Assembly: GCA_039621445.1 (NCBI GenBank)
Contig: CP154954.1
Location: 13,930,387-13,994,386, forward strand
DNA: 64,000 nucleotides
From: Euglena gracilis
Lineage: Eukaryota
Direction of reading: 5' to 3'
Part shown: piece after piece, positions 1-64,000 of the stretch
Layout of the letters: every line of letters begins with the position of its first letter
How positions within the stretch are numbered: position 1 is the stretch's first letter
Made by a program: the position numbers and the translations under genes
The notes under the pieces: generated by a model
The model's database searches: none
Told to the model about the DNA's origin: nothing
The model's input: only the letters and a program-made list of their open reading frames with translations

Positions 1-562
1 CCAAATGTGTGTAAGTTCAACAGTGGACCTCCAAATTAAGGGTAATTTTTCCTTTTCGGCGCGAAGCGCCGGATTTTTTTTGCAGTCAAATTTTCCCCCT
101 TGTCTAAGCACCACCCCCCTGGTTCTTACCCATATTTTGGCAAAATAAGCACCACCCCCCCGGTTCTTACCCATCTTTTCCGGTTCTTAGACAAGGGGGG
201 GGGGGAGGTAATGTCTCGAAAAGGTTCATTTTCAAAAAAAAATGGTGTTTTCAAAAAAATTCCCTCCGTTTTTTTTAAAAAATAACACGAGCTCTAGGGG
301 GCATTACATTCGAATTATGCTACTTCTTGTCTGCTTCCGAAATGGAAGGCCGATATCACTGATCATCACTCATTATTTTTTGATTTAAAAACCACCATTT
401 GGCAGTCAAATGATGTTAGAACATAATATTTATGGAAAAGTATTTTCGAGCCCCAATGAATTTTTTTTGTAATGGTGCTGCATGTAAAAATCTGTATTAA
501 AAATCTGTTTTTGTTTCTGAAAATTTGGATATTTGGGTTTCGGGTCGGTGAAGTGATTCAAA

Positions 563-803
563 TAACCCCCCCCCCCTAATAGAAGCACGGGGCCGCTACA
601 AGCGCACGTCCAAATAAAAGCGCACCCCCCCGCCGCCGAAGGCGGCGGTCCGCTATAAGCGCACCCCCCCCCCATTTTGATAGGATTTCTAAAGGAAATC
701 AACAAAAATCACTTAGGTAGGGTCCAAATAGAAGCGCACCCCCCGCCGCCGGAGGCGGCGGTCCCCTATAAGCGCACCCATGCTTCTATTGGGGGGGGGG
801 TTA
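563..803. mobile_element. TA-flanked MITE (AAGCGCACCC family)
   Basis: TA-ACCCCC..AATAGAAGCA / TGCTTCTATT..GGGGT-TA; second copy at 32818-33018. Confidence 0.85.
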
Positions 804-836
804 GAAGTCCAGCAAGTGGAACCCCACCTGTTATCA

Positions 837-977
837 ACACTTGCATTGTCGCTTGCCCCGGCCATAATCATCTGGGTGGTGTTCATGGACCTGATGACGT
901 CCTCCGTGGACCTGCTGCGGGGTACCACGCGGGATTCAATGGACGTCATCGTACAAAATATCCAACAGTTGCTCATG
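837..977 (+). CDS. Adenylyl cyclase exon (TM1)
   Basis: TLALSLAPAIIIWVVFMDLMTSSVDLLRGTTRDSMDVIVQNIQQLLM; the following CAGGTT (980-985) pairs with AACCTG (2228-2233). Ends are +/-2 nt. Confidence 0.75.
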
Positions 978-3900
978 TGCAGGTTGAGGCAGTCAAGAAG
1001 ATCCAACATTCAAATTTGGATACCGGTTTTCCTTGCATCGATTGTGAAAAAGCAACCAAATTGTCACACTGAACCAGCAAAATGGTCGAAATCGCCCAAG
1101 TTGGTAAGAAATGGCAGAGAAATGTGTCAGATTGTAAATAAAATTGTCCATTATTGCATTCTTTGAATCAAAGATGAAAAATGTCTTTGATTTGTTGGCA
1201 GGTAATTCTTACGCCGGACCCCTCCCTACCCCGGTGGGGTGGGTCCAGCCAGCCAGCACTTTTTTTCCTGCTCCCAGCTGATCTGTGGACCCTCCGGGGG
1301 GGGGGGGGATTGAGAATAATTTTTTTGCAGCCTGAATTTTTTTTCGGACCGAAGTGCCGAAACTTTTTGAAAGGTGTCAAAAGTACCAGAAGGGGCCATT
1401 TTGGTACGCTTGTTTTTCCCCCCACCTGAAGAGCTCATTGCCTGAAAAATGCATCCCAGCTGGATTCGGGCTTTTTTGCTTGTTTTCGGGTTCCAGCCAG
1501 GTCCAGCCCGGCAGCCGGGTTCAAACCATCTGGACCCCCCACCCCATAGGGGGGGGGGTCCAGCCAGCACCTTTTTCCAGCTGGACGGCTGGACCTTCCC
1601 CCTGAGAAATTCCCTTGCGAATGTGGGTCCTTGGATTGACTGATTTGTCAATCCAAGTCATGGAGAGGGAGGCAAATGCCCTTGCCTGCTTGTGCCTTGG
1701 ACACCCGTCTCATACATGGACCTGAACTCACACACTTACCCCTGAAATTGTAAACCGGAACAGATATTTACTGTGTTGAATTTTTTGTGTGTTATTTATC
1801 ATTGGCTTTTTCAAAAGTAAAATTCAGATTCTCAAACAGGCCTAAAACCATTGATTTTGATACGTTTTGGTCCAAATGGCCAAAACTACAGAAATTACAA
1901 AAGCAGCTGAAACGTTTTTAAAAATGGAAAACCCTTCTCAAGAATTTCAGTTTTCAACGTCAGGTCCAGCCCTTCCTTTTCCTGTTTTTTTTTTCTGACC
2001 TTTCAGTGAACAAGAACACCACCCTAGCCCACTCTCAGTTTTTTTTTTTTGCATTGAAAGAAAGGTTGACCCATAACGTTGACCTGCCTCTTGCCTCTAT
2101 GCGGATTTGGTTTCTCTGAAGGGAGAGGTGTCAAAACAGCTTGTAAGTATGTAAGTCTGTGAAATCCACAGGGCAACGTCGGGTGAACATATTTTTTTTA
2201 ATTCGGTTGGCCCACCTTTCCAACCTAAACCTGTTTGGTGAGCCAGGCGATCGAACGGTTCGACGCTCGGCTGACGGAGGGCGAGAAGGAGATGACGGAG
2301 GTGGTTCTCATGGTACAGGGCAGTGGGGTGCTGGGCTACGGCTGGGCACCTGCAGCGAACCGAATGCGGGGTTGGGTTCCCCTTGCACCCCAGAGCCAGA
2401 ATTCTTCAGGAGTGTCTTGGAAGCTCTTGCAAACTTTTTGTCCAGAAGATTCTGGAACACTGCTGAGTTTGTAAAAGTTACCCTTTCTGTGAGCAAGACA
2501 TCTGGCGGACACAGAAAAAGAAGGGGCTGTAGCTTTTTGGCGGGGACTGCAGTGTGCTAAAGGAGGTGCAAGGGAGCAGGTGTCCGGCGACGACCTGCGA
2601 CCCTCGCAATTTGATATCCCGCGGTTGGGCCTGCACACTTCTGTCCAACAAAGCTCATGGAACTCCCATTTTTGAAGCGCGAAGGCAAGTTCAAGACAGT
2701 GAGAACTGCGATGAAAATTGATTTACAGGTAAACCCCCAAAATAAGACCCAGGTCTTATCAGGGATTTGTGCTTATCTTAAAACGGATGGTTGCAGATAA
2801 CTAAGGATAACTTTGGATAAAAACATGACCCACTATGGATAACCACCAATCCTTGGTCTTATTTTTGGGTCTATTGCTGGAAAACTCCAGGGGGGTCTTA
2901 TTTTTTGGAGGTGTCTTATCTTTGGATTTTTTCTTGACCGAACCGAGACAGAAGAAATAGCAACATTTTTTTAGGTTCCCAAAAACGCCAAAAATTTTTC
3001 CCTCGGCGCTTCGCGCCATGTGTAAATTGGTATAAGCTGATATTTACCATGACTAAGCATTTCAAAAAGCTGAAAATATTTGAAATTCCGTCATTTTGTG
3101 ACTGGAATTAAGGCTTTTTTTTGGGAAAAAATTACCCTCCCTTCCGCTTTGTGCCGCCAAGGGGGGGGGGTCTTTTGGGTATCTTTTTTTTGGATTTTTG
3201 CCATCTTTGGCCGACTTTTCCCATTTCAGCTGGAAAATACTCTGTGGGGGAGGTCCATTAACAAACGTTAGCCTGACTCTGCACAACTGGATCCAGACAA
3301 CAGTTTCAGATGTGGAACATCTGGACTTGTGTGAGCTTTAGCCGTTTTTAAGCGGTGCTGAGCTCAATAAATCAAATGTGCAGCAATGGTTTAAACCCAG
3401 TAATTTAAAAATAAAAAAAAAATGGGAACGCCATGCCTCTAGGACCCCTCCCAGGAGACCCAATTACAAGAGGGACGGACCCCCGATTCCCAGGTTCCGC
3501 AGGATTTTTGTGAAATTCAGGGGACCGAAACATGTTTGATGTCAGAGTTAGGATTAAGTTTCGGGTTAGGTTTGGAGATAGGGAAGGTTCCGGTTAGGTT
3601 AGTTGCAGGAGTTTCAGGGCACAAATGCGGCCTAAATTTAGGCTAATTTTGGGCTAACTTTAGGCCTGACTGTGCCTGGAATTGTCCCAAAACGGGAAGG
3701 CAAACTCTAACCCCAGTCCTACTGCGAGGAATTACCTCAAGGATTACGCGAAACGGTGGTAAAGTGGTGACACCCGCGTAAATGCCCCATACAAGTGGGA
3801 CCCCACCCCAGGTCATGCCTCTGGGGAGGGGCCCAGAGGCATGGCTGCTCAATATGTACACACATATTTTCATATAACCCCCCCCCCAAATAATACCCCC

Positions 3901-6900
3901 CGGGGTATTATTTTTTTCGCCCGAAGTCCCGGCCCGAGGGGTCATAGCACCCCAAAATTTTGAAAATTTTCGAAGTCCCGTAGGAGCCAAAGTAGCGCCT
4001 TTTGACCCCCTTTGGGCTCATTTTTTGTAAACCCCCTCCCCATTTAGAACGACCCCCCTCTGATAACGAACCCCCATTTATAACGACCCATCCTGGAATT
4101 TCCACCAAAAAAAATATAACGACCCATGGTTGACAAAGAGCAGAAGCACGGGTAAGATGATGCATCTCATGTAAGTGCGTCCAGGCTCACCAGTGTTTAT
4201 TTGAAGTATGAGCGGATCGACCGCTGCTTGGACGGGGGCGTGGTCAGGGTGGGCGGAGGAGCAGAGCCTACGGAGGACCCTTGCACATCCTCATCAAACT
4301 TCTTTACAACGTCATCAACTGGGGTGTGAACCCAGGTGGATGGCATGGTGTATGGCTTGTATGGGTAAATTTCTGACAGACATAGCTGCTATAGGGAAAA
4401 CAGCAAAGACCCCCTCTGATAACGACCCCCCATTTATAACGACCCCCTCTGGATTTTCCACCAACTGAAAAGTCAGATAACGACCTGTCGTTATATTCAG
4501 GGGGGGGGGTTATTTTCTTCTGAAATTTGCCATTTTTTTTTAAGAGGTCAGACGATCCAGAAAAATCGATTTTTTTTTTCGTAATTCGTTGTCAGAGATT
4601 GTATTTTCAGGTCAAAATCCGGGCCTTCGGCCCGAAATCAGGGGGGGGGTTAACCTGGTCGCGAAGTCGGACCCGAGGGGGTATTATTTGGGAGGGGTAT
4701 TATTTTTGGGGGGGGTATTATTTGGGGGGAGGGTTTACATGAATAGATAATTACATATATGCATGTGTACATGTATGTGCACATGAATGTATATGCATAT
4801 GTACATATTTATGTGCATAAAAAGACACACACAACCTACATGTTTATAATAAAAAACACAAAATAAACACATACACACAATGATAATAACAGAATATAAG
4901 AATTAAATAAAAGCTTATAAATAAAAACGCCCCGTGCGCGGGGAGTTATTTTCAAAGTGTTCTTCATTGCTAGCAGAAAGGCGTTTTTTTTCACTTGGGT
5001 CCAGTAAAACGGGTGTAACTTGTGCAGGCGCAACGTTAGAATCAATAAGCGTTTTTTTCGTTTTGGGGACCAATAAAATTCTGCCCCCCCCCCCCCCGGG
5101 GGTGTCCACTAGGATTTCCACCAGCCAAATTTCAACTAGCTGCAGTCGATCCCCCCCCCCCGGGAGGGGGTCTGCAAAAACAGAAGCCTGCTGGGGTTAT
5201 CCAAAGTTCTGGTGTGAACCGATTCCCGCCCTGGGAGCTTTTCTAATATGGTCCCCCCTGCCCCTCCCAAATGTCCATTTTTGAAGTTTTTTGAAACAAT
5301 TTTTTTTAGAACAAAATCAGGCAAAAAAAACCTCAGTACAAACCCCATTTCCACCTTGACGCAGGAGAAAAAGTGTTGCCAGTTGGGGCAGCAGGTAATA
5401 GGTAGTAGGCAGTAGGTTTCAGTAGGTAGGTTGGGAGGGGGGGCAGATTTTGGAAATCATTTTTTGTACTATGCAATTTACTCTCCACATATTTTTATTT
5501 TCTTAACATTCAGAACTCATTTTTTAAAAAAAGGATTTAGGGTTTTTTTCTGTAAGACATCACTACCATCACTACCTCGATGCCCTTCGGGCGGCCAAAC
5601 AAGTCCAGAATTCGTGGGTCAGAGAGGCGAGTTTTTGGAAACATTGGCATTTTCAACCCGTGGGTTCCCCCAAACCCCCTCCCCCCCCCCCTGGAGCAGG
5701 GGCGTCCAGCAAGTTGCTTTTTTTCTAGTGGCTGGTAAGATGGCTAGCTAGTAAAGCCCCCCCCCCCAGGTCTTTAAGCAAAAGTCTCATCCCAAGGGGT
5801 GGGAGGACTGCAGGGGGGGGGGCTCCGCCATGGTAAGGTTTGCGATAAGAGCTCAGCAACCCCGTTCTTTCTCTCTGTGCTTTCTTTAGCTTTCTGTGCT
5901 GAAAGGGCTAGGGGTGCAGGCAGCCCCCTTCACTGGCCAGACCTTCACCATGATGCAAGGCCACCGCTTCTTCTCCCAGGTGTCCGTGATCGGCAGCTAC
6001 CTGGACCCCACAGAGGCCCAGGGGGACGGAGCCTCCATTTGTTTCTCATTTGAACATTGATTTTAACACGTGATGTACAAATTTTCGTTCTCTTGCAAGG
6101 AGTTCATTTCATTCAAGGTCAATCAAAAGGTGAGAGAATGCAGAAGATGCAGTTGTGGATGTGCAGGAGGATGGATGGATTGCCGCACAGATGAACAAAC
6201 TTTATTTTGTATATATTCTCATACCTCTCCGCTCGTGTAATTGACCCAAGTCAAGTGCTCATCTGATTGTGAATCAGCTCACGAAGAAGACATATCTGCA
6301 AAGAAAATATTCCTCGCGACGTATTTGTGATTCTGCAACTTTTTTTCGGGGGGGGGGGGTCCAGTTGGGCCCAACAGAGGTGGGAGTCAACTTTGGGGAG
6401 GGGGTCAAGTTGTGCTCAACAGCCCAGGGGGTCAATAACCGTGGTGGGTGCAATGACAGAGGGTGGGAGGTGCTGATTTCTGGTTGATGGGAATCAAAAT
6501 TGTTGAGATATTTGGCCTGGCGTTACAAACGGTCTGCTGACAAACGCTGCGGATTTCTTTTGCCAACAAGTATTTTTTAATTCATTTTCTGGATCCATTC
6601 TTCTGGCTTCCCCTGCCCCCAGTTTCTTTATCCCCACCTTCTGGGTGACGTGGGTGGCGTTCTATATGGATTTCCTCAACAACAGCTTCGGCACGCGCAC
6701 ACTGTACAGCACCCCATTGGTGATGGCCGTCAATGAGAAGAGTTCGACTTTAGGCTGGGCCCCCTCTGTGATCTTTTTCAATGGCTTGTGCGGTTTGTTT
6801 CTCAGCCAGAAGTTTGACAAAGTTTTGTCACCCATGCCATTTACAATTCTGTCCTTCACTTGGGAGTGGGCTTGGAACTTTATTCCTGCAATCCCCATCC

Positions 6901-9900
6901 AGACAATAGATCCCTGACAATGTGCAGTCCACCAAATGACCGGATACCAGCAAAAGCCTTCGCAGGAGTTTCAATGACCGACCCAAGAAATAAACCCCAC
7001 AACCTCACAAGCTGAATATCTGTTGTTTCCTTTGCAAACATTTTGGACATAAGAAAATGGTTGAAATACCATTTTTTGGATTTTTTTTTCGGAGAATCTT
7101 TTGGTATTGTAAATTTTCTGATTTTCTATGGACTCCCTGCAAAATTTTCTGCCAAAACTTTCCAGGAAACCAAGAAACCAAGAAAAACAGACCCAAGGAA
7201 CGAAACAGAAGCATTTGTCTCCACCATACTTCAGCTGAATGGCCCTGAAGACTGTTCTGGATCTTTTTGGATTGACTTCAGCTGGTGAGGGGACCTACCA
7301 GGCAACATTACGCAGGTGAATCAGATTACTGCAAAGCCGAGGTATTTGATTCAATCACAAGTTGCGCCTGCTGCTTATTTTGACAGGCCCTCCCCTGACC
7401 CAAATGCCACACATGCTGGATTACATGGGGCGGGACCATCCTTTAATTTTACTACCCCCCCCCCGCCATCTGGGAGGTTCTCACCCCCCCCCCCACAGGG
7501 CCATCATGAGAAGTTGTCACCTTGGGTCATGCGGGAAATCCACCACCCAGAAAATTGTTCCCAGAAAATTGTGCTCCAGTTTGTGCTTGCTGACTTGTCA
7601 GGTACTCACTTCCAGAGGTGGAATCCTTTTTTTGTCATTGTCTTCTTTCCCTTGATTGCCTTTGGTTCATTTTCGAAAAAAAAACGAAAATTGGCTGAAA
7701 ATGAAATGAAAAAAAAGGTGGCCGCCAAGAGGGTATCTCAAGTTTTTGCTGCAGAGATATCCTGATTTGTTTGCGTGGATGCAAAATTCACTCCTACCCC
7801 TCATTTTTGCCAAATGTTGATGATGATCTGCTACCGCCTGAGATAATATGTGTTTCTTTTGTGTTTTTCTGTACTGATTTTCTTTTGGCTTACGTAATTT
7901 TTAGAGTTGGAAATGGGGATGAAATGTGGATCTAACTAAAACCTAAGCGCCAGAAAACGAGGAGGAAGAAGAAATGAGAGGTGAAAAAATAATGCCATCA
8001 GGGCTGTTTTGAAATTATTTTCGGATCTAATAAGGTATTGATATTATGGAGGAATTGTTGTCAGTTTGGCTAAATAGAATGCACGTTTTTTGGGGAACAA
8101 TTGTCGCGGAATGCTGTGGATGAATTGCCGCTCAAGAAACGAAACGAAGCCCGCTTTTGTGTTCTTCGGACGGGCAGGGCAAAGTCAGTGTAGGGCCTCG
8201 ACCCAGGCTGGCGAAGTGGGTGGACGGCTGGCTGACCACCATGGCGTGGAACCGGTTCACGGGGCAGGTGGAGCTGGTCCTCCGGCAGAGCACAGGGGCC
8301 CCCAGGTGCCACCCTCCCTCCCGGATGGGTTCCCCTCTCCGACTTCCCCGAAAGTGCATTCGAAGTACGTCCTTTTTTGACACACTTATTTTACATTTAG
8401 ATCCATCAGGTACCCCCCCTGTGTGCGCTGTGGCTGTTTGTTTGGTGCCTTTTATCCCTTCTTTTGGCCTGGCGCTGTTTTTCGCCTCTGGTCTTTTTTT
8501 TTTGTCTCTGTACGTGGAGGTGGTAGGTACACCCCCCAGTCTATTAGGGACCCCCAAAAAATTGCTCTCTCCCCAAATAATAGCCTCCCTCGAATAATGG
8601 CCTCCTGGATTTTTGTGGGTATTCTGAGGGCAGTTCTGTAGGGACACTTTTCAACGCAAAAAAATCTAACCCTCCCCCCCCCCCAAGAACAGTCCCCCCC
8701 CCGGATATTTATAACCTTATTATGTTTTGTGGGGTTTAGATTGCAAAGATTCTTTCTCACATTGTTTCCCCTCGAACCACAAGATCTGAACCAACCCCCT
8801 CCCCCTAAATACCCCTCCCCCTGAAATTGTCATCTCGGGAAACTGTCACCTGAGCCCCGTGCTCGCTGACCTGTCACCATGGGCACCTGTCACCGACCTC
8901 TGTAGTCGCTGATTTGTTGACTTGGGAGTTTATATGTGGGTGGGGGAGTTTAACAAGAAGCTCCGTCCTATTTTTCAAAAAACGTGACGCCAAGATATGC
9001 ATTTCCGTATTTCCAGGTGCAGTCCGAGAAAGATTTTTTGGTTGGAATTGGTTTTTCTGGGTCTCTTCGGGGGCATATGGTTTGGGTCTCTGGGAAGAGG
9101 GGGAGTCAGAGCTTTGGCACCAAAACCTGTAGGTTTTCCTCCTTTGGGTAGAGTCTTGTATCTAACAAGCCACAATGACTGGAGCTGTGTGGTCAGTGGG
9201 GTAGATCCAGCCGTCGAATCACGCAACGTGCTTGATTCGGCCCGATTTTCACATATAGCCTGGTCGATTTGACGGTGTGTCTGGGTGCCAAACCACAATC
9301 CAGTGATGCGAATCCCGTGCGTCAGCACACAATATATCCTTTTTCAACCACAGTGTCGGGGTTCACAAGCCCTCCCTCCCAACCTAAGTGCCTGGAAGGG
9401 GTTTGGGAACTGCTCCAAAGTACAGGTATGATCCCGACGCAAAGCCGTTCCTTCCAACAGAACTAGTTTCCAAAGAGTGTCCCCAAGGCTGTCCCTGGGC
9501 CCAAATCGCGGCACAGAACGGGACGGGGATACAGCTGACCATCAACATTGGGGCCGCGACCATCAGCGATGAGCTGCGGAGCCAACTGAAGGGGTTCCCC
9601 GATGCCCAAGCGCCTCCGGCAGGTCACCTCCTCCTCCTCCTTCTCAATTCAAACCACGTGGTATTCAGGCCTTGGTCAAGAATCTCTTAACCAAAAAAGC
9701 CCAGCCAGCCAGCCAGCCAGCCAGCACCTGTATTCCAGCACGCTTTCCAGCCAGCCGGTTGACCCCCCGGAGCCTTTCAAAACCCGTGCTTAGCTGGCGC
9801 ACAAATACTTCCTGTTGTATGTCTGACCGGGTGTTTTATTAAAGAACACACACCTTTTTTTTTTATCTCGATGCCACACATGTGTAAACTCTTTTAACTT

Positions 9901-12900
9901 TCCGCGCCGTTTTTGCGGGCCTGAATGGTGAGACAACCACCCTGGGAGCCAGCCCAGCTGGGGGTTGCTTGCCAGAGACCGACTGGTGCTCTTTTTCCGC
10001 CAGCCGCATGGCTACATGATAGCGCCCGGCGATGGTTTGCCACCATTGATTTGCATCCACCCAGTCAACAGTTTGAAGATGGCCACCCAATTGCCCACCA
10101 ACAGTTCACGGTGACAAAAACAAAGGGGAATCCATGACATATTAACCACTGATAACGGGGGGGGGTGTGCCAAATCTTCAAGAACTGTCGCTAACCACTG
10201 GGAGGTTGCCGTTCAATTCTGGGTGGTCCTCCTGATAGTGTGTGGGGTTCGGCGGTGAGCCAAGCGTCAGATTAGGCGTTACTGCCACCAAGAGCTGACA
10301 CCCACACCAGTGTGCCCCCCCCCCCTCGAATAGAAGCCCTCTCCCCAAATCTCCCAAAAATAGGCCCTCTGGGCCCTCCCCCCCCCAAAAACCAAATGAC
10401 AGCCCTCCCCCCCACTGGCCCAGCACTTTCGACCAAACACTGCCCAAAATTGAGAGGAAATCTGCAAAATAGGTATATTCCAGAAAAAAAATTGATATCT
10501 GTCATCCTTGGACCATCCGCCATCCACCCATAGCATCAAAAGTCACGTTTTCGACCTTTTTTTTTTACTTTCAGACGCCGTTCGATCCCCGGACCACCCT
10601 CAGCTGCCTTTTGGCCGAAGTCAAACAAAGGTACCCAAATAGAAGCCGTCCCCCATTGTGACCGAATATTAGCCCCAGGGGATTCTAATGGGGGGGCCGT
10701 TCATACTGCCGCCATGTGGGGAGGTGTGTGCAGCAACAAACAGTACCCGATCCCCCCCCTTGTCCACCGACCACCCCTGAGTACCGACCACCCCCTTGTC
10801 GGGAGTTGCAGGGGGTGCATACGACCCCCCCCCCGGTTGAAGGTTGTGGGTAACCTGGGAAAACAGGAGTTTTTTTGGCACCCGCACACAAACACACACA
10901 CACACACACACATATGCAGAACACAGCGTTAGCATATTCCTAAACTTGCTGTAATTAAATGAATGCGACAGATACCCCTTCAACAGAGTGCCGGCATTCA
11001 ATGCTGCGGGGGCTGTACCCGTAGCAACAGCTTGGGTCGGGGGTATGGTACAGACGGGGGTGGGGCTGGCACAAATGACTGAGAACTGAGGAATGGCCCA
11101 AGTCGCCCAACCCCTCACCCGACCCCCCACCCCCCACATCAGGGGTTGCAAGTCAGATGATGCTTATGAGCCCCCTGGTCGGGGGTTGTTGGAACTCGGT
11201 CGGTGGGCACGGGGGGGGGGGGTTCCACAAAGCCAAAATGTTTTGGGCGCAGTGGGTTGGGGTGGTTGACCTTCCGAAGGCCATTGCTGCAGTGGGGTGG
11301 AGCAACTTCTGCAGAATTTTTTTGTTTGATTGTTTCCATGTGCCAAGAAAGAAGGGCGATATCACCACAACAGGTTTCCTTTGGTAGGCAGATGTTTGCA
11401 ATTGCAGCAGCAGTTGCAGTTTCTATTGGCTGGAAAGGTGTCCAGCGTTGCGGCCTCTTTTGCCTCATTTGGCCGGGCGGGGTTTGACCCCCTGAGACAC
11501 CGCCGCTCCCAGCCTCCCACGGGAAGTATTTCAGCCATAGCGACGTGGACGCGCGCTACATCAACCCGCTGCTGCACCCCCCGAACATCTCCGCCTACAG
11601 CCTGTGGACTTGCCTGCAGAGCAAGGCTTCACTTAAAACCTGTGTGAAAACCTGTGTGACCACGGCCCCAGGGGGGGAGGTCGGTTTTCGAGGGTTGGTG
11701 GGTGGGTTGGGGCCTTGGGACCCCCCCCCCCAGGGGTGGGATACACCTGGGTCAGGTTATTCCCCTGCTGAAGGCTGGACCGGATATTTTTTTTCAGCGG
11801 TTTCGATTTTGGCTGGATTTTGGGTGGGTGGTTGGTTGACCCCCGGGGGCGGGGGAGTCGTGGGTGGGTTTTCAAAAAAAATGGGTGGGTGGGTTTGGGC
11901 CCGGGGAAAAGCCCCCCCCCCCCCTCTGGGGTCACTAAGTGATTCCATGCTGTAGAGCAACGACGCCCTCATCGCCTTCGCCTGCCAGCAGCTGTACGGC
12001 AAGTACCAGGCAGGGGAAGGGCTCGCATCCTTATTTCAAAAGCACCCAAGCGCAGGGTCCATCCACCCCTGCAACAAAAGGAACAACTTCACCACACATG
12101 GCGTGCTAAGAATCCGGCCACACACTTTCACCGAATCTTCAACAAGAACTTCTTTTACCCGTCAAGAAGGGGTGAGGTGGCTGAGGTGGGCATCTGGCTG
12201 GGAAGAGTTTGCAGCTGGACAATGGCTTAGCCTTGGGCTCAGATCCAGCATATCTGGTCTCCACTCAGGGATTTTTTTTTAGTCTTGGACCCGGGGGGGG
12301 GAGTAGGGTGGGTGGATCCGGCCGAGATTTTTGGCATATTCCGCGAGTTTTCGACCATTTTTGAGGAAAATTGAGTGGGTCCCCCGGGATCCCCGCCCGG
12401 TCTGAAGAAATCCCCTGTCTCCACTGTGTTGATTGAACCGCCTTTGGGTCTTGGGTTAAAAGCCCTGCGAAACGAAAAACCATTTACTTTCCTAACAAAT
12501 ATACCGCCCACCCTCGGGAAACTATCATGTTGAGAAATTATCAAGGTCTGCGGTACCGGCTGACAGTGGCCTGGAGGTTGGGGGGTGCTTGAATGGAAAG
12601 AAAGGCACTTCCTCTGCTGCCAATCATGGACAGCCATCCCCGAGATGAACCAGGAGCTGGTGCTGGCGGGCCAGCGGTACTGGGTGGCCACCGGCTACAG
12701 CTCCGGCGATCGGGCCGGTGATGGCCGGATGACTGGCTGGACGGCCTAGCGGAACCAGCGGTGGCGGGGCAGAGAGGGGTCGCAACGGAAGTGCTGCCCT
12801 CCAGGGCAGCTCACCGACGTATGGACGTGTGTACGTGCAACAAATGTGCAAAAAAAAAAGGACGATCGTTGCTGGCTGGGCCGACTCAGTCTGTTTCTTT

Positions 12901-15782
12901 CTGCAAAGAATTATGATGAAGAATATCGGGCTTCAACTGAGAGCCAAACATCTCATTATCCAAAATTTCTGACGCCGCCAAAGTCCTGTATTTCAATGTC
13001 CCCTCCCCAATAAGGCCCGGGGCTCATTTTTGCATCCGTTGCTGGAAACCTCCAGGGGGCGTATTGTTATTTTCCGGGCCCGAAAAACATCCCTTTTTGG
13101 GTTTCAAATATACACCAAAATTTCACCTGCGGCGCTTCGCACCATGTACGCAGTGGCAGAAATTGAGATTCACGTGGTTTTCTGCTCTCAAAATCACAAT
13201 TTTCGTCATTTTTGTGCCTATACTCCAGGATTTTGGTAATTTTTTTCAGGGACGTTTTCTCCGTCTCCAGCTCTTTGCTTTTAACGTTGTGAAGGGTCTT
13301 ATTTTTGGGTTTTTGCCAATCGACCCAGGGAAGATTTTTTTGGGAGCGGGGGGTTTATTGGAACGTGGTCTTATTTTTGGAGGGGTTTTCATATCCATCT
13401 CCCCGATGAAATTGTCATGCCTCTGTTGGAAATGGTCGACCAGTCATTTTCAGGATTTGTCAGGGTCGGCATTCGTCGACCTGTCAGGAGACAGTTGTAC
13501 CATATAGGTATGTATGCACACATACATATAATATCAAGTGTATGTATGTCTATGAACATGTAGACAGCAATTGGGCAAAACGAACCGGACACTCTTCCTC
13601 AAAAAATACCCACAAAATCTCTAGGGGGCAATCTCTCGTTTACTGTCCAACCCACTCAAAACTCCAGCAAAACGGAAATTGGTTGCCTGGGAGCCATCCC
13701 CAAGAGAGGGGTGGAGGGGTGGCTTCTGGCGGTTCAATTTCTTGACTCGTCGCCGGCGAAAGTTGGACCCCCACCAAAAAAGACCCACTGATTGAATCCC
13801 GGCTGAATCTGCAAGTATGTATTTTCTGCCTTGTGCTCTCGATCTAAATTTCATTTTGCATGATTGCTGCCAAGTAAAACCCCCCAATTAGAAGCCCCCC
13901 GGGGCTACTATTTGGTCACTCTGCGGAAAACCTGGGGGGAGGGCTTCTGACTGGGTACCCTTTGACTAAAGGAAAAACATTCGGCCGGTGGCCGATCCGG
14001 GGATCGAATGGGGTCCAAATTGAACAATTTGCAAGCCGTATTTTTTCGAGTTTTGTGTGGATAGGCCATGTTTCAAGGACACCAGATGTCAGTTTTGTTC
14101 CCGATGTCGACCTGTTTTTGTGGAGATCGAGGTTTACACTATTTTTCGGAATTTTTTTCGTCAACTTTGTCTGCCGGCTTCGTCGGAGAGTGGGGGGGGC
14201 TGTTGTTTGGATTTTTGGTGGGAAACCCGAGGGGGGGGGCTTCTATTTGGGGGGGGGGGCTTTTAATTGGGGGGTTTTATGCCATCAGATGGTTTCCATT
14301 TCCGGCCCCGGCCCGGCCGCACCCTGCAGTGCACGGTGCTGATGCTGAAGTGCCGGGCGTCGGTGATGGGCAGCATCGACGCCAGCAACGCCTACGTGGA
14401 CCAGTCTGTGTCGGACAAGAAGGGGGTCACAGCCGGGGTGTTTGGACACTGGAGTTTGGGTCCCGGGCCCAAGCAGAATGATGACATATTTTGAGTAACC
14501 TTCCTTGGCGCTTTTTGTTAAAGTGCAGTGTTTTTGACGTTGACACACCTCATGTGCCAACAGCACATTGCGTTGCAGTTCCTTGGACAGCGGGGAAGCT
14601 AGTTGGTCACAGGTGGTTAGGTATCTGAACTGCTGTGTTTCAACATTTGGTTTGTGATTGTTCACAGGGGTTTCAAGTGTTTCCACCACGTGTTGCATTT
14701 CGTGTTTCCATCTTTATTTCTGGGCAGCATTTCTCCGGGGGCGCCTCGTTCAATTTCCCCCCAGAAGAGCTATTGACTGTGCGGGGCACAGGGGTGTGGG
14801 TGAACGTGGTCGACCCTCCGCCGCCGTTCGTCATCCTCGGAGTGGTGAGCGCCGTTGCCGTCCTGCTTCCCCTCAGCGTAGGGTTGTGGCTGGCGACGCG
14901 GCTCTACATGCTTGCACGGGGAAGCAGGGCCTGTCCCTACACCGGTTCATGAAGTGGTCCCCCCCTCAGACTGTCATTCCTGAGATGCCAGAGGTCACTA
15001 CAGGTAGCCTCCAGGCAGCCCCAGGGCGGTCCTCAAGGGACAACCCTTATTATTATTACTTATTTGTTTTTATCTGTATTTTTATCATGTTCAGGACGAC
15101 CCCTTAAGGAGCACCCTTCGGCCAAAGGGTTGGCCAAGGGCCGGACCGAGGTCTGAAAGGGGTCAAAAATTAAAAAGTCGATAATCACAGTTTTTCATCT
15201 TTTGGCTGGTTTGGCGATGGCCCAAGGATGCCAGAAATCGTTTTTTCCCCCTGGCGTCAACCTGTATTCGCCAAGAAACTTCACAGAAAGCCTTTTTGCC
15301 CATTTTCCCGGTGGGTTTTCAGTTGAGTGCCCTGGGCCAGCAGATTGTCTATTTCCATTCTTTGTTTCGTTCGCTTAATGACCGCCCTGGGCAGGCCAGA
15401 GCGTCTGCCTTTTGCTTCTGTTTCCACGGTTTCATTTGTGGTGCTGGTCAGGCCAACGGGGCGGGCCCTGCCCCCGATGGACCGCATCGCGCAGCTGCAG
15501 TTCGCGACCACCGCCCCGCCGCCCACCGTGTTCCGGGAGCTGCACCGCTTCCAGGCCTCCTTCGTCCAGATGGAGCGCGGCCTGCAGGCGTTCGGGAAGT
15601 TCGTGCCGCACGGCGTGGTGAAGGTGCTGGGCAGCCCGGGATTACAATTTGGGAGATGTGCCACGTCTGTTGTTGAATTTCTGTTTTCTTCTTTTCTTCT
15701 GCCACCCCCCCCCCCCGGTTGAAGTGCAGTGTCGCAGATAGACCTGTTGCAGCAAAGCGTGCGCGCTGTGGGTCTCTGAACT

Positions 15783-15845
<63 letters not shown>

Positions 15846-18800
15846 GTGTGCGTGCGTCCGTGCGTGCGTGCGTGCGTGCGCACGTGCGTGCGTGCGCACG
15901 TGCGTGCGTGCGCGCGTGCGTGCGTGCGTGCGTGCGTGTGTGTGTGTGTCTGTCGGTGGGGGGGGTGGGGGGGGTGGGTGTAGTGTGTGCCAGAACCAAG
16001 GACCCTGTCAGTTTCCCGGGCGGGAATCCAACAGGTTCTCAGGCACATGACAATTTCCTCGGGGGGGTTGTCCTGTGTTGTTGGTGTGCAACGTGCTCTG
16101 CTACACACAGACACACAGACACACAACACACATGGCACATAACATATGTGCACACAGGCGTACACACACCTTGCCTGGTGTCATTAGAAGAACTACCTTA
16201 CTTTTCATCTTGTTTGGTTGAAAGTTAATTGGCCAGTAATGGGCGTTAATTTGGGTACTTTTGTGGTCCGGCCCACTGGCAGTTGAAACCAGACTGGGCT
16301 GCAAACCCAGCTGGACTGCACTTTTTTATCCAAAGTTTTGAGGTACACCCCCAAAGCCTCAAAAATGCCATTTTCGGGGGTTTGACCCCGTTTTCCCCCA
16401 ATGTTTTCGGTGCTTTGCACAGTAAATGTTTCGGTTCATCCCGGTTTTGCCAGGCTTACAATAATTATTTTCCCTTGACCCCCCTTGAGGGGGGGGCTGG
16501 CTGGGAGCTGCTGGCCGGATCTGGGAGATGCTGGCTGGCTGAACCCAAGGGTTAGGGTCCCTTCCAGCTTGAGAAATAATGATTTCAGCCCACTGGATGG
16601 AAGAACTTGCTGGCTGGATAGAAGATGCTGGCTGGACCCAGCCAAAGTCGCCAAGTGTAAAACAGGAAAATTGCCTCTCTTTGCTGGGGTGTCTCTTGGC
16701 CCACACTCGCCAAACTGGTCTTACAGCGGGTTAGCCTCCCACACCGCCAATTTGGCCGAAGCCAACATCCTGGGGAGGTATGCATGCCACCCCCCTCCCC
16801 CTGGCTTGTTGCCCAAGCCAGAACTGCCACAGTCAGTCAGTGGGGTGACTCTTTGGCCTCATACTGCCACAGGCCGTTGGAGCTGATTAACCCAAAGTTC
16901 CCCCACCTGGCTTCTGGTGCCAACATGCCGAGCAGTATGTGGTTCTTCTCACCCAGTGAACTCAAGGCAAATGCCATTGAAGGCTCTCCGAACATGTGTA
17001 ACCTTGCCAGGATTTTAGGGAAGCCCTTCGGTATTGAGGTGGGTGATTGGGGGGAGGCCCGACGATCCCCCCCGGGGGATAAGGTGAAGGAAGGGGGTCT
17101 GGACCACCCCACACCAGATGTCGGGAGGGGGGTCCGGACCCCCACCCCCTCCTCAGCAGGTTTCAAAAATTGCGAAATTTTTGTTTCCAGCGCACAGCAC
17201 CGGAAAACGAGCAAAAAAAAAAAAACGCCCCTGTTCCTCACTTTTGAGCATATTGCCCATTTTTTTTGATGGTTTGGTGTTTTCCACATAAATGTTTCAA
17301 ATTTCATAAATTTCAAAAAATGAGCATTTTTGGATTCATTTTCAAAGAAAAATCAGGGGTTCTTTGAACAATCTTGGCCAATTTCCTTTGCCCGTCCTTT
17401 GCCCTTTGCCCGTCCATGAAACCGAAGGTTTTCCAGGCCCATGTGAGTTTCGAGGTAGGAGGGGAGGGGTCCGCCCCCCCCCCCCCCTCAAGGCTTCCCA
17501 TCTTTTCCTGGACAGCCCCCCCCCCTGAGGCTGATTTCTAAGGCAAGGCCAACCCCCCACCCCCGGAGCCATCCTGGTCAGGCACTCCAAAGCACCCAGG
17601 TTCCCCCCGGAGCCATCCTGGTCAGGCACTCCAAAGCACCCAGATTCCACCTCTGGGGGGGGGTACATGGCTAAAATTGCTTTGGGCACCAGTTTTTGGA
17701 TCTGGTTCGCTAATTCTGGCATGATGGTTCGAAGTACCCGGGGGGAGGGGTTCAGCTCGACTGCAGCTGTTCCAAATTTGGCCAGTGGAAACCCCAGTGT
17801 CCCTGGATCCAAGGATTGGAATTTTTTTCCAGTGACTGGCATGAAGTGCTATAAAATTTATTGACCCCAAAACCTGCCAAAATGACCACGTTTGGAGATT
17901 TTCCTATTTTTTTTTGAACAAAATCGGCCAACAAAAACACAGCAAAACCACCTTTTTTTACCTTGGCACGCAGCGCCAGAAGAATTTTTTTCTGGTTGGG
18001 GGGTGACCCCAGACCGCCCTCCCTCCAGGGAAGTGGTGGTCTGCCCCCCCCCCCCCCCGGGAAACTATCATGCCCGAGAACCTGTCAGGGTCCCTCCCGG
18101 GCAGGCACCTACGGCCGACCAGGGCCGACCAGGGCCGACCAGGGCCGACCATGGCCGACCAGGGCCGACTATGGTTTTCAGGACCCCTGTAGGTGGGGGT
18201 TCCGACCAGGGCCGACCAGGGCCGACCAGGGCCGACCAGGGCCGACCAGGGCCGACTTGCATGTGGTTGGCCGACCGAAGGGGAATGGATGAAGGAATTT
18301 GACAGCTTTCCCTCTGGAACAAGCACCTCTGATGATGCTGGGCGATGCAGGGCGATGCTGGGCGATGCTGGGTGATGCTGGATTTTTGGAGACAGAGGTG
18401 GGGTTCCGATGCTGGGCGATGCTTTTTTTTTGGATGGCTGAAGTGGGGTCCATATTTGGGCCTATACTGCTGGGTACACCCTCCCTCCCCCGCAGACCAC
18501 TCCAGCATGCCCTTCATGTCTGCCCATGCCTCTGCCTCTGCTGCCGTGCTGGACCTCTCTGTCCCCCTCCGGGAGGTGTGTGACTCCCCTGGAGCCGAAG
18601 GTATCGTGCCCCTGCTGCATACCTGCGTACAGACTCCACATTGGTGCTTGCTTCGTACCTGAGTCGACGATGTTCCTCCCTGGCTCGTCTGGCCTTCCCT
18701 GAGTGACTCCCTGGAGTGGATGCTTTGGTGGGAGAGGGAGGTTATGGGGGGAATCTTAAGTTGTGGGATAAACGGGCGACTGTAGTTGCGGTTGTAGGCA

Positions 18801-21800
18801 TGTGCATGATCATGTGCATCCGTGGATGCTTGTAGGGCATGTGAATCCGAGAATGCGCATGTGCGCATGTGTAGGGTGCGCATACTGCGCCTTTGGAAGG
18901 ATTGGCATCCAACGAGCCGCGAATTTAATACACAAAGTCGCGAGTTGGATGTCGAGGAAGGTTGGTTGGAGGCCAAGAAGTGGGACCCCCGGGAAGTGTG
19001 ACCCCCAGGTGTGACCTTTGCTGACTAGCCTCTCCTTCAGTGGAGGAAGCTGCGTGGTCGGGAGAAGCACGACTGGCAGTGGTTGCTGCTGCTGGAGAGG
19101 CAGCGGTGGGACCGGCTGGAGGAGCTGCGGGTGCTGGAGGGTGAGGTGGTCGTGTTTGCAGTACCCTTCCAGTGCCCCTGCTGTATTTGTGTGCCTGAAT
19201 TTTGGTCTTCGGTTATAGGGTATTATTGGATGGCTCTAGGGTGATGCAGGGCGATGCAGGGCGATGCAGGGCGATGCGGGGCCCAAAGGGGTGGGTGACC
19301 GAAGGTGCTTGCCAATGGAGGCCTTATGGGGCACTTCCTTTTGATCTTGGCGAGACAATTCAGAAAATCATTGCATCCCTTCACATTTTTTTCTGTGGCG
19401 GATACCCCCACCTATGGCCGACTATTTGCCGACCAGGGCCGACCATGGCCGACCAGGGCCGACCAGGGCCGACCAGGGCCGACCAGGGCCGACCAGAGCA
19501 CCAAAATGGGAAGTGACCATAGGTGCCTGCTCCCGGGAAACTGCCAGGGTCCTTGTTACCAGCCAACTTGTCACGATAGGAAGTTGCCAGGGTCCCCGGC
19601 ACCGGCCAACCTGTCAGGGTCATTTTTTTCATTGATTTCCCCCTGAAATGCCCTACCGGGGGAACTGTCAGGGTCCCGCCCACAAAACTGTGAGGGTCCT
19701 CAGTACCGGCCAACAGGTCATGACAGGAAGTTGTCAGGTGACAGTTTCCCGGGGGGGGGGGATAGGTAGTGCTTTTTCTGGTGTCTGCTGTAAAAGCTAG
19801 CTGGTCTACCCCAGGGTTCGATATAAGGAGGGCGTACATGGTTTAGGTGGGGGGGGTGTCCCCCCCCCCCCCCCCCCCCCTCCTGGCCCGCAGGGGGGGG
19901 GTCCGGACCACCCCCCCCCCCACCTGCAAGGGGGTCCGGACCGACCCTTGGGGGGTTCCCGGGACCCCCCCCCAAAAAAGGGTCAATTTTTTCCTCCGGC
20001 GCTTTGCGCCGAAAATTTTTTGCATTTTTGGCCAATTTTTGCCCCAAAAGTGCCCAAAATGGCACTTTTGGTCGTTTTGGGGGGTCAAAATTTTTCGGTC
20101 ACCCTGACCGCGCCACTGTTTAGGTGGGGGGGGGGGGGGGTGTACGCCCCCCCGCCCCCCCCCCCCCCTGGCCGGCGGGGGGGTCCGAGCCCCCCCCCCC
20201 CCCCCTCCTCTCTTTATATCGAACCCTGGTCTACCCCCTCGGGGTCCTTATGCAACAGCCTTCTGGGCACCCAGCCGGAAGCCCAGAAAAGCCCATTTTT
20301 GGGCATTTTTGACCAGGCAGGCACGACCCCAGGGGGGGTATTGGCTGCCTGCCCAGGCAGCCCGGGGCACCCTGGGGAGGCCGCCCCCCCCCCCCCCCGG
20401 GGCTGTCAAGTTCAGCCTGCCCTCAATAAGGACCATCGCCGGACCTGGTAAGGAGAGTGCTGGAAATTGAACTGAGTCCAAGTCGTCGTCCAGGGGCTGG
20501 CTTCAATCGCTGGCCAAATGAAGGCAAACGATGAAATGCATCCCACGCAGGCCAGCCACCAAACAGCAGGAGTGGAGCACAGGGTTTCCCACTGTGGGCT
20601 GTTCCACCGACGTACCACACACTCATTGTATACCCTATCAATCTAATTACTGTTGCATTTCAGACTTCACTATGTAAGCAAATGTGCGCATGGGCAAGTG
20701 GGTGGGGGGTGCCCATCTTTTCCGGTCCTTAGACGGGGGAGAGTATGCACATAATTTCGTCGCATATGTATCATGAATCCCACAACGTGTAGTTCGCTCC
20801 GCAAAGACCGCAAAGAAAGTGTTCACCCAAGTCAGTTAAGAAACCTGCACTCCAACAAACGTGCTCACCCAGTGTCCAGCATCCTCCTCAACTGCGACCA
20901 ATATGGTGGTGCGGGAGCAATAATCTAAATTATCCAGGAGGGGAAATTGCTTTAACTGGCTGGTGTTACTCACCAAAAAAACAGGTGTATTTTCTTTTGT
21001 AATATGAGTGTACTGCTGAGCTATTATTATTTTTTCATAATGTATATAATTTGGATGACGTCAGTTATTTGAAACAACTCTTCACTTGTAATTTGTGAAT
21101 TTTTTTGTGTGCGCAATTTTGTGTTTCACCGTCCGCAAACAGTTTCAAGGATTTAACTATTGATACGTAACACTCAAAACCGCGCAGAAGGGAGGCAGCC
21201 TGCCCCCAGGATGCTGACAATCATGTTTGCGGACATCGAGGGCTTCTCCACCATCTGTGAGAACGAGTTCCCCGCCGTTCTGGTCTCCGTGTGCACGGAG
21301 TACTTCGAGGCCATGTGCAGTGCCCTGGGTCCCCAATGCCGCCACGGAGCTGCTCGATTTTTTTTTAAAATGGCAATATGCAATAGGCAATATGGGTTGA
21401 AAAAAAAATACCCCCCATTTCCAGGGGTTGGTCAAAGATTATGAAACCACTAAAAAACAATCGCTCACCTCCAGAAAAACCACCCAGTCAGCACCGGGGG
21501 GGGGGTCGTGGGTGAGTGGGTTTTCGAAAAAATTGGTTTTGTGGGTTCAGGCCTGAGAAAAGGTGCCCCCCCCCCCTGGGTCACTAAGTGAATCTATGGT
21601 CACAACCCCCTGGGCCACATTTCTCCTCTACTTTCGGTGCCAACTCATTTTGCGTTCCTTCTGGGAGTTTGGTAACAAATTGTGTGATGCCTTTTTTCCC
21701 GCTCACCTTTCGGAGGCATTCCTTTCCTCTCCGGGCTGGACTCAGCTGTCCAACATCGTAGGACGCAACGGCACCATTGACAAGTTCATTGGTGACTGCA

Positions 21801-24800
21801 TCGGCAGCATTGCAGTGGGTGGTTTTGAAGTTGCGTCTGTTTCAGGGGATCCATCCATTAAATGTTATGTATTTCATGTTTACAGTGATCCCTCAATTTC
21901 CATAATTATCGACATTCATTTTATTCGTTGTCAACAACACTCGTATGCTTCTTTGTACCGGACCATCGATTCACGATCCTGTCGGCCTGCCCTGTGAACA
22001 TGTCACCGCCACGTTCACAGACAAAAATGGCCAGAGGCCAAAGTCACGCCAGGCCGGAAGAAGGGATGAATGGCACGAAGCAAACAGCCACAGTGCAGTG
22101 GCGTTCACTTCCACAGCTACCTACCCCCAGGGAGATTGTCACGCCAAGAACCTGTCAGGGTCCCTGGTCCATGACAGGAATTTGGAGGAAGTTGAGGACC
22201 AAGGGTCCTTGGTCCCGGCAAACTTCAAGGCCCAACCCCGGACATTTTCACGGTCCTGTCAGGTGACAGTTTCCCGAGGGGCATGCCAGATTCCACTGCC
22301 GTGCTGTGCCATGGCGATGTGGAACGCACCGGACCGGCTCCCCAGCCACGAGAGGGACGCCGTGGCGGCGTCGTTGGCGATGCAGGACGCCCAGGGGCTG
22401 TGCCGCGAAGGCAACTCGCGTGCGGGGTGTGGCGGACGGCAGGTGTGCAGTGTGGTGCGCGGTGCACGGTGGTGCGGGGTCTACCCCAGTCACATTGTGG
22501 GCCCCCAGTGTGGCCAGAAGCTGGCCCAGAAACCCATCTCCGGAACAAACTCTCCCCCCCACCCGCCGACCCATTTCTGTTTGCCCGTTTTGCCGGTCCC
22601 TGCCGCTTGCGTCATGGACCTGCATCGGTCGTGGAAGGACCGCGGGCTGCCGGTGCTGAAGTTCCGCGTGGGCATCCACACCGGGGAGTGCCTCGTGGGC
22701 AACTTCGGCCAGGGCCGGTCGCGTGCCTGTCTTCGGTGCCCTCTGTGCCCATTCCCGGTTTGTCAAATCACCCCCATTTCCATCGATGGTTGTATCGTGG
22801 AATGGCATCACCCTTGCTTCCACCCCATGAGCGAGCCTCAGGTGTTCGTGTTCCTCTAATTATGCTCCCCCCGGACCTCCCTAGAGTCAGGCTCCCCCAG
22901 GATTGCAATCTGACAACAGCCTGATTGGCCGGAACGTTGAGACCCTGACACCGAGGACCCGCTGTCGGGGAGGAGTGAAGTGAGCGTTCCTCAAAAACAT
23001 GACAGTTTTGCAGAAACCCGGAGCAGATGCAAGAATCAACCCGTGGACGCAATCACGTGATTGTCCCGAGCTGACAGGATACCACTCTTGCTGCCAATCT
23101 CGGTTTGCATTGGGACTGTTTCCCGCTCGTCTGGCCAACAGCTCCGGCCCTGGGGCCGGCTGCAGCTACCGCGTCAGCTACACCTGCCTGGGCGACGGGG
23201 TGGCCCAGCCCCCTCCTGATTGACCCACTGCTCACCCGCTGTGTGAAGTTGACCTCTGCAACCAAAATAATAGTGGTAAATGGCCAATTTGAATCCATCT
23301 GGCAATCAAGAATTGTCTCCCCCTCCATAAACCATGTAATTGATTCTGGGTCAGAATGAAAAAAAAACCCAAAATGATTATTTGTTGGAGATTTTTGGAG
23401 ATTTTTTTTGTGGCTGTACCCACCCTTTGCCCGACTAAATACCGACCACCCCCCCAGTCGGGGGTTGCAGGTCAGGGGGGTGCGTGACCCTACAGCTCGG
23501 CCCTGGGCGGCGGCCAGCTACGCGTCAGCTACGGGGAGGGGACTGAGCCCCTTTGTAAACAGGTGCATGCTCACCCGCTGTGTATTTGGACGCGTCTCAG
23601 ACCAACAACCATGTGTTCCAACCTCCGCCGACAATGCCGGTAACATAAAAAACGGGCAATGGGCCGGGCCACTCGCATAATGTGTTGGCTTTGGTTGGGG
23701 CCAAAAACACCACGCTTGGGCATGGGGGTGGTGAGGCTTCCACTTGCCCGCTAAATACCGACCTTACCCCCCAGTCACTTAGTCAGGCGGGGGTGTCATT
23801 GACCCTACGGGGATGCGCGGTGCGCGGGCGGGGTGGGCTTTCCGTGTACGCATACCCCAACACACCCCACCCCAACAGTGAACCCCACGGCCGTGATTTG
23901 TGCTTCAGAGTTCTCAATATTGGGTTCCACCTGGATGTAACACTTGTACCATACCCCACCAACCCGACCCCATCTCTGTGGGCACCTTGGTTGGGCAAAA
24001 ACCCGCTAACCGGCCCCCACGCAGCACGCCACCCCCCTCGCCATTAGCCATTTTTTGTGGTGGTGAGGGCCCAAATTTTAAGAGGGTGACACCAGCACGA
24101 AATTTTGGGTCGTTGGGTCCATTTTAAGTGTTTTGACAAAGTGGCGATTTTGAAAACTTATGGCCGTTTTAGTAGGGGTTTTGGAAACACACCCCGCTGG
24201 AACGCCTTGAAATTTTGAAAAAACAGAAAACAGCCGGAGAACACCTGGCCTCCGGAGCCCTGGTTGTTTGGCGATGCTACCGGACCCCCCCTCTGGAGGG
24301 GGGGTGACACGGTGTTGCAGGTGAAGAAGAGGCAACCGCTTAAGCAACCCGCGCATTTTTGAACATCTCAAGAGTCCCGATGTCCAGTGATGGGGGAGGT
24401 GAACACACAGCACTGCCCAAAAGATGCTACAATTTCTGGAAGGGATGTTTTAAGCGGTAAACCGCACAAAACTTGTTCTTGTGAAGGAGAGATGCTGGCC
24501 TTATGGAGGGGACTGGACTGGGAATAAACGTTTTACAAATGAGGTTAGCCGGTTTACCGAGCAAAATCGGGTTTACCGCGTAAAGAAGTGATGGTTCCTC
24601 AGGCGGAAACCCGCGCAGAAGGGTTTCAGAATGAGAACAGTTCGTGTTTGTGGATGACATGTGGAAGCGGGAAGTGGGAACGCGCAGAAACCTCCAGAAG
24701 TCGGCCATCACGTGAAGTTGTTAACCAACAAGTTTGGGGGAGAGGGAGGAGGACTTTGTGGCGTTATTGAACGATCGCAGTGGGCGGTTATCCGCCTACT

Positions 24801-27800
24801 TCGCTTTTGCTTTGCACGGGTTTCCGCGCAGATGTGGTTTGGGCGGAAACCCGCGTGGAGCTTGTTGCTGTCCTGGTGGGTTGTGTTTTGTGATGTTTTG
24901 GTGTCCCGAAGTGTCGGTGTCGGTGGTCGGTGTCGGCGGCACAATGTTTGGAAGTTGGGCGGGACAGGTTGAAAGGGAGCTGTGGCTGCTGCGCCGTGAC
25001 AGCAAGCACCCGAGCACGCGGAAACCCGCCTGGCATTTGAGCAGGAGGTGGACACCCTCCTCTGCAATTCGGACGCAGTAATGTTCCCCCTGGCCAGTGG
25101 TGAAGGGGTGGCTGCAGGGACAGCAGTGGAACGCACGTGTCAGTTGCCAGGCCGGGTGAGCTGCGGTAGAGAAGATGTTTTGTTACTGTCCCGAAAAACG
25201 GCCAAAAAACTGAGGTTGATTTCTCAGGAGGAACAAAAGCACCTCCCAGGGCCCTCCACTTGGAACCCAACGGTGTTGGTGGCCCAAAATCAGGGTTTGG
25301 GGAAGGCCGACGAAGAAGTGATTCAAGATAGGGACGGAGAAACGCCTGTTTCAGCAGCTGGTGGCAGCCATCGAAAAAATTTGGGTGGTTTTGGGAAGGA
25401 GTCCTCCAAGTTCTGAAAAATTCAAGGCCATTGTAATTGTTTTTTGAAAGAGTTTTACAGCATGTTTCCTTTGAAAAGCTGCAGTTTTTGCTGAAATTCA
25501 GACAGAATACCCAAACCACCTCTTTTTTTCTGGCTCTTCCTCCTTCGGGGTCGGCAACATGCAACGGTGGTCTCGACCGTCAGAAGCCGTGTGGGAGGGG
25601 GGGTAAACCACCAGAAGGCGGTCGTTCTCAACCAACGCCGGGTCGATGTTTGACCCGCTGCATTTGGCTTCCATCCATGTAACCACTCTCAACGCAAGTG
25701 TATCCGGTCCTTTTGGAAACCACCTCTGCTCTGAGTGCCCAAGTTTAAGGGCTGCCCATCTCTCCTTGTTTGGTCAAACCCTGCTGGTGCAATCTCCTCT
25801 CCCTGGTTTCCATAAACCTTCACCCCTCAAACTCACCACAACACGCCAGACACCATTCAGTTGCAAACTGCCTGGCAGCCTGGCAACAAAGTCTGTCGTC
25901 CGTGTACTCCGCAAAGATTCACCCCTTTGACTGGTGTCACAAGTAGGGTTGCAAAACTTTGCCAACAAACCGGCAGACTTCATTTCTAGGGTGGCTTCCT
26001 GGCTGGTCTTTTTGGTTTGTGTTGGTTTGCGTGGATTGTGGTGGTGGGTGGTTTGAGGTTTGTTTGGGGCTTTGGAACAAATGCTGTGCTTTTTCTGCCC
26101 ACCCTTAACCCGGCCACACGGATTCCCGCTTACACCCAGTCGCCTTACACTCGCCACGTATACACACACAGAAAACGGATTCCCTCCTACCAATCATCAA
26201 CTGTTTGTGTCATTGTACGTGGTAATCCGCGTACCATTCTTTGTTTTCACTTTTAGGTGGTAATCCGCGTACAAGTGCATTGTGCGCGGATATCCGCCTA
26301 AACACTTAACTCTGTTGTCTGTCACCTCTTCTTTCGTTTCACGCGGTTTTCCGCGCACACTTGTATTATCCATTTGTTTCTCAGATACTGTTATTAACAT
26401 AAACCAACACACAGCCCCCATGACACACCCATTCAAAGTCAGTGTTTTTCAACTCATTTCAAACAGTTCTAGTACACTCCCAAATCACACAATTCACACG
26501 CAATCGTAAATCGGTTAAGCGGAATACCGCGCAAAACCATTTTCATAAAATTTTGGCTCAAAGCCGCCACACACCCCTCTCAGCCCAAATCTTTGTGCCC
26601 TTTTAGGGGGGTTTCAAAACAGCCAAAAAACGCCCAAAAAACGCAAAAATCGGTTGGGCAATTCGCGCCGCCTAAGTTAGTCACTGGCCGACCCCCCCCC
26701 CCTGGGTGGGTGGCTGGTTTTTCAGAGTAACTGACTGGTTTTGGCCTGGACACCCTCCCCCCCCCGGGGGGGGGTTCGCAAAAAAACCACTAAAGTGACC
26801 CGGCGCCGAAGGTGCCGGACAAAGTTTTGGGCTTTTTTTCCCATGTTTTTTGGTCAAACTTCCTTTGGATTCTAGAGTGGCCGACCCCCCCCCCCCCCAG
26901 GGGGTGGTGACTGACTGGTTTCCCGGAAAAAGTGACTGGCTGGTTTTTCGAAGAGTGGAATGACCCCCCGGGGATCGGTAAAACATTGCATGTTCCTTAC
27001 CTGAGGAAGGGCGCTGCCTCCCAACCTGTCCGCTCGCCTGGAGGCACTCAATAAAAAGTTTGGGGCCAGGGTGCTTCCAGCTGGAGAGCCTCTTCAAAGA
27101 CTTGTCCCATATTGTACCGTCCCTCTCCTGGCCAGACAGCAGGAAATGCACTTGGAAAAACAACCCAATGAAAGATTTGTTTCTGCACAAGATAATTTCC
27201 TGTCAATCGCACATTGTTGCATTATGGGTATCCCAGGGCAGTGCTCATGTGAATATGTGAATGAAAGGAGGCTGGTTATGGGAGCAGGCTTTTGCTTAGT
27301 CGTGTGCCCAGCCCACGTGGGGGGGTGCTAGGGGCAGGCACCCCATCCGACCCCCCCCCCGGGGGGGTCGAGTTTTTGGGGGGTGCCTGCCCATAGCAGG
27401 CACCCCCTCCGACCCCGGCGCCGAAGGGCCCGGAAAATGCCATTTTCAATGAAAAATTTATGGGCCCCCTGGACCCCCCGGAGGGTGTGCCTGCTAGGGG
27501 CAGGCACCATATAGCCCCCCTCCCCCCCCCCCCGGTCGGCCTGAATGGGAGCATAGCCAGTGTCATTTTGCGCTTTACCGCTTACCGCAGAGCCACTACT
27601 ACCCCCCCCCCCCCTATGTCCAATGGCCACCCCCCGGTCAGAGGACACCTTTTCGGAGGTTTGACCAAATTTTTGGTCCCGGCGTGAAGCGCCGGGACCA
27701 AAAATTTTGCCCAAAAATTGGCCAAAGGTTACCGGTCATTGGACATAGGGGGGGGGTAGGGGCTCTGCGTTACCCCCTTTTTGGGACACAGTCTTGTAAG

Positions 27801-30800
27801 TTGTCCGAAACTTTGTGTGGCGACATATGTGGAGAGTATCCCCGGCGGGGAATCACACACCAAAATCCATTTTTCACCAGTCTCCATGTATTTTTTTTTG
27901 GAAAGGACTTCATTATTGTCATCTTTTTTTTTTAAGAAGAAAACGCCCTGCCGAGGACGTTCATCTGCGTCTCCCACTCCACGTACGAGGCGTGCCAGCA
28001 CGACTTCCATTTCCGGAGGCTGGCGAAGGTCACGGTGCCTGGCAAGGCCACCCAGGGACCAGTGGGACTTTTTTCTTCAGCAGACAACGATGTATATTTC
28101 GTTTTGTAGTCAATTTTATCTTGGACTCTTATATTCCAGAAAGGGGTACTTTTTTTTAAGAAGATTTGACTCCGGGGGGGGGGGTCCAGCCAGCCAGCAG
28201 CTTTTTTCCAGCCTTCTCCCGCATCGACGAGTTTTTTCCATCTTTTATTATATTTTTCAGCCTTCCTTCGGGTGGCTGGATGGGCTTTCAGAGATGCAAA
28301 ACCGGCCAAAAATGGGCGAAAGTGGGTCAGAAAAGGGCTGGGGCGTATTTGGGGTTTAAAACTGACTGGTTTTTCAAAAAAAGTGGCTGACTGGCTTTTG
28401 GAAGTGTGGAAGTAACCCCCTCCCCCCTCCCCTGTTGGTCGATAAAATTCTAAACCACACAAAATTTGGATGGTGAGGGAGGGGGAGTTGGTGCAGTTGG
28501 TTTTCTGGGTTGTGCTACAAAGGCGTTCGTTTGCTCAGCCCTGCCAGAGAGGTACTTCCGGTGTACGAGGTGCTGTGCGAGGCGGGATGCGTCGAGACAC
28601 GGACCCCCAAGGCCGCAGACCTTCCTGGAACAGTCGGCATCGACGTGCAGAGGGAGCCTGTGAAGCCGGCCAATCAGTGTCGAGTCTGGCTTGTGGTCCC
28701 CCAATTTGAACTCCGGACTATTCTCTCAACCTGCATGGGGTCCAACGTTTTTGTTCATCCAGTGCACATTCCCAAGTCAGATCAGTGACCAACCTCTGAA
28801 GTTGCAATGCCGATGTTGCAGAGTGTGGGTTCAGGGTGCCCACCCCTCCCCCTCCCGGGAAACTGTCGCAGAAGGTGGGAGTGGCCAACCAGTCATGAGA
28901 GGAAGTTTCCAGGGTCCTGGCACTGGCCGACCTGTCGAGTTAACAGCTTCCTCGGGGAGGGGGGTGTTAGGCAGGTGCTTATTCTGCTGCTGTTCTCTGG
29001 TTTCGTTTCACAAACTGTTTTTTTTTGTTTGATGGAATGCGGCTTAATGCGTGCGATCGGCGGACACTCATTGCCTCCGCCCAAGGAGCGGCGGTACTCC
29101 CCGGCGCAGCGGGTCAGCGTGGCGGACGGCCTGCTGTTGCGCGGCCCCACCAAGACTGGGAACAAACCGGCGGACCAGTCCCTGAATGGTGTCCCCCCTT
29201 CAAGCCTGCCCATGCGAAGCACGGAGGGTGAATGGTGTGGCTTTCCCCACTGAATCTGCTGCATTTTGAAGTTTTTTGGGGGGTGAGAAATGATTCATTA
29301 ATCCCACCGTCATCGAAGGGAGATACAAACAGAAAAGTCGCGTGGTTGGCAATGATACTTTTCAGGTTTTTCAAAAGATAATCATTTCTTCGATGCAAAA
29401 ATCCGAGTTATGGCATTCCCCTGTTATCATTTTAGGAGTATTAAAGGAGGTGGTTGTATGGCAAGTGTGTACATATGTAAGTCTGTGTGGAAATTATGCA
29501 AATACATGGCAGCCTCGGTCTATTTGCCCCCCCCCCCCGGGGGGGGCAAGCAGAGTGATCAATGGGGGGGGGGTCGTGTGGAGGGACCCGTGTCCGACCT
29601 TCGGGGAAATTTGGGTCTAGGGTTAGGTTTCCAACCAGATACCCAGAGGATGTACATTTTTAGGAATTTAGGCAGACGTCAGGCCGCATGTGGGAGCCAG
29701 TGGACCGAATTCAGGGGAATTCTTTTTGGTAAAACATGTATTCAAAAATCTTCTGAAAATGGGACCTGATTGCCGGCCTAACTTCGTCCTAAAATGGACC
29801 AGTTTTCGGGGCAATCCCAACCCTAACCCTATGCCAACAATTTAGGGGGAATCCTCCTTGATTCCACTGCCGGTTTCCCTGAAACCGCGTGTTTCCCAGC
29901 GCCGTGGGGCCAAAACAAAAACAGAAATTTGGATCTGGGTCCCCCATACCAGGGGGGGGGGGACTCAAACAGGAAAAATTGCTGTGGAAAAATTCAGAAC
30001 AAATTTTTGTTTAGGATTATCCCCACAAATTTTGCGAAATATAAATTTTCGGCACTCCGTCAATTCAAAATAAAAGAATTTTTTGCCTTATTTTTTGGAG
30101 TTTTTTTTTGCAATTTTTTTTTTGGAGTTGTGACAACCTCGAATTTTGGTGTGATTTATCTTGTGTTTCCCTGAAAAGTTGGTTCACAAGATTTTTTTCG
30201 TTCAGAATCTTCCCTGGGGGCCCGCTTTTCAGCGAGCAATTAGTAAATAATAAATAAGCGAGCGTCCAATAATTTTTCCCGTCGGCATTTGTTCCTGTTA
30301 TTTTCCCCCCGGTATACCCCCCCTGATCATTCTAATTTCCCCCCCAGGTGAGAAAGTAGAGTGAGGCTGCCAGATATCCGTATACATATACACACATACA
30401 TGCATATACAGAATAACATATGCATACATAAACCCCACCCCCCACTTATACCCCCCCCCCCCTTATAACCCCCCCCCCCCCCTTCTAACCCCCCCCCCCC
30501 ACTTATAAACCCCCCCCCCCTCGGGCCGACCAGCCAAACCGGATCGATCCTATAACCCCCCCCCCCTGGGGAAGAAAAATGGAAACCGCCGGGGACGATT
30601 TTTTTTTTCAGCCGCAAACCACTGAAAAACTGATTTTTTGGCATTTTTTTGAGACCGACCATCATCAAAATGCCATTTTTGACCAAGTTTGCCAAACATT
30701 GCCAATTTTAGGGGGTTTCGAGGGCATTTTTTGGGGTCGGATTTTGACCAACAATTCCGTATCCTATAAAACCCTCCCACCTATAAACCCCCCCCTCGGG

Positions 30801-31657
30801 CCGACCAACTAAACCGGATCCTATAAACCCCGGGCAGTTTATAAGTGGGGGGAGGGGTTTACACATGCATCAGGGGGGGGGAAATGCGCTGCGCAGTTTT
30901 GCGCATTTTTGTCAATTTTTAAAAAAATGCGCATTTTTGTGCATTTTTTTGCGCATTTTTCCCATTTTCCCACTTTTTTTTTTACACTTTTTGGAGGCAT
31001 TTTGTCCATATTGTCCAAATTGTCAAAAACAAACTTGACATTGGTGTTATTCAACACCGTTCTTCAACACCAATCAAATCACATACTCACCGAATTTTGC
31101 CCACGTTCAAGTAACCCATTTCTATAACCAACGAACCCATTTCCGCACTTTTTTTTCCACCCAAGGGACCTGCCTCAAGAAAAAAAACCCTTGGGTGATG
31201 AGGTGTGGGTACTCATCCAATGATGATGAGGACACTAGGGTTTTCAGAGACCCCACATCGAATCCTACTCCCTTTGTCACAAGTAAGGGGCAACCATGGC
31301 TGACATTGTTGGTTATGGTGAACAGAGAGTGACGCCTTGCTCGTGCATTTTTTTTTTATATACCAAAAATGCCTTTATTTCAGCTGTTTTTGATGACTTT
31401 GGTTTAATTTTGGGCTTATTGTTGGAAATTTTTCTGAGTCCTTTTTCTCTTATGAATGTACAAACTCAGCGCATTTTTGCGCATTTTTTTTTTCCGGGGG
31501 CCGTCCAGAGCATCCCCCCCCCTGCATACATGCACGCATACATACACACAAACATGCACACATGCATGCATACATGCGTACATTCGTATATGCATACAAC
31601 AGACAGACAGACAGGCAGACAGATAGACAAACAGACAGACAGGCAGGCAGGCAGAAC

Positions 31658-31689
<32 letters not shown>

Positions 31690-33475
31690 TACACGCATAC
31701 GTACATGTAGCATATTGCACTCACAGACACATTCAAAAACAAGCACACACATTGCCATGCATTTGGATAATATGTTACGCACCATCATACACTTTTATTT
31801 TCCCTTGTGGGAAGCATGCCTATTTTTTTTTTGACAGGGCAATTCTGCTCGAAATATTTATTTCCTCGCGTAACAAGTTTTTTTTTTAAAAGCGTCATGG
31901 CACGAACTCGCGAAACGTTGCGCACGATTTCGGTAATTTCATCTCTGAGCCATGTGCTTTCCTTCGCTGGGCTTGAGCAACCAACACCAGGTAGGAGTTG
32001 TCCCCGGCCTGCCCCCGGCCAGGTGACCTATCACTGGACACTTGTGGACCGCGCGGTGCTCCTGCAGTCAGCCGAGGGGTACGAGGAGGCGTATGCCGCC
32101 ATGGTGGTTGGCGGCCAGTCTGCTGTGCCGTGCCATGCCGTGCTGTGCCGGCTGGTTTTAATGTGTGCTCTCGCCCAGGTGTCGGATGTTGTGTGTTTCG
32201 GAACTGGATGAACTGGGCCAAATTGTGCCATTCCGATGCCTGATGGAATGCTCTGATGAGATGTTCAGTTGAGACAGCACCCAGGCGACCTAACTTGCAC
32301 TCAATCTGTTTTGCATGCCATTGCGCATGCGCTCAGCATTCACTGTCCTGCAAACCCACCCTTTTGGTTCTTTAGCCCTGTGGCAACTGTTCCTTGTTTT
32401 GTCCAGTTTTAAATCCAATTCCGAAATTCCTTGAAATAGGACAAAACACCCGTGCTCAGTCCCACGTTTTTGTACCCCTCAATATATTTCTGTCCCTCCT
32501 GTGCAAGCCAGGTGAAACTTCTGCCCTTTGTGTTGCTTTGTGAAGTGCTGTGGCATGTATAGGGTTCCTGCCAAGTCATCCAGGGGGTGGACTCTACATC
32601 TACACTGTTCCCCCCCTTGTCTAAGCCCCCCCTCCCCGGTGATGACCCATCTTTTTAAAGGTCATCTTCTCGCGGAGGCTTTTTTTGTGTGCTTTTTTAG
32701 AAAATTTTCTCGAGAGTTTGAAAATTATTGAAACCTCTGAAGCCTGATATGGTGAGACATTGTTGATTTTTGCATCCAAATGCCTGTGAGTGCAACAGTG
32801 GACCTCCAAAATAAGGGTAACCCCCCCCCTAATAGAAGCACGGGGCCGCTACAAGCGCAGGGTCCAAATAAAAGCGCACCCCCCCCCACCGCCGAAGGCG
32901 GCGGTCTGCTACAAGCGCACCCCCCATTTTGATAGGATTTCTAAAGGAAATCAACAAAAATCGCGCAGGTACGGCCCAAATAGAAGCGCACCCGTGCTTC
33001 AATTGGGGGGGGGGGTTAATTTTTCCTTTTTGGTGTGAAGCGCCGGATTTTTTTTTGCAAGTCAAAATTTCCCCCTTGTCCAAGCACCAGCCCCCTGATG
33101 CTTACCAATGTTTTCCAGTGCTTAGACAAGGGGGGGGGTATGCTCCCGATTCTCCGGCACTCCGTGTTTTCAGCTTCTCCCAACTCTGAAATAGCCCGGC
33201 TTGCACGTCTCATTTCCAAGGCACGGCGGTCTGCCGGGGACCAACAACGGGCGCGGCAGCTGCTGGCGGCCAACCCGCTGCTGGACCCGCCGGACAAGAC
33301 GTGGGCCGCCCTGGCTGCCCAGCCAGGGCTTAATGGGAATCCCCGCAACCCTGTGGGTGGTGGGTGGGGGGGGTCGACCCCCCCACCAGGCCTTCCCGCA
33401 CAGCCCTGCGCCCAGCTGGAGCACGCGGAGGCCGGCCGGCCATGGGACGGCGTGTTCTACTTCAAAGAGAAGTGA
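837..33475 (+). CDS. Spliced gene (5' end lies upstream of the window): receptor-type class III adenylyl cyclase, TM-extracellular region-TM-HAMP-cyclase; about 27+ exons, listed separately
   Basis: Exons join in frame to give LTIMFADIEGFS...TEYFEAMCSNIVGRNGTIDKFIGDCIMAMWNAP...FRVGIHTGECLVGNFGCSYRVSYTCLGDGVNLSARLEALNKKFGT...WDGVFYFKEK*. There are two hydrophobic helices (837-887 and 14827-14892) and a HAMP-like segment. Exon structure at 6760-8206 and 29150-32016 is unresolved. Confidence 0.93.
2238..2339 (+). CDS. Adenylyl cyclase exon
   Basis: VSQAIERFDARLTEGEKEMTEVVLMVQGSGVLGY; downstream 12-bp stem CTGGGCACCTGC/GCAGGTGTCCGG (with G-U pairs). Confidence 0.72.
2592..2627 (+). CDS. Adenylyl cyclase micro-exon (probable)
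   Basis: DLRPSQFDIPRL between two paired intron ends; CCTGCAC (2630) pairs with GTGCAGG (5914). Confidence 0.55.
3875..4737. mobile_element. TA-flanked MITE (AAATAA-ACCCC family) with nested element 4028-4512
   Basis: C-run/G-run TIRs; homologous to 44066-45041. Confidence 0.85.
5926..6015 (+). CDS. Adenylyl cyclase exon
   Basis: PFTGQTFTMMQGHRFFSQVSVIGSYLDPTE; 5' end +/-3 nt; 3' intron 6016-6620 is N3-CAG...CTG-N5|A. Confidence 0.75.
6621..6752 (+). CDS. Adenylyl cyclase exon
   Basis: SFFIPTFWVTWVAFYMDFLNNSFGTRTLYSTPLVMAVNEKSSTL; 3' end uncertain. Confidence 0.75.
7289..7341 (+). CDS. Adenylyl cyclase exon (tentative)
   Basis: GDLPGNITQVNQITAKP joins in frame to the 8207 exon via GT(7342)..AG(8206); 5' end uncertain. 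Confidence 0.4.
8207..8289 (+). CDS. Adenylyl cyclase exon
   Basis: LAKWVDGWLTTMAWNRFTGQVELVLRQ; 3' intron 8290-9502 has stem CAGGGGC/GTCCCTG. Confidence 0.8.
9503..9603 (+). CDS. Adenylyl cyclase exon
   Basis: (K)IAAQNGTGIQLTINIGAATISDELRSQLKGFPD; both junctions in frame under the N3/N5 rule. Confidence 0.82.
9977..10023 (+). CDS. Adenylyl cyclase exon
   Basis: DRLVLFFRQPHGYMI(A); flanking stems CAAGC/GCTTG and CGGCG/CGCCG. Confidence 0.82.
11511..11618 (+). CDS. Adenylyl cyclase exon
   Basis: ASHGKYFSHSDVDARYINPLLHPPNISAYSLWTCL(Q); high GC3, in frame at both ends. Confidence 0.85.
11622..11949. mobile_element. MITE with 8-bp TSD that forms nonconventional intron 11619-11954 (introner-like)
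   Basis: Imperfect TIR CAAGGCTTCACTTA / TAAGTGATTCCATG; flanks CTGCAGAG / CTGTAGAG; related sequence at about 21490-21598 and about 61330-61455. Confidence 0.85.
11955..12007 (+). CDS. Adenylyl cyclase exon
   Basis: SNDALIAFACQQLYGKY(Q); 3' stem CAGGGGAAG/CTTCCTCTG. Confidence 0.85.
12266..12417. mobile_element. hAT-like MITE
   Basis: CAGGGATTT...AAATCCCCTG; perfect TSD TCTCCACT. Confidence 0.88.
12622..12707 (+). CDS. Adenylyl cyclase exon
   Basis: SWTAIPEMNQELVLAGQRYWVATGYSSG; 3' stem CGGGCCGG/CCGGCCCG. Confidence 0.85.
13875..14279. mobile_element. TA-flanked MITE
   Basis: TAAAACCCCCCAATTAGAAGCCCCC / GGGGGCTTTTAATTGGGGGGTTTTA. Confidence 0.85.
14321..14430 (+). CDS. Adenylyl cyclase exon
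   Basis: TLQCTVLMLKCRASVMGSIDASNAYVDQSVSDKKGV(T); in frame with neighbours. Confidence 0.85.
14826..14921 (+). CDS. Adenylyl cyclase exon (TM2)
   Basis: FVILGVVSAVAVLLPLSVGLWLATRLYMLAR(G); 13-bp 3' stem CAGGGCCTGTCCC/GGGGCGGGCCCTG. Confidence 0.87.
15022..15389. mobile_element. hAT-like MITE (CAGGGCGGTC family)
   Basis: TIR CAGGGCGGTC/GACCGCCCTG; TSD GGCAGCCC/GGCAGGCC; relatives at 38148-38369, about 33733-34340 and about 43314-43866. Confidence 0.88.
15476..15628 (+). CDS. Adenylyl cyclase exon (HAMP and linker)
   Basis: MDRIAQLQFATTAPPPTVFRELHRFQASFVQMERGLQAFGKFVPHGVVKV(L): HAMP-like E-L..F..M..GL pattern followed by FGKFVP. Confidence 0.9.
15784..15949. repeat. (TG)n/(TGCG)n microsatellite
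   Basis: Directly visible. Confidence 0.97.
18042..19764. mobile_element. C-run GGGAAACTGTCA-family element containing nested insertions
   Basis: TIR CCCCCCGGGAAACT(A/G)TCA / TGACAGTTTCCCGGGGGG; uninterrupted copy at about 34345-34512; fragments near 8820, 16000, 22130, 28850 and 38450. Confidence 0.8.
18102..19529. mobile_element. hAT-like non-autonomous element with (CCGACCAGGG)n subterminal arrays
   Basis: TIR CAGGCACCTA(C/T)GG; perfect TSD CTCCCGGG; empty site visible in the copy at about 34385-34420. Confidence 0.9.
19812..20228. mobile_element. hAT-like MITE
   Basis: TIR CAGGGTTCGATATAA; perfect TSD GTCTACCC. Confidence 0.92.
20505..20544 (+). CDS. Adenylyl cyclase exon
   Basis: IAGQMKANDEMHP; both junctions N3/N5 and in frame. 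Confidence 0.8.
21208..21321 (+). CDS. Adenylyl cyclase exon (catalytic, first metal-binding Asp)
   Basis: RMLTIMFADIEGFSTICENEFPAVLVSVCTEYFEAMCS. Confidence 0.93.
21752..21802 (+). CDS. Adenylyl cyclase exon (catalytic, Lys and second Asp)
   Basis: NIVGRNGTIDKFIGDCI. Confidence 0.93.
22311..22388 (+). CDS. Adenylyl cyclase exon (catalytic)
   Basis: MAMWNAPDRLPSHERDAVAASLAMQD. Confidence 0.92.
22608..22706 (+). CDS. Adenylyl cyclase exon (catalytic)
   Basis: CVMDLHRSWKDRGLPVLKFRVGIHTGECLVGNF. Confidence 0.93.
23158..23202 (+). CDS. Adenylyl cyclase exon (catalytic)
   Basis: GCSYRVSYTCLGDGV; upstream intron has a perfect 10-bp stem CCAGGGCCGG/CCGGCCCTGG. Confidence 0.92.
27023..27063 (+). 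CDS. Adenylyl cyclase exon (catalytic Asn/Arg)
   Basis: NLSARLEALNKKF(G). Confidence 0.92.
27285..27543. mobile_element. hAT-like MITE (GGCAC/GTGCC family)
   Basis: CAGGC...GCCTG; TSD TATGGGAG/AATGGGAG; related to 35171-35453. Confidence 0.8.
27600..27758. mobile_element. TA-flanked MITE (TATGTCCAA family)
   Basis: TIR TA-Cn-TATGTCCAATG; copies at 47403-47733 and 48548-48899, partial copy near 41986. Confidence 0.88.
27956..28049 (+). CDS. Adenylyl cyclase exon
   Basis: TFICVSHSTYEACQHDFHFRRLAKVTVPGKA. Confidence 0.9.
28549..28667 (+). CDS. Adenylyl cyclase exon
   Basis: EVLPVYEVLCEAGCVETRTPKAADLPGTVGIDVQREPVK(P); 3' stem CAATcAGTGTC/GACACTcATTG. Confidence 0.85.
29079..29150 (+). CDS. 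Adenylyl cyclase exon
   Basis: PKERRYSPAQRVSVADGLLLRGP; 3' end uncertain. Confidence 0.68.
30429..30861. mobile_element. TA-flanked MITE (TATAAACCCC family)
   Basis: TAAACCCCACCCCCACTTATA / TATAAGTGGGGGGAGGGGTTTA. Confidence 0.85.
31598..31690. repeat. (ACAG)n microsatellite
   Basis: Directly visible. Confidence 0.93.
32017..32112 (+). CDS. Adenylyl cyclase exon
   Basis: GQVTYHWTLVDRAVLLQSAEGYEEAYAAMVVG; 14-bp 3' stem CAGTCTGCTGTGCC/GGCACGGCGGTCTG. Confidence 0.82.
32818..33018. mobile_element. TA-flanked MITE nested in a TTGTCTAAG-family element (about 32607-33140)
   Basis: The empty site AAGGGTAATTTT in the homologous copy at 38-49 shows the TA duplication; further host copies at 1-210 and about 39822-40215. 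Confidence 0.88.
33239..33320 (+). CDS. Adenylyl cyclase exon
   Basis: DQQRARQLLAANPLLDPPDKTWAALAA(Q). Confidence 0.85.
33324..33408. mobile_element. 85-bp MITE derivative with 8-bp TSD that forms intron 33321-33413 (introner-like)
   Basis: [17 protein letters not shown]; flanks TGCCCAGC / CGCCCAGC; similar to an intergenic element starting at 42986. Confidence 0.82.
33414..33475 (+). CDS. Adenylyl cyclase last exon
   Basis: LEHAEAGRPWDGVFYFKEK*, with TGA at 33473-33475. Confidence 0.87.
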
Positions 33476-34000
33476 GGGAACCGGAAAATTTGGCCCAGGC
33501 TTCGCCAGACTGCTGTCTGATTGGGAAGGGACGCCTCTCCCGTAGAAGTGGAGTAGGGGGGTGGCGAATCCCACCCAGTTTGGACTCCTGGTCGGTTGAA
33601 TACCTTGGCCTGTTTGGGAGTGTCACAGTGTCACAAACAGGGGTGTCCCAGAAAGCCAGGATTCAGTCGGTCGGGATTGGGAAACAAATAGCAGTTCAGG
33701 GCTGGGGCTCTTGGTGATAATCCGCAATTGTCGAGGGTAGTCCGCAAGGGACGGGATTTTTTTTTAAATGGACCCCCCCCCCCGGGCCAAAGGGTTGACC
33801 AAGTGCTGGTCTGGGGCTTGAACGGGGTCGAAAGTGTTCAAATTACTTTTTTTGATGTTTTGGCTGGTTTGGCAAAGGTCTAAGGATGCCAGAAATCAAT
33901 TCCCCCCATGATTTCGACCTGTTTTTGCCGAAAAGTCTTTTTTTTGCCATTTTTTTTTGCCATTTTTCCTTTGTGGATTTTCAGTTGAATGTGCTGGGGC

Positions 34001-34300
34001 CAGGCCGTATGTTAGTCGGGTGCCGACCCCACCCCGGAGGGGGGGGGGGTGCCTGCCTGGGCAGGCACTCCAAGGCACAAAAATCCGACCCCCCGGTTGG
34101 GGGAAGGGCACTCGGCCAAAAGTGCCTAGCAGGCACTCCTGCGCCGAAGGCGCGGAAGGCTCAAACAAAGCCTATTTTCAAGGAAAATGGCCTATTTTCT
34201 GAGGAAAGTTCCTGGGCACACGCTGAAATCCGACCCCCCCCCCCGGGGTAGGCACTCAAGTCCGGACCCCCCTCCCCCGGGGGGTGGTAAAAACAGCCTG
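34001..34300. mobile_element. hAT-like MITE nested in a CAGGGCGGTC-family element
   Basis: CAGGCCGT...ACAGCCTG; perfect TSD GCTGGGGC; empty site at about 38325-38345; related to 52458-52605. Confidence 0.9.
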
Positions 34301-35170
34301 GCTGGGGCAGCGTTTTTCTTCTTTCTGAAGGACCGCCCTGCGATTACCTCCCCCCCCCCCCGGGAAACTGTCATGCCCGAGAGCCTGTCAGGGACCCGCC
34401 CGGGAAACTGTCAGGGTCCCTGGTACCGGCCAACCTGTCATGATAGGAAGTTGTCAGGGTCCCCAGTACTGGCCAACCTGTCAGGTGACAGTTTCCCGGG
34501 GGGGGGGTTGTAATTTCCAACCCCGACCTTGGGGCACAAGGCAGATTCACCTCGCATTTTTGATTCCTTTATGGTTTTGTGGTGGATGAACTGTTCAGTT
34601 TTTGGGTAGCCAACTCTGGGGTTGGTAAGGGGTTGCTGGTGTTGTTGGGTGGGGATGCCCGGTGTGACCGTGTGCGTGACAGTGAGTGTAAACAAGTGTG
34701 TAAGAGTGCCTGCAACAGCGGAAAACACGTAAATAGATCTGATGGCGGAAAAGCCCGACCAAAAAAAAAGATCAGGGGGTCTCACCATACGCCACCTTCC
34801 CACTAACTACCTCTTTACGAAGTCTTTCATCATCCCGCATTGGAAAGTGTCCACAGCTTGCAGGAGCTCGACACAAAGCACTCCATTCTTCTTTCTTGTC
34901 TGCTTGACCTCCAAGCTGGTTTCGGTGCACATTTCTGAAGAGGAAGGTTCCTTGCCCATGCATTTTCAGGATTGCGTGACAAAGTACGAGTTCTTTGCTT
35001 TCTACTTTGACCCAGAATTCACAGCTGTCAAATAAGATGCTAAAGGGCAATTCTGCGGTGCGGTCGTTGCAGCCCCGATCGACCCGACCCAACCCTCCCT
35101 CCACAGCCGGCACCCCCCAGGGAAGGGGGGTTGCGTGCTGTGGGCCCACGAGGTCGTGACACCGGAGAAC

Positions 35171-35453
35171 CAGGCTTTTTTTTTTAGTTGGGTGCCTACT
35201 CCACGGGGGGTGGGTGCTAGGGGCAGGCACCCCATAGCACCCCTGCCGACCCCCCCGGGGGGGGGGGAGAGTTTTGTGGGTGGGTTGGACAGGCACCCCT
35301 GTCCGGGAAACGATCCCGTTTTCTTTACCCTGTTGGCAAGGACCCAGCCGACCCTGGGTACCCCGGGCTGCCCCCCCCCCCCCGCCGGTGTGCCTGCTAT
35401 GGGCAGGCACCCCATAGCACCCCCCCGGTCCCGGTCGGTAAAAAAAAAGCCTG
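35171..35453. mobile_element. hAT-like MITE
   Basis: TIR CAGGCTTTTTTTTTA; TSD CGGAGAAC/CGGGGAAC. Confidence 0.87.
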
Positions 35454-36647
35454 CGGGGAACTGTTCGGGCCCCCGGTGCTGGCAAACCTGCGAGGCGGGA
35501 GTCTCCCGAGGGCCAGGTGTGAGCTCAGGCATCTCAGCCCAACCCATCTCCGGCCTTCTGCTGGTTGTGGCTCAGGCTTCAGAGGCTGTTTTCGCTGTGC
35601 CCGCACGCCAAGGTTTATGCCGGAAAGTGGAAACAAGGTTCGGTCAGCACCGGCCAGTCCCCATGCTGTTCTCTCTAACCCTCCTCCAACCGAGTGCTTT
35701 CCCTCCGCCCAAGTGGTTCCGGCAAGGAACTGTGGGCTACAAGGGCCCCTTTCGCCGTTGCAGACCCCCTTCCTCAGCCCCCCAATTTTTTCGGCTTCTC
35801 TCATTCTGTCTCTGCTCAATAGCACTCGGCCGAGCAACCTGTGCCCGGAGAACAATGTTTGACAAGGGACAACAAGAGGCACGTTTTTTTCAGCGTTCGA
35901 TGGAAGGCCACCCCGCTGCTCTCTGTCCGTTGTTTTTTTTCAAATTATGCCTGGGACTTTGGGGTGCCTGGGTCAAGCAGTTTAAGCCTAAATTTTGCCT
36001 TTTCTGCGCCTCTGGGTGATCATCGGAGTGCGCTTTTGCCGATCAGCATTTGGATGTTCTGGTGTGCCAATCATCAACCCCAGGGGACTTGGCTTTGATT
36101 TGAAGGCGGCGATACACACCCAGTTCTAAAAGCCCACACATCACGATTGAGACGGATGGGAATGGTGCACGTTGCAGCCCAGAAGGAAACAGAAGCCAGC
36201 AGGCTGCCTGCCGCATCAGCTGCAGTTATACGCATCCCTGTGGTTTCTCACTGAGCCGGTCAGTGCCGACCAATCCCCTCCCTTTTTCTGCAACCACACG
36301 CATACCAACCGCAAGCCATGTCCATCCGTGGACTTGTCACCCATGCACTTGCACACGAGCACTCTCGTCGCGCTACCACTGCATTTCGGCTGGCATCGCC
36401 CCATTCCCTCCTGCCACGCATGGCAAAGTGCCCGTCATACGCCAGCGTGTCGCGCAGTCGTCGTCCGTGGGCAAGCACCCATGTGCAGCGCCTCTGATCT
36501 ATGGTGACTCCAACGAGAGGCCCTCAGCCTAGGGGACAAACGTCCATCCGAGATCATGCGTGATTGACAAACATTGGGATGTGTCTACCGAGTTTTTTGA
36601 TCCACTCCCTTGATTTCCTATTGTTGGCCGAGCCACCAAGCCTGTCT

Positions 36648-36826
36648 TGTATTGTATTGTATTGTATTGTATTGTATTTTATTGTATTGTATTGTGTTGT
36701 GTTGTGTTGTGTTGTGTTGTATTGTGTTGTATTGTATTGTATTGTATTGTATTGTATTGTATTGTATTGTATTGTATTGTATTGTATTGTATTGTATTGT
36801 ATTGTATTGTATTGTATTGTATTGTA
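36648..36826. repeat. (ATTGT)n pentanucleotide satellite
   Basis: Directly visible. Confidence 0.97.
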
Positions 36827-37623
36827 CCTCCATACAGTTTCCACGTTTTACCTTTACGCAGCTCTTCTCAAGGGTCAGCCGTCTGAGGCTGGAAAGTTGA
36901 CGTCCCCTGAGATCCCATGAATACAATCGATTCAAATAAAACCAGTTTGTCCATGCTGACGTCTCGCCGGTAGATGTTTTCCCAAGTTATTGTCTCTTGA
37001 GGTAACAATTTAAAATAAAATAACATGAAGGTAAGTTGCTTGAAATGTTGAAATGTTTTTTTTTGGCCTCCCAGACCCGGAAAAATTGTTTCTGAGCCGA
37101 AACTGAGCGTTTTTCGCCCCCCCCCCCCCGAAACCCATGGATTTCGGATCATTTCTGGGTCAAAGAAAGTCGACAAATTCGAAAAAACTTTTTGCCCGAA
37201 AACAGGGTCCCAGTGGAACGCATTTGAGGACTTTTTCTTTGAAGGATCCATTTTCTGCCGCCTGTTCGGGACCTACCTAAAAGTCGCTGAGGCTATGGGT
37301 GCTTGCTGGTGACTCACGCGGGTCACGAACCTTCCTGTGCCAGCCCTCTGGAAGCGCAACGTATTTGTGTCTTTATCATTGGACAGGAGGAAGTGCCAAA
37401 CAATCTGTTTTGTGTCAGACTGGGCGGTTACACCGCCTCACATGCCAATGCCCCAAACTGGATTTTTGACTACCTCCTGTCGCACTGAACCATCATGCTT
37501 TGCAGATCTCCTCTTAATCCCGTCAACCTTCCCATGCTAAGGTTCCCGGCGAGTCATCTTGGCCCCACAAGTTGCATACCATATCACTGGCTGATCTCTG
37601 GTCTGCCTTTTCACTGTGTTAAT

Positions 37624-37832
37624 GACACACACACACACGCACACGCATGTGCACACACACACACACAAGCACACACACACACACACAGGACTATTTGCAC
37701 AAGTGCATGAACATGCCTGCCCAACTACCCACCCACCCACACTCACGTACACACATACACACACACACACACACATGCACACACACACCACTCACTCCAC
37801 ACTCCACACTCCACACTCCACACTCACTCACT
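37624..37832. repeat. Imperfect (CA)n / (CACTCCA)n repeat
   Basis: Directly visible. Confidence 0.9.
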
Positions 37833-38147
37833 ACTGTGCACGCACGCGTTTTACCTTTGCATCCTCGGTTGACCGCCGTGGTCACCGACAATTTCTTCGA
37901 AAGGGTGCCTTGTTTGTTCAGAGTGTTCTGCAATTTAGCAATTTTACCAATTTTGAATGCTTCCAGGCGTGTGGTGACATTTTGGAACCGTGCCCAGGAA
38001 ACAAGATATTGACTGGGTAAAAATTTGTCGCGGAGGCAAACTTTTGTTCTGTTTCATTCAATTCCTTTTCTTTCATGACTCCTTTCTCTTCCTGTCCCAT
38101 TTTTCCAACTCTGGTGTCCCAACAGTTATGCAACAACTTCTGAGTGC

Positions 38148-38369
38148 CAGGGCGGTCCAAAAGGGATGGGAAGTCTTCTTTTCCCTTTAGCACCACCCCT
38201 ACAGGACCGCCATTTGGCCCAAGGGAAGGTCCAAGGATGCCAGAAATAGCTTTTTTCTGAGTCGACCCATTTTCGCCAAAATATGGCCATTTTTTCTTCC
38301 ATTCTTTCTTATGAATTTTTCATTGAATGTGCTGGGACGGGAATTTTTTTTCCGTTAAGGACTGCCCTG
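38148..38369. mobile_element. hAT-like MITE (CAGGGCGGTC family)
   Basis: CAGGGCGGTCC...GGACTGCCCTG; perfect TSD CTGAGTGC. Confidence 0.9.
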
Positions 38370-41300
38370 CTGAGTGCTGATGAAAATGCTTTTGGTTTTG
38401 CACTTGAACATGTATTGAGAATTTGTGCTAATGTCCGACCCCTGAGAACCTGTCAGGTGCCCGCTCTGGAAACTGTCAGGGTTCTTCCTGCTGACCAACC
38501 CGACAAAGCCCGTGGCTGGGGGGTGGGTACTTCCTGGGTGGTATTGCGAACCCTGGTTTGCACTTCTCGGGTGGTTGGGCCTTTTCGGTCAGAAGTTTGA
38601 TGCCAATGCATTTGGCCATGTGGTAAAAAAAAATGTATTTTTGAAAAATTTAAAGAGAAGAAAAAGAAAAATAACATGCTGATAAAAATTCATGGTGTAG
38701 CTGGTGGAAAACATCTAGCGTGGCAAAATTACAGCTGTGGGTGACAAGTTCCTTGGAAGGAAAAGTGCAATGGCCACATACCTCCCCCCAGGGAGAGACG
38801 GGAAGCCCTTCGGTTTTGAGGTGGGTGGGGGGTCAGGTGGTAGAGGGGGGGCCCAGACCTCCCCTGCTCTAGACGTTGGGAGGGGGTGTCCGGACCCCCC
38901 TTTCTTTGTCAGTTTCCAAAAATAGCCAAACAAAGATTTCTCTTCCGGTGCTGCGCGCCAGAAAATGAGCAAAAATGCCCTTTTGAGCTTGTTGCACATT
39001 TTTTTTTTGATCCTACCCCCCAGGTCAGTCAGTGGCAGGAACCCGACAAACGTTGTATGAATGCCAGCACCAAGGCCCCTGGCAGGTTTTGGGTCATGAC
39101 AGTTCCTTGTTGGGGAGGTGTGCTTCTTGAGTGACACTGAGAAAGAAAAATGAGGAAACAAAAAAAAGCCTTATGTGGTTCCAGTCAAATATACAATTCT
39201 GTCTGACGACGTGGATCTTTTGGGCGAAATTGAACAATTTGTTTCACATCGAGCTTTAGGCTGTTGTTCTTGATTGTTTGTTCTTGTTTGTGGGTACAAC
39301 AAAAACGTTGTAACCCAGCCTACTAGGGGAACTGTGTAATCGTCACTCTCCTGGTTCTTCCCCACAGGAGGCATTTTTTCTCATGCATTTTTATGAATTG
39401 TGGCTCAAAATATTCGATGTTGCAAATTGTTAGTTTTTGCTTCTTAATGCCTGGACACATTTCTAAAATGAAGTATTTTTTTAACCTTCTGACTGCGAAG
39501 GGCCAATCTTTTCCCCTGTCCTGTCCCCCCCCCCCCTGGACTGCACAACGACCCGGGCAACCCCCGCCCACGGACTGCGCAAATTATTGGACCGTGGTTT
39601 CAGACTTTCAGGGATGCGACACTTATTTGGGCACCGCCCGAAAGCGGTTCAGTAGCTCTTTGGGGGGTTTGCACTTTTTTAGGCTTCACTTTCGGCCCCT
39701 CAGGGGTGTGACATTGGGAGGGGGGTTTCCCCAAATTTCGGCAAAACAGGCATCCCCCCAGTTCTGACCCATATTTTCCGGTGCTGAGGCAAGAGGAGGA
39801 GGAGGTTCAAGCCTACAAGCCTACCCCCCCCCCCCTTGTCTAAGCCCCCCCCCCCCCCCCGATTCTTACCCATCTTTTTAAGGTCATCGTCACGGGGATG
39901 ATTATTTTGTGTGCATTTTTAAGGGAAATTTCTCAAAATTTCGAAATTTTTGCAACTTCTGAGACCTGATTTGGTGAGGTATTGTTGATTTCTGCATCCA
40001 AATGTGTGTGAGTTCAACAGTGGACCTCCAAAATAAGGGGAGTTTTTCCTTTTCGGCGCGAAGCGCCGGATTTTTTTTGCAGTCAAAGCTTTCCCCCTTG
40101 TCTAAGCACCACCCCCCTGGTTCTTACCCATATTTTGGCAAAATAAGCACCCCCCCCCCAGTTCTGACCCATATTTTCCGGTGCTCAGGCAAGAGGAGGA
40201 GGAGGAGGTTCAAGCCTACGTTTGCACATGGGTGAGTTTGTCTTCAGTCAAAGCCACACGGCCCCCTCGTACAGGGACTGGCCCCAGTTTGGCCAGCCCC
40301 ACCGTCCTGCTCCCGGGGTATTTGTGTGTGTTTGTCTGACCGAGTGCTTTCCCAGCACCCAAGCACCCAGCCCCCTTCTCGGTCAGGAGTCACCCTGTTG
40401 ACAAGGAAGGTGCTCCAAGGCACCTGCTGGGTCTGGCATCAGGAGCGTTTGCATTGTTTTTTCGTCAGAAAGGTCCAACAGGATCCAGCGTTTTGCACCC
40501 CCCTCCCGGTTGCAGTTCGACGTGAGTTCTGCCCGACAATTTGTCAAAAATGTTTGAAAATGCACACTGGGCAAAGTCAGGGACCAACAAATTATGCACG
40601 TTGGCGATCCCAGTGTCTCTTTGGTCCCTCTCTGTCGGGGGCAGGGGTATTACTCACTTGGCCTGGAGTATTTGTGACTTTGCTGGGTTGCCCTGATGCA
40701 GTTTGGCCAAAATGGCAAGAAATGGAAAAGAATGGGGTTTTAAAATGTTGCAAAACAGGCGAGTTCCTCCTGCACGCTGATTTGCGAAATAAATCAGGGG
40801 AACCTTCGACGCTGGACGTTGGCCCACATGTCAAAATGTGGAGTACGTGGATCCAGACACGCGCCAGGGGGGTGGCTTCTTGTTCCAGGCAAGGTTCCAT
40901 TCCACCTCTATAAGGTGGCCAAATTTTTCTTTGAACAATTCCCGCACAAAAAACAGGCAATTTCCCGAATTTCTCTAAAAAGAGCGTGTTTTCAGTGCCA
41001 TGCATCATTGCGAGCTGTTGCTGTGCAACTGTTGTGTGCTCCTTGCGCTAAAAGCACAGTTAAGTTGAGGTAATGAGTTTTGTGGTGTGCGGCGTTGTTA
41101 ATTGAAATGCAGATTAGTTTGGTGGAAAGGAAGATCGCGATGCTGGATATTTCCATCAAAAGATGGGAAACACCCCCACAGTGCCGCGGGGGCAACCCAA
41201 GGCCCCTCCCTCCCCCCAGGCCCAAATAACCTGGTTCAACGACGTGGATTTCAAGAGACTTTAAGAGAGTTATTTTGAGAGTTTAAAGCAGTAAATTTGA

Positions 41301-44065
41301 TCAGATAGAATCACCAATGCGATGCACAGCTGGAAAGTTAATCAGCTGTGCACTGAAGAATATTTCAGCCACTTCTCCCATTGCAATGCCTTCAAGGCAA
41401 GGGGTTGGAACAGGGTCAGATAGGAAGGGCAAAAAAATTCAAAGTGTGGAAATTTCTGAACAGGTTCAGAGTTGGATTATATTAGGGTAAGGAAAAGTTT
41501 ATTATTTGATGGGGCAGAGGTTGGAATATAAATTATAACACCCTAGCTGAATTTTGGAAACCAAGCAGGTCCAGCGCAGCCAGCAGGAGCTGACCGGAAG
41601 AAAAGATGCTGGCTGGCTGGACCCCCTCCACCAGAGGTTGGTTCTCTCCTGCCCAAGAAATCTCTTGTGGAACATATCACCTTCAACCTCAGCAAACATT
41701 TCATGTACGCAATGAGAGACGAGGCTGCCAGTGTTCACAATGTGCAGCACCAGCAAAGGCCAAAAGTGCCGACTGCAGCCCTGACCTCCTCGCAATTCCT
41801 GTCGAGCGGTGAACACGTCCCACTCCTCAATTTCCATTGTATTCTTCCGTTGTGCTCCATTGTGGGAGGGGAAATCTGCTGCAAGTTTTACGTCTGCATT
41901 TATTACCGTTTAGCATTTTTAACGGTTTAATTTTTTTTGTATTTTCTGATGTTTGGTCATATCCATGATCAGAACTCTTTTCAGTTACCCCCCTATGTCC
42001 AACGACAACCCCCCCCCGGTCAGAGGACACCTTTTCGGAGGTTTTTTTTGTAGGTGCGTGAAAACCGGAGGTTTGCCAGCCCTGAAAGGCTTTTCTTCCG
42101 CCCTTGTCCTCTACCCAGCAGCCCATCGTCCATTAAAATGTTCCCTCTGGGGAGTTTTGTGCATTACGAGCGCTCCACCGGGGAGATAGTGCTTGCGGTT
42201 GTTGAAGGAGCTTCACCACACTCCCAACATTCCGCCATGACATTTTCCGGTGTTTGCTAGGTTGTAGATGGAGTGAAGATGGTTGATGGAATGCAGGGAT
42301 TGTCGACTGGGTATCTTTGTTTTTTTTTGTGAAATCCCGCGCCGAAAAAATTCTATTTTTAGCATTTTTCGCGATTTTTCGGCCATTTTTTGTGGGTCCC
42401 CCGGACCCCCCCCCCCGGGGGCCCCCCCCAGGGGGTGGGTGGGTGGGGGGGGGACCCCCCCCCCCCCCCCCCGGTCTTAAAAAAACCCCTGACCCCCAGG
42501 CAGAAAAGGCACTGAGAGCCAGAAAAGGGTCATTTTCTAGGGAACAGAAGAGCTAGGACCCATAACAGATCCCCCAGAGAACAAGGCACCTGCCCCCCCC
42601 CTTCGGGATTGTGAAAAAGGAGCCTGTCCATCACCACCTTTTTTGCGCGTAGTTTGTCGCACCCCTGTCATTTCTATTGTCACGTCCACAAATTAGATTA
42701 AGTTTTAGGTTTCTAAAAAAACCACATGAAAGTTGGAGAGGGGAGGAATGCACGACAATGCGCAAAAGAAAAAGGAAAAAGGAATGCAGCTCAATCACCG
42801 AGAGGAAGAAGTGCCATTGAATTTAAAAACTGAATTTTTGATTAGGAAACAAAGCAACCCCAACCTGTCTCGCAAAATACCTGAGAATTTACTCCAGATT
42901 TGATTGAAATATACCCACAGGAAGTTTTCGATGACAAGTCAGCCGGCACAGCCTAAGTGTAAACTTCCTGGGGGGGGGTGTACTCCAGGGCTGTACCGGA
43001 ATCCCCAAATCCCCATGGGTGGCGGGCAGGGGGCGTGCGGCGCCCCACCCACCACCCCTTCCTGTGTTTCCAGGAAGGGGTGGTTGGCTTTTTAGCTGGA
43101 AAAAATTCCTTCGGAGCCGAAGGCATTTTTCCTTGCACGGTGTCATGGTGGGGGGTTGCCACCCCCACCAGGCCTACCCATTCTGTCTGGATGGGGGGGG
43201 TGGATGGGAAGGTATGCAATGGACGAGTGCCCCCTGGCCGCTTGGCCCCCTCCTTTCAAGCAAACTTGCCCCCCCTCGAAGTTGGCCTTTGGCCTTTTGC
43301 GTATGACCGCCATAAGGGACGGGATTTTTTTTTAGTTAAGGACCGCCCCTTAAGGACCGCCCCCCCCCCCCAATACACAGAAACCCGAAAAATTGGACCC
43401 GAAATTTTTTTCCGGCGCCTTCGGCCACCAACTTTTTTTTGACCCATTTTGGGACCCATATGAGAGGTCTCCCCAAAAACCCCTCAAAACCCCATTTTTT
43501 CACACTTTCCAAAAATTCAACATTTTCTCAAAAATTTGGTTTTGAGAGTTTTTTGAAGCAAAAAAAGCCATTGAAAATCCAAAAATTTTCCAAGAGAAAA
43601 AATGTCAGTAAAATTTGAATGTTCCAAAATTTGGTCCTTTTTTTTGACCTGCATTTTTTTGACCGCCCTCCTAAAAACTAACAATTTTCAACCCTAACAT
43701 TTTGAGTTTTTTTGGGAAAAATGTGGTTTTCCATCAAAAAATTGTGTATTTTGGGTTCATTTTTCAAAATCATTTTCAAAATTTTCCCCGGCCAAAATCC
43801 CCTTTTCCTTATTTTTCGGTTGAAGTGTATGGGGACAGGATTTTTTTTTGCTTAAGGACCGCCCTGGCAACCACACAAGGTCCTCACAGCGCTGGAATCA
43901 CACCAGAGTTGCTCACCAGCCGGGGGAGCAACACAAGAGCACTGGTGCAAGGGGTCCACTCACCACACAAACTGGTCCAGAAGCGAAGTTACCGCGGCCA
44001 TAAACAGACAAGAAGCCTCAGTGCAACTAAGGGGGAGGTGTGGATGGTCAAGCACAAGAATCAAG

Positions 44066-45041
44066 TAAACCCCCCCAAATAACACCCCCCCAAATAACAC
44101 CCCCCCAAACGACAGCCCCCCAAATAACACCCCCAAATAACACCCCCCAAATAACACCCCCCAAATAACCCCCCCCCCAAATAACACTCCCCCAAATAAC
44201 ACCCCCCCAAATAACACCCCCCCAAATAACACCCCCCCCTCGGGGGCCGATTTCGCGCGCCCAAATAACCCCCCCCCCAAATAATTCCCCCCCGGGTATT
44301 TATTTTTTCGCCCGAAGTCCCGGCCCGAGGGGGGGTATTATTTTGGGGGGGGTATTATTTTTCCAAAATTTTCGAAATTTTTCGAAGTCCCGTAAAACCG
44401 AAAATGGCACCCAAAACCCCCTTTGGGGTCATTTTTTTGCACTTTCTTGTGAAATTTACCATTTTTTGGAGGTCAGATGAGCCAGAAAAATTGATTTTTT
44501 TCGTAATTTGTTGTCAGAGATTGTGATTTTTACCCACATTTTCAGGTTAAAATCCGGGCCAGGCTTCTTTTTAAGACACCTGACCCCCCCCCCCCCCCGG
44601 GAGTGGGTGGGTCCGGGCCGGACCCCCCGGGGGGGGGGGTCCCGCGCCGGAGGCGCCGGGTATACCTTTTCGGCGCGAAGCGCCGAAAATTTTTGAAATT
44701 GCCTTTAGCGGGCCCGATTTTGGGGGGTCCCCCCCCCCCCGGGGGGGTCCCGCGCCACCCTGGGTGGGTGGGGGGGGACCCCCCCCTCCCCCCCCCCCCC
44801 CGGGGTCCTAAAAAGAAGCCTGATCCGGGCCTTTGGCCCGAGACCGAGGGGGGGGTATTATTTCGGCGGCCGAAGTCAGACCCCAAGAGGGGGGGGTATT
44901 ATTTGGGGGGGTGTTTTGGGGGTTTAACACCCCCTCCTGTTTTCCATGTAAAAATAACACCCCCCCAAATAACACCCCCCCCCCGGGGTCCCATTTCGGG
45001 TGCCCAAAAAACACACCGGGGGGTGTTATTTGGGGGGGTTA
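44066..45041. mobile_element. TA-flanked MITE with (AAATAACACCCCCC)n array
   Basis: TIR with about 12 tandem motif copies at 44077-44290; hosts 44560-44822. Confidence 0.87.
44560..44822. mobile_element. hAT-like MITE nested in a TA-type element
   Basis: TIR CAGGCTTCTTTTTA; perfect TSD ATCCGGGC; empty site at about 4608-4635. Confidence 0.93.
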
Positions 45042-47213
45042 TGTGAGATTTTTTCCAGCACGTCGCCCCATTCCCGGAGCGGCGCTCATTGAGCTGCACC
45101 CCATGCTCTGCGACAGCACCGCCCTGCACTCTCCATCCATTCACCCTGCATGCCAAACCAATCCTGACCGCTGTCCCGTTGCCACCCATTCTGCCACGGC
45201 GCTTTGTGTGTCTCATTAATGCGGGAGGGAGCCACCTTCTGTAAAAATTATGGGAAACTGTTCCTTACCAATGTTTACTAACTAGCCTTGTGGACATCGT
45301 CGGTTAGGGCAGGAGAGGTCCAGGGACAAAGGCAGATGTCATTGCCAAAGTTCTGCATGCGGCTTTTGTTGGTTTTTACCCCTATTCAGCAGTGTGAGAG
45401 CGTAAGAAACCTCCTTTTCACACTGTTTTCGCACAAAAATGCTCAAAATTTCTCTCCCCGGATCTCAGGCCTCCTTTTACACCCGCAGAGGGCGAATCAC
45501 TAGATTGGGGGGTGCCAGCCTCCCAGTCCAAGAGCAGGGGACGCCCCCCCCCCATTGCTTGTGGGCAATTTTCTGCTGAACCACCCATTCCATAAAGCAC
45601 CCCCAGATTAGGGCCCTGGCATCAGGTGGGCATGATCCCATGAAGGGGTCGAAATTCCCACTCCCGAAACCGAACCACAGAGCCCAATCACAGTCCCTGT
45701 GCACAATTTGGAGGTTCCGATTTTTAATAACAAACAATCTCTGAAAAAAAACCTGAGATTTTAGACATTAACGCGGATTTCGAACTTTCCCTCCTCCTAT
45801 CCCTCATCCCCCCCCCCCCCCCCCCCCCCCCGTTAAGCTCACATTGGACCCGAACCGGCTGATCTGTCATGTTGGGCAGTCTACTAAGGCTCCTCCTTGG
45901 GAGCAGCTGATCTAATACCAGCTGGCTTGCAAGGCAGCAACGTCAAGCCCCATCAAAAACCTAATTACCTAATTAAGGTTTTGCAGACCCCAGGGCTGCT
46001 GCAGCCAGCGCCGATTTTGGCCCAGACCAGCCGCAGCGGCACCCTGGGGGGTGGTGCTGTTAACCCTGCTAGCCTATTTTGCGGTGGGTTTTTCTTTGGT
46101 CGAAGGTTGAGGTGGCGTGGGGTGTGGTGTGGGATTGTGGGGGAGGGAGGTGGAGTACCGTGGGGTACGTGGTGGCTCCACCGCCGTCGTCATCACCCTG
46201 TGCCTCATAGGCGGGGTATCCCTCTATTTTTTCGGTACAAAGTGCCGGAAAAAATCCAAACTTTGCCCCCCAAAGTAGGTACCCCCCCCCCTCAGAGCAC
46301 CCCCTGCCTGCCCCCCGCTTTGAAGGTGGGTGCGCGCCCGCCCCCGCCACCCTGAAAAACTTCTGGCTTGACTCCTCTCAGCACCCACCAATTTGCGTAC
46401 CAGGTATTTTGGCCATGTGCCGAATAACTGACTGATGCATTTTTTCTGTCCCGTGCCTCCAAAATTATTTTGAACCTTCTTGCCTAAACTCGGGGGTTTC
46501 TCGGGTGGCAGCAGGGCAGTTCGTCCCCCCCCCCCCGCCCCAGACCTGCAGGCTGGCAGGCCTGCATTCGCCAATCGGGCCGTATGGGGCTTCCTCCCCT
46601 ATCGTGCACTCGAAACTGTCCGAAACCATTTTCTTACTGGGGGGGGGCAGCTGCTGTGCAAACAAGTACCCTCATAATTTGGGCTACATTTAGACTCTTC
46701 TTTTTAAAGCAAATTCTCCGGTGATGGGGGCCTGGTATTCCCCACGGCGAGGAAGTGGTTGGAGAGGTGGCTCTGTTTGGCGGCTGATTTTGTGCAGTAG
46801 ATGATTTTTCACAATGTCCAAAAATAGAGAGCTGGCACAAGCACTGTTTCTCTCTTTTTTTTGTGTTTCTTGGGCAAATTTTCTCAATTTTGTGCTTCTC
46901 TTTGTTCTCTTTGTTCTTTTCTTCTGGAATTTTGTGTTCTGCCAGGAAATTTTTTCATGTTAGAAATATTCGCATTTGAAACCAGGCTTTTTCGAACCAA
47001 ACCATTTGCAATTTTTTTCCCGTCATTTTTCTAAAAATTTTGTTCATTTCCAAAAGACCAATGGTGATGTTATTGTATTTTTGCTGTTTACACCTGGACG
47101 TGTGTTGGACCCATACATCACACCATGGCCCACATACATCACACTATGCACACATCACGTTCTTCCAAACAAGTGACGTCCCGTTCCTCGCAGCGTTCCT
47201 GTTCGATCTTGCC

Positions 47214-47355
47214 ATGGCCGGCATCGGAGGCCTCCAGGGCAGCCGCATCAGCCTCATCAGCAAGAGCGAGATCCGCTACGAGGGCTTCCTCTACAGCATC
47301 AACCCAGATGAGAACACCGTCGCGCTGCGGAACGTCCGCATGTTTGGCACCGAAG
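47214..47355 (+). CDS. LSM14: LSM14 exon 1
   Basis: [24 protein letters not shown]...MFGTE; GT donor at 47356. Confidence 0.95.
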
Positions 47356-50300
47356 GTCCCACCCCGATGTTTCCGATGCTGTCCGCTGTGCCGATCTCAA
47401 AGTAACCCCCCCTATGTCCAACGACCAACCCCCCCCCCCCAGTCGGATGACACCTTTTCGGAGGTTTGTCCGAATTTTTGGCCCAGCACAAAGCGCCGGG
47501 CCGAAATGTTTTGCCATCAAAATCAGCTAAAAAATTGGCCAAAATGCCATTTTTGACACTTTTTGGCAAAAATTTGTTGAAATTGTCCAAGGCGCGAAAC
47601 TCCGTAAAAAAAGATTTGACCTTTTTTGTGAGGTAGGGTCCCAGGTGCCCGCCAATTTTTTTTAACCCCTTGTCCAATGACCACCCCCTGCTCGAAGGAC
47701 AGAGGTAATCGGTCGTTGGACAAAGGGGGGGTAACGCCAGAGAGTGTCCGAACCCAGCCTCTTTGCAATGCAAGCACAAAAAATCTCAGAAAATAAATAT
47801 TTAATTATTTTATTTTTGAGTCAAATTTCATCGAAAGGCGCATCGGGGGGGTGGGATTTTGGGGGGGGGGATGTTACTTGGGCGGTTTCTCATATTTGAG
47901 GTTCAGGAGGAGGACTCGGTGCTAACCCTCCGCCCGGGAAACAATCACCTGACAGCCTGAATTCTTTTGGCCAATACCGGACGATTTTGCTGTTCCCGAG
48001 GTTGTTCAGCTGCATCGGGGACCCCAAAAGTTTCCATATTACAAACCCGGAATGTTGTTTACGTGAATTTTCCCGGTGGGTCGGGATTGTGAACAGTTGC
48101 AATAAGGTTGTGGCGCAGGACACTGAACCCAAGCTCTCCTTTGGGCCGACCGAGCAAAAAGAACCCCTCCATTTGTGGGAGGCTCAGGTCCATTTTGGTT
48201 GCCTCAGCTGTTGCGAGAAACGGACTCCAAAAAGGAGAAACGTTTGCGGTTTGAGTTTTTAAGAAATTTTTTTTGAGTTTTTAAGAAATGAAGACCAAAA
48301 ACACGGCCGTGTGCACTCGTCTCTGGCACAGGGCGCAAGAAGGAGGGGCCCCAGATCCCCCCAGCGGACCAGCTGTACGAGTTCATCATCTTCCGGGGCT
48401 CCGACATCAAGGTACTCCTTTCCCCTGTGCTGGGGGTGGGAAGTTAACAACTACAAGTCGCAGTGCCAATTTCCTCAAGCAGACCTCCATTTCCCAATGC
48501 CAGACGACATCCAGCACCGGTGGCAGCTTCAGCCAGCTGGTTGGTGTTACCCCCCCCCCCTATGTCCAATGACCCCCCCCCCGGTCAGAGGACACCTTTT
48601 CGGAGGTTTGACCAAATTTTTCGTCCCGGCGTGTGGCCAAAATGCCATTTTTGTCACTTTTTGGACAAAAATTTGTCAAAATTGCCCAAAATTTTCGGCG
48701 CGAAGCGCCGGAAGGGAATTTTTTTGCATTTTTGGGTGGGTAGGGACCCGGGTACCCACCAACTTTCTTTCGACCCCATGTCCAACGACCCCCCCCCCCC
48801 GGTCAGAGGACACCTTTTTGGTCACTACCCTATGTCCAACGACCCCCCCCCCCGGTCAGAGGACAGAGGTTACCGGTCATTGGACATAGGGGGGGGGTAA
48901 TCCAAGCATTTGTGCACATCAGGATACGGATCATTACGGATAACGACGGATTAGCCTGAAACCTCCAGGTACAAACAACTGTGGATAACAGCTGGTCATT
49001 GCGGTCTGGCATGGTGGACATGTTTTTTTTACCAAGGGAGCATTCACCAGCGTGGGTTGGATGGAGGTCATATTCCTTTTTCTATCTGGGTATTTGGTAA
49101 CTTCAGACATTTTCAGAAGTTGCATTTCTCTCAATCTAACCTTCCCAATATGTTTCCATCAATACTTATTATTCTTTTAATGTTATATTATTTCCATTAC
49201 ATCTATTATCATTCAACATTTTTTTGGATGCTTTGCCCTCAATACCGGTATTTTTTGCATTTGCGGCTAACTGCAAATAATTACCGACAACTGCAGAATA
49301 AAAACCCCCAACTATGGATAAGCATAACTCACTGAACAATATCATTGGGTGAGTGGGGGGTGTGGAGGTGCATTTCTATATGTTTTACCGGGGGGGAATT
49401 GGAGGCCGAAAAAATTGATTGGGAAAAATTGGCGTACATAAATCCTGCCAAATTTTTCCGGACCTTTTTTGAAAATCCTGCCTCAAAATTTTCAAAATCA
49501 CCTTTTTTCCAGTCATCTTGCAAACAAAACCTGCCAATTTTTTCCGGGCAGTTTTCAGGTTTGGCACCAATTTTTTCGGCTTCCAATTTTGTCGGGTCTA
49601 ATTTTATCTAGCTTCAATTCCCCCCCCCCCCGGTAGTTTGGCTCTGGAAAATTTTGTGTTTTTTTTTGTTACTCTCCACTTTTTATTGCTGTGAAACAAC
49701 ACCAGCCCAAATTTTTCATTCTTTAATTAAAATTTTTCATTGCTCTTTTTTGTGAATTTGGTCATGTTTTCTTTGACTGGGCAATTGCGTTTTTGCAAGT
49801 GTATGAATTAATCGCCTCAAAAGTGCAAAAATCACGGGTTGGAACTTTTTTTTTAAACAGCAAAAAGTAAACCATCGCCACAGAAAAAGGCGTGTTATTT
49901 TTGGTGCCTTCTTTTTCCTTTGGCTGTGAATTCCCCAGTGGCAGCTACTGCCCACTCGTGGCACAGGGTGGATGGCCCAACAGGTCATCCCCCGGGGGGT
50001 GGGGGTCATCCCCTGTTGGGCCATCCCCCCTGTGCCACGAGTGGGCAGTAGCTAGCCCAATTAGGCCCTTACTCTTTGGGTCCACTGCTGAAACTTCAAG
50101 GTTTTCTTTTTGGATTTTCGCTGAATTATTCGACTGCAAAGTCTTCAGTCTTCCTGCGGGAGGGTACAAAAATCTGTTTGAAAAGAGCGATTTTTTGGCA
50201 ACGAGTAAAAAGTGTCGCAAGAAATGCCAATTTAATGGATGCAAAAATGAGCAAAATGAAAAATGTCAAAAATCACCTATTTGGGGGGCATTTTCACAGT

Positions 50301-53300
50301 TTTACAGGGGGGGAGGGGAATATTTTTGAGGTTTCCCCGAAAATCTCGAGGGGTTCTTGTTTGGGGGCGGGGTATCTGGTTTTGCATTATTGCTGAACAT
50401 CGAAGTGGGGGGAATGTTCATTTTGGGGGGTTCACCCTGAGTTGGCTCGGGTCTGCAGGACCTGACGGTGTTCGACGCGGTGCAGAAGCAGACGGCGCAG
50501 CCGCCGGACCCGGCTATCCTCAACGCCTGGCAGGCGCCCTCCGCCCCCAGCGCCCCGAGCAGCGGCTGGCAGGGGCCGCCCATCACGGTGCGTGTTGTGC
50601 GGCTTTGCCCGGGTCAGCGGTCGATTCCCTGGCCAGTACCATGCCCCCCCCCCCGGGGGGGGTCGAACCAACCTGGAACGATAGCAAAGCATTGCCAAAA
50701 GCCCAAAGCAGTACCAGATTTCCCATGAATGGCTGCACGCCTGCACCGCGGCGCCTTTCCGCGCAGTTCGCCTCCCGCGGCCCCCCTCGGGACGAGTACC
50801 TTGGCCGGCCGGCCCCCCGCGGGCCCCCCCGGGATCGCTACGGCTACGACCAGGACCGCTACGGCTACGACCGCCGCGACCGCCCCGACAACCGCTGGGA
50901 CGACCGCCGCGAGGACCGGGACCGCGGGGCCCGCTATGGCGGGCGGGACGATCGGTGTGTCTGGTGCGGGTCCTGTTCCTCGATGATTGCCAGCGGGAAC
51001 GGCCACCTGATTGGGCTACTGCCATGCGCGTTGGTCAAGTTCTCCGGGGTGGGGCTTCTATCAGGTGCATGTACGAGCTTTAGTCAAGTTTGTCCTCTGC
51101 ACAGGGGAGGGGGGGGAGCTACTGATCGGCATTTGAGTCAATATCCCCAGGGGGGCTGTACAGGGTTGGAAGGTGGGCCTGACCCCAACCATGGGGGTGT
51201 GTCTGGATCCAACCCCCACCCAGGGGCAGGGCACACGACCAAAAGTACCAAAGGCACGAAAGCGAGAGCTTACTCCGGCACCAAAAGTCCGGATGAGGGC
51301 TTTTTATGCCACGCCATGCTCCCACAGCCAGGGAGGCATCGCCTGCCCAGGCACTCCAGGGCACTCGGAGACCCCATTCCCCCCTGCGGTTGGTCAAATT
51401 CAGCCCCGGAGCTACTAACGGTAGCGGGGCAGGGACCACTATTCGGGGGGGGGGGGGTTGATTCCTGCCTGACTGACTATGGCGCGGTGGCCACGCCGCT
51501 GTCGCCGCGCAGGGACCAGCGCTACGGCGGCGGCCGGGACTACCAGGACCGCGGCTGGCAGCCCCGCGGCGGCTACAACGACCGCGGGTCGTACGGCGGC
51601 GCGCGCTACAACGACCGCGGGTCGTATGGTGGTCCCGACCGCCGCGACCGTGACTGGGAGCCCCCGCGCGGCGGCGCCCATCTCCTCCTGTGGGACACCC
51701 CGCCATGCGAGTATTATTATTGTTTTACAATTTTTTATTACATTTTTATTTGTATTGTTTTTATTTTTTTTGTATCCCCCAGACCACCAAGGGCATTCCA
51801 CAGTGAGCATCTAATGTGTCAAATGGGAGTTTGTCGGATTTCGGTTGTGAAACTCAAGACTTTGTGTTTTGACTAACCCCCCCCAAAATAAGACCCCCCC
51901 AAAAATAAGACCCCCCCTGGGCTGATCAAGCAAAAATCCAAAAATAAGACCCCCCATAAATAAGACCCCCCTGACGGCGCGAAGCGCCGGGGACGGTGAA
52001 AATTTTTCCCGAAAAGTTACAAAAAACCACAATTTCACAGAAATGATGAAATTTCAAAAAAATTCAGATTTTTGAAGTGCAAAAAAACATGATAAATGTC
52101 AATTTACACCAATTTACACATGGCGCGAAGCGCCGAAGAAAAATTTTTGTGTTCTTGGGAACCTGAAAAATGGTGTTTTTTTTCGGGCCCGGGTCGATCA
52201 AGAACCCCCCCCCCCAAATAAGACCTCCCCTAGAGGCTTCCAGCAACGGACCCAAAAATAAGACCCGGGTCTTGTTTTTGAGGGGGGTTTATGAGAACTG
52301 AATCCCAATGGGATGCCATGCGTTGATTTGGTGGCCGGTGGTGCGACCTGCCTCTTTTCCTCGTGCGGTACTGTGGTTGGTCGGTGTACCCCGTACCAGA
52401 TATCTTGCACATATGCAATAAGTTGCATGGGGTCAGAAATCGGGGGGGGGTCCAGAACAGGCTGTATTTTAGTCGGGTGCCGACCCCCACCCCGGGGGGG
52501 GGGGGTGCCTGCCTGGGCAGGCACTCCAAGGCACTCCCAATCCGACCCCCCGGGGGGGGGGGTAGGGCACACGGCCAAAAGTGCCCTAGCACAAAAAACA
52601 GCCTGGTCCAGAATAGGGCAGCCAAGGGGGGATGCCCTCAAGGCCGGCCGGGACGACCGTCGGGATGATCGTCGGGGCAGCGGCAAGGACGACCGCCGCG
52701 GCGGTGGGAAGGACGATCGCCGCGCAGAGTTCAGTAGACAGTTTGGAAGTGGTCGCTTCCTCGGGAGGGGCAGCAGGGGGCCTGTGAACACCATGCAGAT
52801 TAGGCAGGGCAATTTTTGGTAAAAATTCTGTTGAAGCGCGTCTTGTACCTGCCCCCGGACGCAATGTGTCAACAGCACATTTTGGGACAGCACCCTCCGT
52901 TTTCTTCAAGGGCAGTGATCGTGGCACAGTGTGTCGTTGTCGCATGCCCCAACGGCACATTCCCGTATTCCTGCAGGGAGGTGAGGTCACCCCCAGCCAG
53001 GGGTGGTCAGCGGGCTGCACTTCGAGGTCAAATTTCGTTGCCGAGTCCTCATTTACTTATAAAACATGACTTGCAAAGGAAGTGAATCGTCCCAACCGGA
53101 ACGAACGCATTTGTTTCAACGATTGAAAAGGCACATTCACAGGTTTAAGCTGAAGCTGCATGGGTGCTTGCGTGTTTGAACGGCAAATGAGAAGGGACGC
53201 TAGCTTGAGGACAACATCAACAAACCCGTGGCTGTGTTTTCTTGAGGAGGGTCCACTCTGCCCTGCTGCTGAACCGGGAAGGAGGACCGCCAGCCGGCCA

Positions 53301-56300
53301 AGGGCGACCGCCAGCGGGGCAAGGACGACCGCCGCCCCGCGAAGAAGGACCAGAAGGAGGGCCGCCAGGAGCGGCGCCCCGAGGGCAAGAAGCCCCGCAG
53401 CGAGAGGTGTGTGCTGGGGAGGCTGCATTTTGGGGTAAAATTCGCCGAGTCCTCATTTACCTATTAAGCATGACCTGCGAAGGAAGTGAAACGGCCCGGA
53501 ACGAACGATATTTGTTTCAACGAGTAAAAAAGCACATTCACACATTTAAGCTGAAGCTGTGTGGCTTGCAGCGTCGAGCAACGTTCAAAACCAGACATAA
53601 TTTAATCCCCTGCCTATCAAGATGTGTGTATCATTTCTTCGCCCTTCTCTGCAATGACGGCTTTGTCCCTCATCTAATTACTATTTCTATATCCATTCTC
53701 ATTTGCTGCTCAAACACTCAAGCACCTCCCTCCCTTGCCGCCCTCTCAGTGCTCGTTCGAATGCCGACCAGCACACCGGCCGCAACTTCAAGGTGGATGA
53801 CTCCGGGGCGGCCAAGAAGCAGTACGCCGAGGAATTCAATTTCGAGGAGAACCTGAAGAAGCTGGACCTCACCAAGGTGCCCCTGGACACGTGGGCCTCC
53901 GTTGATAAGCATTATTTTGGGTGAGATATTTCTTAGATTTCTTGCTGGATGCCAATGTCTGATCAATTGGCACAAAACCCTGTGTAGGTCGTATGAGACG
54001 TCAGATGCAATGTGTTATGCGAGATGTGGAGTGTGTCATGTGAAGCATCATGTGGCATGCGTAGTGCGCCATATGCAAGAATGTGAGTGGGTGATTGGGT
54101 GAATGAGTCTGCATTGGGTATGTCACATGTGAGGTCAGTGACCCTGGTCATCAGGTGGCACAGGAGTTCCAAGAGAAGGCAAGTGAGTCCGAGACCGCGG
54201 AGGACAAGAAGGTCAAGGTGCAGTTCACAGCCGCCAAGGTGCCACCTCTGTGTGCAGCCGAACAAGTTGAGTGGAATACCGTCTCGTGTGGCTGGGAGCT
54301 ATCCATTGGGCAGCTCGGCAAAAACGCTGTGTTTCATTCTCCCAAACGGGTTGTTGATGGTTAGTGACCCGGGGGGGGGGGGGGGGGAGTCCCCAGAATG
54401 GCGGTTTCCTCTATTTTCTACACAATGGGATCAGAAAACATCGGACCAAACTGACTCCCAGAATCGCCCCTGGCGCCTGGTGGGTGGGTGGGTGGGTGGT
54501 TGCCAACCCTGCCTCCACAAAGCAAACGTGACCCCAAAACCCACAGGGTAATAAGGGGAATGGGCAGGTTTGTTCCTGCTTCACAAATTGGGCCAAAAAA
54601 TCATATAACTCCCACTTGTCCAGGTCTGAAGTTTGAGAGCATTGATAATGTCATGCCCTGACCCCAGACATATCACAGCAATGTGGATGTTCATATGGAA
54701 AGGGTTGTGGTCTGTAGTGCAGTTTTTTTTCAGTCAGACATTGGCAATGCAATGTACATTGTATGCATGCTTGGGTCGGTGCAGGATTGTGATGAGGATT
54801 TGTTCAGACGGGGGAAACACTTTTTGTGGCTTGTTCCGTTTTTTTGAATTACGCAAGTTTTGTTTTTTGTTTGTGTTATTTTTGTGTTCCCCAGCGGTTT
54901 TTTTTTTTGGCTTCTGCTGGGAACAGGGTGTCAATAAGCCAAAGTCCAAGTGAATTTTCCAAGGAAAGTGATTTACAGCCACCACATCCCCCACCCCATT
55001 GTCCACCGACCGGGTTCCTTCACTGACCGGGAAGGGGGGGGGTCGTCACCCCCCCCTACAACCCCAAACCAGGGGGTGGTTGTACGGCTGGGTGCCAAAA
55101 ACAGCCCAATTTTTAAATTCACCAACACCAGGAGGGTGGTCGGACGCCGCCCCCCCTTCCTGCGACCCCCGACAACGACAAGGGGGTGGTCATTGTTTAG
55201 GGGTGGTGGGTGGGCAAAGGAGGGGGGGCAAGAGACTAAAGCGGTCCTCCCGAGCTTAAAAATCCCTGGAACATACAACCCAAGGCTGAAACAGAACTTG
55301 TTTTGCAGCATACTAACTAAAAGTATGATCTGAATACCTGCAAACCTCATCCACCCTCAGCATTCCCAAACCGCATTTGCAAATATTTCTGCAGATTATA
55401 TGTATATGCACATATACTCTCTATCTCTCAAATATTTTGCACACATTCAATGTATATATACATAATTGTAGATTTATTCTTCTAATAGGGTTGTGCCAAT
55501 TAATCGTTTCAAGTCGAACGATTAGTTGCGATTAATCGGGGGGTGTCAGACGAATCACAGTTAATTGGTCAATATAGGATATTTCCGCAAAGGAACACAA
55601 AAAATCAACATCCACACAAAGAATAACAAAAAAAATTTGTAGTGCGAGAGCCCTCGGAAAAGAATACTTTTAACCGTACAGCAGGCGAATTGCTCAGTGG
55701 TGGAGCTCAGGGCTAACAACCAGGGCCAACAACCCCGTGGTTCTGGGTTCGATCCCTGGTTCGCCCCCTTTTGGGTCATTTTTTCTTGCAAAAAGTGGGT
55801 GCAAGTGCACTTTTTCAATTTGTTCTTGGAAAACAATTTAAAGCAAAAGTCAGGTATGGACCGGACCCAAACAGTACTCTGACTGATTTGGCTCCATGGA
55901 CTCAATGGTCCAAAACATCGTGCGTGTGTTGATGTCCAGGTTGAGGTGGATCCCCCCAGACATTCAACAGGGGGCAGGAGGGAAAATTATGTCGTTTTAT
56001 TATACTATTTATTATTTATACTATTTATTATATTATACTATATTATATTATACTATACTATACTATATTATACTATACTATACTGTACTATACTATACTG
56101 TACTACACTATACTATACTATACTATACTATACTATTTTATACTATACTATACTATACTATACTATACTATACTATACTATACTATACTATACTATACTA
56201 TACTATACTATACTATACTATACTATACTATACTATACTATACTATACTATACTATACTATACTATATTATATTATACTATATAGTATATATAGTGTATA

Positions 56301-57272
56301 TATATGTGTGTGTATATATATAGTGTATATATATAGTGTATAGTATAGTATATTATACTATACTATACTATACTATACTATACTATACTATACTATACTA
56401 TACTATACTATACTATACTATACTATATTATACTATACTTTACTATACTATGCTATACTATACTACACTATACTATACTATAGTGTATAATATGATATGG
56501 TATGGTATGGTATGTTCTGGTATGGTATGGTACGGTATGGTATAGTATAGTATAGTATAGTATAGTATAGTATAGTATAGTATAGTATAGTATAGTATAG
56601 TATAGTATAGTATAGTATAGTATAGTATAGTATAGTATAGTATAGTATAGTATAGTATAGTACAGTACAGTACAGTACAGTACAGTACAGTACAGTACAG
56701 TACAGTACAGTACAGTACAGTACAGTACAGTACAGTACAGTACAGTACAGTACAGTACAGTACAGTACAGTACAGTACAGTACAGTACAGTACAGTACAG
56801 TACAGTACAGTACAGTACAGTACAGTACAGTACAGTACAGTACAGTACAGTATAGTATAGTATAGTATAGTATAGTATAGTATAGTATAGCATAGTATAG
56901 TATAGTATAGTATAGTATAGTATAGTATAGTATAGTATAGTATAGTATAGTATAGTATAGTATAGTATAGTATAGTATAGTATAGTATAGTATAGTATAG
57001 TATAGTATAGTATAGTATAGTATAGTGTAGTGTAGTGTAGTGTAGTGTAGTGTAGTGTAGTGTAGTGTAGTGTAGTGTAGTATAGTATAGTATAGTATAG
57101 TAATAGTATAGTGTAGTATAGTATAGTATAGTAAATTATCATATAGTATAGTATAGTATAGTATAGTCAAATGGGTTTAAAGTTTTGCAGTTTTGGGGGA
57201 ATTTTTGTATTTTTGATTTTTTTTATCTTTTTTTTTTTTTTTTTTTTCCCCCTTGTTTTTTTTTTGTCTTTT

Positions 57273-57305
<33 letters not shown>

Positions 57306-57455
57306 CTTTCTTTTTTTTTTTTTTCTTTCTTTTTTTTTTTTTTTTTTGTTTTGATTTTTTGTTTTTTTTCTTTTTTTTGTTTTGTTTTTTTTTTTTTGTT
57401 TTTCTTTTTTTTTTTTTGTTTTTTTTTTTTTTTTTTTTTTTCTTTGTTGTTTTTT

Positions 57456-57487
<32 letters not shown>

Positions 57488-57492
57488 TTTTT

Positions 57493-57523
<31 letters not shown>

Positions 57524-60500
57524 GTATAGTACAGTACAGTAGAGTAGAGTACAGTACAGTACAGTACAGTACGTCCCTGGAGAAGTCTGCCCAGCCAGCA
57601 CCCAGGACCCCCTCCCCATTTTGCAAATGGGTAAAGTTTTGCAGTTTTGGGGGAATTTTTGTATTTTTGATTTCTGGGCACGTGGTTCACCCCGTGTTCT
57701 GAAGGGGGAGGGGCAGGGGGGGGGTCAACCAGCAGCTTTTTAAAGCCAGCCCAAGTTTTCCAGCCTCTGAAGCTGGAGCCCCCCCCCCCCCGGGTGGTAA
57801 ACATTTTGGACTTGGATGCTTTCTGCGGTTTGAGAACAGGAGGTGTCGTGTGTTGATGTTTCCCCCCCAAAAAAATTGGGTGAGAAATAATTGCCTGGGG
57901 AAAAATGCCCACCTTCGCTATTGTTAATACCCCCCCAAAACCCCCCCAGTTTTATATTCGGGCAGAAATTTCAAGACCCCCAGGGGGTTTTTATATTTGG
58001 GGTGGGGTTATATTCGGTCGAAAAAATAAATTTCCTGGCGGGATCCAGTAGTCACTTTTTCGGTCCAAAATCACAAATACGCCCACCTTTGGGGGTCCAA
58101 AATTTTTACTTTTCGGGCGAAGGAGCAAATTTCTCGTTTTTGGTAAAAAATGTTCCCAACTGCCGAAAATCACAATTTGAGGAGGTATTTTGTCAAAAAG
58201 ATTTCCTTCCGGTGCTTTGCGCTGGAGGGGGTTTTTTATATTCCGGCGGGATTTCAAGGTCCTCAGGGGGGGTTTTATATTTGGGGGGTTTATATTTTGG
58301 GAAGGGGTTATATTTGGGGGGGGTTTAAGTGAAGCAATGGTTTCGGGGCACAGTCCATTTTTAATGTCCTTTTCTTCTCCCTACGACAGGAGGTGTACAA
58401 CAAGGAGGAGAGCTTCTTTGACCAGATCAGCTGCGAGGCACTGGAGCGGAAGATCACCGGACCTGAACCCAAGGTGCAAATACGCCCGGAGTCAGCATTT
58501 TTTTTGGAAGGATATCCCCCCCCCCCAGTCAATTGCCCCCCATGTGGAATCGATCAAGGTCACAAAAGCATCCCAAAGCAGTCGTTTTTGGCTTCTCGCC
58601 AATGTGACGTTTTGGCCGGCACAGATGGGGGTGACAACTTGAGGGGGGGGCATAACTCAGGGTTTCCCACTGATTCGTACACAAATAAATACGAATAAGT
58701 ACGAATAAGTACGAATTGCCGAGATCTGCCAAAATACGAATATGTACGAATAAGTACGAATAAGTACGAATGAAAAATTCCCCACTTACGAATAAGTACA
58801 AATTGCCAAGTAGAAAAAGGTACAATTTTCTACAACGTTGCACTGACTTGAAGGGCCCTCACACTTCTCTGTATGTGATGCACATTGTCTTATGAGTGTA
58901 TAGAAACTGCACACTTGTCTTGAGCTGCCAGCCCCTTTTTTCCAGCCAGTAGCTCCCAGCTGGGCTGCGGACATCCCCCCCCCCCCAGCGGTCCAGCTGG
59001 CACCTTTTGCCAGCCAGCCAGCTGGACCCCCCCCCCCGGGTCCTTGCTCACAAAATTGAATTGCCCTGGTCTGAACCGTCTTTCAGTTTGACAGGACTGA
59101 TTGATGTCAAAAACCGCCAACACATGTCATCCAACCTTCGGAAAGCAGCCGTTGGCATGTTTTGCAATGGTGACTGCGAAGAACGCTTTACACACCATTG
59201 AACAGTCCGCTCGTTTCATCTTGAGTATTTGTTCGTGCATGCATGCTGGACAACATCAGCCGCAAAGAAGAAATGTATTTTTCCTGTACTGTTTTGTATT
59301 TTTTTCTCACAACGATTTTTTTCACAAGTTTCGCCAGAATGAGTTCGTCACTTAGATAGTTTCTCAAGTGAATGACCTGTTTTGCTTGCTTTTCTCGGTT
59401 TCAGAACGTTGAAGATGTGCCCAAGGAAGCATACCAAACGGTCATCTATTGCCATACATGGCCCTTTTTTGAAGTACGAATAAGTACGAATAAGTACGAA
59501 TAAGTACGAATAAGTACGAATAAGTACGAATGGGCAGGGGAGTCCCCAAGTACGAATCAATGGGAAACCCTGCATAACTGCTTGCATTGCTGTGGTGGGT
59601 GGGTGGGTGGGTGGGTGGGTGGGGACAGAGATGGGGGTGCCCCCAGGTGGGGGTCCAGCAGGTGGGTACCCCTACGGATTAGATAATTTTTTTAAAATGT
59701 TATAATAATAACATATTTATACATTATGTACACACGTATATGTTTTATATGGTATATATAACATTACATGTATATATTGCATGTGTGTATACATATAAAC
59801 ATATACACCCATGTATGCACATGTGTGTCTATTATGCATTATATTATATTATGTGTCACATGCCTACAAATAATTTGGGTTCTGGCATTTCCTCAATCGA
59901 AAATTTCCCAAATGAACTCTCCACAAAAATTTTTATTCGCATACCATTTGTGATTTGTAACGTTTTCTGGGTGGGGGGGGGCGGGTAAAGTCGATTTTGC
60001 ACGATGTGCTTCAAACATATTTCAAGCACATAGTTCCAGGTGGTTGTGTGCAAGCATCAGTTCGCGCCCAAGCAGCACAAACAAGCGACATATCACAAGT
60101 TAGAACATACTTCCCAGCGTGTCCATCACAGAATGGCTGACAAAAGTTCTGTTTGTTGGGCTACCTAACGATTCTGGTGCTTGCGGGAATGCACCTCCCC
60201 TGTCCCAATTCAATCTGCTATTGAGCCCATACCATCCGATGTTATAATTTAAGCAAGCGACCGAGGGAAATAGGGAGGGGGAGAATGAAAAAATGAAAAA
60301 TCAAATAGTCATGCACAAATGGTGCTTAAGTCGTCATACACAGTCAGGTGTGAATTTTTAATAATCATGGAACGTAATGTGTGCCATTTTTGTCGTTACT
60401 TTTGTCACCTTGGCTGCGGCTGCGGTGAGGCATGCATCTCCCCTTGTCCTTTCTTCTTTGCTTATTTTAGAGTGACTTCCTTTGATGACTGTTCCATCCG

Positions 60501-61634
60501 AGGGGATTCAGGAACCCTCGGCGTTTGTGTCTGGTGAACAAAAAAAATTAAAAAATTAAGTTTAATTTAATTTAAAAATTTGAAAAGGATTAAATTTTTA
60601 GCAAGCTTTTGGCATCTTGGAAGAAGCAAAATTGAAAAAATCCCTTCTTGCTGGGCACACTGGACCTTTTGCTTTTTTGCATTGATGGATATTTGCATGA
60701 TTCACAAGGAATTGTCACCAAAAATTTTCGCGTTTTTGCATTTTTCCTACAATTCTAATATCGAATGAATTTTCGGAAAAAAATCAATTTTCAACTTGTG
60801 GTGAACATTTTTAAACAAAAACCAGTTTGCATTTCCCCGACTCCAACCCATTTTTCGCGTTTTTGCATTTTTCCTACAATTCTAATATCGAATGAATTTT
60901 CGGAAAAAAATCAATTTTCAACTTGTGGTGAACATTTTTAAACAAAAACCAGTTTGCATTTCCCCGACTCCAACCCAGTTTCCTCATTTCGTCACTCACA
61001 TGCTTGCACCGCGGGTGTCGAATTCGACGACGTTTTGCTGAACCCCCGTAGTGCACGTCCTTGGACCCATCACAGAAAATGGATAAGGAGCTTCGGGAGC
61101 AGCAGAAGCAGCTGGACCGCGAGACCTTCGGGGAGGCTGGCGCGGGCTTCAACCAGACTTCCTTTTAAGGAGGGAGGGTCACACCTCCCCAGGGTGGATG
61201 GGGGCTATGGGCAGGCAGGGGAGGGGGAAGACATTTCCGACCCCGGGGGGTTTGGAGCCATGACACCCCAACGTTTTGTTTTGTTCGGCTTCTTGGAGTC
61301 ACAAAACACCTGTGTAACCCCCCCTCCCCTGGGTGGGTTTCGAGAGTGGGTGGGTGGTTGGGGCTGCTAGACCCCCAGGGGTTGGATGAGTTTTGATCAG
61401 CCAAAGGCTGGACCGTGATATTTTTTGAAGTGCTGGTTTTGGCTGATTTTGGGTCGACAGGTTCGCTGGGCGGTGTTCGGTACCAAGACAGGTTTCCTTT
61501 GCCACCCCACGGGTTAAAATCAGACGCCTGGCGTCGGGTACGGCTATGGCCCCCGCGCCGGGTTCCGCGGCCGCAAGCAGCGCAGCAACTTCAAGACGGG
61601 CGGCGGCGGAGCCGGCGGCTACTCCAACTACTGA
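47214..61634 (+). CDS. LSM14: Spliced gene: Lsm14/Scd6/RAP55/DCP5-family mRNA decapping activator and P-body protein, 12 exons, about 463 aa
   Basis: N-terminal LSm14 domain ([41 protein letters not shown]...[14 protein letters not shown]), RG/RD-rich middle, FDF-like [12 protein letters not shown] box [16 protein letters not shown] box LDRETFG, RGG-type tail. The exons sum to 1392 nt, which is in frame. Confidence 0.96.
47403..47733. mobile_element. TA-flanked MITE (TATGTCCAA family)
   Basis: TIR Cn-TATGTCCAACGACC / GGTCGTTGGACAAA-Gn-TA. Confidence 0.85.
48332..48411 (+). CDS. LSM14: LSM14 exon 2
   Basis: CAG|..[28 protein letters not shown]. Confidence 0.95.
48548..48899. mobile_element. 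TA-flanked MITE (TATGTCCAA family)
   Basis: TIR TA-Cn-TATGTCCAATGACC / GGTCATTGGACATA-Gn-TA. Confidence 0.88.
50459..50587 (+). CDS. LSM14: LSM14 exon 3
   Basis: [27 protein letters not shown]...GPPIT|GTGCGT. Confidence 0.93.
50767..50954 (+). CDS. LSM14: LSM14 exon 4
   Basis: [14 protein letters not shown]...YGGRDD|GTGTGT. Confidence 0.9.
51513..51675 (+). CDS. LSM14: LSM14 exon 5
   Basis: CAG|..[10 protein letters not shown]...WEPPRGG; followed by nonconventional intron 51676-52639 (stem CATCTCCTCCTG/CAAGGGGGGATG). Confidence 0.88.
51874..52291. mobile_element. TA-flanked MITE (AAATAAGACCC family)
   Basis: C-run/G-run TIRs; relatives in the opposite orientation at about 2730-3080 and about 13000-13392. 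Confidence 0.85.
52458..52605. mobile_element. hAT-like MITE inside LSM14 intron 5
   Basis: CAGGCTGT...ACAGCCTG; perfect TSD GTCCAGAA. Confidence 0.9.
52640..52729 (+). CDS. LSM14: LSM14 exon 6
   Basis: [30 protein letters not shown]; nonconventional introns on both sides; 3' end +/-1. Confidence 0.82.
53276..53406 (+). CDS. LSM14: LSM14 exon 7
   Basis: [49 protein letters not shown]; upstream stem GTTCAGTAG/CTGCTGAAC; 5' end +/-2. Confidence 0.85.
53750..53876 (+). CDS. LSM14: LSM14 exon 8 (FDF region)
   Basis: CAG|..[44 protein letters not shown]. Confidence 0.92.
54155..54238 (+). CDS. LSM14: LSM14 exon 9
   Basis: [33 protein letters not shown]. Confidence 0.88.
55684..55766 (+). pseudogene. 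Degenerate tRNA or tRNA-derived SINE head in LSM14 intron 9
   Basis: Acceptor stem GGCGAAT/GTTCGCC, D stem GCTC/GAGC, T arm GGGTTCGATCCC; the anticodon region carries a 13-bp tandem duplication CAGGGC(T/C)AACAAC. Confidence 0.7.
55998..57167. repeat. (TATAC)n followed by its reverse complement (GTATA/GTACA/GTGTA)n
   Basis: Directly visible; orientation switches at about 56480. Confidence 0.96.
57215..57522. repeat. Poly-T low-complexity tract (possible read artefact)
   Basis: About 300 nt of almost pure T; preceded by a copy of 57626-57672. Confidence 0.85.
57928..58327. mobile_element. TA-flanked MITE (TTATATT family)
   Basis: TACCCCCCCAAA...TTTGGGGGGGGTTTA with a repeated GGGTTTATATT motif. 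Confidence 0.7.
58390..58473 (+). CDS. LSM14: LSM14 exon 10 (FFD box)
   Basis: [33 protein letters not shown]. Confidence 0.93.
58658..59572. mobile_element. TIR element with (TACGAATAAG)n subterminal arrays
   Basis: 23-bp TIR CAGGGTTTCCCA(C/T)TGATTCGTAC; flanked by the direct repeat CATAACT (7 bp as assembled). Confidence 0.88.
60724..60977. repeat. Near-perfect 127-bp tandem duplication
   Basis: 60724-60850 is repeated at 60851-60977. Confidence 0.92.
61076..61150 (+). CDS. LSM14: LSM14 exon 11 (TFG box)
   Basis: [28 protein letters not shown]; followed by nonconventional intron 61151-61535. Confidence 0.9.
61154..61530. mobile_element. Diverged MITE forming LSM14 intron 11
   Basis: Ends CAGACTTCCTTTTAAG...TTAAAATCAGACGCCTG resemble the TIR of 44560-44822; interior resembles 11680-11825. 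Confidence 0.62.
61536..61634 (+). CDS. LSM14: LSM14 exon 12
   Basis: [32 protein letters not shown], with TGA at 61632-61634. Confidence 0.85.
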   Translation, partial: GYGYGPRAGFRGRKQRSNFKTGGGGAGGYSNY

Positions 61635-64000
61635 CCCCGCAGGTCCGCCCTTGCTGTTCTCTGAACCCCTGCTGTTGTTTGTCGGTCGGTCGGTCTGTCT
61701 GTCTGTCGGTCGGTCTGTCGGTCGGTCTGTCTGTCTGTTGTTTGTTTTTGGTCGGCGAATCTGGCAGTTAAATGTGTTTATCTTTGCCTTTGCACAAAGG
61801 AACACATTTTTTTATATTTTTTTTAGAGAGGTTAGTCCAGGTTTTTGAACTGTCCCTTGCACGCCAGCCCTCTGTGTGTGCATTTTGTGTGGTTTTGCAG
61901 GGGTGAAACCTGCAGGAAAAGCCGAATTTTTTTGTCCCTCCGAAACATGGCGCGGAGTTGTGAAAACCCCTGCGTTGACCCCCAGGAACTCAGAATTACA
62001 CAAATTTGTGTGAAACCCCTCGTATTATCCGCCACATTTTTCTGATTGACAACTGGTGGAAATCATCCTGCTCTTTACCCCTTTCGAGAATTCTCAAATG
62101 TCTCTAACAGTCTACTTCCACCTGCCAAACACACTTCTTTCGCAACAAACTTCATTTATCCCCTAAAGTGTAGCAGGCAACCAAAAAGCAAGCAAAGGGG
62201 TTGATTTAAGAGCATCACCTTGCGCTGGTAGTTTGTGTGGCAGATTGGCCACATCATCTCACTTACATTGAGATTCTGTGACACCAATTCGGCAACAAAA
62301 TCAATGTTCCTTCACACAACTGTGTAACGAAGCATTATTTGTCTTTTTGCGCAGTTGTGCAAATGAGCAATTTCATAACCAACCAACAGCCTCCCATGCC
62401 AACGTGTTGTAGCTGGAAAACAAATGTTGGCTACATCATATGATATATTATATCCTATCATATCAATTAACCCCGGGGCTGAACCACCAGAACATCTTTG
62501 TGAAAACATACTGCTTTCCTAGATCTTAGGCGGCCTAATTCGCATTTAAGCTTTTTTATTTTTTTGCGCATTTGCGCAAATTTGCGAATTTTTTGATTCT
62601 GCTTTGATTCGGCTGTGAAGGTCAGGGTGGTTTGAAAACACGTTGACAAGAGAGTGCAAAAAATATGCAAAATTCTGTTTTTGGCTGTGTGACCCCCGGG
62701 ACCTTGCCCGCCCGCACTGAAAAAAATAAAAAAAAACACCAAAGGAACGGGACCTTTACTGCCCTTGTTGCTTCTTTCGGCTGTGTCCCCGGGTGTGCCC
62801 GAGCTGCCGGCGGTGTGTGTCCTGGGTTTTTACCGGACTGCTTTGCTTGCGACGCCTTGCTGTGGTGTTTTGGGGCTGTTTGTCAAAGCGCGGGGAGGAG
62901 GTGCCGGGGGGTGTGGGTGTTGTGTGACCGAGTGGGAAGGAGGGACGCAGTGAGAGGAAGGTAAGTGTGGGGTGTTGGGCAAGGGAAGGGCAGGGGGGAA
63001 GAAATAGGGTCCATAGGGAATGAGGGGGATGGGTGTCTCCCACCCAGCTTATACCCGGAATCCACACAACCAGTTGTGTGGCAAAGAACCCAGCAGAAGA
63101 AGCCCAACACCGGAAGGACAAAATTGTGTTTATTTGCGCGCAAATGCGTGCACCAACATGTTTATGTTTATTTGCGCATTTGCGCAAATAAACATAAACA
63201 TGCCCTTCAAGGATTGGGCTTTAGTACCCATGAACTGACGCTGTTGAAAAACGGTGTGACAAAGGAGCTGTGAGTGCGCAGACCAACGGGCCGTCCAGTT
63301 GGTAGGTTCGTCACACTGTTTGTCGACACGCAAGCTTATGGGCGCAAATGCGCACACAAACAAAAATTATGTTTATGTTCGCATTTGCGCAAATGCGCAA
63401 ACAAACATGTTCTTTGTTTATGTGCGCAAACGCGCAAATAAACACAAAGAAGAACGGTGTGATGGAAACACAACCGTCAAACACCAGCAGCAGATGTGGT
63501 CTATTTGCGCATTTGCGCGCATCACATTGTTTGTGGGCGCAAATGCGCAAATAAACTGCATGAGAAAACTGTACAATGTACATTTGGTTTATCTGCGCAT
63601 TTGCGCAAATAAACCACGTGATGCGCGCAAATGCGCAAATAAACCACCAACGGAGGAGTTTAAAGCGACTTCATTTGGCACTCCAACAACCACCCTCAGT
63701 GGCTTCTGAACGGGTTCAACCCAAATGGCAACACCGTCTCCTCTGGTATATGGTGTTTTGGTGCCGTATCTGGTGCCTTGACAGGTCCCACAAAAGACGG
63801 GAGACAGAGGATGTCCTGAGGTGGGTGCGCAGCCACCCAGTAACCGTACTCGTCCACCGGCACCAATTTTTGGGTCCCAAGGGCCCTGCCACTGGCCTGT
63901 GGCCTCGGCTCCGCTGTTGTAGCCACATCAGCTGCTGATGCTTCAGCACCCACCAGACCGGCATCCACCTCCCCGGTGCAACAACACCCAGCTTTAGCGG

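Follow-up and report, generated by a model that had tools for sequence, protein, structure and literature searches.

The question raised by this locus, which lies in a 64,000-nucleotide stretch of Euglena gracilis DNA (the window), was whether one gene could be spliced throughout by introns which lack conventional borders and whose own ends pair with each other. Introns of this nonconventional class have been known from euglenids since the 1990s. We put at about 93% the probability that the locus is a nuclear cyclase gene, either of Euglena gracilis itself or of a very close relative, with 27 introns of which the 26 with fixed borders (all but intron 25) belong to the known nonconventional class, none being conventional, and are spliced at the junctions given in Table 1. 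In mRNA the exon junctions fall at the positions which the original prediction, made from the sequence alone, had given. The two ends of each intron pair mutually, and the helix which they form leaves a spacer of 3 nt at the 5' border and one of 5 or 6 nt at the 3' border.

The junctions were placed principally with P0001, a 591-residue protein (EukProt entry EG_transcript_7248) which was found with the translation of one exon; the EG_transcript naming is that used for the Euglena gracilis transcriptome (PMC6366073). The 21 exon segments to which P0001 mapped lie in colinear order between 885 and 23172 on the + strand, and 584 of its 591 residues (98.8%) were identical to the final model with zero gaps. 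At each P0001 junction every intron position which would yield the same protein was enumerated. This fixed 20 introns, 14 of them (6016 to 22707) at the coordinates already predicted and six which the prediction had not contained (introns 1, 2, 3, 5, 6 and 18). Six predicted introns lie past the end of P0001, and five of these are backed by paralogue colinearity and RNA contig pieces, the remaining one (intron 24) being partly supported. The introns listed in the earlier gene model all have the ends described for them, but the intervals 837–6015, 6621–8289, 21752–22388 and 29079–32112, which it had treated as single exons, contain seven further introns. Two of the three protein searches (P0002 and P0003) returned only translations of genomic contigs and no transcripts, and yielded nothing on the C-terminal introns.

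The resulting model reads as a single open frame, 850 codons long, which runs without internal stop through 28 exons of 40–197 nt, separated by 27 introns of 93–4876 nt, in a window of mixed composition (G+C of 43–61% across the gene). As read from the sequence, the product is a predicted single-pass membrane class III adenylate cyclase of approximately 850 residues. The catalytic domain (PF00211) was detected in P0001 at 44.2 bits against a Pfam cut-off of 21.9 (profile positions 9–117 of 183); P0001 terminates within the domain, the remainder of which is encoded by exons 23158–28667. Paralogues P0005 and P0020 scored 79.5 and 83.4 bits with the same profile, and the C-terminal motifs of the gene product are conserved with respect to the paralogues. 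Nucleotidyl cyclase III proteins are described as an expanded family in E. gracilis (PMC6366073), and a tblastn search with ten paralogues (P0004, P0005, P0006, P0007, P0009, P0011, P0012, P0020, P0035 and P0131) identified no second cyclase gene on either strand of the window. At the 5' end, homology to the paralogues begins at 837 with a hydrophobic N-terminal stretch, the first in-frame ATG is at 780 and the ATG of P0001 is at 885. The true protein start is uncertain because the ATG at 780 lies just beyond an interspersed repeat. This repeat (568–741) adjoins the first coding exon on its upstream side and recurs in intron 26 at 32821–32993 (78–93% identity).

Sequencing reads were also compared with the part of the gene between 9450 and 29450. 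Run X7 is on record as RNA, X1 and X2 were guessed to be RNA, and X6 is probably DNA, its library type not being on record; the RNA-like runs contained 5–6% of the words. Contigs of X1 and X2 covered 9503–9603, 11510–11617 and 28549–28665 as pieces of longer contigs, and the distances of exon differences to the ends of such pieces placed ends at 9503, 14921, 22388, 22608 and 27023. In both X1 and X2 the depth of the bin 9450–10116 was that of the contig multiplied by 148 exon bases. A loose contig end at 23157 carried the end of exon 22608–22706, and the X1 piece at 28549 started at contig position 133, which matches the 38 and 94 bases of the two upstream exons in the model. Raw reads of X7 joined 15607 to 21212 (4 reads) and 21317 to 21767 (2 reads). 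These were among 15 joints listed out of 794, most of which were repeat artefacts inside introns 15 and 21, and among the joints listed there were no back-joints at intron ends.

Paralogues for the C-terminal third of the gene were obtained by a profile-free search with P0001 and were compared with it by tblastn and multiple alignment. P0020, P0005, P0007 and P0009 aligned without gaps across the junctions of introns 20–23, 26 and 27, each of which is spanned by a conserved block. At intron 21 this alignment was accompanied by an RNA contig piece beginning at 27023, while the unspliced alignment at intron 27 contained a gap of 31 residues, equivalent to the 93-nt intron. Introns 24 and 25 sit in a linker whose length varies among the paralogues. 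RNA pieces end at 28665, next to intron 24, for which a nearby in-frame GC-AG pair (28669–29085) is also possible. The exon after 29079 was estimated at approximately 72 bases in both X1 and X2 (depth multiplied by bin length and divided by contig depth). The X1 and X2 contigs extend 204 bases beyond 28665 (2 + 72 + 130), 130 being the length of 31983–32112. The estimate of 72 bases would put the 5' end of intron 25 near 29151, in conflict with the best-paired solution at 29196–31982, which came from a scan of in-frame, in-register pairs; no good pairing partner was found for a 5' end near 29151. An acceptor at 29124 was rejected by eye for lack of pairing.

Table 1. Coding span, catalytic domain and introns in the window. 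Listed or unlisted refers to the original prediction; N5, five-nucleotide tail before the 3' border; code, the published terminal signature (PMC12501133); non-slidable, borders which cannot be shifted without changing the mRNA.
Feature	Positions	Strand	Status	Terminal triplets	Remarks
Coding span	780..33475	+			28 exons, 2553 nt, 850 codons; only stop 33473–33475
Class III cyclase catalytic domain (PF00211) exons	21208..28667	+			split by eight introns
Intron 1	977..2239	+	unlisted	CAG/CTG	GT..GT borders; 6-nt tail; within code; fixed by P0001
Intron 2	2340..2591	+	unlisted	TGG/CCG	first pair U-G; 11-bp stem; outside code
Intron 3	2633..5921	+	unlisted	CAC/GTG	third pair flipped; non-slidable; outside code
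Intron 4	6016..6620	+	listed	CAG/CTG	N5; non-slidable
Intron 5	6753..7303	+	unlisted	TGG/CTA	6-nt tail; non-slidable; outside code
Intron 6	7382..8204	+	unlisted	AGG/CCT	first pair A-U; 6-nt tail; outside code
Intron 7	8290..9502	+	listed	CAG/CTG	N5; non-slidable; RNA contig pieces begin at 9503
Intron 8	9604..9976	+	listed	CAA/TTG	third pair A-U; outside code; RNA contig piece 9503–9603 stops at 5' border
Intron 9	10024..11510	+	listed	CGG/CCG	N5
Intron 10	11619..11954	+	listed	CAA/ATG	third-pair mismatch; eight equivalent positions; longer stem further inside
Intron 11	12008..12621	+	listed	CAG/CTG	N5
Intron 12	12708..14320	+	listed	CGG/CCG	N5
Intron 13	14431..14825	+	listed	CGG/CCG	N5
Intron 14	14922..15475	+	listed	CAG/CTG	N5; 13-bp stem; non-slidable
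Intron 15	15629..20504	+	listed	CAG/CTG	N5; 4876 nt; full of high-copy repeats and microsatellites
Intron 16	20545..21207	+	listed	CAG/CTG	N5; preceded by 40-nt exon
Intron 17	21322..21751	+	listed	CTG/CAG	6-nt tail; non-slidable
Intron 18	21803..22310	+	unlisted	AGC/GCT	at spacers 3/5; outside code; CAG/CTG one base further out on each side
Intron 19	22389..22607	+	listed	CAG/CTG	N5; sole intron followed by a pyrimidine (T)
Intron 20	22707..23157	+	listed	CAG/CTG	N5; RNA contig loose end at 23157 bears end of previous exon
Intron 21	23203..27022	+	listed	CAG/CTG	6-nt tail; non-slidable; 3820 nt; high-copy repeats
Intron 22	27064..27955	+	listed	CAG/CTG	N5; begins GG, ends AG
Intron 23	28050..28548	+	listed	CAG/CTG	N5; non-slidable; RNA contig pieces begin at 28549
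Intron 24	28668..29078	+	listed	CAA/TTG	outside code; in variable linker; supported on 5' side only
Intron 25	29196..31982	+	unlisted, inferred		candidate borders; best end-paired in-frame solution; 10-bp stem, −30.6 kcal/mol
Intron 26	32113..33238	+	listed	CAG/CTG	N5; gap-free paralogue alignment
Intron 27	33321..33413	+	listed	CAG/CTG	N5; 93 nt; minimum-energy fold closes ends

Introns 15 and 21 are occupied by microsatellites and interspersed repeats, which in X6 reached a depth of up to approximately 499,000 compared with approximately 45 in unique sequence. The long introns are long because repeats have been inserted in them, their ends remaining unchanged. Elsewhere in the window, positions 1–204 recur at 39998–40202, a stop-free frame of 538 codons (50260–51876, + strand, approximately 60% G+C) gave no Pfam match, and no Pfam family was found in eight long open frames between 34 and 64 kb. 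The only Rfam match was a borderline tRNA at 55683–55767 on the + strand, which scored 30.6 bits (gathering score 29; E 0.022). A+T-rich pentanucleotide satellites (TATAC/TATTG-like) were observed at 56000–57600 and 36630–36840, with G+C falling to 28% at 56–58 kb.

The register which had been claimed for the introns was borne out. In all 18 predicted introns with a five-nucleotide tail, C is found at +4 and G at −6, and the next exon starts with a purine in 17 of them, the exception being intron 19. The stem triplets vary as had been described, CGG/CCG replacing CAG/CTG in introns 9, 12 and 13 and CAA/TTG being found in introns 8 and 24. Introns 17 and 21 pair solely with the six-nucleotide tail which had been assigned to them; when the wrong tail length was imposed (5 instead of 6 nt or the reverse) the stem was reduced to 0 bp in all 20 predicted introns. 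The stem lengths had to be corrected. The paired ends are real, but the uninterrupted stems measure 2–13 bp (G-U allowed) and not 5–14 bp as predicted, with introns 10, 26 and 24 having only 2, 3 and 4 bp respectively, in each case resuming past a one-base mismatch.

Across the 26 introns with fixed borders the first base is always a purine and the last base is a pyrimidine in 21. The next exon begins with a purine after 25 of the 26, the upstream exon ends in a pyrimidine in 19, and C occupies the third base of the downstream exon in 14. Fifteen introns can be slid without change to the mRNA while 11 cannot. When the ends of the 26 introns were re-paired with those of other introns the mean stem fell from 6.6 bp for cognate ends to 2.6 bp and the duplex energy changed from −21.8 to −15.4 kcal/mol, and in 5000 permutations no re-pairing was as good as the cognate ends. 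The pairing is therefore intron-specific and more than a shared motif. The minimum-energy folds of the whole introns 27, 19 and 2 all closed the ends; the z-scores of these folds were −3.8 for intron 27, +0.92 for intron 19 (no better than shuffles) and −4.5 for intron 2.

The origin of the transcripts had to be considered, since seven of the 591 residues of P0001 do not match the model and the runs do not match the window at several exon bases; the transcripts therefore came from another strain, another haplotype or a near-identical copy. Exon bases 9513, 11997, 12657, 14913, 22345, 22367, 22625 and 27032 differed from the window in all runs carrying the species label. The transcripts could in principle derive from an intronless or intron-poor second copy (a retrocopy or haplotype), with the copy in the window itself neither expressed nor spliced. 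Such a source would fit the 98.8% rather than complete identity of P0001, and also the spliced joints in X6. In this run, in which the introns are covered evenly at a depth of approximately 35–50, we also observed one contig each for the joints 15607 to 21212 (depth 23.8) and 21317 to 21767 (depth 35.5), which may represent a second form of the DNA that lacks three adjacent introns, or else carry-over of cDNA. However, the copy in the window keeps an open frame over 28 exons together with intron ends which fit the rule, neither of which is expected of a dead copy. Record 23 of X6 runs unbroken through exon 22311–22388 and both flanking introns, so that no fully processed copy is evident there, and exon differences of the RNA contigs (e.g., 9513 and 22345) are shared with X6 contigs which bear intron sequence. 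We consider a second-copy origin of this kind very unlikely, and the reading that the window's own gene is spliced at the junctions of Table 1 is preferred.

A spliceosomal origin of the same introns was judged to be less probable still. Here the true junctions would be nearby GT/GC-AG or AT-AC sites and the register a by-product of G+C-rich sequence. Nine introns do open with the dinucleotide GT or GC and one closes with AG, and each of the six predicted C-terminal introns has in-frame GT/GC-AG pairs no more than 30 nt away. Except at intron 24, however, these C-terminal alternatives add or delete residues in the gap-free paralogue blocks, and at the 20 introns fixed by P0001 there was no GT/GC-AG option among the protein-compatible positions. 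None of the 26 introns could be slid to GT/GC-AG borders and, with respect to AT-AC borders, none of the 26 begins with AT. The register itself fitted far too often for a by-product: the strict rule was satisfied by 13 of the 20 P0001-fixed introns, whereas 2000 decoy sets averaged 0.21 and never exceeded 3; three pairs in register were found in all 20, the decoy sets averaging 5.8 and reaching at most 13; and a scan of spacer lengths peaked at 3/5 with 15 of the 20. The refutation proposed with the original prediction, namely transcripts using GT/GC-AG sites or no transcripts at all, failed, as transcripts exist and the 20 junctions fixed by P0001 are free of such sites. The least probable alternative, a pseudogene whose exon joins are chance open frames, could draw only on the length and repeat content of the long introns and on the seven residues at which P0001 differs, and stands against a single 850-codon frame without internal stop, a gap-free match to a transcript-derived protein, RNA contigs and reads on the exons and conserved C-terminal motifs, so that we regard it as extremely improbable.

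With the gene in the window taken as expressed and spliced as in Table 1, the assignment of its introns to the euglenid nonconventional class, which had also been predicted, holds by the published description of the class: GT/GC-AG borders in 0 of 26, ends which pair, and removal from the transcript. As with conventional U2-type GT/GC-AG introns, they interrupt coding sequence and are precisely removed from mRNA; unlike U2-type introns they have no GT/GC-AG at any equivalent position and their ends pair mutually. The stem-loop which joins the splice sites, the pyrimidine|purine borders and the C at the third exon base are features shared with the tubulin-gene model of Milanowski et al. 2014 (PMC3935182), which, as presented there, rests on few genes, whereas here one gene contains 26 such introns and none that is conventional. 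Gao et al. 2024 (PMC11170887) reported for E. gracilis a consensus of CCAGG at +3 to +7 and CCTG at −9 to −6, with terminal pairing genome-wide in 16,151 nonconventional introns, mostly at −2 to −10 kcal/mol over 10-nt ends. The present introns resemble that set in consensus, terminal pairing and lengths of up to several kb, but 12,186 of its 28,337 introns are GT/GC-AG compared with 0 of 26 in this gene. Transposon-derived, MITE-like introners (PMC11282704) likewise have terminal inverted repeats and borders with short direct repeats (15 introns of the present 26 are slidable); in contrast to introners, no transposase is linked to the present introns.

The exact register, the tail of 5–6 nt, the compensation at the middle base and the purine which starts the exon had already been defined experimentally in 2025 (PMC12501133). 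By knock-in mutagenesis and genome editing, Nomura et al. established the required signature 5'-N3CDG-/-CH'GN5-6|R, in which the donor spacer must be 3 nt while the 5-nt acceptor spacer tolerates one added base, and CGG/CCG, CGG/CTG and CTG/CAG are functional (PMC12501133). According to the same report the exon preferably begins with a purine, with T tolerated in one of two introns tested, pairing past the triplet is needed, and splicing is lost when a single base of CAG or CTG is changed, compensation having been tested there at the middle position alone. The report also gives 71.8% of E. agilis introns as nonconventional, with a comparable share in E. gracilis, and finds that 61.2% of the nonconventional introns of E. 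agilis fit the pattern and 38.8% lie outside it. The introns of the cyclase gene share with this code the 3-nt donor and 5- or 6-nt acceptor spacers, the triplet variants, the exon purine, the additional pairing and the sliding border repeats. The code was matched by 18 of 26 introns, each at exactly one position, compared with the 61.2% in E. agilis.

The other eight introns (2, 3, 5, 6, 8, 10, 18 and 24) fall outside the written code by the triplets shown in Table 1. Seven of the eight were placed by P0001; the geometry is retained although the letters differ. They do not contradict the published mutagenesis, in which the compensated position described was the middle one alone (PMC12501133), and they fit both the remark in the original prediction that pairing outweighs sequence and the 38.8% of E. 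agilis introns which that paper places outside the pattern. That one machinery removes these eight and the other introns alike is a tentative reading which we hold to be somewhat less probable than its opposite.

As had been stated with the original prediction, the excision machinery is not identified; the literature to 2025, as represented by PMC12501133 and PMC11282704, calls the trans-acting factors unknown, and a search of papers from 2025–2026 listed none that names them in its title or in the opening of its abstract. From what has been published, a machinery which is probably not the spliceosome would recognise the terminal helix and would cut at fixed distances from it. An analogy to tRNA and archaeal introns, which are cut by an endonuclease that reads structure, is drawn from PMC3935182 and lies in cut sites apparently set by distance from a helix and not by border sequence, a likeness of logic and not of membership, the introns here reaching 4.9 kb. 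Nonconventional excision would follow conventional splicing, and the excised intron would be released as a circle. Both circular products and removal after conventional introns were described by Guminska et al. 2018 and 2021, as cited in PMC11282704 and PMC12501133.

The gene provides a worked example, with 26 nonconventional introns, none conventional, and micro-exons as short as 40 nt. Natural test cases for what the code leaves open are present too, namely triplets in which a first- or third-position change is compensated, and intron 18, in which CAG/CTG is found one base nearer each border than usual. If the out-of-code introns are indeed spliced by the same machinery, any terminal helix would serve as the reference from whose end that machinery measures 3 nt and 5–6 nt, and compensated first- and third-position changes would be tolerated. 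The machinery would then require no C-G closing pair and no G at +6, and CDG/CH'G would be the commonest solution and not a requirement. A DNA form without three adjacent introns, if confirmed, would bear on intron loss or gain.

Follow-up and report, generated by a model that had tools for sequence, protein, structure and literature searches.

An inverted-repeat element as the probable source of a nonconventional intron in an adenylyl cyclase gene of Euglena gracilis

Introduction

The origin of the nonconventional introns of euglenids, and of the fixed geometry with which they are cut, has so far been unexplained. An origin from MITEs has been suggested since 2013 (PMC3935182) and TSD-like repeats were drawn in a 2024 review (PMC11282704), but the idea lacked an identified element; according to the 2013 paper, euglenid genomes had until then yielded no transposable elements (PMC3935182). 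Knock-in tests have meanwhile defined a splicing code experimentally, namely a register of 3 nt before and 5 nt after the terminal stem, in which the CAG (+4..+6) / CTG (-8..-6) motif is described as "relatively weakly conserved" (PMC12501133). The excised introns are reported to be full-length circles (PMC11282704).

Here we consider a 328-bp insert in a receptor-type adenylyl cyclase gene, which occupies about 830-33472 on the plus strand of the window (the whole 64-kb stretch of E. gracilis DNA that was analysed). The locus raises the question of whether the insert is a transposable element that has become an intron, and whether the 3 nt and 5 nt spacers reflect the length of the duplication made on insertion.

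Results

The interrupted frame is spliced as a nonconventional intron

A gene model with 20 introns, 11619-11954 among them, translated into 591 aa with no stops, and 584 of the 591 residues were identical to those of P0002, an E. gracilis transcript protein. In the spliced alignment P0002 ran uninterrupted across 11619-11954 (...LWTCLQSNDALIA..., TCLQSND), and deletion of these positions gave CTG CA|G AGC AAC. The interruption of the cyclase frame and the restoration of its reading by excision, both proposed in the initial annotation, were thus borne out: 11619-11954 is a spliced euglenid nonconventional intron. The features around it are as follows.

11511..11618, plus strand: upstream exon (…ASHGKYFSH…LWTCL-Q), from the P0002 spliced alignment and, over 11510-11617, from RNA-type contigs
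11619..11954, plus strand: nonconventional intron of 336 nt, bounded here by the 3/5 register; P0002 reads across
11955..12007, plus strand: downstream exon (Q-SNDALIAFACQQLYGKY-Q), from the P0002 spliced alignment

Two contigs of 286 nt each (X15 record 9 and X16 record 18), from sets that are assumed to be RNA and are not recorded as such, matched 11510-11617 with their letters 12-119, and both diverged from the genome after 11617, in mid-record. The joint 11617>11954 was not among the 15 joints listed from contig and read mapping, a listing that left a further 579 rows out, and the depth of the raw RNA run was <1 over the locus.

The upstream exon has 1 nt of play at its start, and its end can lie anywhere within 11617-11624, so that the intron has eight equivalent junction positions, all giving one and the same mRNA; none of the eight (0/8) has GT/GC-AG ends. 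At this intron, RNA is therefore unable to prove either that the register is 3+5 or that exactly 8 bp were duplicated. The earlier statement that the intron follows the 3/5 register holds in the sense that this geometry is compatible with the junction, but it is not the only one, because the junction slides over eight positions.

A paralogue reads continuously through the site

An intron-less site, which the initial annotation had proposed to seek in paralogues, was found in P0004, an unspliced paralogue ORF that is continuous at TCLQ|S. It occurs on six contigs, the longest of 2299 nt, and it shows 100% identity to the paralogue transcript P0005 across residues 287-339. P0004 reads into both neighbouring introns, yet has no TCLQ|S intron. 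Its source could be DNA, and partly spliced RNA is also possible. The paralogue locus corresponds to EG_transcript_1461.

Anatomy of the insert and its flanking repeat

The reading that we favour as probable is that 11619-11954 consists of a 328-bp TIR element, inserted in a continuous exon, plus one 8-bp duplication, and that it now serves as a nonconventional intron. The parts of this structure can be read directly in the DNA.

11614..11621, plus strand: upstream direct-repeat copy CTGCAGAG, 5 nt exonic then 3 intronic (3/5 register)
11622..11949, plus strand: inserted element of 328 bp, rich in G-runs and C-runs, with no protein match
11622..11635, plus strand: 5' TIR CAAGGCTTCACTTA, 11/14 complementary to 11936-11949
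11936..11949, plus strand: 3' TIR TAAGTGATTCCATG, 11/14 complementary to 11622-11635
11950..11957, plus strand: downstream direct-repeat copy CTGTAGAG, 5 nt intronic then 3 exonic

Copies CTGCAGAG and CTGTAGAG are identical at 7/8 positions. As the initial annotation had noted, the lone mismatch falls in the intronic part, within the first 5 nt of the downstream copy, and the element has imperfect TIRs. The ends of the insert were paired in the MFE fold and the centroid fold alike, and in the 3/5 register 9/12 of the first stem positions of the intron were paired. The termini are CAA...ATG rather than CAG...CTG, which sets A against A at +6/-8 and leaves 2/3 of the motif pairs formed. The 3' boundary of the insert is fixed by a relative at 21494-21598, similarity to which ends at the insert's last base. 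When the 8 kb upstream were scanned for TIR-like partners of this end, 11622 alone of those listed combined 11/14 ends with a 7/8 flank. A protein search with the insert's 111-aa ORF returned no protein at E <= 0.001, and no other copies of this ORF were found; the downstream read-through ORF likewise had no protein match. Of the features of a MITE, the insert shows TIRs, a flanking 7/8 duplication at offset 0, and a small and non-coding body; multiple copies at separate loci, each with two ends and a duplication of its own, are seen in the window for the neighbouring CAG...CTG families but not for that of the insert. To describe the element as "caught in the act", as was done initially, is too strong, since its ends and its duplication have both already diverged.

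The direct repeat carries on inside the insert for 3 nt (CTGcAGAGCAA / CTGtAGAGCAA, 10/11), and the intron can slide from -1 to +6, exceeding by 3 nt what an 8-bp duplication would predict. A duplication length of 8 is thus the symmetric-end reading; any length from 8 to 11 nt could be read, and 8 is not the sole reading.

Relatives of the insert are fragments

Three other places in the window resemble the insert.

21494..21598, plus strand: 3' fragment of the 328-bp insert family, 78% identity over 108 bp, insert positions 222-328
58322..58339, minus strand: solitary terminus like the insert's 5' TIR, 15/18 positions, no partner found
61310..61455 (approximate), plus strand: diverged colinear alignment match to the insert interior, termini unshared

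The first of these bears out the earlier report of about 100 bp of the same family near 21490-21598. It shares the terminal …ATG of the insert, directly beyond which the two sequences are no longer similar. It lies within intron 21322-21751 of the cyclase gene, and has neither a 5' partner nor a flanking repeat; a search for partners turned up none for either of the 3'-type ends, at 21598 and at 58339. The alignment of the relative at about 61310 may begin at GGCTTC instead of CAA. No second full-length copy of the family with its own duplication occurs in the 64-kb window, only fragments.

Two candidates were set aside. The 21494-21598 copy was considered as a complete short element with a 5' end at ~21433, but global alignment was unsupportive and the flanks matched at 1/8. 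The sole match to the shared 3' end motif, in metagenome contig L001, spans only 24 nt and is at about chance level.

Elements with CAG...CTG ends duplicate 8 bp

Nine elements in the window have CAG…CTG termini and are flanked by 8-bp repeats, which are perfect in six cases. In a scan of 613 CAG...CTG inverted-repeat pairs, eight had flanks matching at >=7/8 at offset 0 (five perfectly), compared with a sum of 16 over 16 other offsets and a sum of 2 over 20 Markov simulations. An alternative scan setting gave eight (six perfect) among 1250 pairs. The offset scan of CAG...CTG pairs peaked at length 8 only. A scan over all end types gave no peak at offset 0 (19 vs 11-29); the peak is confined to CAG...CTG ends. 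All nine elements and the insert begin with CA.

The following elements have no strand assigned.

15022..15389: 368-bp element with CAGGGCGGTCC ends and flanks GGCAGCCC / GGCAGGCC (7/8), within intron 14922-15475
18102..19529: 1428-bp element with CAGGCACCTA… ends and perfect duplication CTCCCGGG, within a dispersed repeat in intron 15629-20504
19812..20228: 417-bp element with 12/12 ends CAGGGTTCGATA and perfect duplication GTCTACCC, from the end/flank scan
34001..34300: 300-bp element with perfect duplication GCTGGGGC, 88% identity over about 135 bp to 52458-52605
35171..35453: 283-bp element with CAGGCTTTTTTT ends (12/12) and flanks CGGAGAAC / CGGGGAAC (7/8), from the end/flank scan
38148..38369: 222-bp element of the same end type as 15022-15389, with perfect duplication CTGAGTGC, from the end/flank scan
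44560..44822: 263-bp element with CAGGCTTCTTTT ends (12/12) and perfect duplication ATCCGGGC, from the end/flank scan
52458..52605: 148-bp element of the family of 34001-34300, with a different perfect duplication GTCCAGAA, from the end/flank scan

Paralogous empty sites for element 18102-19529 are present in the DNA at 34372-34432 and 38437-38497, with the 8-mer once in each. In this GC-rich DNA, the continuity of ORFs across such "healed" sites is uninformative.

Some CAG...CTG elements occupy positions that define no intron. The initial annotation had called for family copies outside intron-defining positions; these exist for the CAG...CTG elements, but the insert's own family is present in fragments only.

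A further element is embedded in the cyclase coding sequence.

33321..33413, plus strand: predicted nonconventional intron of 93 nt, consisting of an 85-bp element + 8 nt

The 85-bp CAGGGCT…AGCCCTG element (33324-33408) has flanks TGCCCAGC / CGCCCAGC that match at 7/8 in the exact 3/5 register, and its direct repeat is bounded exactly at the inverted repeat. The predicted intron is itself in frame and contains no stop, and it may be either spliced or translated; paralogues read …AAQ|LEH….

These elements bear on an alternative in which no transposase took part. A staggered double-strand break in the exon would have been filled in with capture of a piece of dispersed repeat, the direct repeat would stem from the fill-in, and the captured piece would have had, or later gained, pairing ends that permit its removal. 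Break repair is how the repeats at an E. agilis gapC intron were read (PMC4770533), and it would accommodate both the repeat of 11 nt with one mismatch at 11619-11954, which is longer than a fixed 8, and the presence of the insert family elsewhere in the window only as fragments. We nevertheless regard it as unlikely. Two independent copies with identical terminal letters suggest a defined element end and not a random piece; the insert ends are inverted repeats (11/14); window elements with analogous ends duplicate exactly 8 bp, and for one of them there is an empty site; and at the second exon-embedded element, 33324-33408, the repeat stops exactly where the inverted repeat starts.

The possible transposon class

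If a transposon was inserted, as we think probable, its class is a separate matter. The initial label "hAT-like" was drawn from duplication length and end letters only, and is overstated. The elements resemble hAT-type MITEs in their 8-bp duplications, short inverted repeats starting with CA and small non-coding bodies, and also in that copies of one family carry different duplications (34001-34300 vs 52458-52605). They differ in having no transposase or autonomous partner among the ORFs scanned here: a Pfam search of 10 long ORFs of the window gave no match (0/10). The 8-bp length is clear at the nine CAG...CTG elements, and 8 to 11 nt can be read at intron 11619-11954.

The DNA transposons so far recorded in E. 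gracilis are Merlin elements (PMC8101967), whose families F1 and F2 are described as making 8-bp duplications. The insert could accordingly derive from a transposon that is not hAT and does not necessarily duplicate 8 bp, whether Merlin or a 9-11-bp duplicator, in which case the match to 3+5 would be incidental. The Merlin duplications, the repeat readable up to 11 nt at 11619-11954 and the relative at about 61310, which may start at GGCTTC and not CAA, would all agree with this. We give it little credence, because the text of PMC8101967 describes Merlin ends as conserving a terminal GG, unlike the CA with which the insert and the nine window elements start, and because the offset scan peaks at 8 only.

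Register and repeats across the gene

All 20 verified introns of the cyclase gene are nonconventional, with a stem that begins at +4 (a 3-nt donor spacer) in every case and a GT/GC-AG option in none (0/20). Sixteen have an acceptor spacer of 5 nt, the remaining four one of 6 nt. The register is in accord with the knock-in results of PMC12501133. The 3/5 register, initially ascribed to the whole gene, therefore applies to 16/20 verified introns, but the other four are 3/6; with a 6-nt acceptor spacer an 8-bp duplication would not be cancelled without later change. Stems open with CA in 12/20.

The initial annotation further expected a genome-wide excess of 8-bp repeats at this register. Over the 20 verified introns of this one gene no general excess of 8-mer identity was seen (mean 2.5 vs null 2.44, p = 0.45), nor was one seen in the 19 introns other than 11619-11954. 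Matches at the upper end of the range were found: two of the 20 verified introns had >=6/8 (p = 0.03), and four of 25 after predicted introns were added (p = 0.001). A repeat of >=7/8 was found in none of the 380 mismatched intron-end pairs that served as the null, and the probability of a maximum >=7 in permutations of the 20 introns was p = 0.049. Short repeats make 11/20 verified introns slidable; a perfect 7-nt slide is found in one, namely 11619-11954, whose terminal stem is no better than those of the gene's other introns.

That ordinary stem, the 11/20 introns that are slidable anyway and the 84.4% slidable in E. agilis according to PMC12501133 would suit an intron older than the paralogue split and lost in the paralogue, with repeat and inverted ends a coincidence, but this is very improbable given the 0/380 null pairs at 7/8, the perfect 7-nt slide in 1/20 introns only, the exact same 3' end in the family relative 21494-21598, and the retention of both neighbouring introns in P0004, which makes a precise loss of a single intron less economical.

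Discussion

The initial proposal that a MITE gave rise to the intron stands as far as its anatomy (TIRs plus one duplication), its splicing and its empty site are concerned; it was not supported by full-length copies of the insert's own family or by a general 8-mer excess. We infer transposition of the insert with a duplication of exactly 8 bp, and a 3/5 sum that is owed to the duplication length. The course of events would be as follows. A 328-bp non-coding TIR element would have inserted into a single exon of the receptor-type adenylyl cyclase gene, duplicating the 8-bp target CTGCAGAG. In the pre-mRNA the ends of the element would pair, and the nonconventional machinery would cut 3 nt before and 5 nt after the terminal stem. 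Because 3 + 5 equals the duplication length, the cut would take out the element together with exactly one copy of the duplication and so bring back the original coding sequence. The source would be free CAG...CTG elements with 8-bp duplications, which would meet the published splicing code as soon as they inserted into an exon, whichever way round.

Parts of this picture are already published: a MITE origin has been proposed, TSD-like repeats have been drawn, and one recently gained intron has been described with a repeat of 8 nt. We found neither the link 3+5=8 nor free MITE families of Euglena in print. What the window adds is free families that share the end letters of the splicing motif and duplicate exactly 8 bp, an empty site being demonstrable for one element, and two exon-embedded elements in one gene with duplications in the 3+5 register, one of them missing in a paralogue. 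The verbal MITE hypothesis thereby becomes quantitative, with spacers that sum to the duplication length, and can be tested genome-wide and in the EgGSL2 knock-in assay.

More tentatively, nonconventional splicing may be an RNA-level system of precise excision matched to a transposon class with CAG...CTG ends and 8-bp duplications. If so, a member of the class that lands in an exon would be an instantly seamless intron in either orientation, since the cuts are placed at distances of 3 nt and 5 nt from the terminal stem, and of the two duplication copies exactly one would stay in the mRNA and one in the intron circle. Nonconventional introns, most of them or all, would then be decayed insertions of that class and the 3/5 rule a molecular fossil of the duplication length, which would explain how >=70% of a genome's introns arose without the spliceosome.

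Like the euglenid nonconventional introns described by Milanowski et al. (2014, 2016) and in PNAS in 2025, 11619-11954 lacks GT/GC-AG borders and has slidable short repeats, and its junction is compatible with a stem from +4 to -6 and the spacers of 3 nt and 5 nt given in PMC12501133. It differs from them in having CAA/ATG for CAG/CTG and a longer inverted repeat (14 nt), in keeping a near-intact flanking 8-mer, and in having a relative in the window that shares its end and a paralogue without the intron. A similar case is gapC intron 4 of Euglena agilis ACOI 323, described in PMC4770533 as recently gained, with eight-nucleotide direct repeats at its junctions; it too is nonconventional and missing in close relatives. 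That intron, which is polymorphic between strains, was attributed to double-strand-break repair, and the sections of PMC4770533 cited here report for it no element family, no inverted-repeat family and no link to the 3/5 spacers.

Introner elements of Micromonas, Aureococcus, dinoflagellates and other lineages offer a parallel from spliceosomal introns: as described in PMC11282704, a DNA transposon inserts into coding sequence, and its duplication allows seamless removal at the RNA level. There the spliceosome acts on GT-AG or variant sites that are partly made by the duplication, and no such GT-AG sites occur at the junctions of intron 11619-11954 (0/8). In Euglena, by contrast, excision is currently believed to be non-spliceosomal; it is measured from the stem and yields circles (PMC11282704).

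Anatomy and removal of the focal intron

The initial annotation had described a 328-bp element interrupting a receptor-type adenylyl cyclase frame, and direct reading of the sequence showed all its coordinates and strings for this insert to be correct:

11614-11621, + strand: upstream flank copy, CTGCAGAG
11622-11949, + strand: focal insert, 328 bp
11950-11957, + strand: downstream flank copy, CTGTAGAG

Of the 14 positions compared between the ends of the insert, 11 are complementary. The E. gracilis transcript protein P0002 (EukProt record EG_transcript_7248; adenylyl/guanylyl cyclase domain PF00211) reads ...LWTCLQSNDALIA... across the site; the interruption is therefore absent from the mRNA, and the element is spliced out as proposed. 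In each of two contig sets presumed to be RNA, letters 12-119 of a 286-nt record equal 11510-11617, so that the match of these records with the genome stops at 11617 and they run on in other sequence; the 15 of 594 joints listed do not include this one. Depth of the raw RNA run was <1 over this region.

The focal intron (11619-11954, 336 nt) would be cut 3 nt before its terminal stem (donor spacer) and 5 nt after it (acceptor spacer) in the proposed 3/5 register, in which an 8-bp TSD was said to be split. Eight is indeed the length that keeps the element ends symmetric, but the flanking direct repeat is longer than stated (CTGcAGAGCAA/CTGtAGAGCAA, 10/11) and the junction slides, the same mRNA arising from eight positions with the exon end at 11617 to 11624. 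Because these eight junctions are equivalent, RNA cannot fix the register; GT/GC-AG ends occur at 0/8 of them. Minimum-energy and centroid folds alike pair the intron ends, and the overall fold energy is ordinary (z = 0.5). The duplicated word at 11614-11619/11950-11955 contains CTGCAG/CTGTAG, a near-palindrome; for that reason its two copies are predicted to pair in the fold, so that the terminal stem grows longer and reaches into the exons.

Introns of the host gene

830-33472, + strand: receptor-type adenylyl cyclase gene, ~33 kb, at least 25 introns

Exon-by-exon alignment of P0002 covers 885 to 23172, and two paralogues, P0005 and P0003, extend the alignment to 33472; exons are 15-153 nt long. 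The 20-intron gene model encodes 591 residues with no stop, 584 of them identical to P0002, which places the DNA in E. gracilis or a very near relative. All 20 introns verified against the transcript protein are nonconventional, with a GT/GC-AG option in 0/20 and, in each, one available junction choice with the stem starting at +4. Junctions are slidable in 11/20. Sixteen introns have an acceptor spacer of 5 nt; in the remaining four it measures 6 nt:

976/2240, + strand: intron with 6-nt acceptor spacer
6752/7304, + strand: intron with 6-nt acceptor spacer
7381/8205, + strand: intron with 6-nt acceptor spacer; its RNA joint is unable to slide
21321/21752, + strand: intron with 6-nt acceptor spacer

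These spacers agree with the code set out in PMC12501133, namely a strict 3-nt donor spacer and a 5-nt acceptor spacer with +1 tolerated. As the +1 variant in that source kept a functional transcript, the 6-nt spacers are compatible with an origin by transposition if a base joined the spacer later. At 21317-21770, many alternative RNA-contig joints have 12-25 foreign letters between their sides; they look like cyclase paralogue transcripts mapped onto conserved catalytic-domain exons.

The focal insert as a probable insertion

The 8 nt before the stem were compared with the 8 nt after it in the 20 verified introns. The focal intron scored 7, a value reached by 0/380 mismatched intron-end pairs, and the maximum was ≥7 in 4.9% of permutations. 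Among the TIR (terminal inverted repeat)-like partners listed up to 8 kb upstream of the focal 3' end, 11622 alone combined an 11/14 inverted repeat with a 7/8 flank.

The second family copy reported at about 21490-21598 was recovered at 21494-21598 (78% identity over 108 bp), in another intron of the cyclase gene. Its similarity to the focal insert ends exactly at the insert's last base, which sets the 3' boundary of the insert and favours an element with a defined terminus; a partner search found neither a 5' partner nor a flanking repeat for this fragment. Two further traces were located:

58322-58339: solitary TIR-like terminus
near 61310-61455: diverged match to the insert interior

An intron-less site, the comparison suggested in the initial annotation, was found in a paralogue. 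P0004 is a 134-aa ORF on six Logan contigs (DNA or pre-mRNA; longest 2299 nt) that matches the paralogue transcript P0005 with 100% identity over residues 287-339. It reads into non-coding sequence at both sides, its downstream tail being homologous to read-through of the window's intron next after the focal one, and is uninterrupted at TCLQ/S. Thus, the paralogue's unspliced locus retains neighbouring introns while having none at the focal site.

The DNA-run depth bin 11670-12336 stands at 2730 vs ~50-290 for most neighbouring bins; within it, at least a portion of the focal insert or of the following intron has multiple genomic copies.

Eight-mer repeats at other introns

A general excess of 8-bp repeats at the 3/5 register, as had been anticipated, was not seen on average over the 20 verified cyclase introns (mean identity 2.5, shuffled pairings 2.44; p = 0.45). 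High scores were over-represented, however: 2/20 verified introns scored ≥6/8 (p = 0.03), as did 4/25 (p = 0.001) when five predicted C-terminal introns, whose positions come from aligned paralogues and the best stem and not from mRNA of this gene, were added. Two predictions are relevant:

33321-33413, + strand: predicted intron (paralogue alignment, best stem) consisting of an 85-bp CAGGGCT...AGCCCTG element plus 8 nt
32123-33233: candidate 1111-nt intron (junction by best stem only), flanks GTCTGCTG/GTCTGCCG, 7/8, 3/5 register

The flanks of 33321-33413, TGCCCAGC/CGCCCAGC, lie in exact 3/5 register, and their mismatch falls in the intronic copy, as at the focal intron. Paralogues are continuous at this site, reading AAQ/LEH; as the element is itself in frame with no stop, its splicing is a prediction. 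In the 1111-nt candidate the stem begins TG, not CA, and the model yields five residues more than the paralogues.

Proposed mechanism and earlier work

The initial observation at the focal intron is confirmed, including the 3 + 5 arithmetic and the element anatomy. In the proposed mechanism, a transposon of the CAG...CTG class would insert with an 8-bp duplication, its ends providing the CAG/CTG stem; the nonconventional machinery would then cut at distances of 3 nt upstream and 5 nt downstream of the stem, excising the element plus 8 nt and leaving an uninterrupted exon. Given symmetric ends and a direct duplication, either orientation of insertion would do equally well. We infer that the focal intron was made by transposition and that the sum of the spacers reflects the duplication length. 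The transposon interpretation is partly supported: CAG...CTG elements with 8-bp duplications do exist, beyond what had been noticed, and would be the generators. The hAT affiliation originally invoked is putative, as are a duplication of exactly 8 bp at the focal intron, a multi-copy focal family and an extension of the rule to old introns; the 20 introns have no average 8-mer excess.

A MITE origin of nonconventional introns was proposed in 2013 (PMC3935182), and a 2024 review draws TSD-like repeats with TIRs at +4..+6 and -8..-6 (PMC11282704). PMC12501133 reports 84.4% slidable introns and 3/5 spacers; in the case of a strain-specific gapC intron, the eight-nucleotide repeats were interpreted as break repair (PMC4770533), and E. 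gracilis Merlin elements make 8-bp duplications (PMC8101967). Searching the running text of the literature returned no description of Euglena MITE families, no naming of hAT in connection with these introns and no statement equating 3 + 5 with the length of the duplication.

Free CAG...CTG elements

The existence of a generator class is strengthened by a scan of the window for inverted repeats, with flank identity scored at 17 offsets. All end types together gave no flank-identity peak. CAG...CTG-ended pairs peaked only at the offset meaning an 8-bp duplication, where 8/613 had flanks ≥7/8 (five perfect); the 16 other offsets sum to 16, and 20 Markov simulations sum to 2 by the same criterion. 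A second setting gave 8/1250 pairs, six perfect, with 0 perfect flank matches in 10 simulations. With end words of low complexity set aside (microsatellites ATA and TAT; G-, C- or T-runs), no other end triplet had a comparable count at this offset.

Taken together, the two settings yield nine elements, 85-1428 bp long, with unrelated sequence outside their 8-mer flanks. Three of the nine lie within cyclase introns and so are not at intron-defining positions. Elements 34001-34300 and 52458-52605 are 88% identical over ~135 bp and have different perfect duplications; 15022-15389 and 38148-38369 have common ends. Element 18102-19529 interrupts a dispersed repeat; at 34372-34432 and 38437-38497, the other copies of this repeat hold the 8-mer once, giving a DNA-level empty site. 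Summed DNA-run depth over 17673-20340 is ~200,000-330,000 vs ~30-60 in single-copy stretches, which fits very high copy number, microsatellites and C-runs adding to the depth.

Other repeats in the window

58658-59572: 915-bp element, 12/12 ends (CAGGGTTTCCCA), with (AAGTACGAAT)n arrays near both ends

The repeat flanking this element, CATAACT, is perfect over 7 nt, or over 8 nt if the element's last G is assigned to the flank. Both 17673-20340 and 23676-27000 are very high-copy repeats within introns (summed DNA-run contig depth ~20,000-330,000, and high in RNA-type contigs too). Two element families, CAGGC and CAGGGCGGTCC, have further diverged fragments (70-81% identity), with no recognisable ends, at 27285-27539 and 33785-34003. 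Large pentanucleotide arrays lie at 55998-57120 and 36636-36845; (TATAC)n and its complement form a 1.1-kb near-palindrome, and an (ATTGT)n array is also present.

Follow-up and report, generated by a model that had tools for sequence, protein, structure and literature searches.

The window (the whole 64,000-nucleotide stretch of Euglena gracilis DNA that was analysed) carries a receptor-type adenylate/guanylate cyclase gene spanning about 31 kb, and a 93-nt insert lies within its last coding exon, near the end of the gene (Table 1). The window was searched by tblastn with P0006, an E. gracilis transcript of 798 aa (PF00211), and with P0004 from E. longa (PF00211, E 1.9e-23); the best homologues of the gene are E. 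gracilis and E. longa transcripts. Homologues came from an exhaustive search and from a "longer" search, and word-indexed searches at near length returned no relatives. An earlier reading made from the sequence alone (the sequence-only reading) had proposed a small-ORF gene starting at ATG 33140, which was wrong: the stretch belongs to a much larger gene, as part of its last exon. The RNA that covers the exon has plus sense (0 versus 5-12 in X24). At the intron that precedes the exon, RNA depth is about 0 at 33101-33210 and climbs in 33211-33320, and the motif-blind optimum lies 6 nt off the coded boundary. A Pfam scan of ten long ORFs of the window, including the one from 33140, gave no family above threshold and no transposase, and a spliced-leader motif had no match within the 64-kb window.

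Table 1. Features of the cyclase locus and related copies, with positions in the window.
Feature	Position	Strand	Details and basis
Receptor-type adenylate/guanylate cyclase gene	2235..33475	+	26 or more exon pieces; carries the 93-nt insert; tblastn of P0006 and P0004
Preceding intron, nonconventional type	32113..33238	+	1126 nt; GGC-CAG...CTG-CCGGG|G; best coded boundary, reference P0004
Coding piece 5' of the 93-nt intron (...DQQRARQLLAANPLLDPPDKTWAALAAQ)	33239..33320	+	Homology to P0003-P0006; plus-sense RNA
Left copy of 8-bp target-site duplication, TGCCCAGC	33316..33323	.	5 nt in the exon, then 3 nt in the intron
93-nt nonconventional intron, code-predicted	33321..33413	+	AGC-CAG...CTG-CGCCC, next exon base A
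MITE-like element, 85 bp, G/C-rich internal hairpin	33324..33408	.	Sequence, repeat finder, fold
5' terminal inverted repeat CAGGGCT	33324..33330	.	Repeat finder, fold
3' terminal inverted repeat AGCCCTG	33402..33408	.	Repeat finder, fold
Right duplication copy, CGCCCAGC	33409..33416	.	5 nt in the intron, then 3 nt in the exon
Last coding piece (LEHAEAGRPWDGVFYFKEK) and stop codon	33414..33475	+	Reading frame and homology
Related copy, about 70% identity, same 5' end (CAGGGCT..GGAATCCCC)	42986..43073	+	blastn, nhmmer, global alignment
Second partial relative (hairpin and CACCAGGCCT)	43140..43190	+	86.7% over 30 nt, E 1.4e-4

Analysis of the insert showed that it consists of the 85-bp element plus one copy of a split 8-bp duplication, and the sequence reading and the repeat finder agree on this composition. 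Together they make 93 nt, or 31 codons, in frame and stop-free, as had been read from the sequence. The flanking direct repeat matches at 7 of 8 positions, and the mismatch is the first base of the right copy, which is intronic, as the sequence-only reading had placed it. The terminal inverted repeats are perfect over 7 bp and match at 12 of 16 positions when extended by the repeat finder. As DNA, the element folds at -27.3 kcal/mol (z -3.61); the RNA fold reaches -67.4 kcal/mol (z -2.95), with the 7-bp terminal stem CAGGGCU/AGCCCUG present in both the MFE and the centroid structures. Excision of the 93 nt joins ...AALAAQ to LEHAEAGRPWDGV..., the joint that had been claimed. This restores a conserved protein tail, because the insert is absent from all four Euglena-type homologues, including two from E. 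gracilis and one from E. longa, which run uninterrupted across the Q|L joint (...Q|LEH...). Accordingly, tblastn of the homologues against the window leaves a gap of 31 aa at the insert.

Nine cut positions are equally good for this removal. None of them has GT/GC-AG borders compatible with the mature frame, so a spliceosomal introner element was rejected, and the label "introner-like" in its usual spliceosomal sense fails. The code reported for Euglena nonconventional introns is 5'-N3CDG...CH'GN5-6|R (Nomura et al. 2025, PMC12501133), and the same work describes synthetic 50-bp sequences with the features of the code that were spliced when knocked into E. gracilis. Only the cut at 33321-33413 fits N3-CDG..CH'G-N5|R: exactly 3 nt (AGC) precede the CAG at 33324-33326, the CTG at 33406-33408 is followed by a 5-nt spacer (CGCCC), and the downstream exon starts with a purine, the A at 33414. 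The two spacers, of 3 and 5 nt, correspond to the two parts into which the 8-bp duplication is split. On these grounds the insert is a putative member of the euglenid nonconventional intron class, which the sequence-only reading had not named. The same code is found at 12 of the 25 motif-blind intron boundaries of the host gene (decoy expectation 0.2 of 25), and a 13th fits with its coded boundary; GT/GC-AG occurs at none of the 25. The duplication scores only 0-6 of 8 at the other 24 introns, and the 93-nt intron is the shortest of the gene.

We scanned the window for inverted CAG..CTG termini that are complementary at 7 or more of 8 positions and lie between direct repeats of 8 bp differing at no more than one base. 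The scan returned nine structures, six with perfect repeats and three with one mismatch, compared with none in the reversed sequence and 0-2 (mean 0.4) in 20 block shuffles; in no case did the repeat extend to 9 or 10 bp. About ten further CAGG...CCTG elements with duplications of exactly 8 bp are present in the window, and relaxed settings found more. Several of them are nested in other introns of the host gene, and many lie in non-coding contexts. The suggestion in the sequence-only reading that several families are involved was borne out within the window, where several element families have ends of one kind. Whether removal of each of the nine elements opens a long frame told little, because in G/C-rich DNA many frames are open anyway. 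An unbiased scan for exact 7-mer inverted ends was dominated by tandem repeats at 15.8, 56 and 62.5-63.6 kb.

The sequence-only reading had also matched the interior of the element to a copy at 42986. The match is significant (blastn 73% over 78 columns, E 2.7e-7; nhmmer E 2.3e-5), and its gapped global score of 62.3 exceeds the maximum of 43.0 among 586 random segments of the window. It is nevertheless weaker than had been implied, with about 70% identity to a copy that is not intact, with no matching 3' terminus and no flanking duplication within 3 kb. The remaining stretch up to about 43178 looks like a second partial copy rather than part of one long parent. Derivation of the 85 bp by internal deletion of a 193-bp element is not supported, as there are two partial relatives of about 70% identity without intact ends. 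In the DNA run X1, word depth is 664,342 in the bin of the element and 120-131 in bins of single copy. This ratio of about 5,000 may be dominated by the G/C hairpin core. An initial blastn-short search with the element gave mostly G-run matches. A metagenome scan with its 5' end returned at least 119 loci; none of the 119 examined extends past the 16 specified bases, the best local score is 24, and all of them look like chance matches.

The form lacking the 93 nt was found in raw RNA reads of two studies chosen by species label (6 in X21 and 5 in X24, 11 in all), in four contigs of X15, which is taken as RNA by guess only, and in three contigs of X1, whose contigs total about 1.78 Gb. The X1 contigs have depths of 179.4 and 98.9, against about 125 for single copy, and join 33315 to 33409 and 33316 to 33410, giving two empty forms (T and C). 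Since the shorter form occurs in DNA contigs, an empty site with one repeat copy exists, and these data show an insertion polymorphism at this site. For the same reason the RNA joints may stem from insert-free gene copies, and they do not show splicing of the filled copy; the joined form CGCCCAGC cannot arise from the filled copy by the nonconventional code. The exon is present in about four copies in X1 (depth 518 versus about 125). On their shorter side the insert-free DNA contigs have a flank of only 55 nt, which leaves room for retrocopies. Sense RNA depth over the intron bin (12.4 in X24, 9.8 in X21) is as high as over the exons and would fit retention, but it cannot measure it because more than 90% of the placed reads come from other copies of the repeat: only part of the read matches the stretch for 530 of 548 reads in X21 and for 432 of 456 in X24, and most derive from repeats elsewhere. 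No back-joint indicating circular RNA occurs among the 15 of 434 joints that were listed.

Taken as a whole, a MITE insertion in a cyclase exon that is handled as a nonconventional intron is the likely explanation of this locus. The data show how the insert is built, that it is an insertion with empty-site copies in DNA, that the conserved protein lacks it, that it fits the experimentally defined code and that sister elements abound, whereas splicing of this copy and the transposon superfamily are inferred. The last coding exon would have received a non-autonomous DNA transposon of 85 bp, a MITE that ends in CAGG...CCTG and duplicates 8 bp of its target; the length of the duplication and the motif at the ends suggest that it is hAT-like. 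To the non-spliceosomal pathway the inserted sequence would then be an intron. Pairing of CAGGGCU with AGCCCUG could bring the two borders together, and cleavage of the RNA would fall 3 nt upstream of the CAG and 5 nt downstream of the CUG, just ahead of a purine. Such a cut would remove the element and exactly one duplication copy (3 + 5 = 8) and restore the pre-insertion frame. Because element plus one duplication copy fits the Euglena removal rule exactly, the insert looks like a nonconventional intron caught soon after birth.

An exonised insertion would also account for several of these observations. In this reading, the in-frame element sits within one of several copies of the cyclase gene and is kept in the mRNA, where it adds 31 G/P-rich residues or marks a decaying paralogue, and the joined RNA reads all come from insert-free copies. 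The open, 3n length of the insert, the joined form at about single-copy depth in DNA, the roughly four copies of the exon and the undiminished RNA depth over the intron bin are consistent with it, but the depth argument is weak for the reason given above. Moreover, every tested feature of the code is present, and in E. gracilis the code is enough to have synthetic sequences spliced (PMC12501133); roughly half of the gene's introns use it, and a retained insert would break a tail conserved in four of four homologues. We therefore regard exonisation as unlikely. An old nonconventional intron that was recently and precisely lost from other copies, through cDNA-mediated loss or retrocopies, would leave nothing young at the locus. 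Since nonconventional splicing removes the element and one repeat copy, reverse transcription of the mRNA would yield precisely the empty form that is present in DNA; the 55-nt flank is silent on the other introns of those copies, and the four insert-free homologues, being transcripts and thus mRNA, are uninformative on age. This history is made quite improbable by the 7/8 duplication, which stands against 0-6 of 8 at the other 24 introns, by the insert being the shortest intron and by the existence of two different empty forms.

The two remaining alternatives concern the origin of the repeats. Milanowski et al. 2016 (PMC4770533) saw direct repeats of 8 nt at a nonconventional intron of recent gain and suggested break repair, and the repeat could accordingly be the scar of a double-strand break with captured hairpin-forming filler, not made by a transposase. 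In the further elements of the window, which likewise have CAGG..CCTG ends, the repeat is always 8 bp long and never 9 or 10 bp. Many of them lie in non-coding contexts, and the element sequence appears to recur at thousands of times single-copy depth. This regularity of ends, repeat length and recurrence is transposase-like, and a repair scar is very improbable. G/C-rich coding sequence holds many short repeats, so inverted and direct repeats might coincide by chance; this is refuted for practical purposes by the excess of scan structures over the reversed and shuffled controls, by the empty-site form and by homologues that lack exactly these 31 codons.

Nonconventional introns are described as the majority of Euglena introns, and their origin is still called unclear in the sources consulted, where descent from MITEs appears only as "proposed" or "plausible" (PMC3935182, the discussion of PMC12501133, and PMC12621601). 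The present locus supports the MITE-origin hypothesis as a young example of a known intron class. Here a predicted intron of the nonconventional class is visibly a transposon insertion, with intact ends and a near-intact 8-bp duplication. The empty-site form occurs in DNA from this species, and sister elements with the same ends and duplication length lie free in non-coding DNA. The odd rule of 3-nt and 5-nt spacers gains a simple reason, as together they remove one duplication copy, and the hypothesis becomes testable genome-wide on existing Euglena assemblies. More tentatively, and with somewhat more doubt than conviction, we propose that the fixed spacers of the code are the halves of an 8-bp target duplication, and that nonconventional splicing may be the exact reversal, at the RNA level, of the insertion of a single transposon superfamily with CAGG...CCTG ends and 8-bp duplications. 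Insertions of this kind might then be the ancestors of most nonconventional introns of Euglena, which number several hundred thousand; decay of the duplication would be confined to its intronic halves, and the present intron would be a fresh instance whose empty allele is still in the population.

Among the closest known systems are the euglenid nonconventional introns as reported by Nomura et al. (PMC12501133), which resemble the insert in lacking GT-AG borders, in N3-CAG and CTG-N5 followed by a purine, in the pairing of the bases after CAG and before CTG, in short "slidable" direct repeats, and in a euglenid host with many such introns in the same gene. Compared with the introns described there, the repeat here is an 8-bp duplication, nearly intact and matching the two spacers in position, and the intron body probably belongs to a dispersed repeat; for this copy, removal from RNA and release as a circle are predictions. 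The strain-specific intron 4 of Euglena agilis gapC (PMC4770533) is likewise a recent gain with 8-nt repeats, absent from other strains or copies, but that account explains it by double-strand-break repair and ties no repeat family to it. Introners and other MITE-derived spliceosomal introns (Micromonas, Aureococcus, dinoflagellates, Fritillaria; PMC11282704) also turn a TIR transposon and its duplication into an intron, the duplication supplies part of the borders, and excision restores the exon. As described there, they rely on the spliceosome and on GT/AG-type sites that are carried or co-opted, whereas the nine positions here offer none and the euglenid structure-based rule applies. Among transposons, hAT MITEs such as Mar of Drosophila, with 8-bp duplications and the TIR CAG(G/A)GGTAGGC (PMC3517528), share the duplication length, a short TIR starting with CAGG, a non-coding body and probably a high copy number, and the hAT kinship of the present element, drawn from duplication length and end motif, is putative. 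Merlin elements, with two families in E. gracilis (PMC8101967), agree in host genus and in their 8-bp duplications, but their TIRs start with GG in all families described in that source, whereas the present elements start with CAGG.

Sequence reading and a repeat finder gave the following order at 33316-33416: TGCCCAGC (33316-33323), an 85-bp element running from CAGGGCT to AGCCCTG (33324-33408), and CGCCCAGC (33409-33416). The coordinates and the 7/8 flanking repeat of the sequence-only reading were thus confirmed. The element ends form a perfect 7-bp inverted repeat, which matches at 12/16 positions when extended. Together with one flank copy the element makes up 93 nt, and an ORF check bore out the claim that these are stop-free, giving 31 open codons in phase with the ORF around them. 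Among the element structures with 8-bp repeats found in the window, only 33324-33408 splits coding sequence.

To place the host gene, an exhaustive HMMER search returned three proteins at E up to 0.001 and a 'longer' search added one; the homologues are two EukProt transcripts from Euglena gracilis, one Euglena longa sequence and one Logan protein. The E. longa homologue (P0004) carries an adenylate/guanylate cyclase domain (PF00211, E 1.9e-23), as does the 798-aa E. gracilis transcript P0006 by precomputed annotation. In a tblastn alignment to the window, P0006 splits into 26 or more + strand exon pieces that span 2235-33472, each at 47-93% identity. These matches place the finding in the final coding exon of a euglenid receptor-type cyclase gene 31 kb long. 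All four homologues read ...Q|LEH...PWDGVF...EK-stop, with zero residues at the place of the 31 codons. The small ORF proposed earlier, with its ATG at 33140, did not survive this analysis: this ATG falls inside an intron, and RNA depth stays near 0 across 33101-33210 and is higher beyond. A Pfam scan assigned no family to this ORF, and a search for near-length relatives returned none.

The 25 intron boundaries of the cyclase gene were optimised against P0006 with no motif used. The 93-nt candidate intron has nine equally good cut positions, as expected from the flanking direct repeat, and none of the nine is GT/GC-AG. A single one, 33321-33413, reads AGC-CAG...CTG-CGCCC|A and matches the published euglenid code 5'-N3CDG...CH'GN5-6|R, defined in E. 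gracilis via knock-in mutagenesis by Nomura et al. (PMC12501133); that paper reports that synthetic 50-bp sequences with the code features get spliced and that pairing beside the motifs is required. In the predicted RNA fold CAGGGCU pairs with AGCCCUG (-67.4 kcal/mol, z -2.95), and one of 200 shuffles folds equally well or better. Over the whole gene, 12 of the 25 boundary sets hold a coded position (10 N5, 2 N6) and none holds GT/GC-AG; intron 24 gave a thirteenth coded boundary in a separate boundary optimisation. In a decoy control, a coded pair occurred in 156 of 20,000 random sets, or 0.2 expected in 25. Several older introns of the gene share CAGGG...CCCTG ends and have decayed flanks (0-6/8, vs 7/8 at the 93-nt stretch). 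The cyclase intron at about 11614-11958, the 11.6-kb case of the sequence-only reading, has an 11-nt direct repeat as flanks (CTG[C/T]AGAGCAA, one mismatch) and eight equally good cut positions; its inner inverted repeats, TCACTTA/TAAGTGA, set it apart from the CAGG type.

Positions of the cyclase gene, the CAGG...CCTG elements and the read joints
Feature	Position	Strand	Detail
Receptor-type adenylate cyclase gene, 31 kb, at least 25 introns	2235-33475	+	tblastn of P0006
Preceding intron	32113-33238		best placement, boundary optimisation
CAGG...CCTG element nested in other cyclase intron	12266-12417		relaxed scan, perfect 8-bp duplication
Same	15022-15389		8-bp duplication
Same	18102-19529		8-bp duplication
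Same	19812-20228		8-bp duplication
Same	27335-27493		relaxed scan, 7 exact
Same design, downstream of gene	34001-34300
Same	35171-35453
Same	38148-38369		perfect CTGAGTGC duplication; ends CAGGGCGGTCC/GGACTGCCCTG
Same	44560-44822
Same	52458-52605
Same	58658-59572		relaxed scan, 7 exact
Joint with CGCCCAGC	33315>33409		X21 3 reads, X24 3 reads, X15 2 contigs (65.6), X1 2 DNA contigs (179.4)
Joint with TGCCCAGC	33316>33410		X21 3 reads, X24 2 reads, X15 2 contigs (141.1), X1 1 DNA contig (98.9)

The read survey covers the joints listed (15 of 434) and the loose ends listed (24 of 1,857). In the DNA run X1, whose contigs total about 1.78 Gb with a single-copy word depth of 120-131, the locus is present at >99% identity in the unique flanks. 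Among the joints listed, the form lacking the 93 nt appears in two versions, in X1, in the raw RNA runs X21 and X24 of two studies, and in X15, contigs that were counted as RNA by guess; the code predicts the TGCCCAGC joint only. Since the insert-free form is also found in X1 DNA contigs, the RNA joints cannot serve as evidence that the filled copy, the gene copy that carries the 93 nt, is spliced. The same contigs establish that the species has copies that lack the insert and hold one 8-bp target, which is the classical proof of insertion, or of precise loss. As to retention, RNA depth in the intron bin is not below that of the exons, which says little because 530 of 548 reads (X21) and 432 of 456 (X24) overlap the stretch only in part. 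Exon RNA is + sense (X24 first mates 0 vs 5-12). The exon has about four copies in X1 (depth 518), and the bin holding the element reaches a depth of 664,342, which exceeds the single-copy level by a factor of thousands; most of this depth probably comes from the G-run/C-run hairpin core. A/G differences between gene copies were seen at 33442 and 33466 in DNA and RNA runs alike. Additionally, 32771-32990, 33981-34090, 34311-34530 and 35191-35300 are repeats (summed X1 word depth 0.9-3.5 million vs about 125 for single copy), on which RNA reads continue into unlike sequence.

When the window was scanned for 8-bp direct repeats (at most one mismatch) that flank CAG...CTG inverted ends, nine structures were found, six with perfect repeats, vs none in the reversed sequence and 0-2 (mean 0.4) in 20 block shuffles; a 9- or 10-bp flanking repeat occurred in none of the nine. 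With the relaxed scans included, five such elements are nested within other cyclase-gene introns and the remainder lie downstream of the gene. The five are free copies, themselves not exon-splitting introns. For two downstream elements within the read-mapped stretch, where expression is very low, RNA joints were absent among those listed (15 of 434).

The sequence-only reading had also called the element a MITE derivative and matched its interior to an intergenic element running from 42986 to about 43178. The family link is real: blastn aligned 42985-43062 with 33323-33396 (78 columns, 73% identity, E 2.7e-7), nhmmer gave E 2.3e-5, and the gapped global alignment scored 62.3, against maxima of 30.9 in 300 shuffles and 43.0 in 586 random window segments; mean column identity in a three-way alignment was 69%. 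Origin of the element by internal deletion from a 193-bp parent is unsupported: the 42986 copy has its 5' end in common with the element, but a search over 3 kb revealed neither a matching 3' terminus nor a duplication for it, and 43140-43190 is a second partial relative.

We propose that a transposase making 8-bp duplications may have inserted the element, and that in RNA its paired ends would offer borders to the nonconventional splicing machinery. Cuts would fall beyond the stem, 3 nt away on its 5' side and 5 nt away on its 3' side; since 3 + 5 = 8, the element and one duplication copy would be removed and the original codons restored. For such introns an RNase III-type cut with a ligase, or a tRNA-splicing-like pathway, has been proposed (PMC12621601), and circular products are reported in reviews (PMC11282704). 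For the filled copy we infer splicing, a circular product and a putative transposon superfamily.

Elsewhere in the window, a tRNA-Val(AAC) of 85-86 nt at 55683-55768 (+) scores barely above threshold (Rfam 30.6 vs 29 bits); it contains CAGGGCT at 55708 and thus possibly holds an insertion or intron. The 537-codon open frame at 50263-51876 (+) has two RGG/DRY-rich pieces that look coding, with an open stretch of non-coding appearance between them; it probably represents a further gene whose nonconventional introns are in frame. At 56029-57572, 1.1 kb of (TATAG)n is followed by a 321-nt T-rich run, inside a 28% G+C island.

Earlier publications (PMC3935182, PMC4770533, PMC11282704 and PMC12501133) already describe nonconventional introns with their inverted ends and short direct repeats, and raise a MITE origin as a possibility. 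In the literature searched, whose supplementary tables may hold such data, no paper linked a nonconventional intron with a dispersed element family that also has free copies, and none equated the N3 and N5 spacers with an 8-bp duplication. In PMC4770533, a strain-specific intron of E. agilis gapC with 8-nt direct repeats is ascribed to break repair. The hAT MITEs such as Mar combine an 8-bp duplication with CAGG ends (PMC3517528), which fits the element here, whereas Merlin of E. gracilis makes 8-bp duplications likewise but starts with GG (PMC8101967), unlike the CAGG here. We file the finding as an unusually clean case among nonconventional introns.

What the first reader, a model, noticed from the sequence alone, without database searches (positions are those of the whole stretch)
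61146..61538. LSM14 last intron looks like an older MITE-derived intron
Seen: intron 61151-61535 has no GT donor and follows N3-CAG...CTG-N5|G. Its ends (CAGACTTCCTTTTAAG; TTAAAATCAGACGCCTG) resemble the TIR of free MITE 44560-44822. Its interior (GTTTCGAG..GGTGGGTGG..AAGGCTGGACCG.GATATTTTTT..TTTTGGCTG.TTTTGGGT) parallels 11680-11825 of the intron-forming element in the cyclase. TSD remnant: GCTTC vs GCGTC (4/5); the 3-nt part has diverged. Inference: related elements created introns in two unrelated genes.
Basis: partly seen in the sequence, partly recalled or inferred. Interest (0 to 1): 0.78.

Follow-up and report, generated by a model that had tools for sequence, protein, structure and literature searches.

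The report
RNA-confirmed nonconventional intron built from MITE pieces
The last coding intron of this euglenid-type LSM14 gene is a real, RNA-confirmed nonconventional (non-GT-AG) intron made largely of decayed miniature-transposon sequence, which gives a concrete example for the long-standing but unproven idea that such introns come from transposons.

Summary
RNA reads join 61150|61536 (385 nt skipped, 2-nt sliding): 36 and 31 reads in two runs plus one transcript contig. No register gives GT-AG. The ends fit the published N3-CAG...CTG-N5|purine code. The in-frame AG at 61522-23 is not used.

About 160 nt of the interior (61295-61463) is truly homologous to the cyclase-intron element (nhmmer E 2e-10; shuffle z 12).

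The rest is weaker. The free MITE 44560-44822 aligns from its terminus to the intron's CAG only at E 0.005. The 3' 70 nt match nothing beyond a TIR-like tip. The "TSD remnant" is 4 of 8, which is chance level.

The cyclase-like block starts at or near that element's own left end, 133-141 nt inside the intron, next to a second TIR core (GGCTTCTT, 61287-94). The intron therefore looks composite: two MITE arms, nested or tandem, rather than one old element.

Context supports a MITE origin. The window holds about 9-10 elements with CAGG...CCTG ends and 8-bp target duplications, and 8 equals the 3+5 spacer of the splicing code.

This is a new member of a known intron class and useful support for the MITE-origin hypothesis.

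The parts
61074..61150 (+). Penultimate coding exon of LSM14 (encodes ...[12 protein letters not shown], the TFG-box region)
   Evidence: RNA joints 58471->61074 (GT..AG intron, 36+19 reads plus a contig) and 61148->61534. Translation. The TFG-box name is recalled knowledge of the LSM14/Scd6 family, not a tool hit.
61151..61535 (+). Nonconventional intron, 385 nt (equivalent registers 61149-61533 and 61150-61534)
   Evidence: 36 reads (X21), 31 reads (X22) and 1 transcript contig (X15) skip it. RNA depth inside is 0-0.3 against 11-13 in the flanking exon bins. It is present in the DNA contigs of X1.
61151..61153 (+). 5' spacer N3 (AAC)
   Evidence: The position rule comes from PMC12501133 (passages read).
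61154..61170 (+). 5' CAG motif (61154-56) and TIR-like end CAGACTTCCTTTTAAGG
   Evidence: It matches 8 of the first 10 nt of the 44560 TIR by eye. As a 30-mer it ranks 47 of 2402 CAG sites.
61154..61285 (+). Left arm: weakly MITE-like from its first base
   Evidence: Smith-Waterman alignments start at element position 1 for e52458 (z 4.3, 0/300), e35171 (z 3.7, 0/300) and e44560 (z 2.5, 7/300); nhmmer e44560 2-219 = 61155-61364, E 0.0047. Against: the family profile gives E 0.16, and the arm alone gives a best E of 0.21.
61287..61294 (+). Internal second TIR core GGCTTCTT, identical to positions 3-10 of the free MITE 44560-44822
   Evidence: the alignment 61287-61453 = 44562-44724 starts here (z 6.7, 0/300).
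61295..61463 (+). Block homologous to the cyclase-intron element, from that element's left end on
   Evidence: 61295-61456 = 11625-11827, 133/206 identical, z 12.1, 0/300; nhmmer 61302-61463 = element positions 11-212, E 2.2e-10; blastn E 1e-9. DNA word depth is 254-318 in bins 61221-61474 against 30-45 beside them.
61464..61510 (+). Stretch with no detectable relative in the window
   Evidence: no element reaches z > 2.5 for 61461-61530; the right part alone has no hit below E 0.65.
61511..61530 (+). 3' TIR-like end GGGTTAAAATCAGACGCCTG with the CTG motif at 61528-30
   Evidence: The reverse complement CAGGCGTCTGATTTTAAC... best matches the right end of 44560-44822 and ranks 25 of 2402 CAG sites.
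61531..61535 (+). 3' spacer N5 (GCGTC)
61536..61643 (+). Last coding exon (starts with G; stop TGA at 61632-34); the exon ends at 61643
   Evidence: contig piece 61534-61643, loose ends behind 61643, and zero RNA depth from 61729 on.
11622..11949 (+). Comparator: element inside the cyclase gene (ends CAAGG...CCATG, flanks CTGCAGAG / CTGTAGAG)
   Evidence: Flanks were read by eye. Its splicing was not checked with RNA here.
44560..44822 (+). Comparator: free MITE with a 14/15 TIR and a perfect 8-bp TSD ATCCGGGC

Best explanation
61151-61535 is a nonconventional (euglenid-type) intron whose sequence is mostly the decayed remains of non-autonomous DNA transposons. These belong to a superfamily, abundant in this window, with CAGG...CCTG termini and 8-bp target-site duplications.

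Shown:
- The intron is removed precisely 3 nt upstream of a CAG and 5 nt downstream of a CTG, before a purine.
- Its middle 160 nt is a copy of the element family that also sits in the cyclase gene.

Inferred:
- The CAG and CTG that direct removal are the outermost bases of transposon terminal inverted repeats.
- Because 3 + 5 = 8 equals the duplication these elements make, cutting there removes the element plus one duplication copy and restores the original reading frame.
- The intron is a composite of two element arms: a left arm 61154-61285, and a second element whose own left end lies at about 61287-61295 and whose right end may be the intron's 3' end. This could arise by one element landing in or next to another, or by transposition of an already chimeric element.
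- It is old. Its two ends match each other only 6/10, and its flanking duplication has decayed to 4/8.
For: RNA:
- The joint 61148->61534 (385 nt, both = 2) is seen in 36 + 31 reads and 1 contig, and in none of the DNA contigs.
- No GT-AG is possible in any register.

Code match: N3-CAG, CTG-N5 and a purine at the acceptor exon are as defined in PMC12501133 (passages read).

Interior homology:
- nhmmer E 2.2e-10 and 4.4e-9 in the two directions.
- Shuffle z 12.1 to 12.5, 0 of 300.
- Orientation-specific: the minus strand gives z 0.4.

Free-MITE link:
- e44560 positions 2-219 align to 61155-61364, starting at the terminus, E 0.0047.
- For the whole intron, z is 5.0 with 0 of 200 shuffles.
- Three Smith-Waterman alignments to three different TSD-flanked elements all begin at 61154 = element position 1.

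Superfamily context:
- 8 elements with TIR >= 11/15 and TSD >= 7/8 were found by rule, against 0-2 in seven displaced-flank controls.
- Two more were found by eye (34001-34300 with perfect TSD GCTGGGGC; 27285-27542 with 7/8).
- One of the ten (33324-33408) is doubtful.

Other:
- No Pfam family was found in the 4 ORFs that overlap the intron.
- DNA word depth inside the intron is 254-318 against 30-45 in the flanks.
Against: - The ends are only modestly TIR-like. They were not found with <= 3 mismatches to the 18-nt TIR. Their ranks of 47 and 25 of 2402 are helped by G/C runs.
- The left arm alone is not significant by profile methods: family-B profile E 0.16, single-sequence nhmmer E 0.21. Dinucleotide shuffles may understate chance in a window full of G-run and C-run modules.
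- The last 70 nt have no significant relative.
- The TSD is 4/8 (hand-computed P about 0.11).
- Terminal pairing energy is -16.9 kcal/mol, not better than shuffles (-14.1 +/- 3.3; 95 of 500 reach it). 202 of 1000 random window pairs also reach it.
- Only one 64-kb window could be searched for copies, because no genome is held.
- Part of the raised DNA depth could come from a few very common G/C-rich words.
Confidence: 0.55

Rival explanations
1. A single element of the same family as the cyclase-intron element inserted once, its two TIRs became the intron ends, and everything between them is one diverged copy.
For: - One colinear nhmmer alignment of the free MITE 44560-44822 (positions 2-219) covers 61155-61364, E 0.0047.
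- The free MITE itself carries two direct copies of the C-run + GGGTGGGTGG module (read), so two such modules in the intron need not mean two elements.
- The left arm against the rest of the intron shows no significant direct duplication (z 1.8, 16 of 300).
Against: - The cyclase element aligns from its position 4-11 to intron position 145-152. A single-element model therefore needs a ~135-nt insertion just behind the left TIR plus loss of cyclase positions 213-300.
- An exact 8-mer of the TIR core (GGCTTCTT) sits at 61287-94, directly in front of that block.
- The best matches of the left arm are to a different sub-family (e52458, e35171) than those of the middle.
Confidence: 0.17
2. This is an older nonconventional intron of unrelated origin, for example from double-strand-break repair as proposed for a gapC intron in PMC4770533. 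It later received one or two MITE insertions. Its CAG/CTG ends resemble TIRs only because the splicing code demands CAG, CTG and nearby pairing.
For: - The only statistically robust homology is internal (61295-61463). It seems to carry its own left terminus.
- The TSD is not above chance.
- The terminal 70 nt at the 3' side have no relative.
- Fully synthetic sequences obeying the code are spliced (PMC12501133), so function alone could explain CAG/CTG.
Against: - Function does not require GCTTC or TTTTAAG behind the CAG, yet both ends carry them.
- Alignments to three TSD-flanked elements start exactly at 61154.
- Almost no sequence is left that could be the 'original' intron: only about 61464-61510.
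- An insertion that brings its terminus exactly to position +4 of an existing intron is improbable unless that terminus is the signal.
Confidence: 0.22
3. The resemblances are chance products of low-complexity G-run and C-run sequence, and the intron has nothing to do with transposons.
For: - The window is full of GGGTGGGTGG and C-run modules that give many weak hits.
- The whole-intron fold is unremarkable (z -0.96).
Against: - The shared blocks with the cyclase element include non-repetitive strings: TTTCGAG, AAGGCTGGACCG, GATATTTTTT, TTTTGGCTG, ATTTTGGGT. They lie in the same order over 160 nt, E 2e-10.
- The match is strand-specific.
Confidence: 0.03

Closest known systems
Euglenid nonconventional introns (Milanowski et al. 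2014, PMC3935182; 2016, PMC4770533; splicing code in PMC12501133, 2025)
   Same: - No GT-AG.
- CAG at +4..+6 and CTG at -8..-6.
- 3-nt and 5-nt spacers.
- A purine starts the downstream exon.
- A short direct repeat makes the junction slidable (here 2 nt).
- It sits in a gene that also has conventional GT-AG introns.
   Different: [quoted passage not shown] Here the intron interior has a measurable homologue in another gene's intron, and TSD-flanked free relatives lie in the same 64 kb.
Introners / transposon-derived introns (reviewed in PMC11282704, Mob DNA 2024)
   Same: A non-autonomous DNA element with TIRs and a target duplication sits in an exon and is removed at the RNA level so that the reading frame is restored. 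Related copies occur in unrelated genes.
   Different: Introners of Micromonas, dinoflagellates and others are removed by the spliceosome, using splice sites co-opted from the element or the duplication. This intron has none of those signals and follows the euglenid CAG/CTG code. This copy is old and composite rather than one of many near-identical recent copies.
hAT-superfamily MITEs (8-bp duplication, termini beginning CAG/TAG) and the maize Ds element acting as an intron (Giroux et al. 1994, cited in PMC3935182)
   Same: Free elements in this window have 8-bp duplications and CAGG termini. That 8 bp and CAG-type termini are typical of hAT is recalled knowledge, not a tool result.
   Different: No transposase of any kind was found among the 118 ORFs of 125 aa or more in the window, so superfamily assignment is untested. 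A search of the paper library for Euglena + hAT + nonconventional intron found 0 papers.

Membership tests
Euglenid nonconventional intron | Removed from mRNA at borders that are not GT/GC-AG in any register | tested here: met
   67 reads and 1 contig. The three registers allowed by the 2-nt slide are TC..CG, CA..GT and AA..TC.
Euglenid nonconventional intron | CAG at +4..+6 and CTG at -8..-6 (3-nt and 5-nt spacers) | tested here: met
   with the register 61151-61535: CAG at 61154-56, CTG at 61528-30. The rule is from PMC12501133.
Euglenid nonconventional intron | Purine as the first base of the downstream exon | tested here: met
   G at 61536.
Euglenid nonconventional intron | Base pairing that brings the two ends together | tested here: inconclusive
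   CAG/CTG and TTTTAA/TTAAAA can pair. The duplex energy of -16.9 kcal/mol is reached by 95 of 500 shuffles. The whole-intron minimum-energy fold does not show it.
Euglenid nonconventional intron | Excised as a full-length circle, independent of U1-type recognition | not testable with these tools
   No back-joints were listed, but intron RNA depth was about 0, so nothing can be said.
CAGG...CCTG / 8-bp-TSD MITE superfamily of this window | Terminal inverted repeats beginning CAGG | tested here: inconclusive
   The left end is CAGA..., the right end reverse-complemented is CAGG... The two ends match 6/10 ungapped (by eye). Ranks are 47 and 25 of 2402. They were not found at <= 3 mismatches.
CAGG...CCTG / 8-bp-TSD MITE superfamily of this window | 8-bp target-site duplication directly outside the termini | tested here: not met
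   GCTTCAAC vs GCGTCGGG = 4/8, chance level. Free members have 7-8/8. Decay with age would explain this but cannot be shown.
CAGG...CCTG / 8-bp-TSD MITE superfamily of this window | Internal sequence homologous to other members, colinear from the terminus | tested here: met
   The middle block matches the cyclase element at E 2.2e-10. e44560 positions 2-219 = 61155-61364 at E 0.0047. The match is weak for the outermost 130 nt on their own (E 0.16-0.21).
CAGG...CCTG / 8-bp-TSD MITE superfamily of this window | Short, non-coding, multi-copy | tested here: met
   The element is 377 nt. No Pfam hit in overlapping ORFs. Homologues in the window. DNA word depth is 254-318 against 30-45.
hAT superfamily | Related autonomous element encoding a hAT transposase | not tested
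   No transposase domain in 118 window ORFs. No genome was available.
LSM14 / Scd6 gene | N-terminal Scd6-like Sm domain; FDF, FFD and TFG boxes downstream | tested here: met
   - Pfam PF12701: E 3.6e-17 (47220-47402) and 4.6e-8 (48292-48444).
- The FFD- and TFG-box exons are joined in one transcript contig.
- The box names were recognised by eye and from recall.
- Pfam gave no hit on those short exon pieces.

The most novel reading that the evidence does not exclude
The euglenid nonconventional splicing code (cut 3 nt before CAG and 5 nt after CTG) is the RNA-level mirror of one DNA-transposon superfamily, probably hAT-like, whose members end in CAGG...CCTG and duplicate 8 bp on insertion. 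Because 3 + 5 = 8, the cell removes the element plus exactly one duplication copy, so any exon insertion is healed in the mRNA. The LSM14 intron would then be an old, twice-hit product of this process. The TSD-flanked free copies in the same window would be the still-recognisable source population. This would also reinterpret the 8-nt direct repeat at a recently gained gapC intron (PMC4770533), which its authors attributed to break repair, as a target-site duplication.
Probability: 0.5. Interest if true: 0.85.

Novelty: new member of a known kind. Interest (0 to 1): 0.6.

Why it matters
The origin of euglenid nonconventional introns has been open since at least 2013. As late as 2025 it was described as unclear, with MITEs only suggested (PMC3935182, PMC12501133; passages read). 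In one species these introns make up about 72% of all introns (PMC12501133).

This locus offers a checkable case. It has an RNA-verified nonconventional intron whose interior is homologous to another gene's intron. Its ends resemble those of free elements that carry 8-bp duplications. The arithmetic 3 + 5 = 8 links the splicing code to the transposition footprint.

If this holds genome-wide, the origin question becomes a tractable family census, and the unknown excision machinery could be sought among transposon-related functions. This particular intron is the weaker, decayed example. Its value is as supporting evidence, and as a warning that such introns can be composites.

Tried and rejected
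- **Whole-genome copy census:** impossible, because no genome is held for this window.
- **Metagenome scan** with a 19-21-nt pattern from the conserved block: 30 loci came back, but blastn showed that only the pattern itself (20-29 nt) matches in each. These are chance hits and were discarded.
- **Earlier notes of this scan:** none exist for this genome or for these words.
- **Family-B profile (nhmmer) for the left arm:** E 0.16, not significant. I therefore do not claim family membership for 61154-61285.
- **Tandem duplication of the left arm inside the intron:** not supported (z 1.8).
- **Candidate inner borders and duplications** for a nested element, checked by eye: GTTTTGTT / GTTTTGGC at 61278 / 61437, and GCTTCAAC / GCTTCTTG at 61146 / 61288. 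The first is crossed by the homology to both comparators. The second needs an element end that is not TIR-like. Neither was adopted.
- **Exceptional RNA structure:** neither the whole-intron fold (z -0.96) nor the terminal duplex is exceptional.
- **Reading-frame test** for whether the free MITEs lie in exons: uninformative, because long spurious open frames are common in this DNA.
- **Transposase search in the window:** none among 118 ORFs.
- **In-frame AG at 61522-23 as acceptor:** no such joint in RNA.
- **Literature:** searches found no paper in the held library that identifies a free MITE family matching nonconventional introns, or that links them to hAT. Subscription-journal papers and the supplements of the cited papers were not seen and could hold such data.
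Full report
**What is there**

The + strand from about 47.2 kb to 61.6 kb carries an LSM14/Scd6-type gene.
- Two exon pieces hit the Pfam Scd6-like Sm domain: E 3.6e-17 at 47220-47402 and 4.6e-8 at 48292-48444.
- Downstream exons encode what I recognise from recall as the FFD box (58.4 kb) and the TFG box (…DRETFGE…, 61.1 kb).
- The finding concerns the gap between …GAGF (ending at 61150) and [14 protein letters not shown]… (starting at 61536).

**Is it an intron?** Yes.

I laid two raw RNA-seq runs, one set of transcript contigs and one DNA run of the same species label on 58300-62100.
- The joint 61148->61534 skips 385 nt, with two letters (TC) fitting either side, so 61151-61535 is one of three equivalent registers.
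- It is seen in 36 reads (X21), 31 reads (X22) and one 1282-nt contig (X15). It is absent from the DNA contigs of X1, which carry the intron in place.
- RNA depth is 11-13 in the exon bins and 0-0.3 inside.
- A 386-nt variant of the skip is seen in 4 reads of X21 only.
- None of the three registers is GT-AG.
- The register 61151-61535 gives AAC-CAG…CTG-GCGTC|G. This is the code defined experimentally in 2025: 3-nt spacer, CAG, CTG, 5-nt spacer, purine (PMC12501133, passages read).
- The intron just upstream (58472-61073) is an ordinary GT..AG intron (36 + 19 reads), so both intron types sit in one gene.
- Most reads are 95-99% alike. Two versions of the upstream exon appear as loose ends. The RNA therefore mixes this locus with an allele or paralogue, but the X15 contig matches the window with 0-2 differences per piece.

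**Is the interior related to the cyclase intron element?** Yes, robustly.
- blastn: 61305-61454 vs 11647-11825, E 1e-9.
- nhmmer: E 2.2e-10 and 4.4e-9 in the two directions.
- Smith-Waterman: z 12.1-12.5, with 0 of 300 dinucleotide shuffles reaching the score, and only in the + orientation.
- The shared blocks include non-repetitive strings in the same order.
- DNA word depth rises to 254-318 in bins 61221-61474, against 30-45 beside them. This fits multi-copy sequence, although a few very common G/C-rich words could contribute.

**Where does that homology start and stop?** This changes the picture.
- The alignment runs from the cyclase element's own left end (11625, position 4 of the element) to 11827, and from 61295 to 61456 in the intron.
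- The free MITE 44560-44822 also aligns to this middle part, starting at its TIR core: GGCTTCTT at 61287-94 equals positions 3-10 of that element (z 6.7, 0/300).
- So a left terminus of this family appears to lie about 135 nt inside the intron.
- The last 70 nt (61461-61530) have no significant relative in the window.

**Are the intron's own ends MITE ends?** The evidence is suggestive but not strong.

For:
- nhmmer aligns the free MITE from its position 2 to 61155, running to 61364, at E 0.0047.
- Smith-Waterman alignments to three different TSD-flanked elements (44560, 52458, 35171) all start at 61154 = element position 1, with z 2.5-4.3.
- Both terminal 30-mers find their best partner in the right end of 44560-44822 and rank 47th and 25th among 2402 CAG-starting sites.

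Against:
- The 18-nt TIR is not found at either end with up to 3 mismatches.
- A profile of the 52458/34001/35171/27285 family hits the left arm only at E 0.16.
- The left arm alone gives E 0.21.
- The two ends match each other only 6/10.
- Their pairing energy is ordinary.
- The proposed duplication remnant is 4/8 (GCTTCAAC vs GCGTCGGG), which I compute by hand as P about 0.11.

**Context that supports a transposon reading**
- A rule-based scan required CAG…CTG, TIR >= 11/15 and an 8-nt flank identity >= 7/8. It finds 8 elements in the window, against 0-2 in seven controls with a displaced flank.
- Two more were seen by eye (34001-34300 with perfect GCTGGGGC; 27285-27542 with 7/8). One of the ten (33324-33408) is doubtful.
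- All begin CAGG and end CCTG.
- Their duplication length, 8, equals the 3 + 5 spacers of the splicing code. Cutting there removes the element plus one duplication copy.
- No transposase domain was found among 118 window ORFs, so the elements here are non-autonomous. A hAT assignment (8 bp, CAG-type termini; recalled) is untested.

**Best reading**

This is a nonconventional intron made almost wholly of decayed MITE sequence. It is probably a composite of two arms, with the outer CAG and CTG being element termini (confidence 0.55).

Rivals:
- An older intron of other origin that later received MITE insertions (0.22).
- Chance (0.03).

The window alone cannot order the events.

**What is known**
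- The MITE hypothesis dates from 2013/14 (PMC3935182).
- It is repeated in 2016 (PMC4770533, which also reports an 8-nt direct repeat at a newly gained gapC intron but attributes it to break repair).
- It appears again in a 2024 review (PMC11282704), in a 2024 intron survey (PMC11170887), for diplonemids in 2025 (PMC12621601), and in the 2025 splicing-code paper, which still calls the origin unclear.
- I read only the passages returned by term searches in these papers.
- Six library searches found no paper that identifies free element families matching these introns. Supplements and subscription journals were not seen.

**Verdict**

This is a new member of a known intron class. It has moderate-to-good interest as concrete, testable support for the MITE-origin hypothesis.

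Noticed in passing
window 15022-15389, 18102-19529, 19812-20228, 27285-27542, 34001-34300, 35171-35453, 38148-38369, 44560-44822, 52458-52605 (33324-33408 doubtful): A population of short elements with CAGG...CCTG inverted ends and 8-bp target-site duplications (7-8 of 8 identical). Controls with a displaced flank give 0-2. The duplication length equals the 3 + 5 spacers of the nonconventional splicing code.
   Followed up: partly
window 61643-61644 and beyond: Transcripts leave the window sequence 9 nt after the stop codon (10 reads in X22 and the X15 contig carry other letters behind 61643). RNA depth is zero from 61729 on. The continuation is not found anywhere in the window. This points to a further 3'-UTR intron whose acceptor lies outside the window, or to an assembly difference.
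   Followed up: partly
window 58388-58393 (upstream exon near 54212-54240): Two versions of the upstream exon are joined to the 58.39-kb exon (50+34 reads and 19+11 reads). At 61596 a further 9+8 reads diverge. This suggests a second expressed LSM14 allele or paralogue with a different C-terminal end.
   Followed up: no
window 11614-11957: The cyclase-gene element has one-letter variants of the usual ends (CAAGG...CCATG) and flanks CTGCAGAG / CTGTAGAG (7/8). The code predicts removal of 11619-11954. This was not checked with RNA.
   Followed up: no
window 21493-21597 and 26697-26990: Further relatives of the cyclase-intron element (nhmmer E 8.5e-13 and 6.1e-10). The first carries the same right end (GGGTCACTAAGTGA...) and lies next to another cyclase-type exon (…MFADIEGFS…).
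   Followed up: no
window 58554-59570: Inside the conventional intron 58472-61073, the DNA run's word depth reaches 5,000-94,000 against about 30 nearby. This stretch is an extremely abundant repeat in the genome, and a few RNA reads map there too.
   Followed up: no
window 60713-60965: A tandem duplication of roughly 126 nt of an AT-rich unit (…TTTTCGCGTTTTTGCATTTTTCCTACAATTC…) lies inside the same conventional intron.
   Followed up: no
window 55900-57530: Long simple tandem repeats lie in another LSM14 intron. They read as …YYTIL… and poly-K/F in translation.
   Followed up: no
window 61148->61535: A minor junction skips 386 instead of 385 nt (4 reads, one run only). It would shift the frame. 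It may reflect imprecise removal, an allele difference or read error.
   Followed up: no
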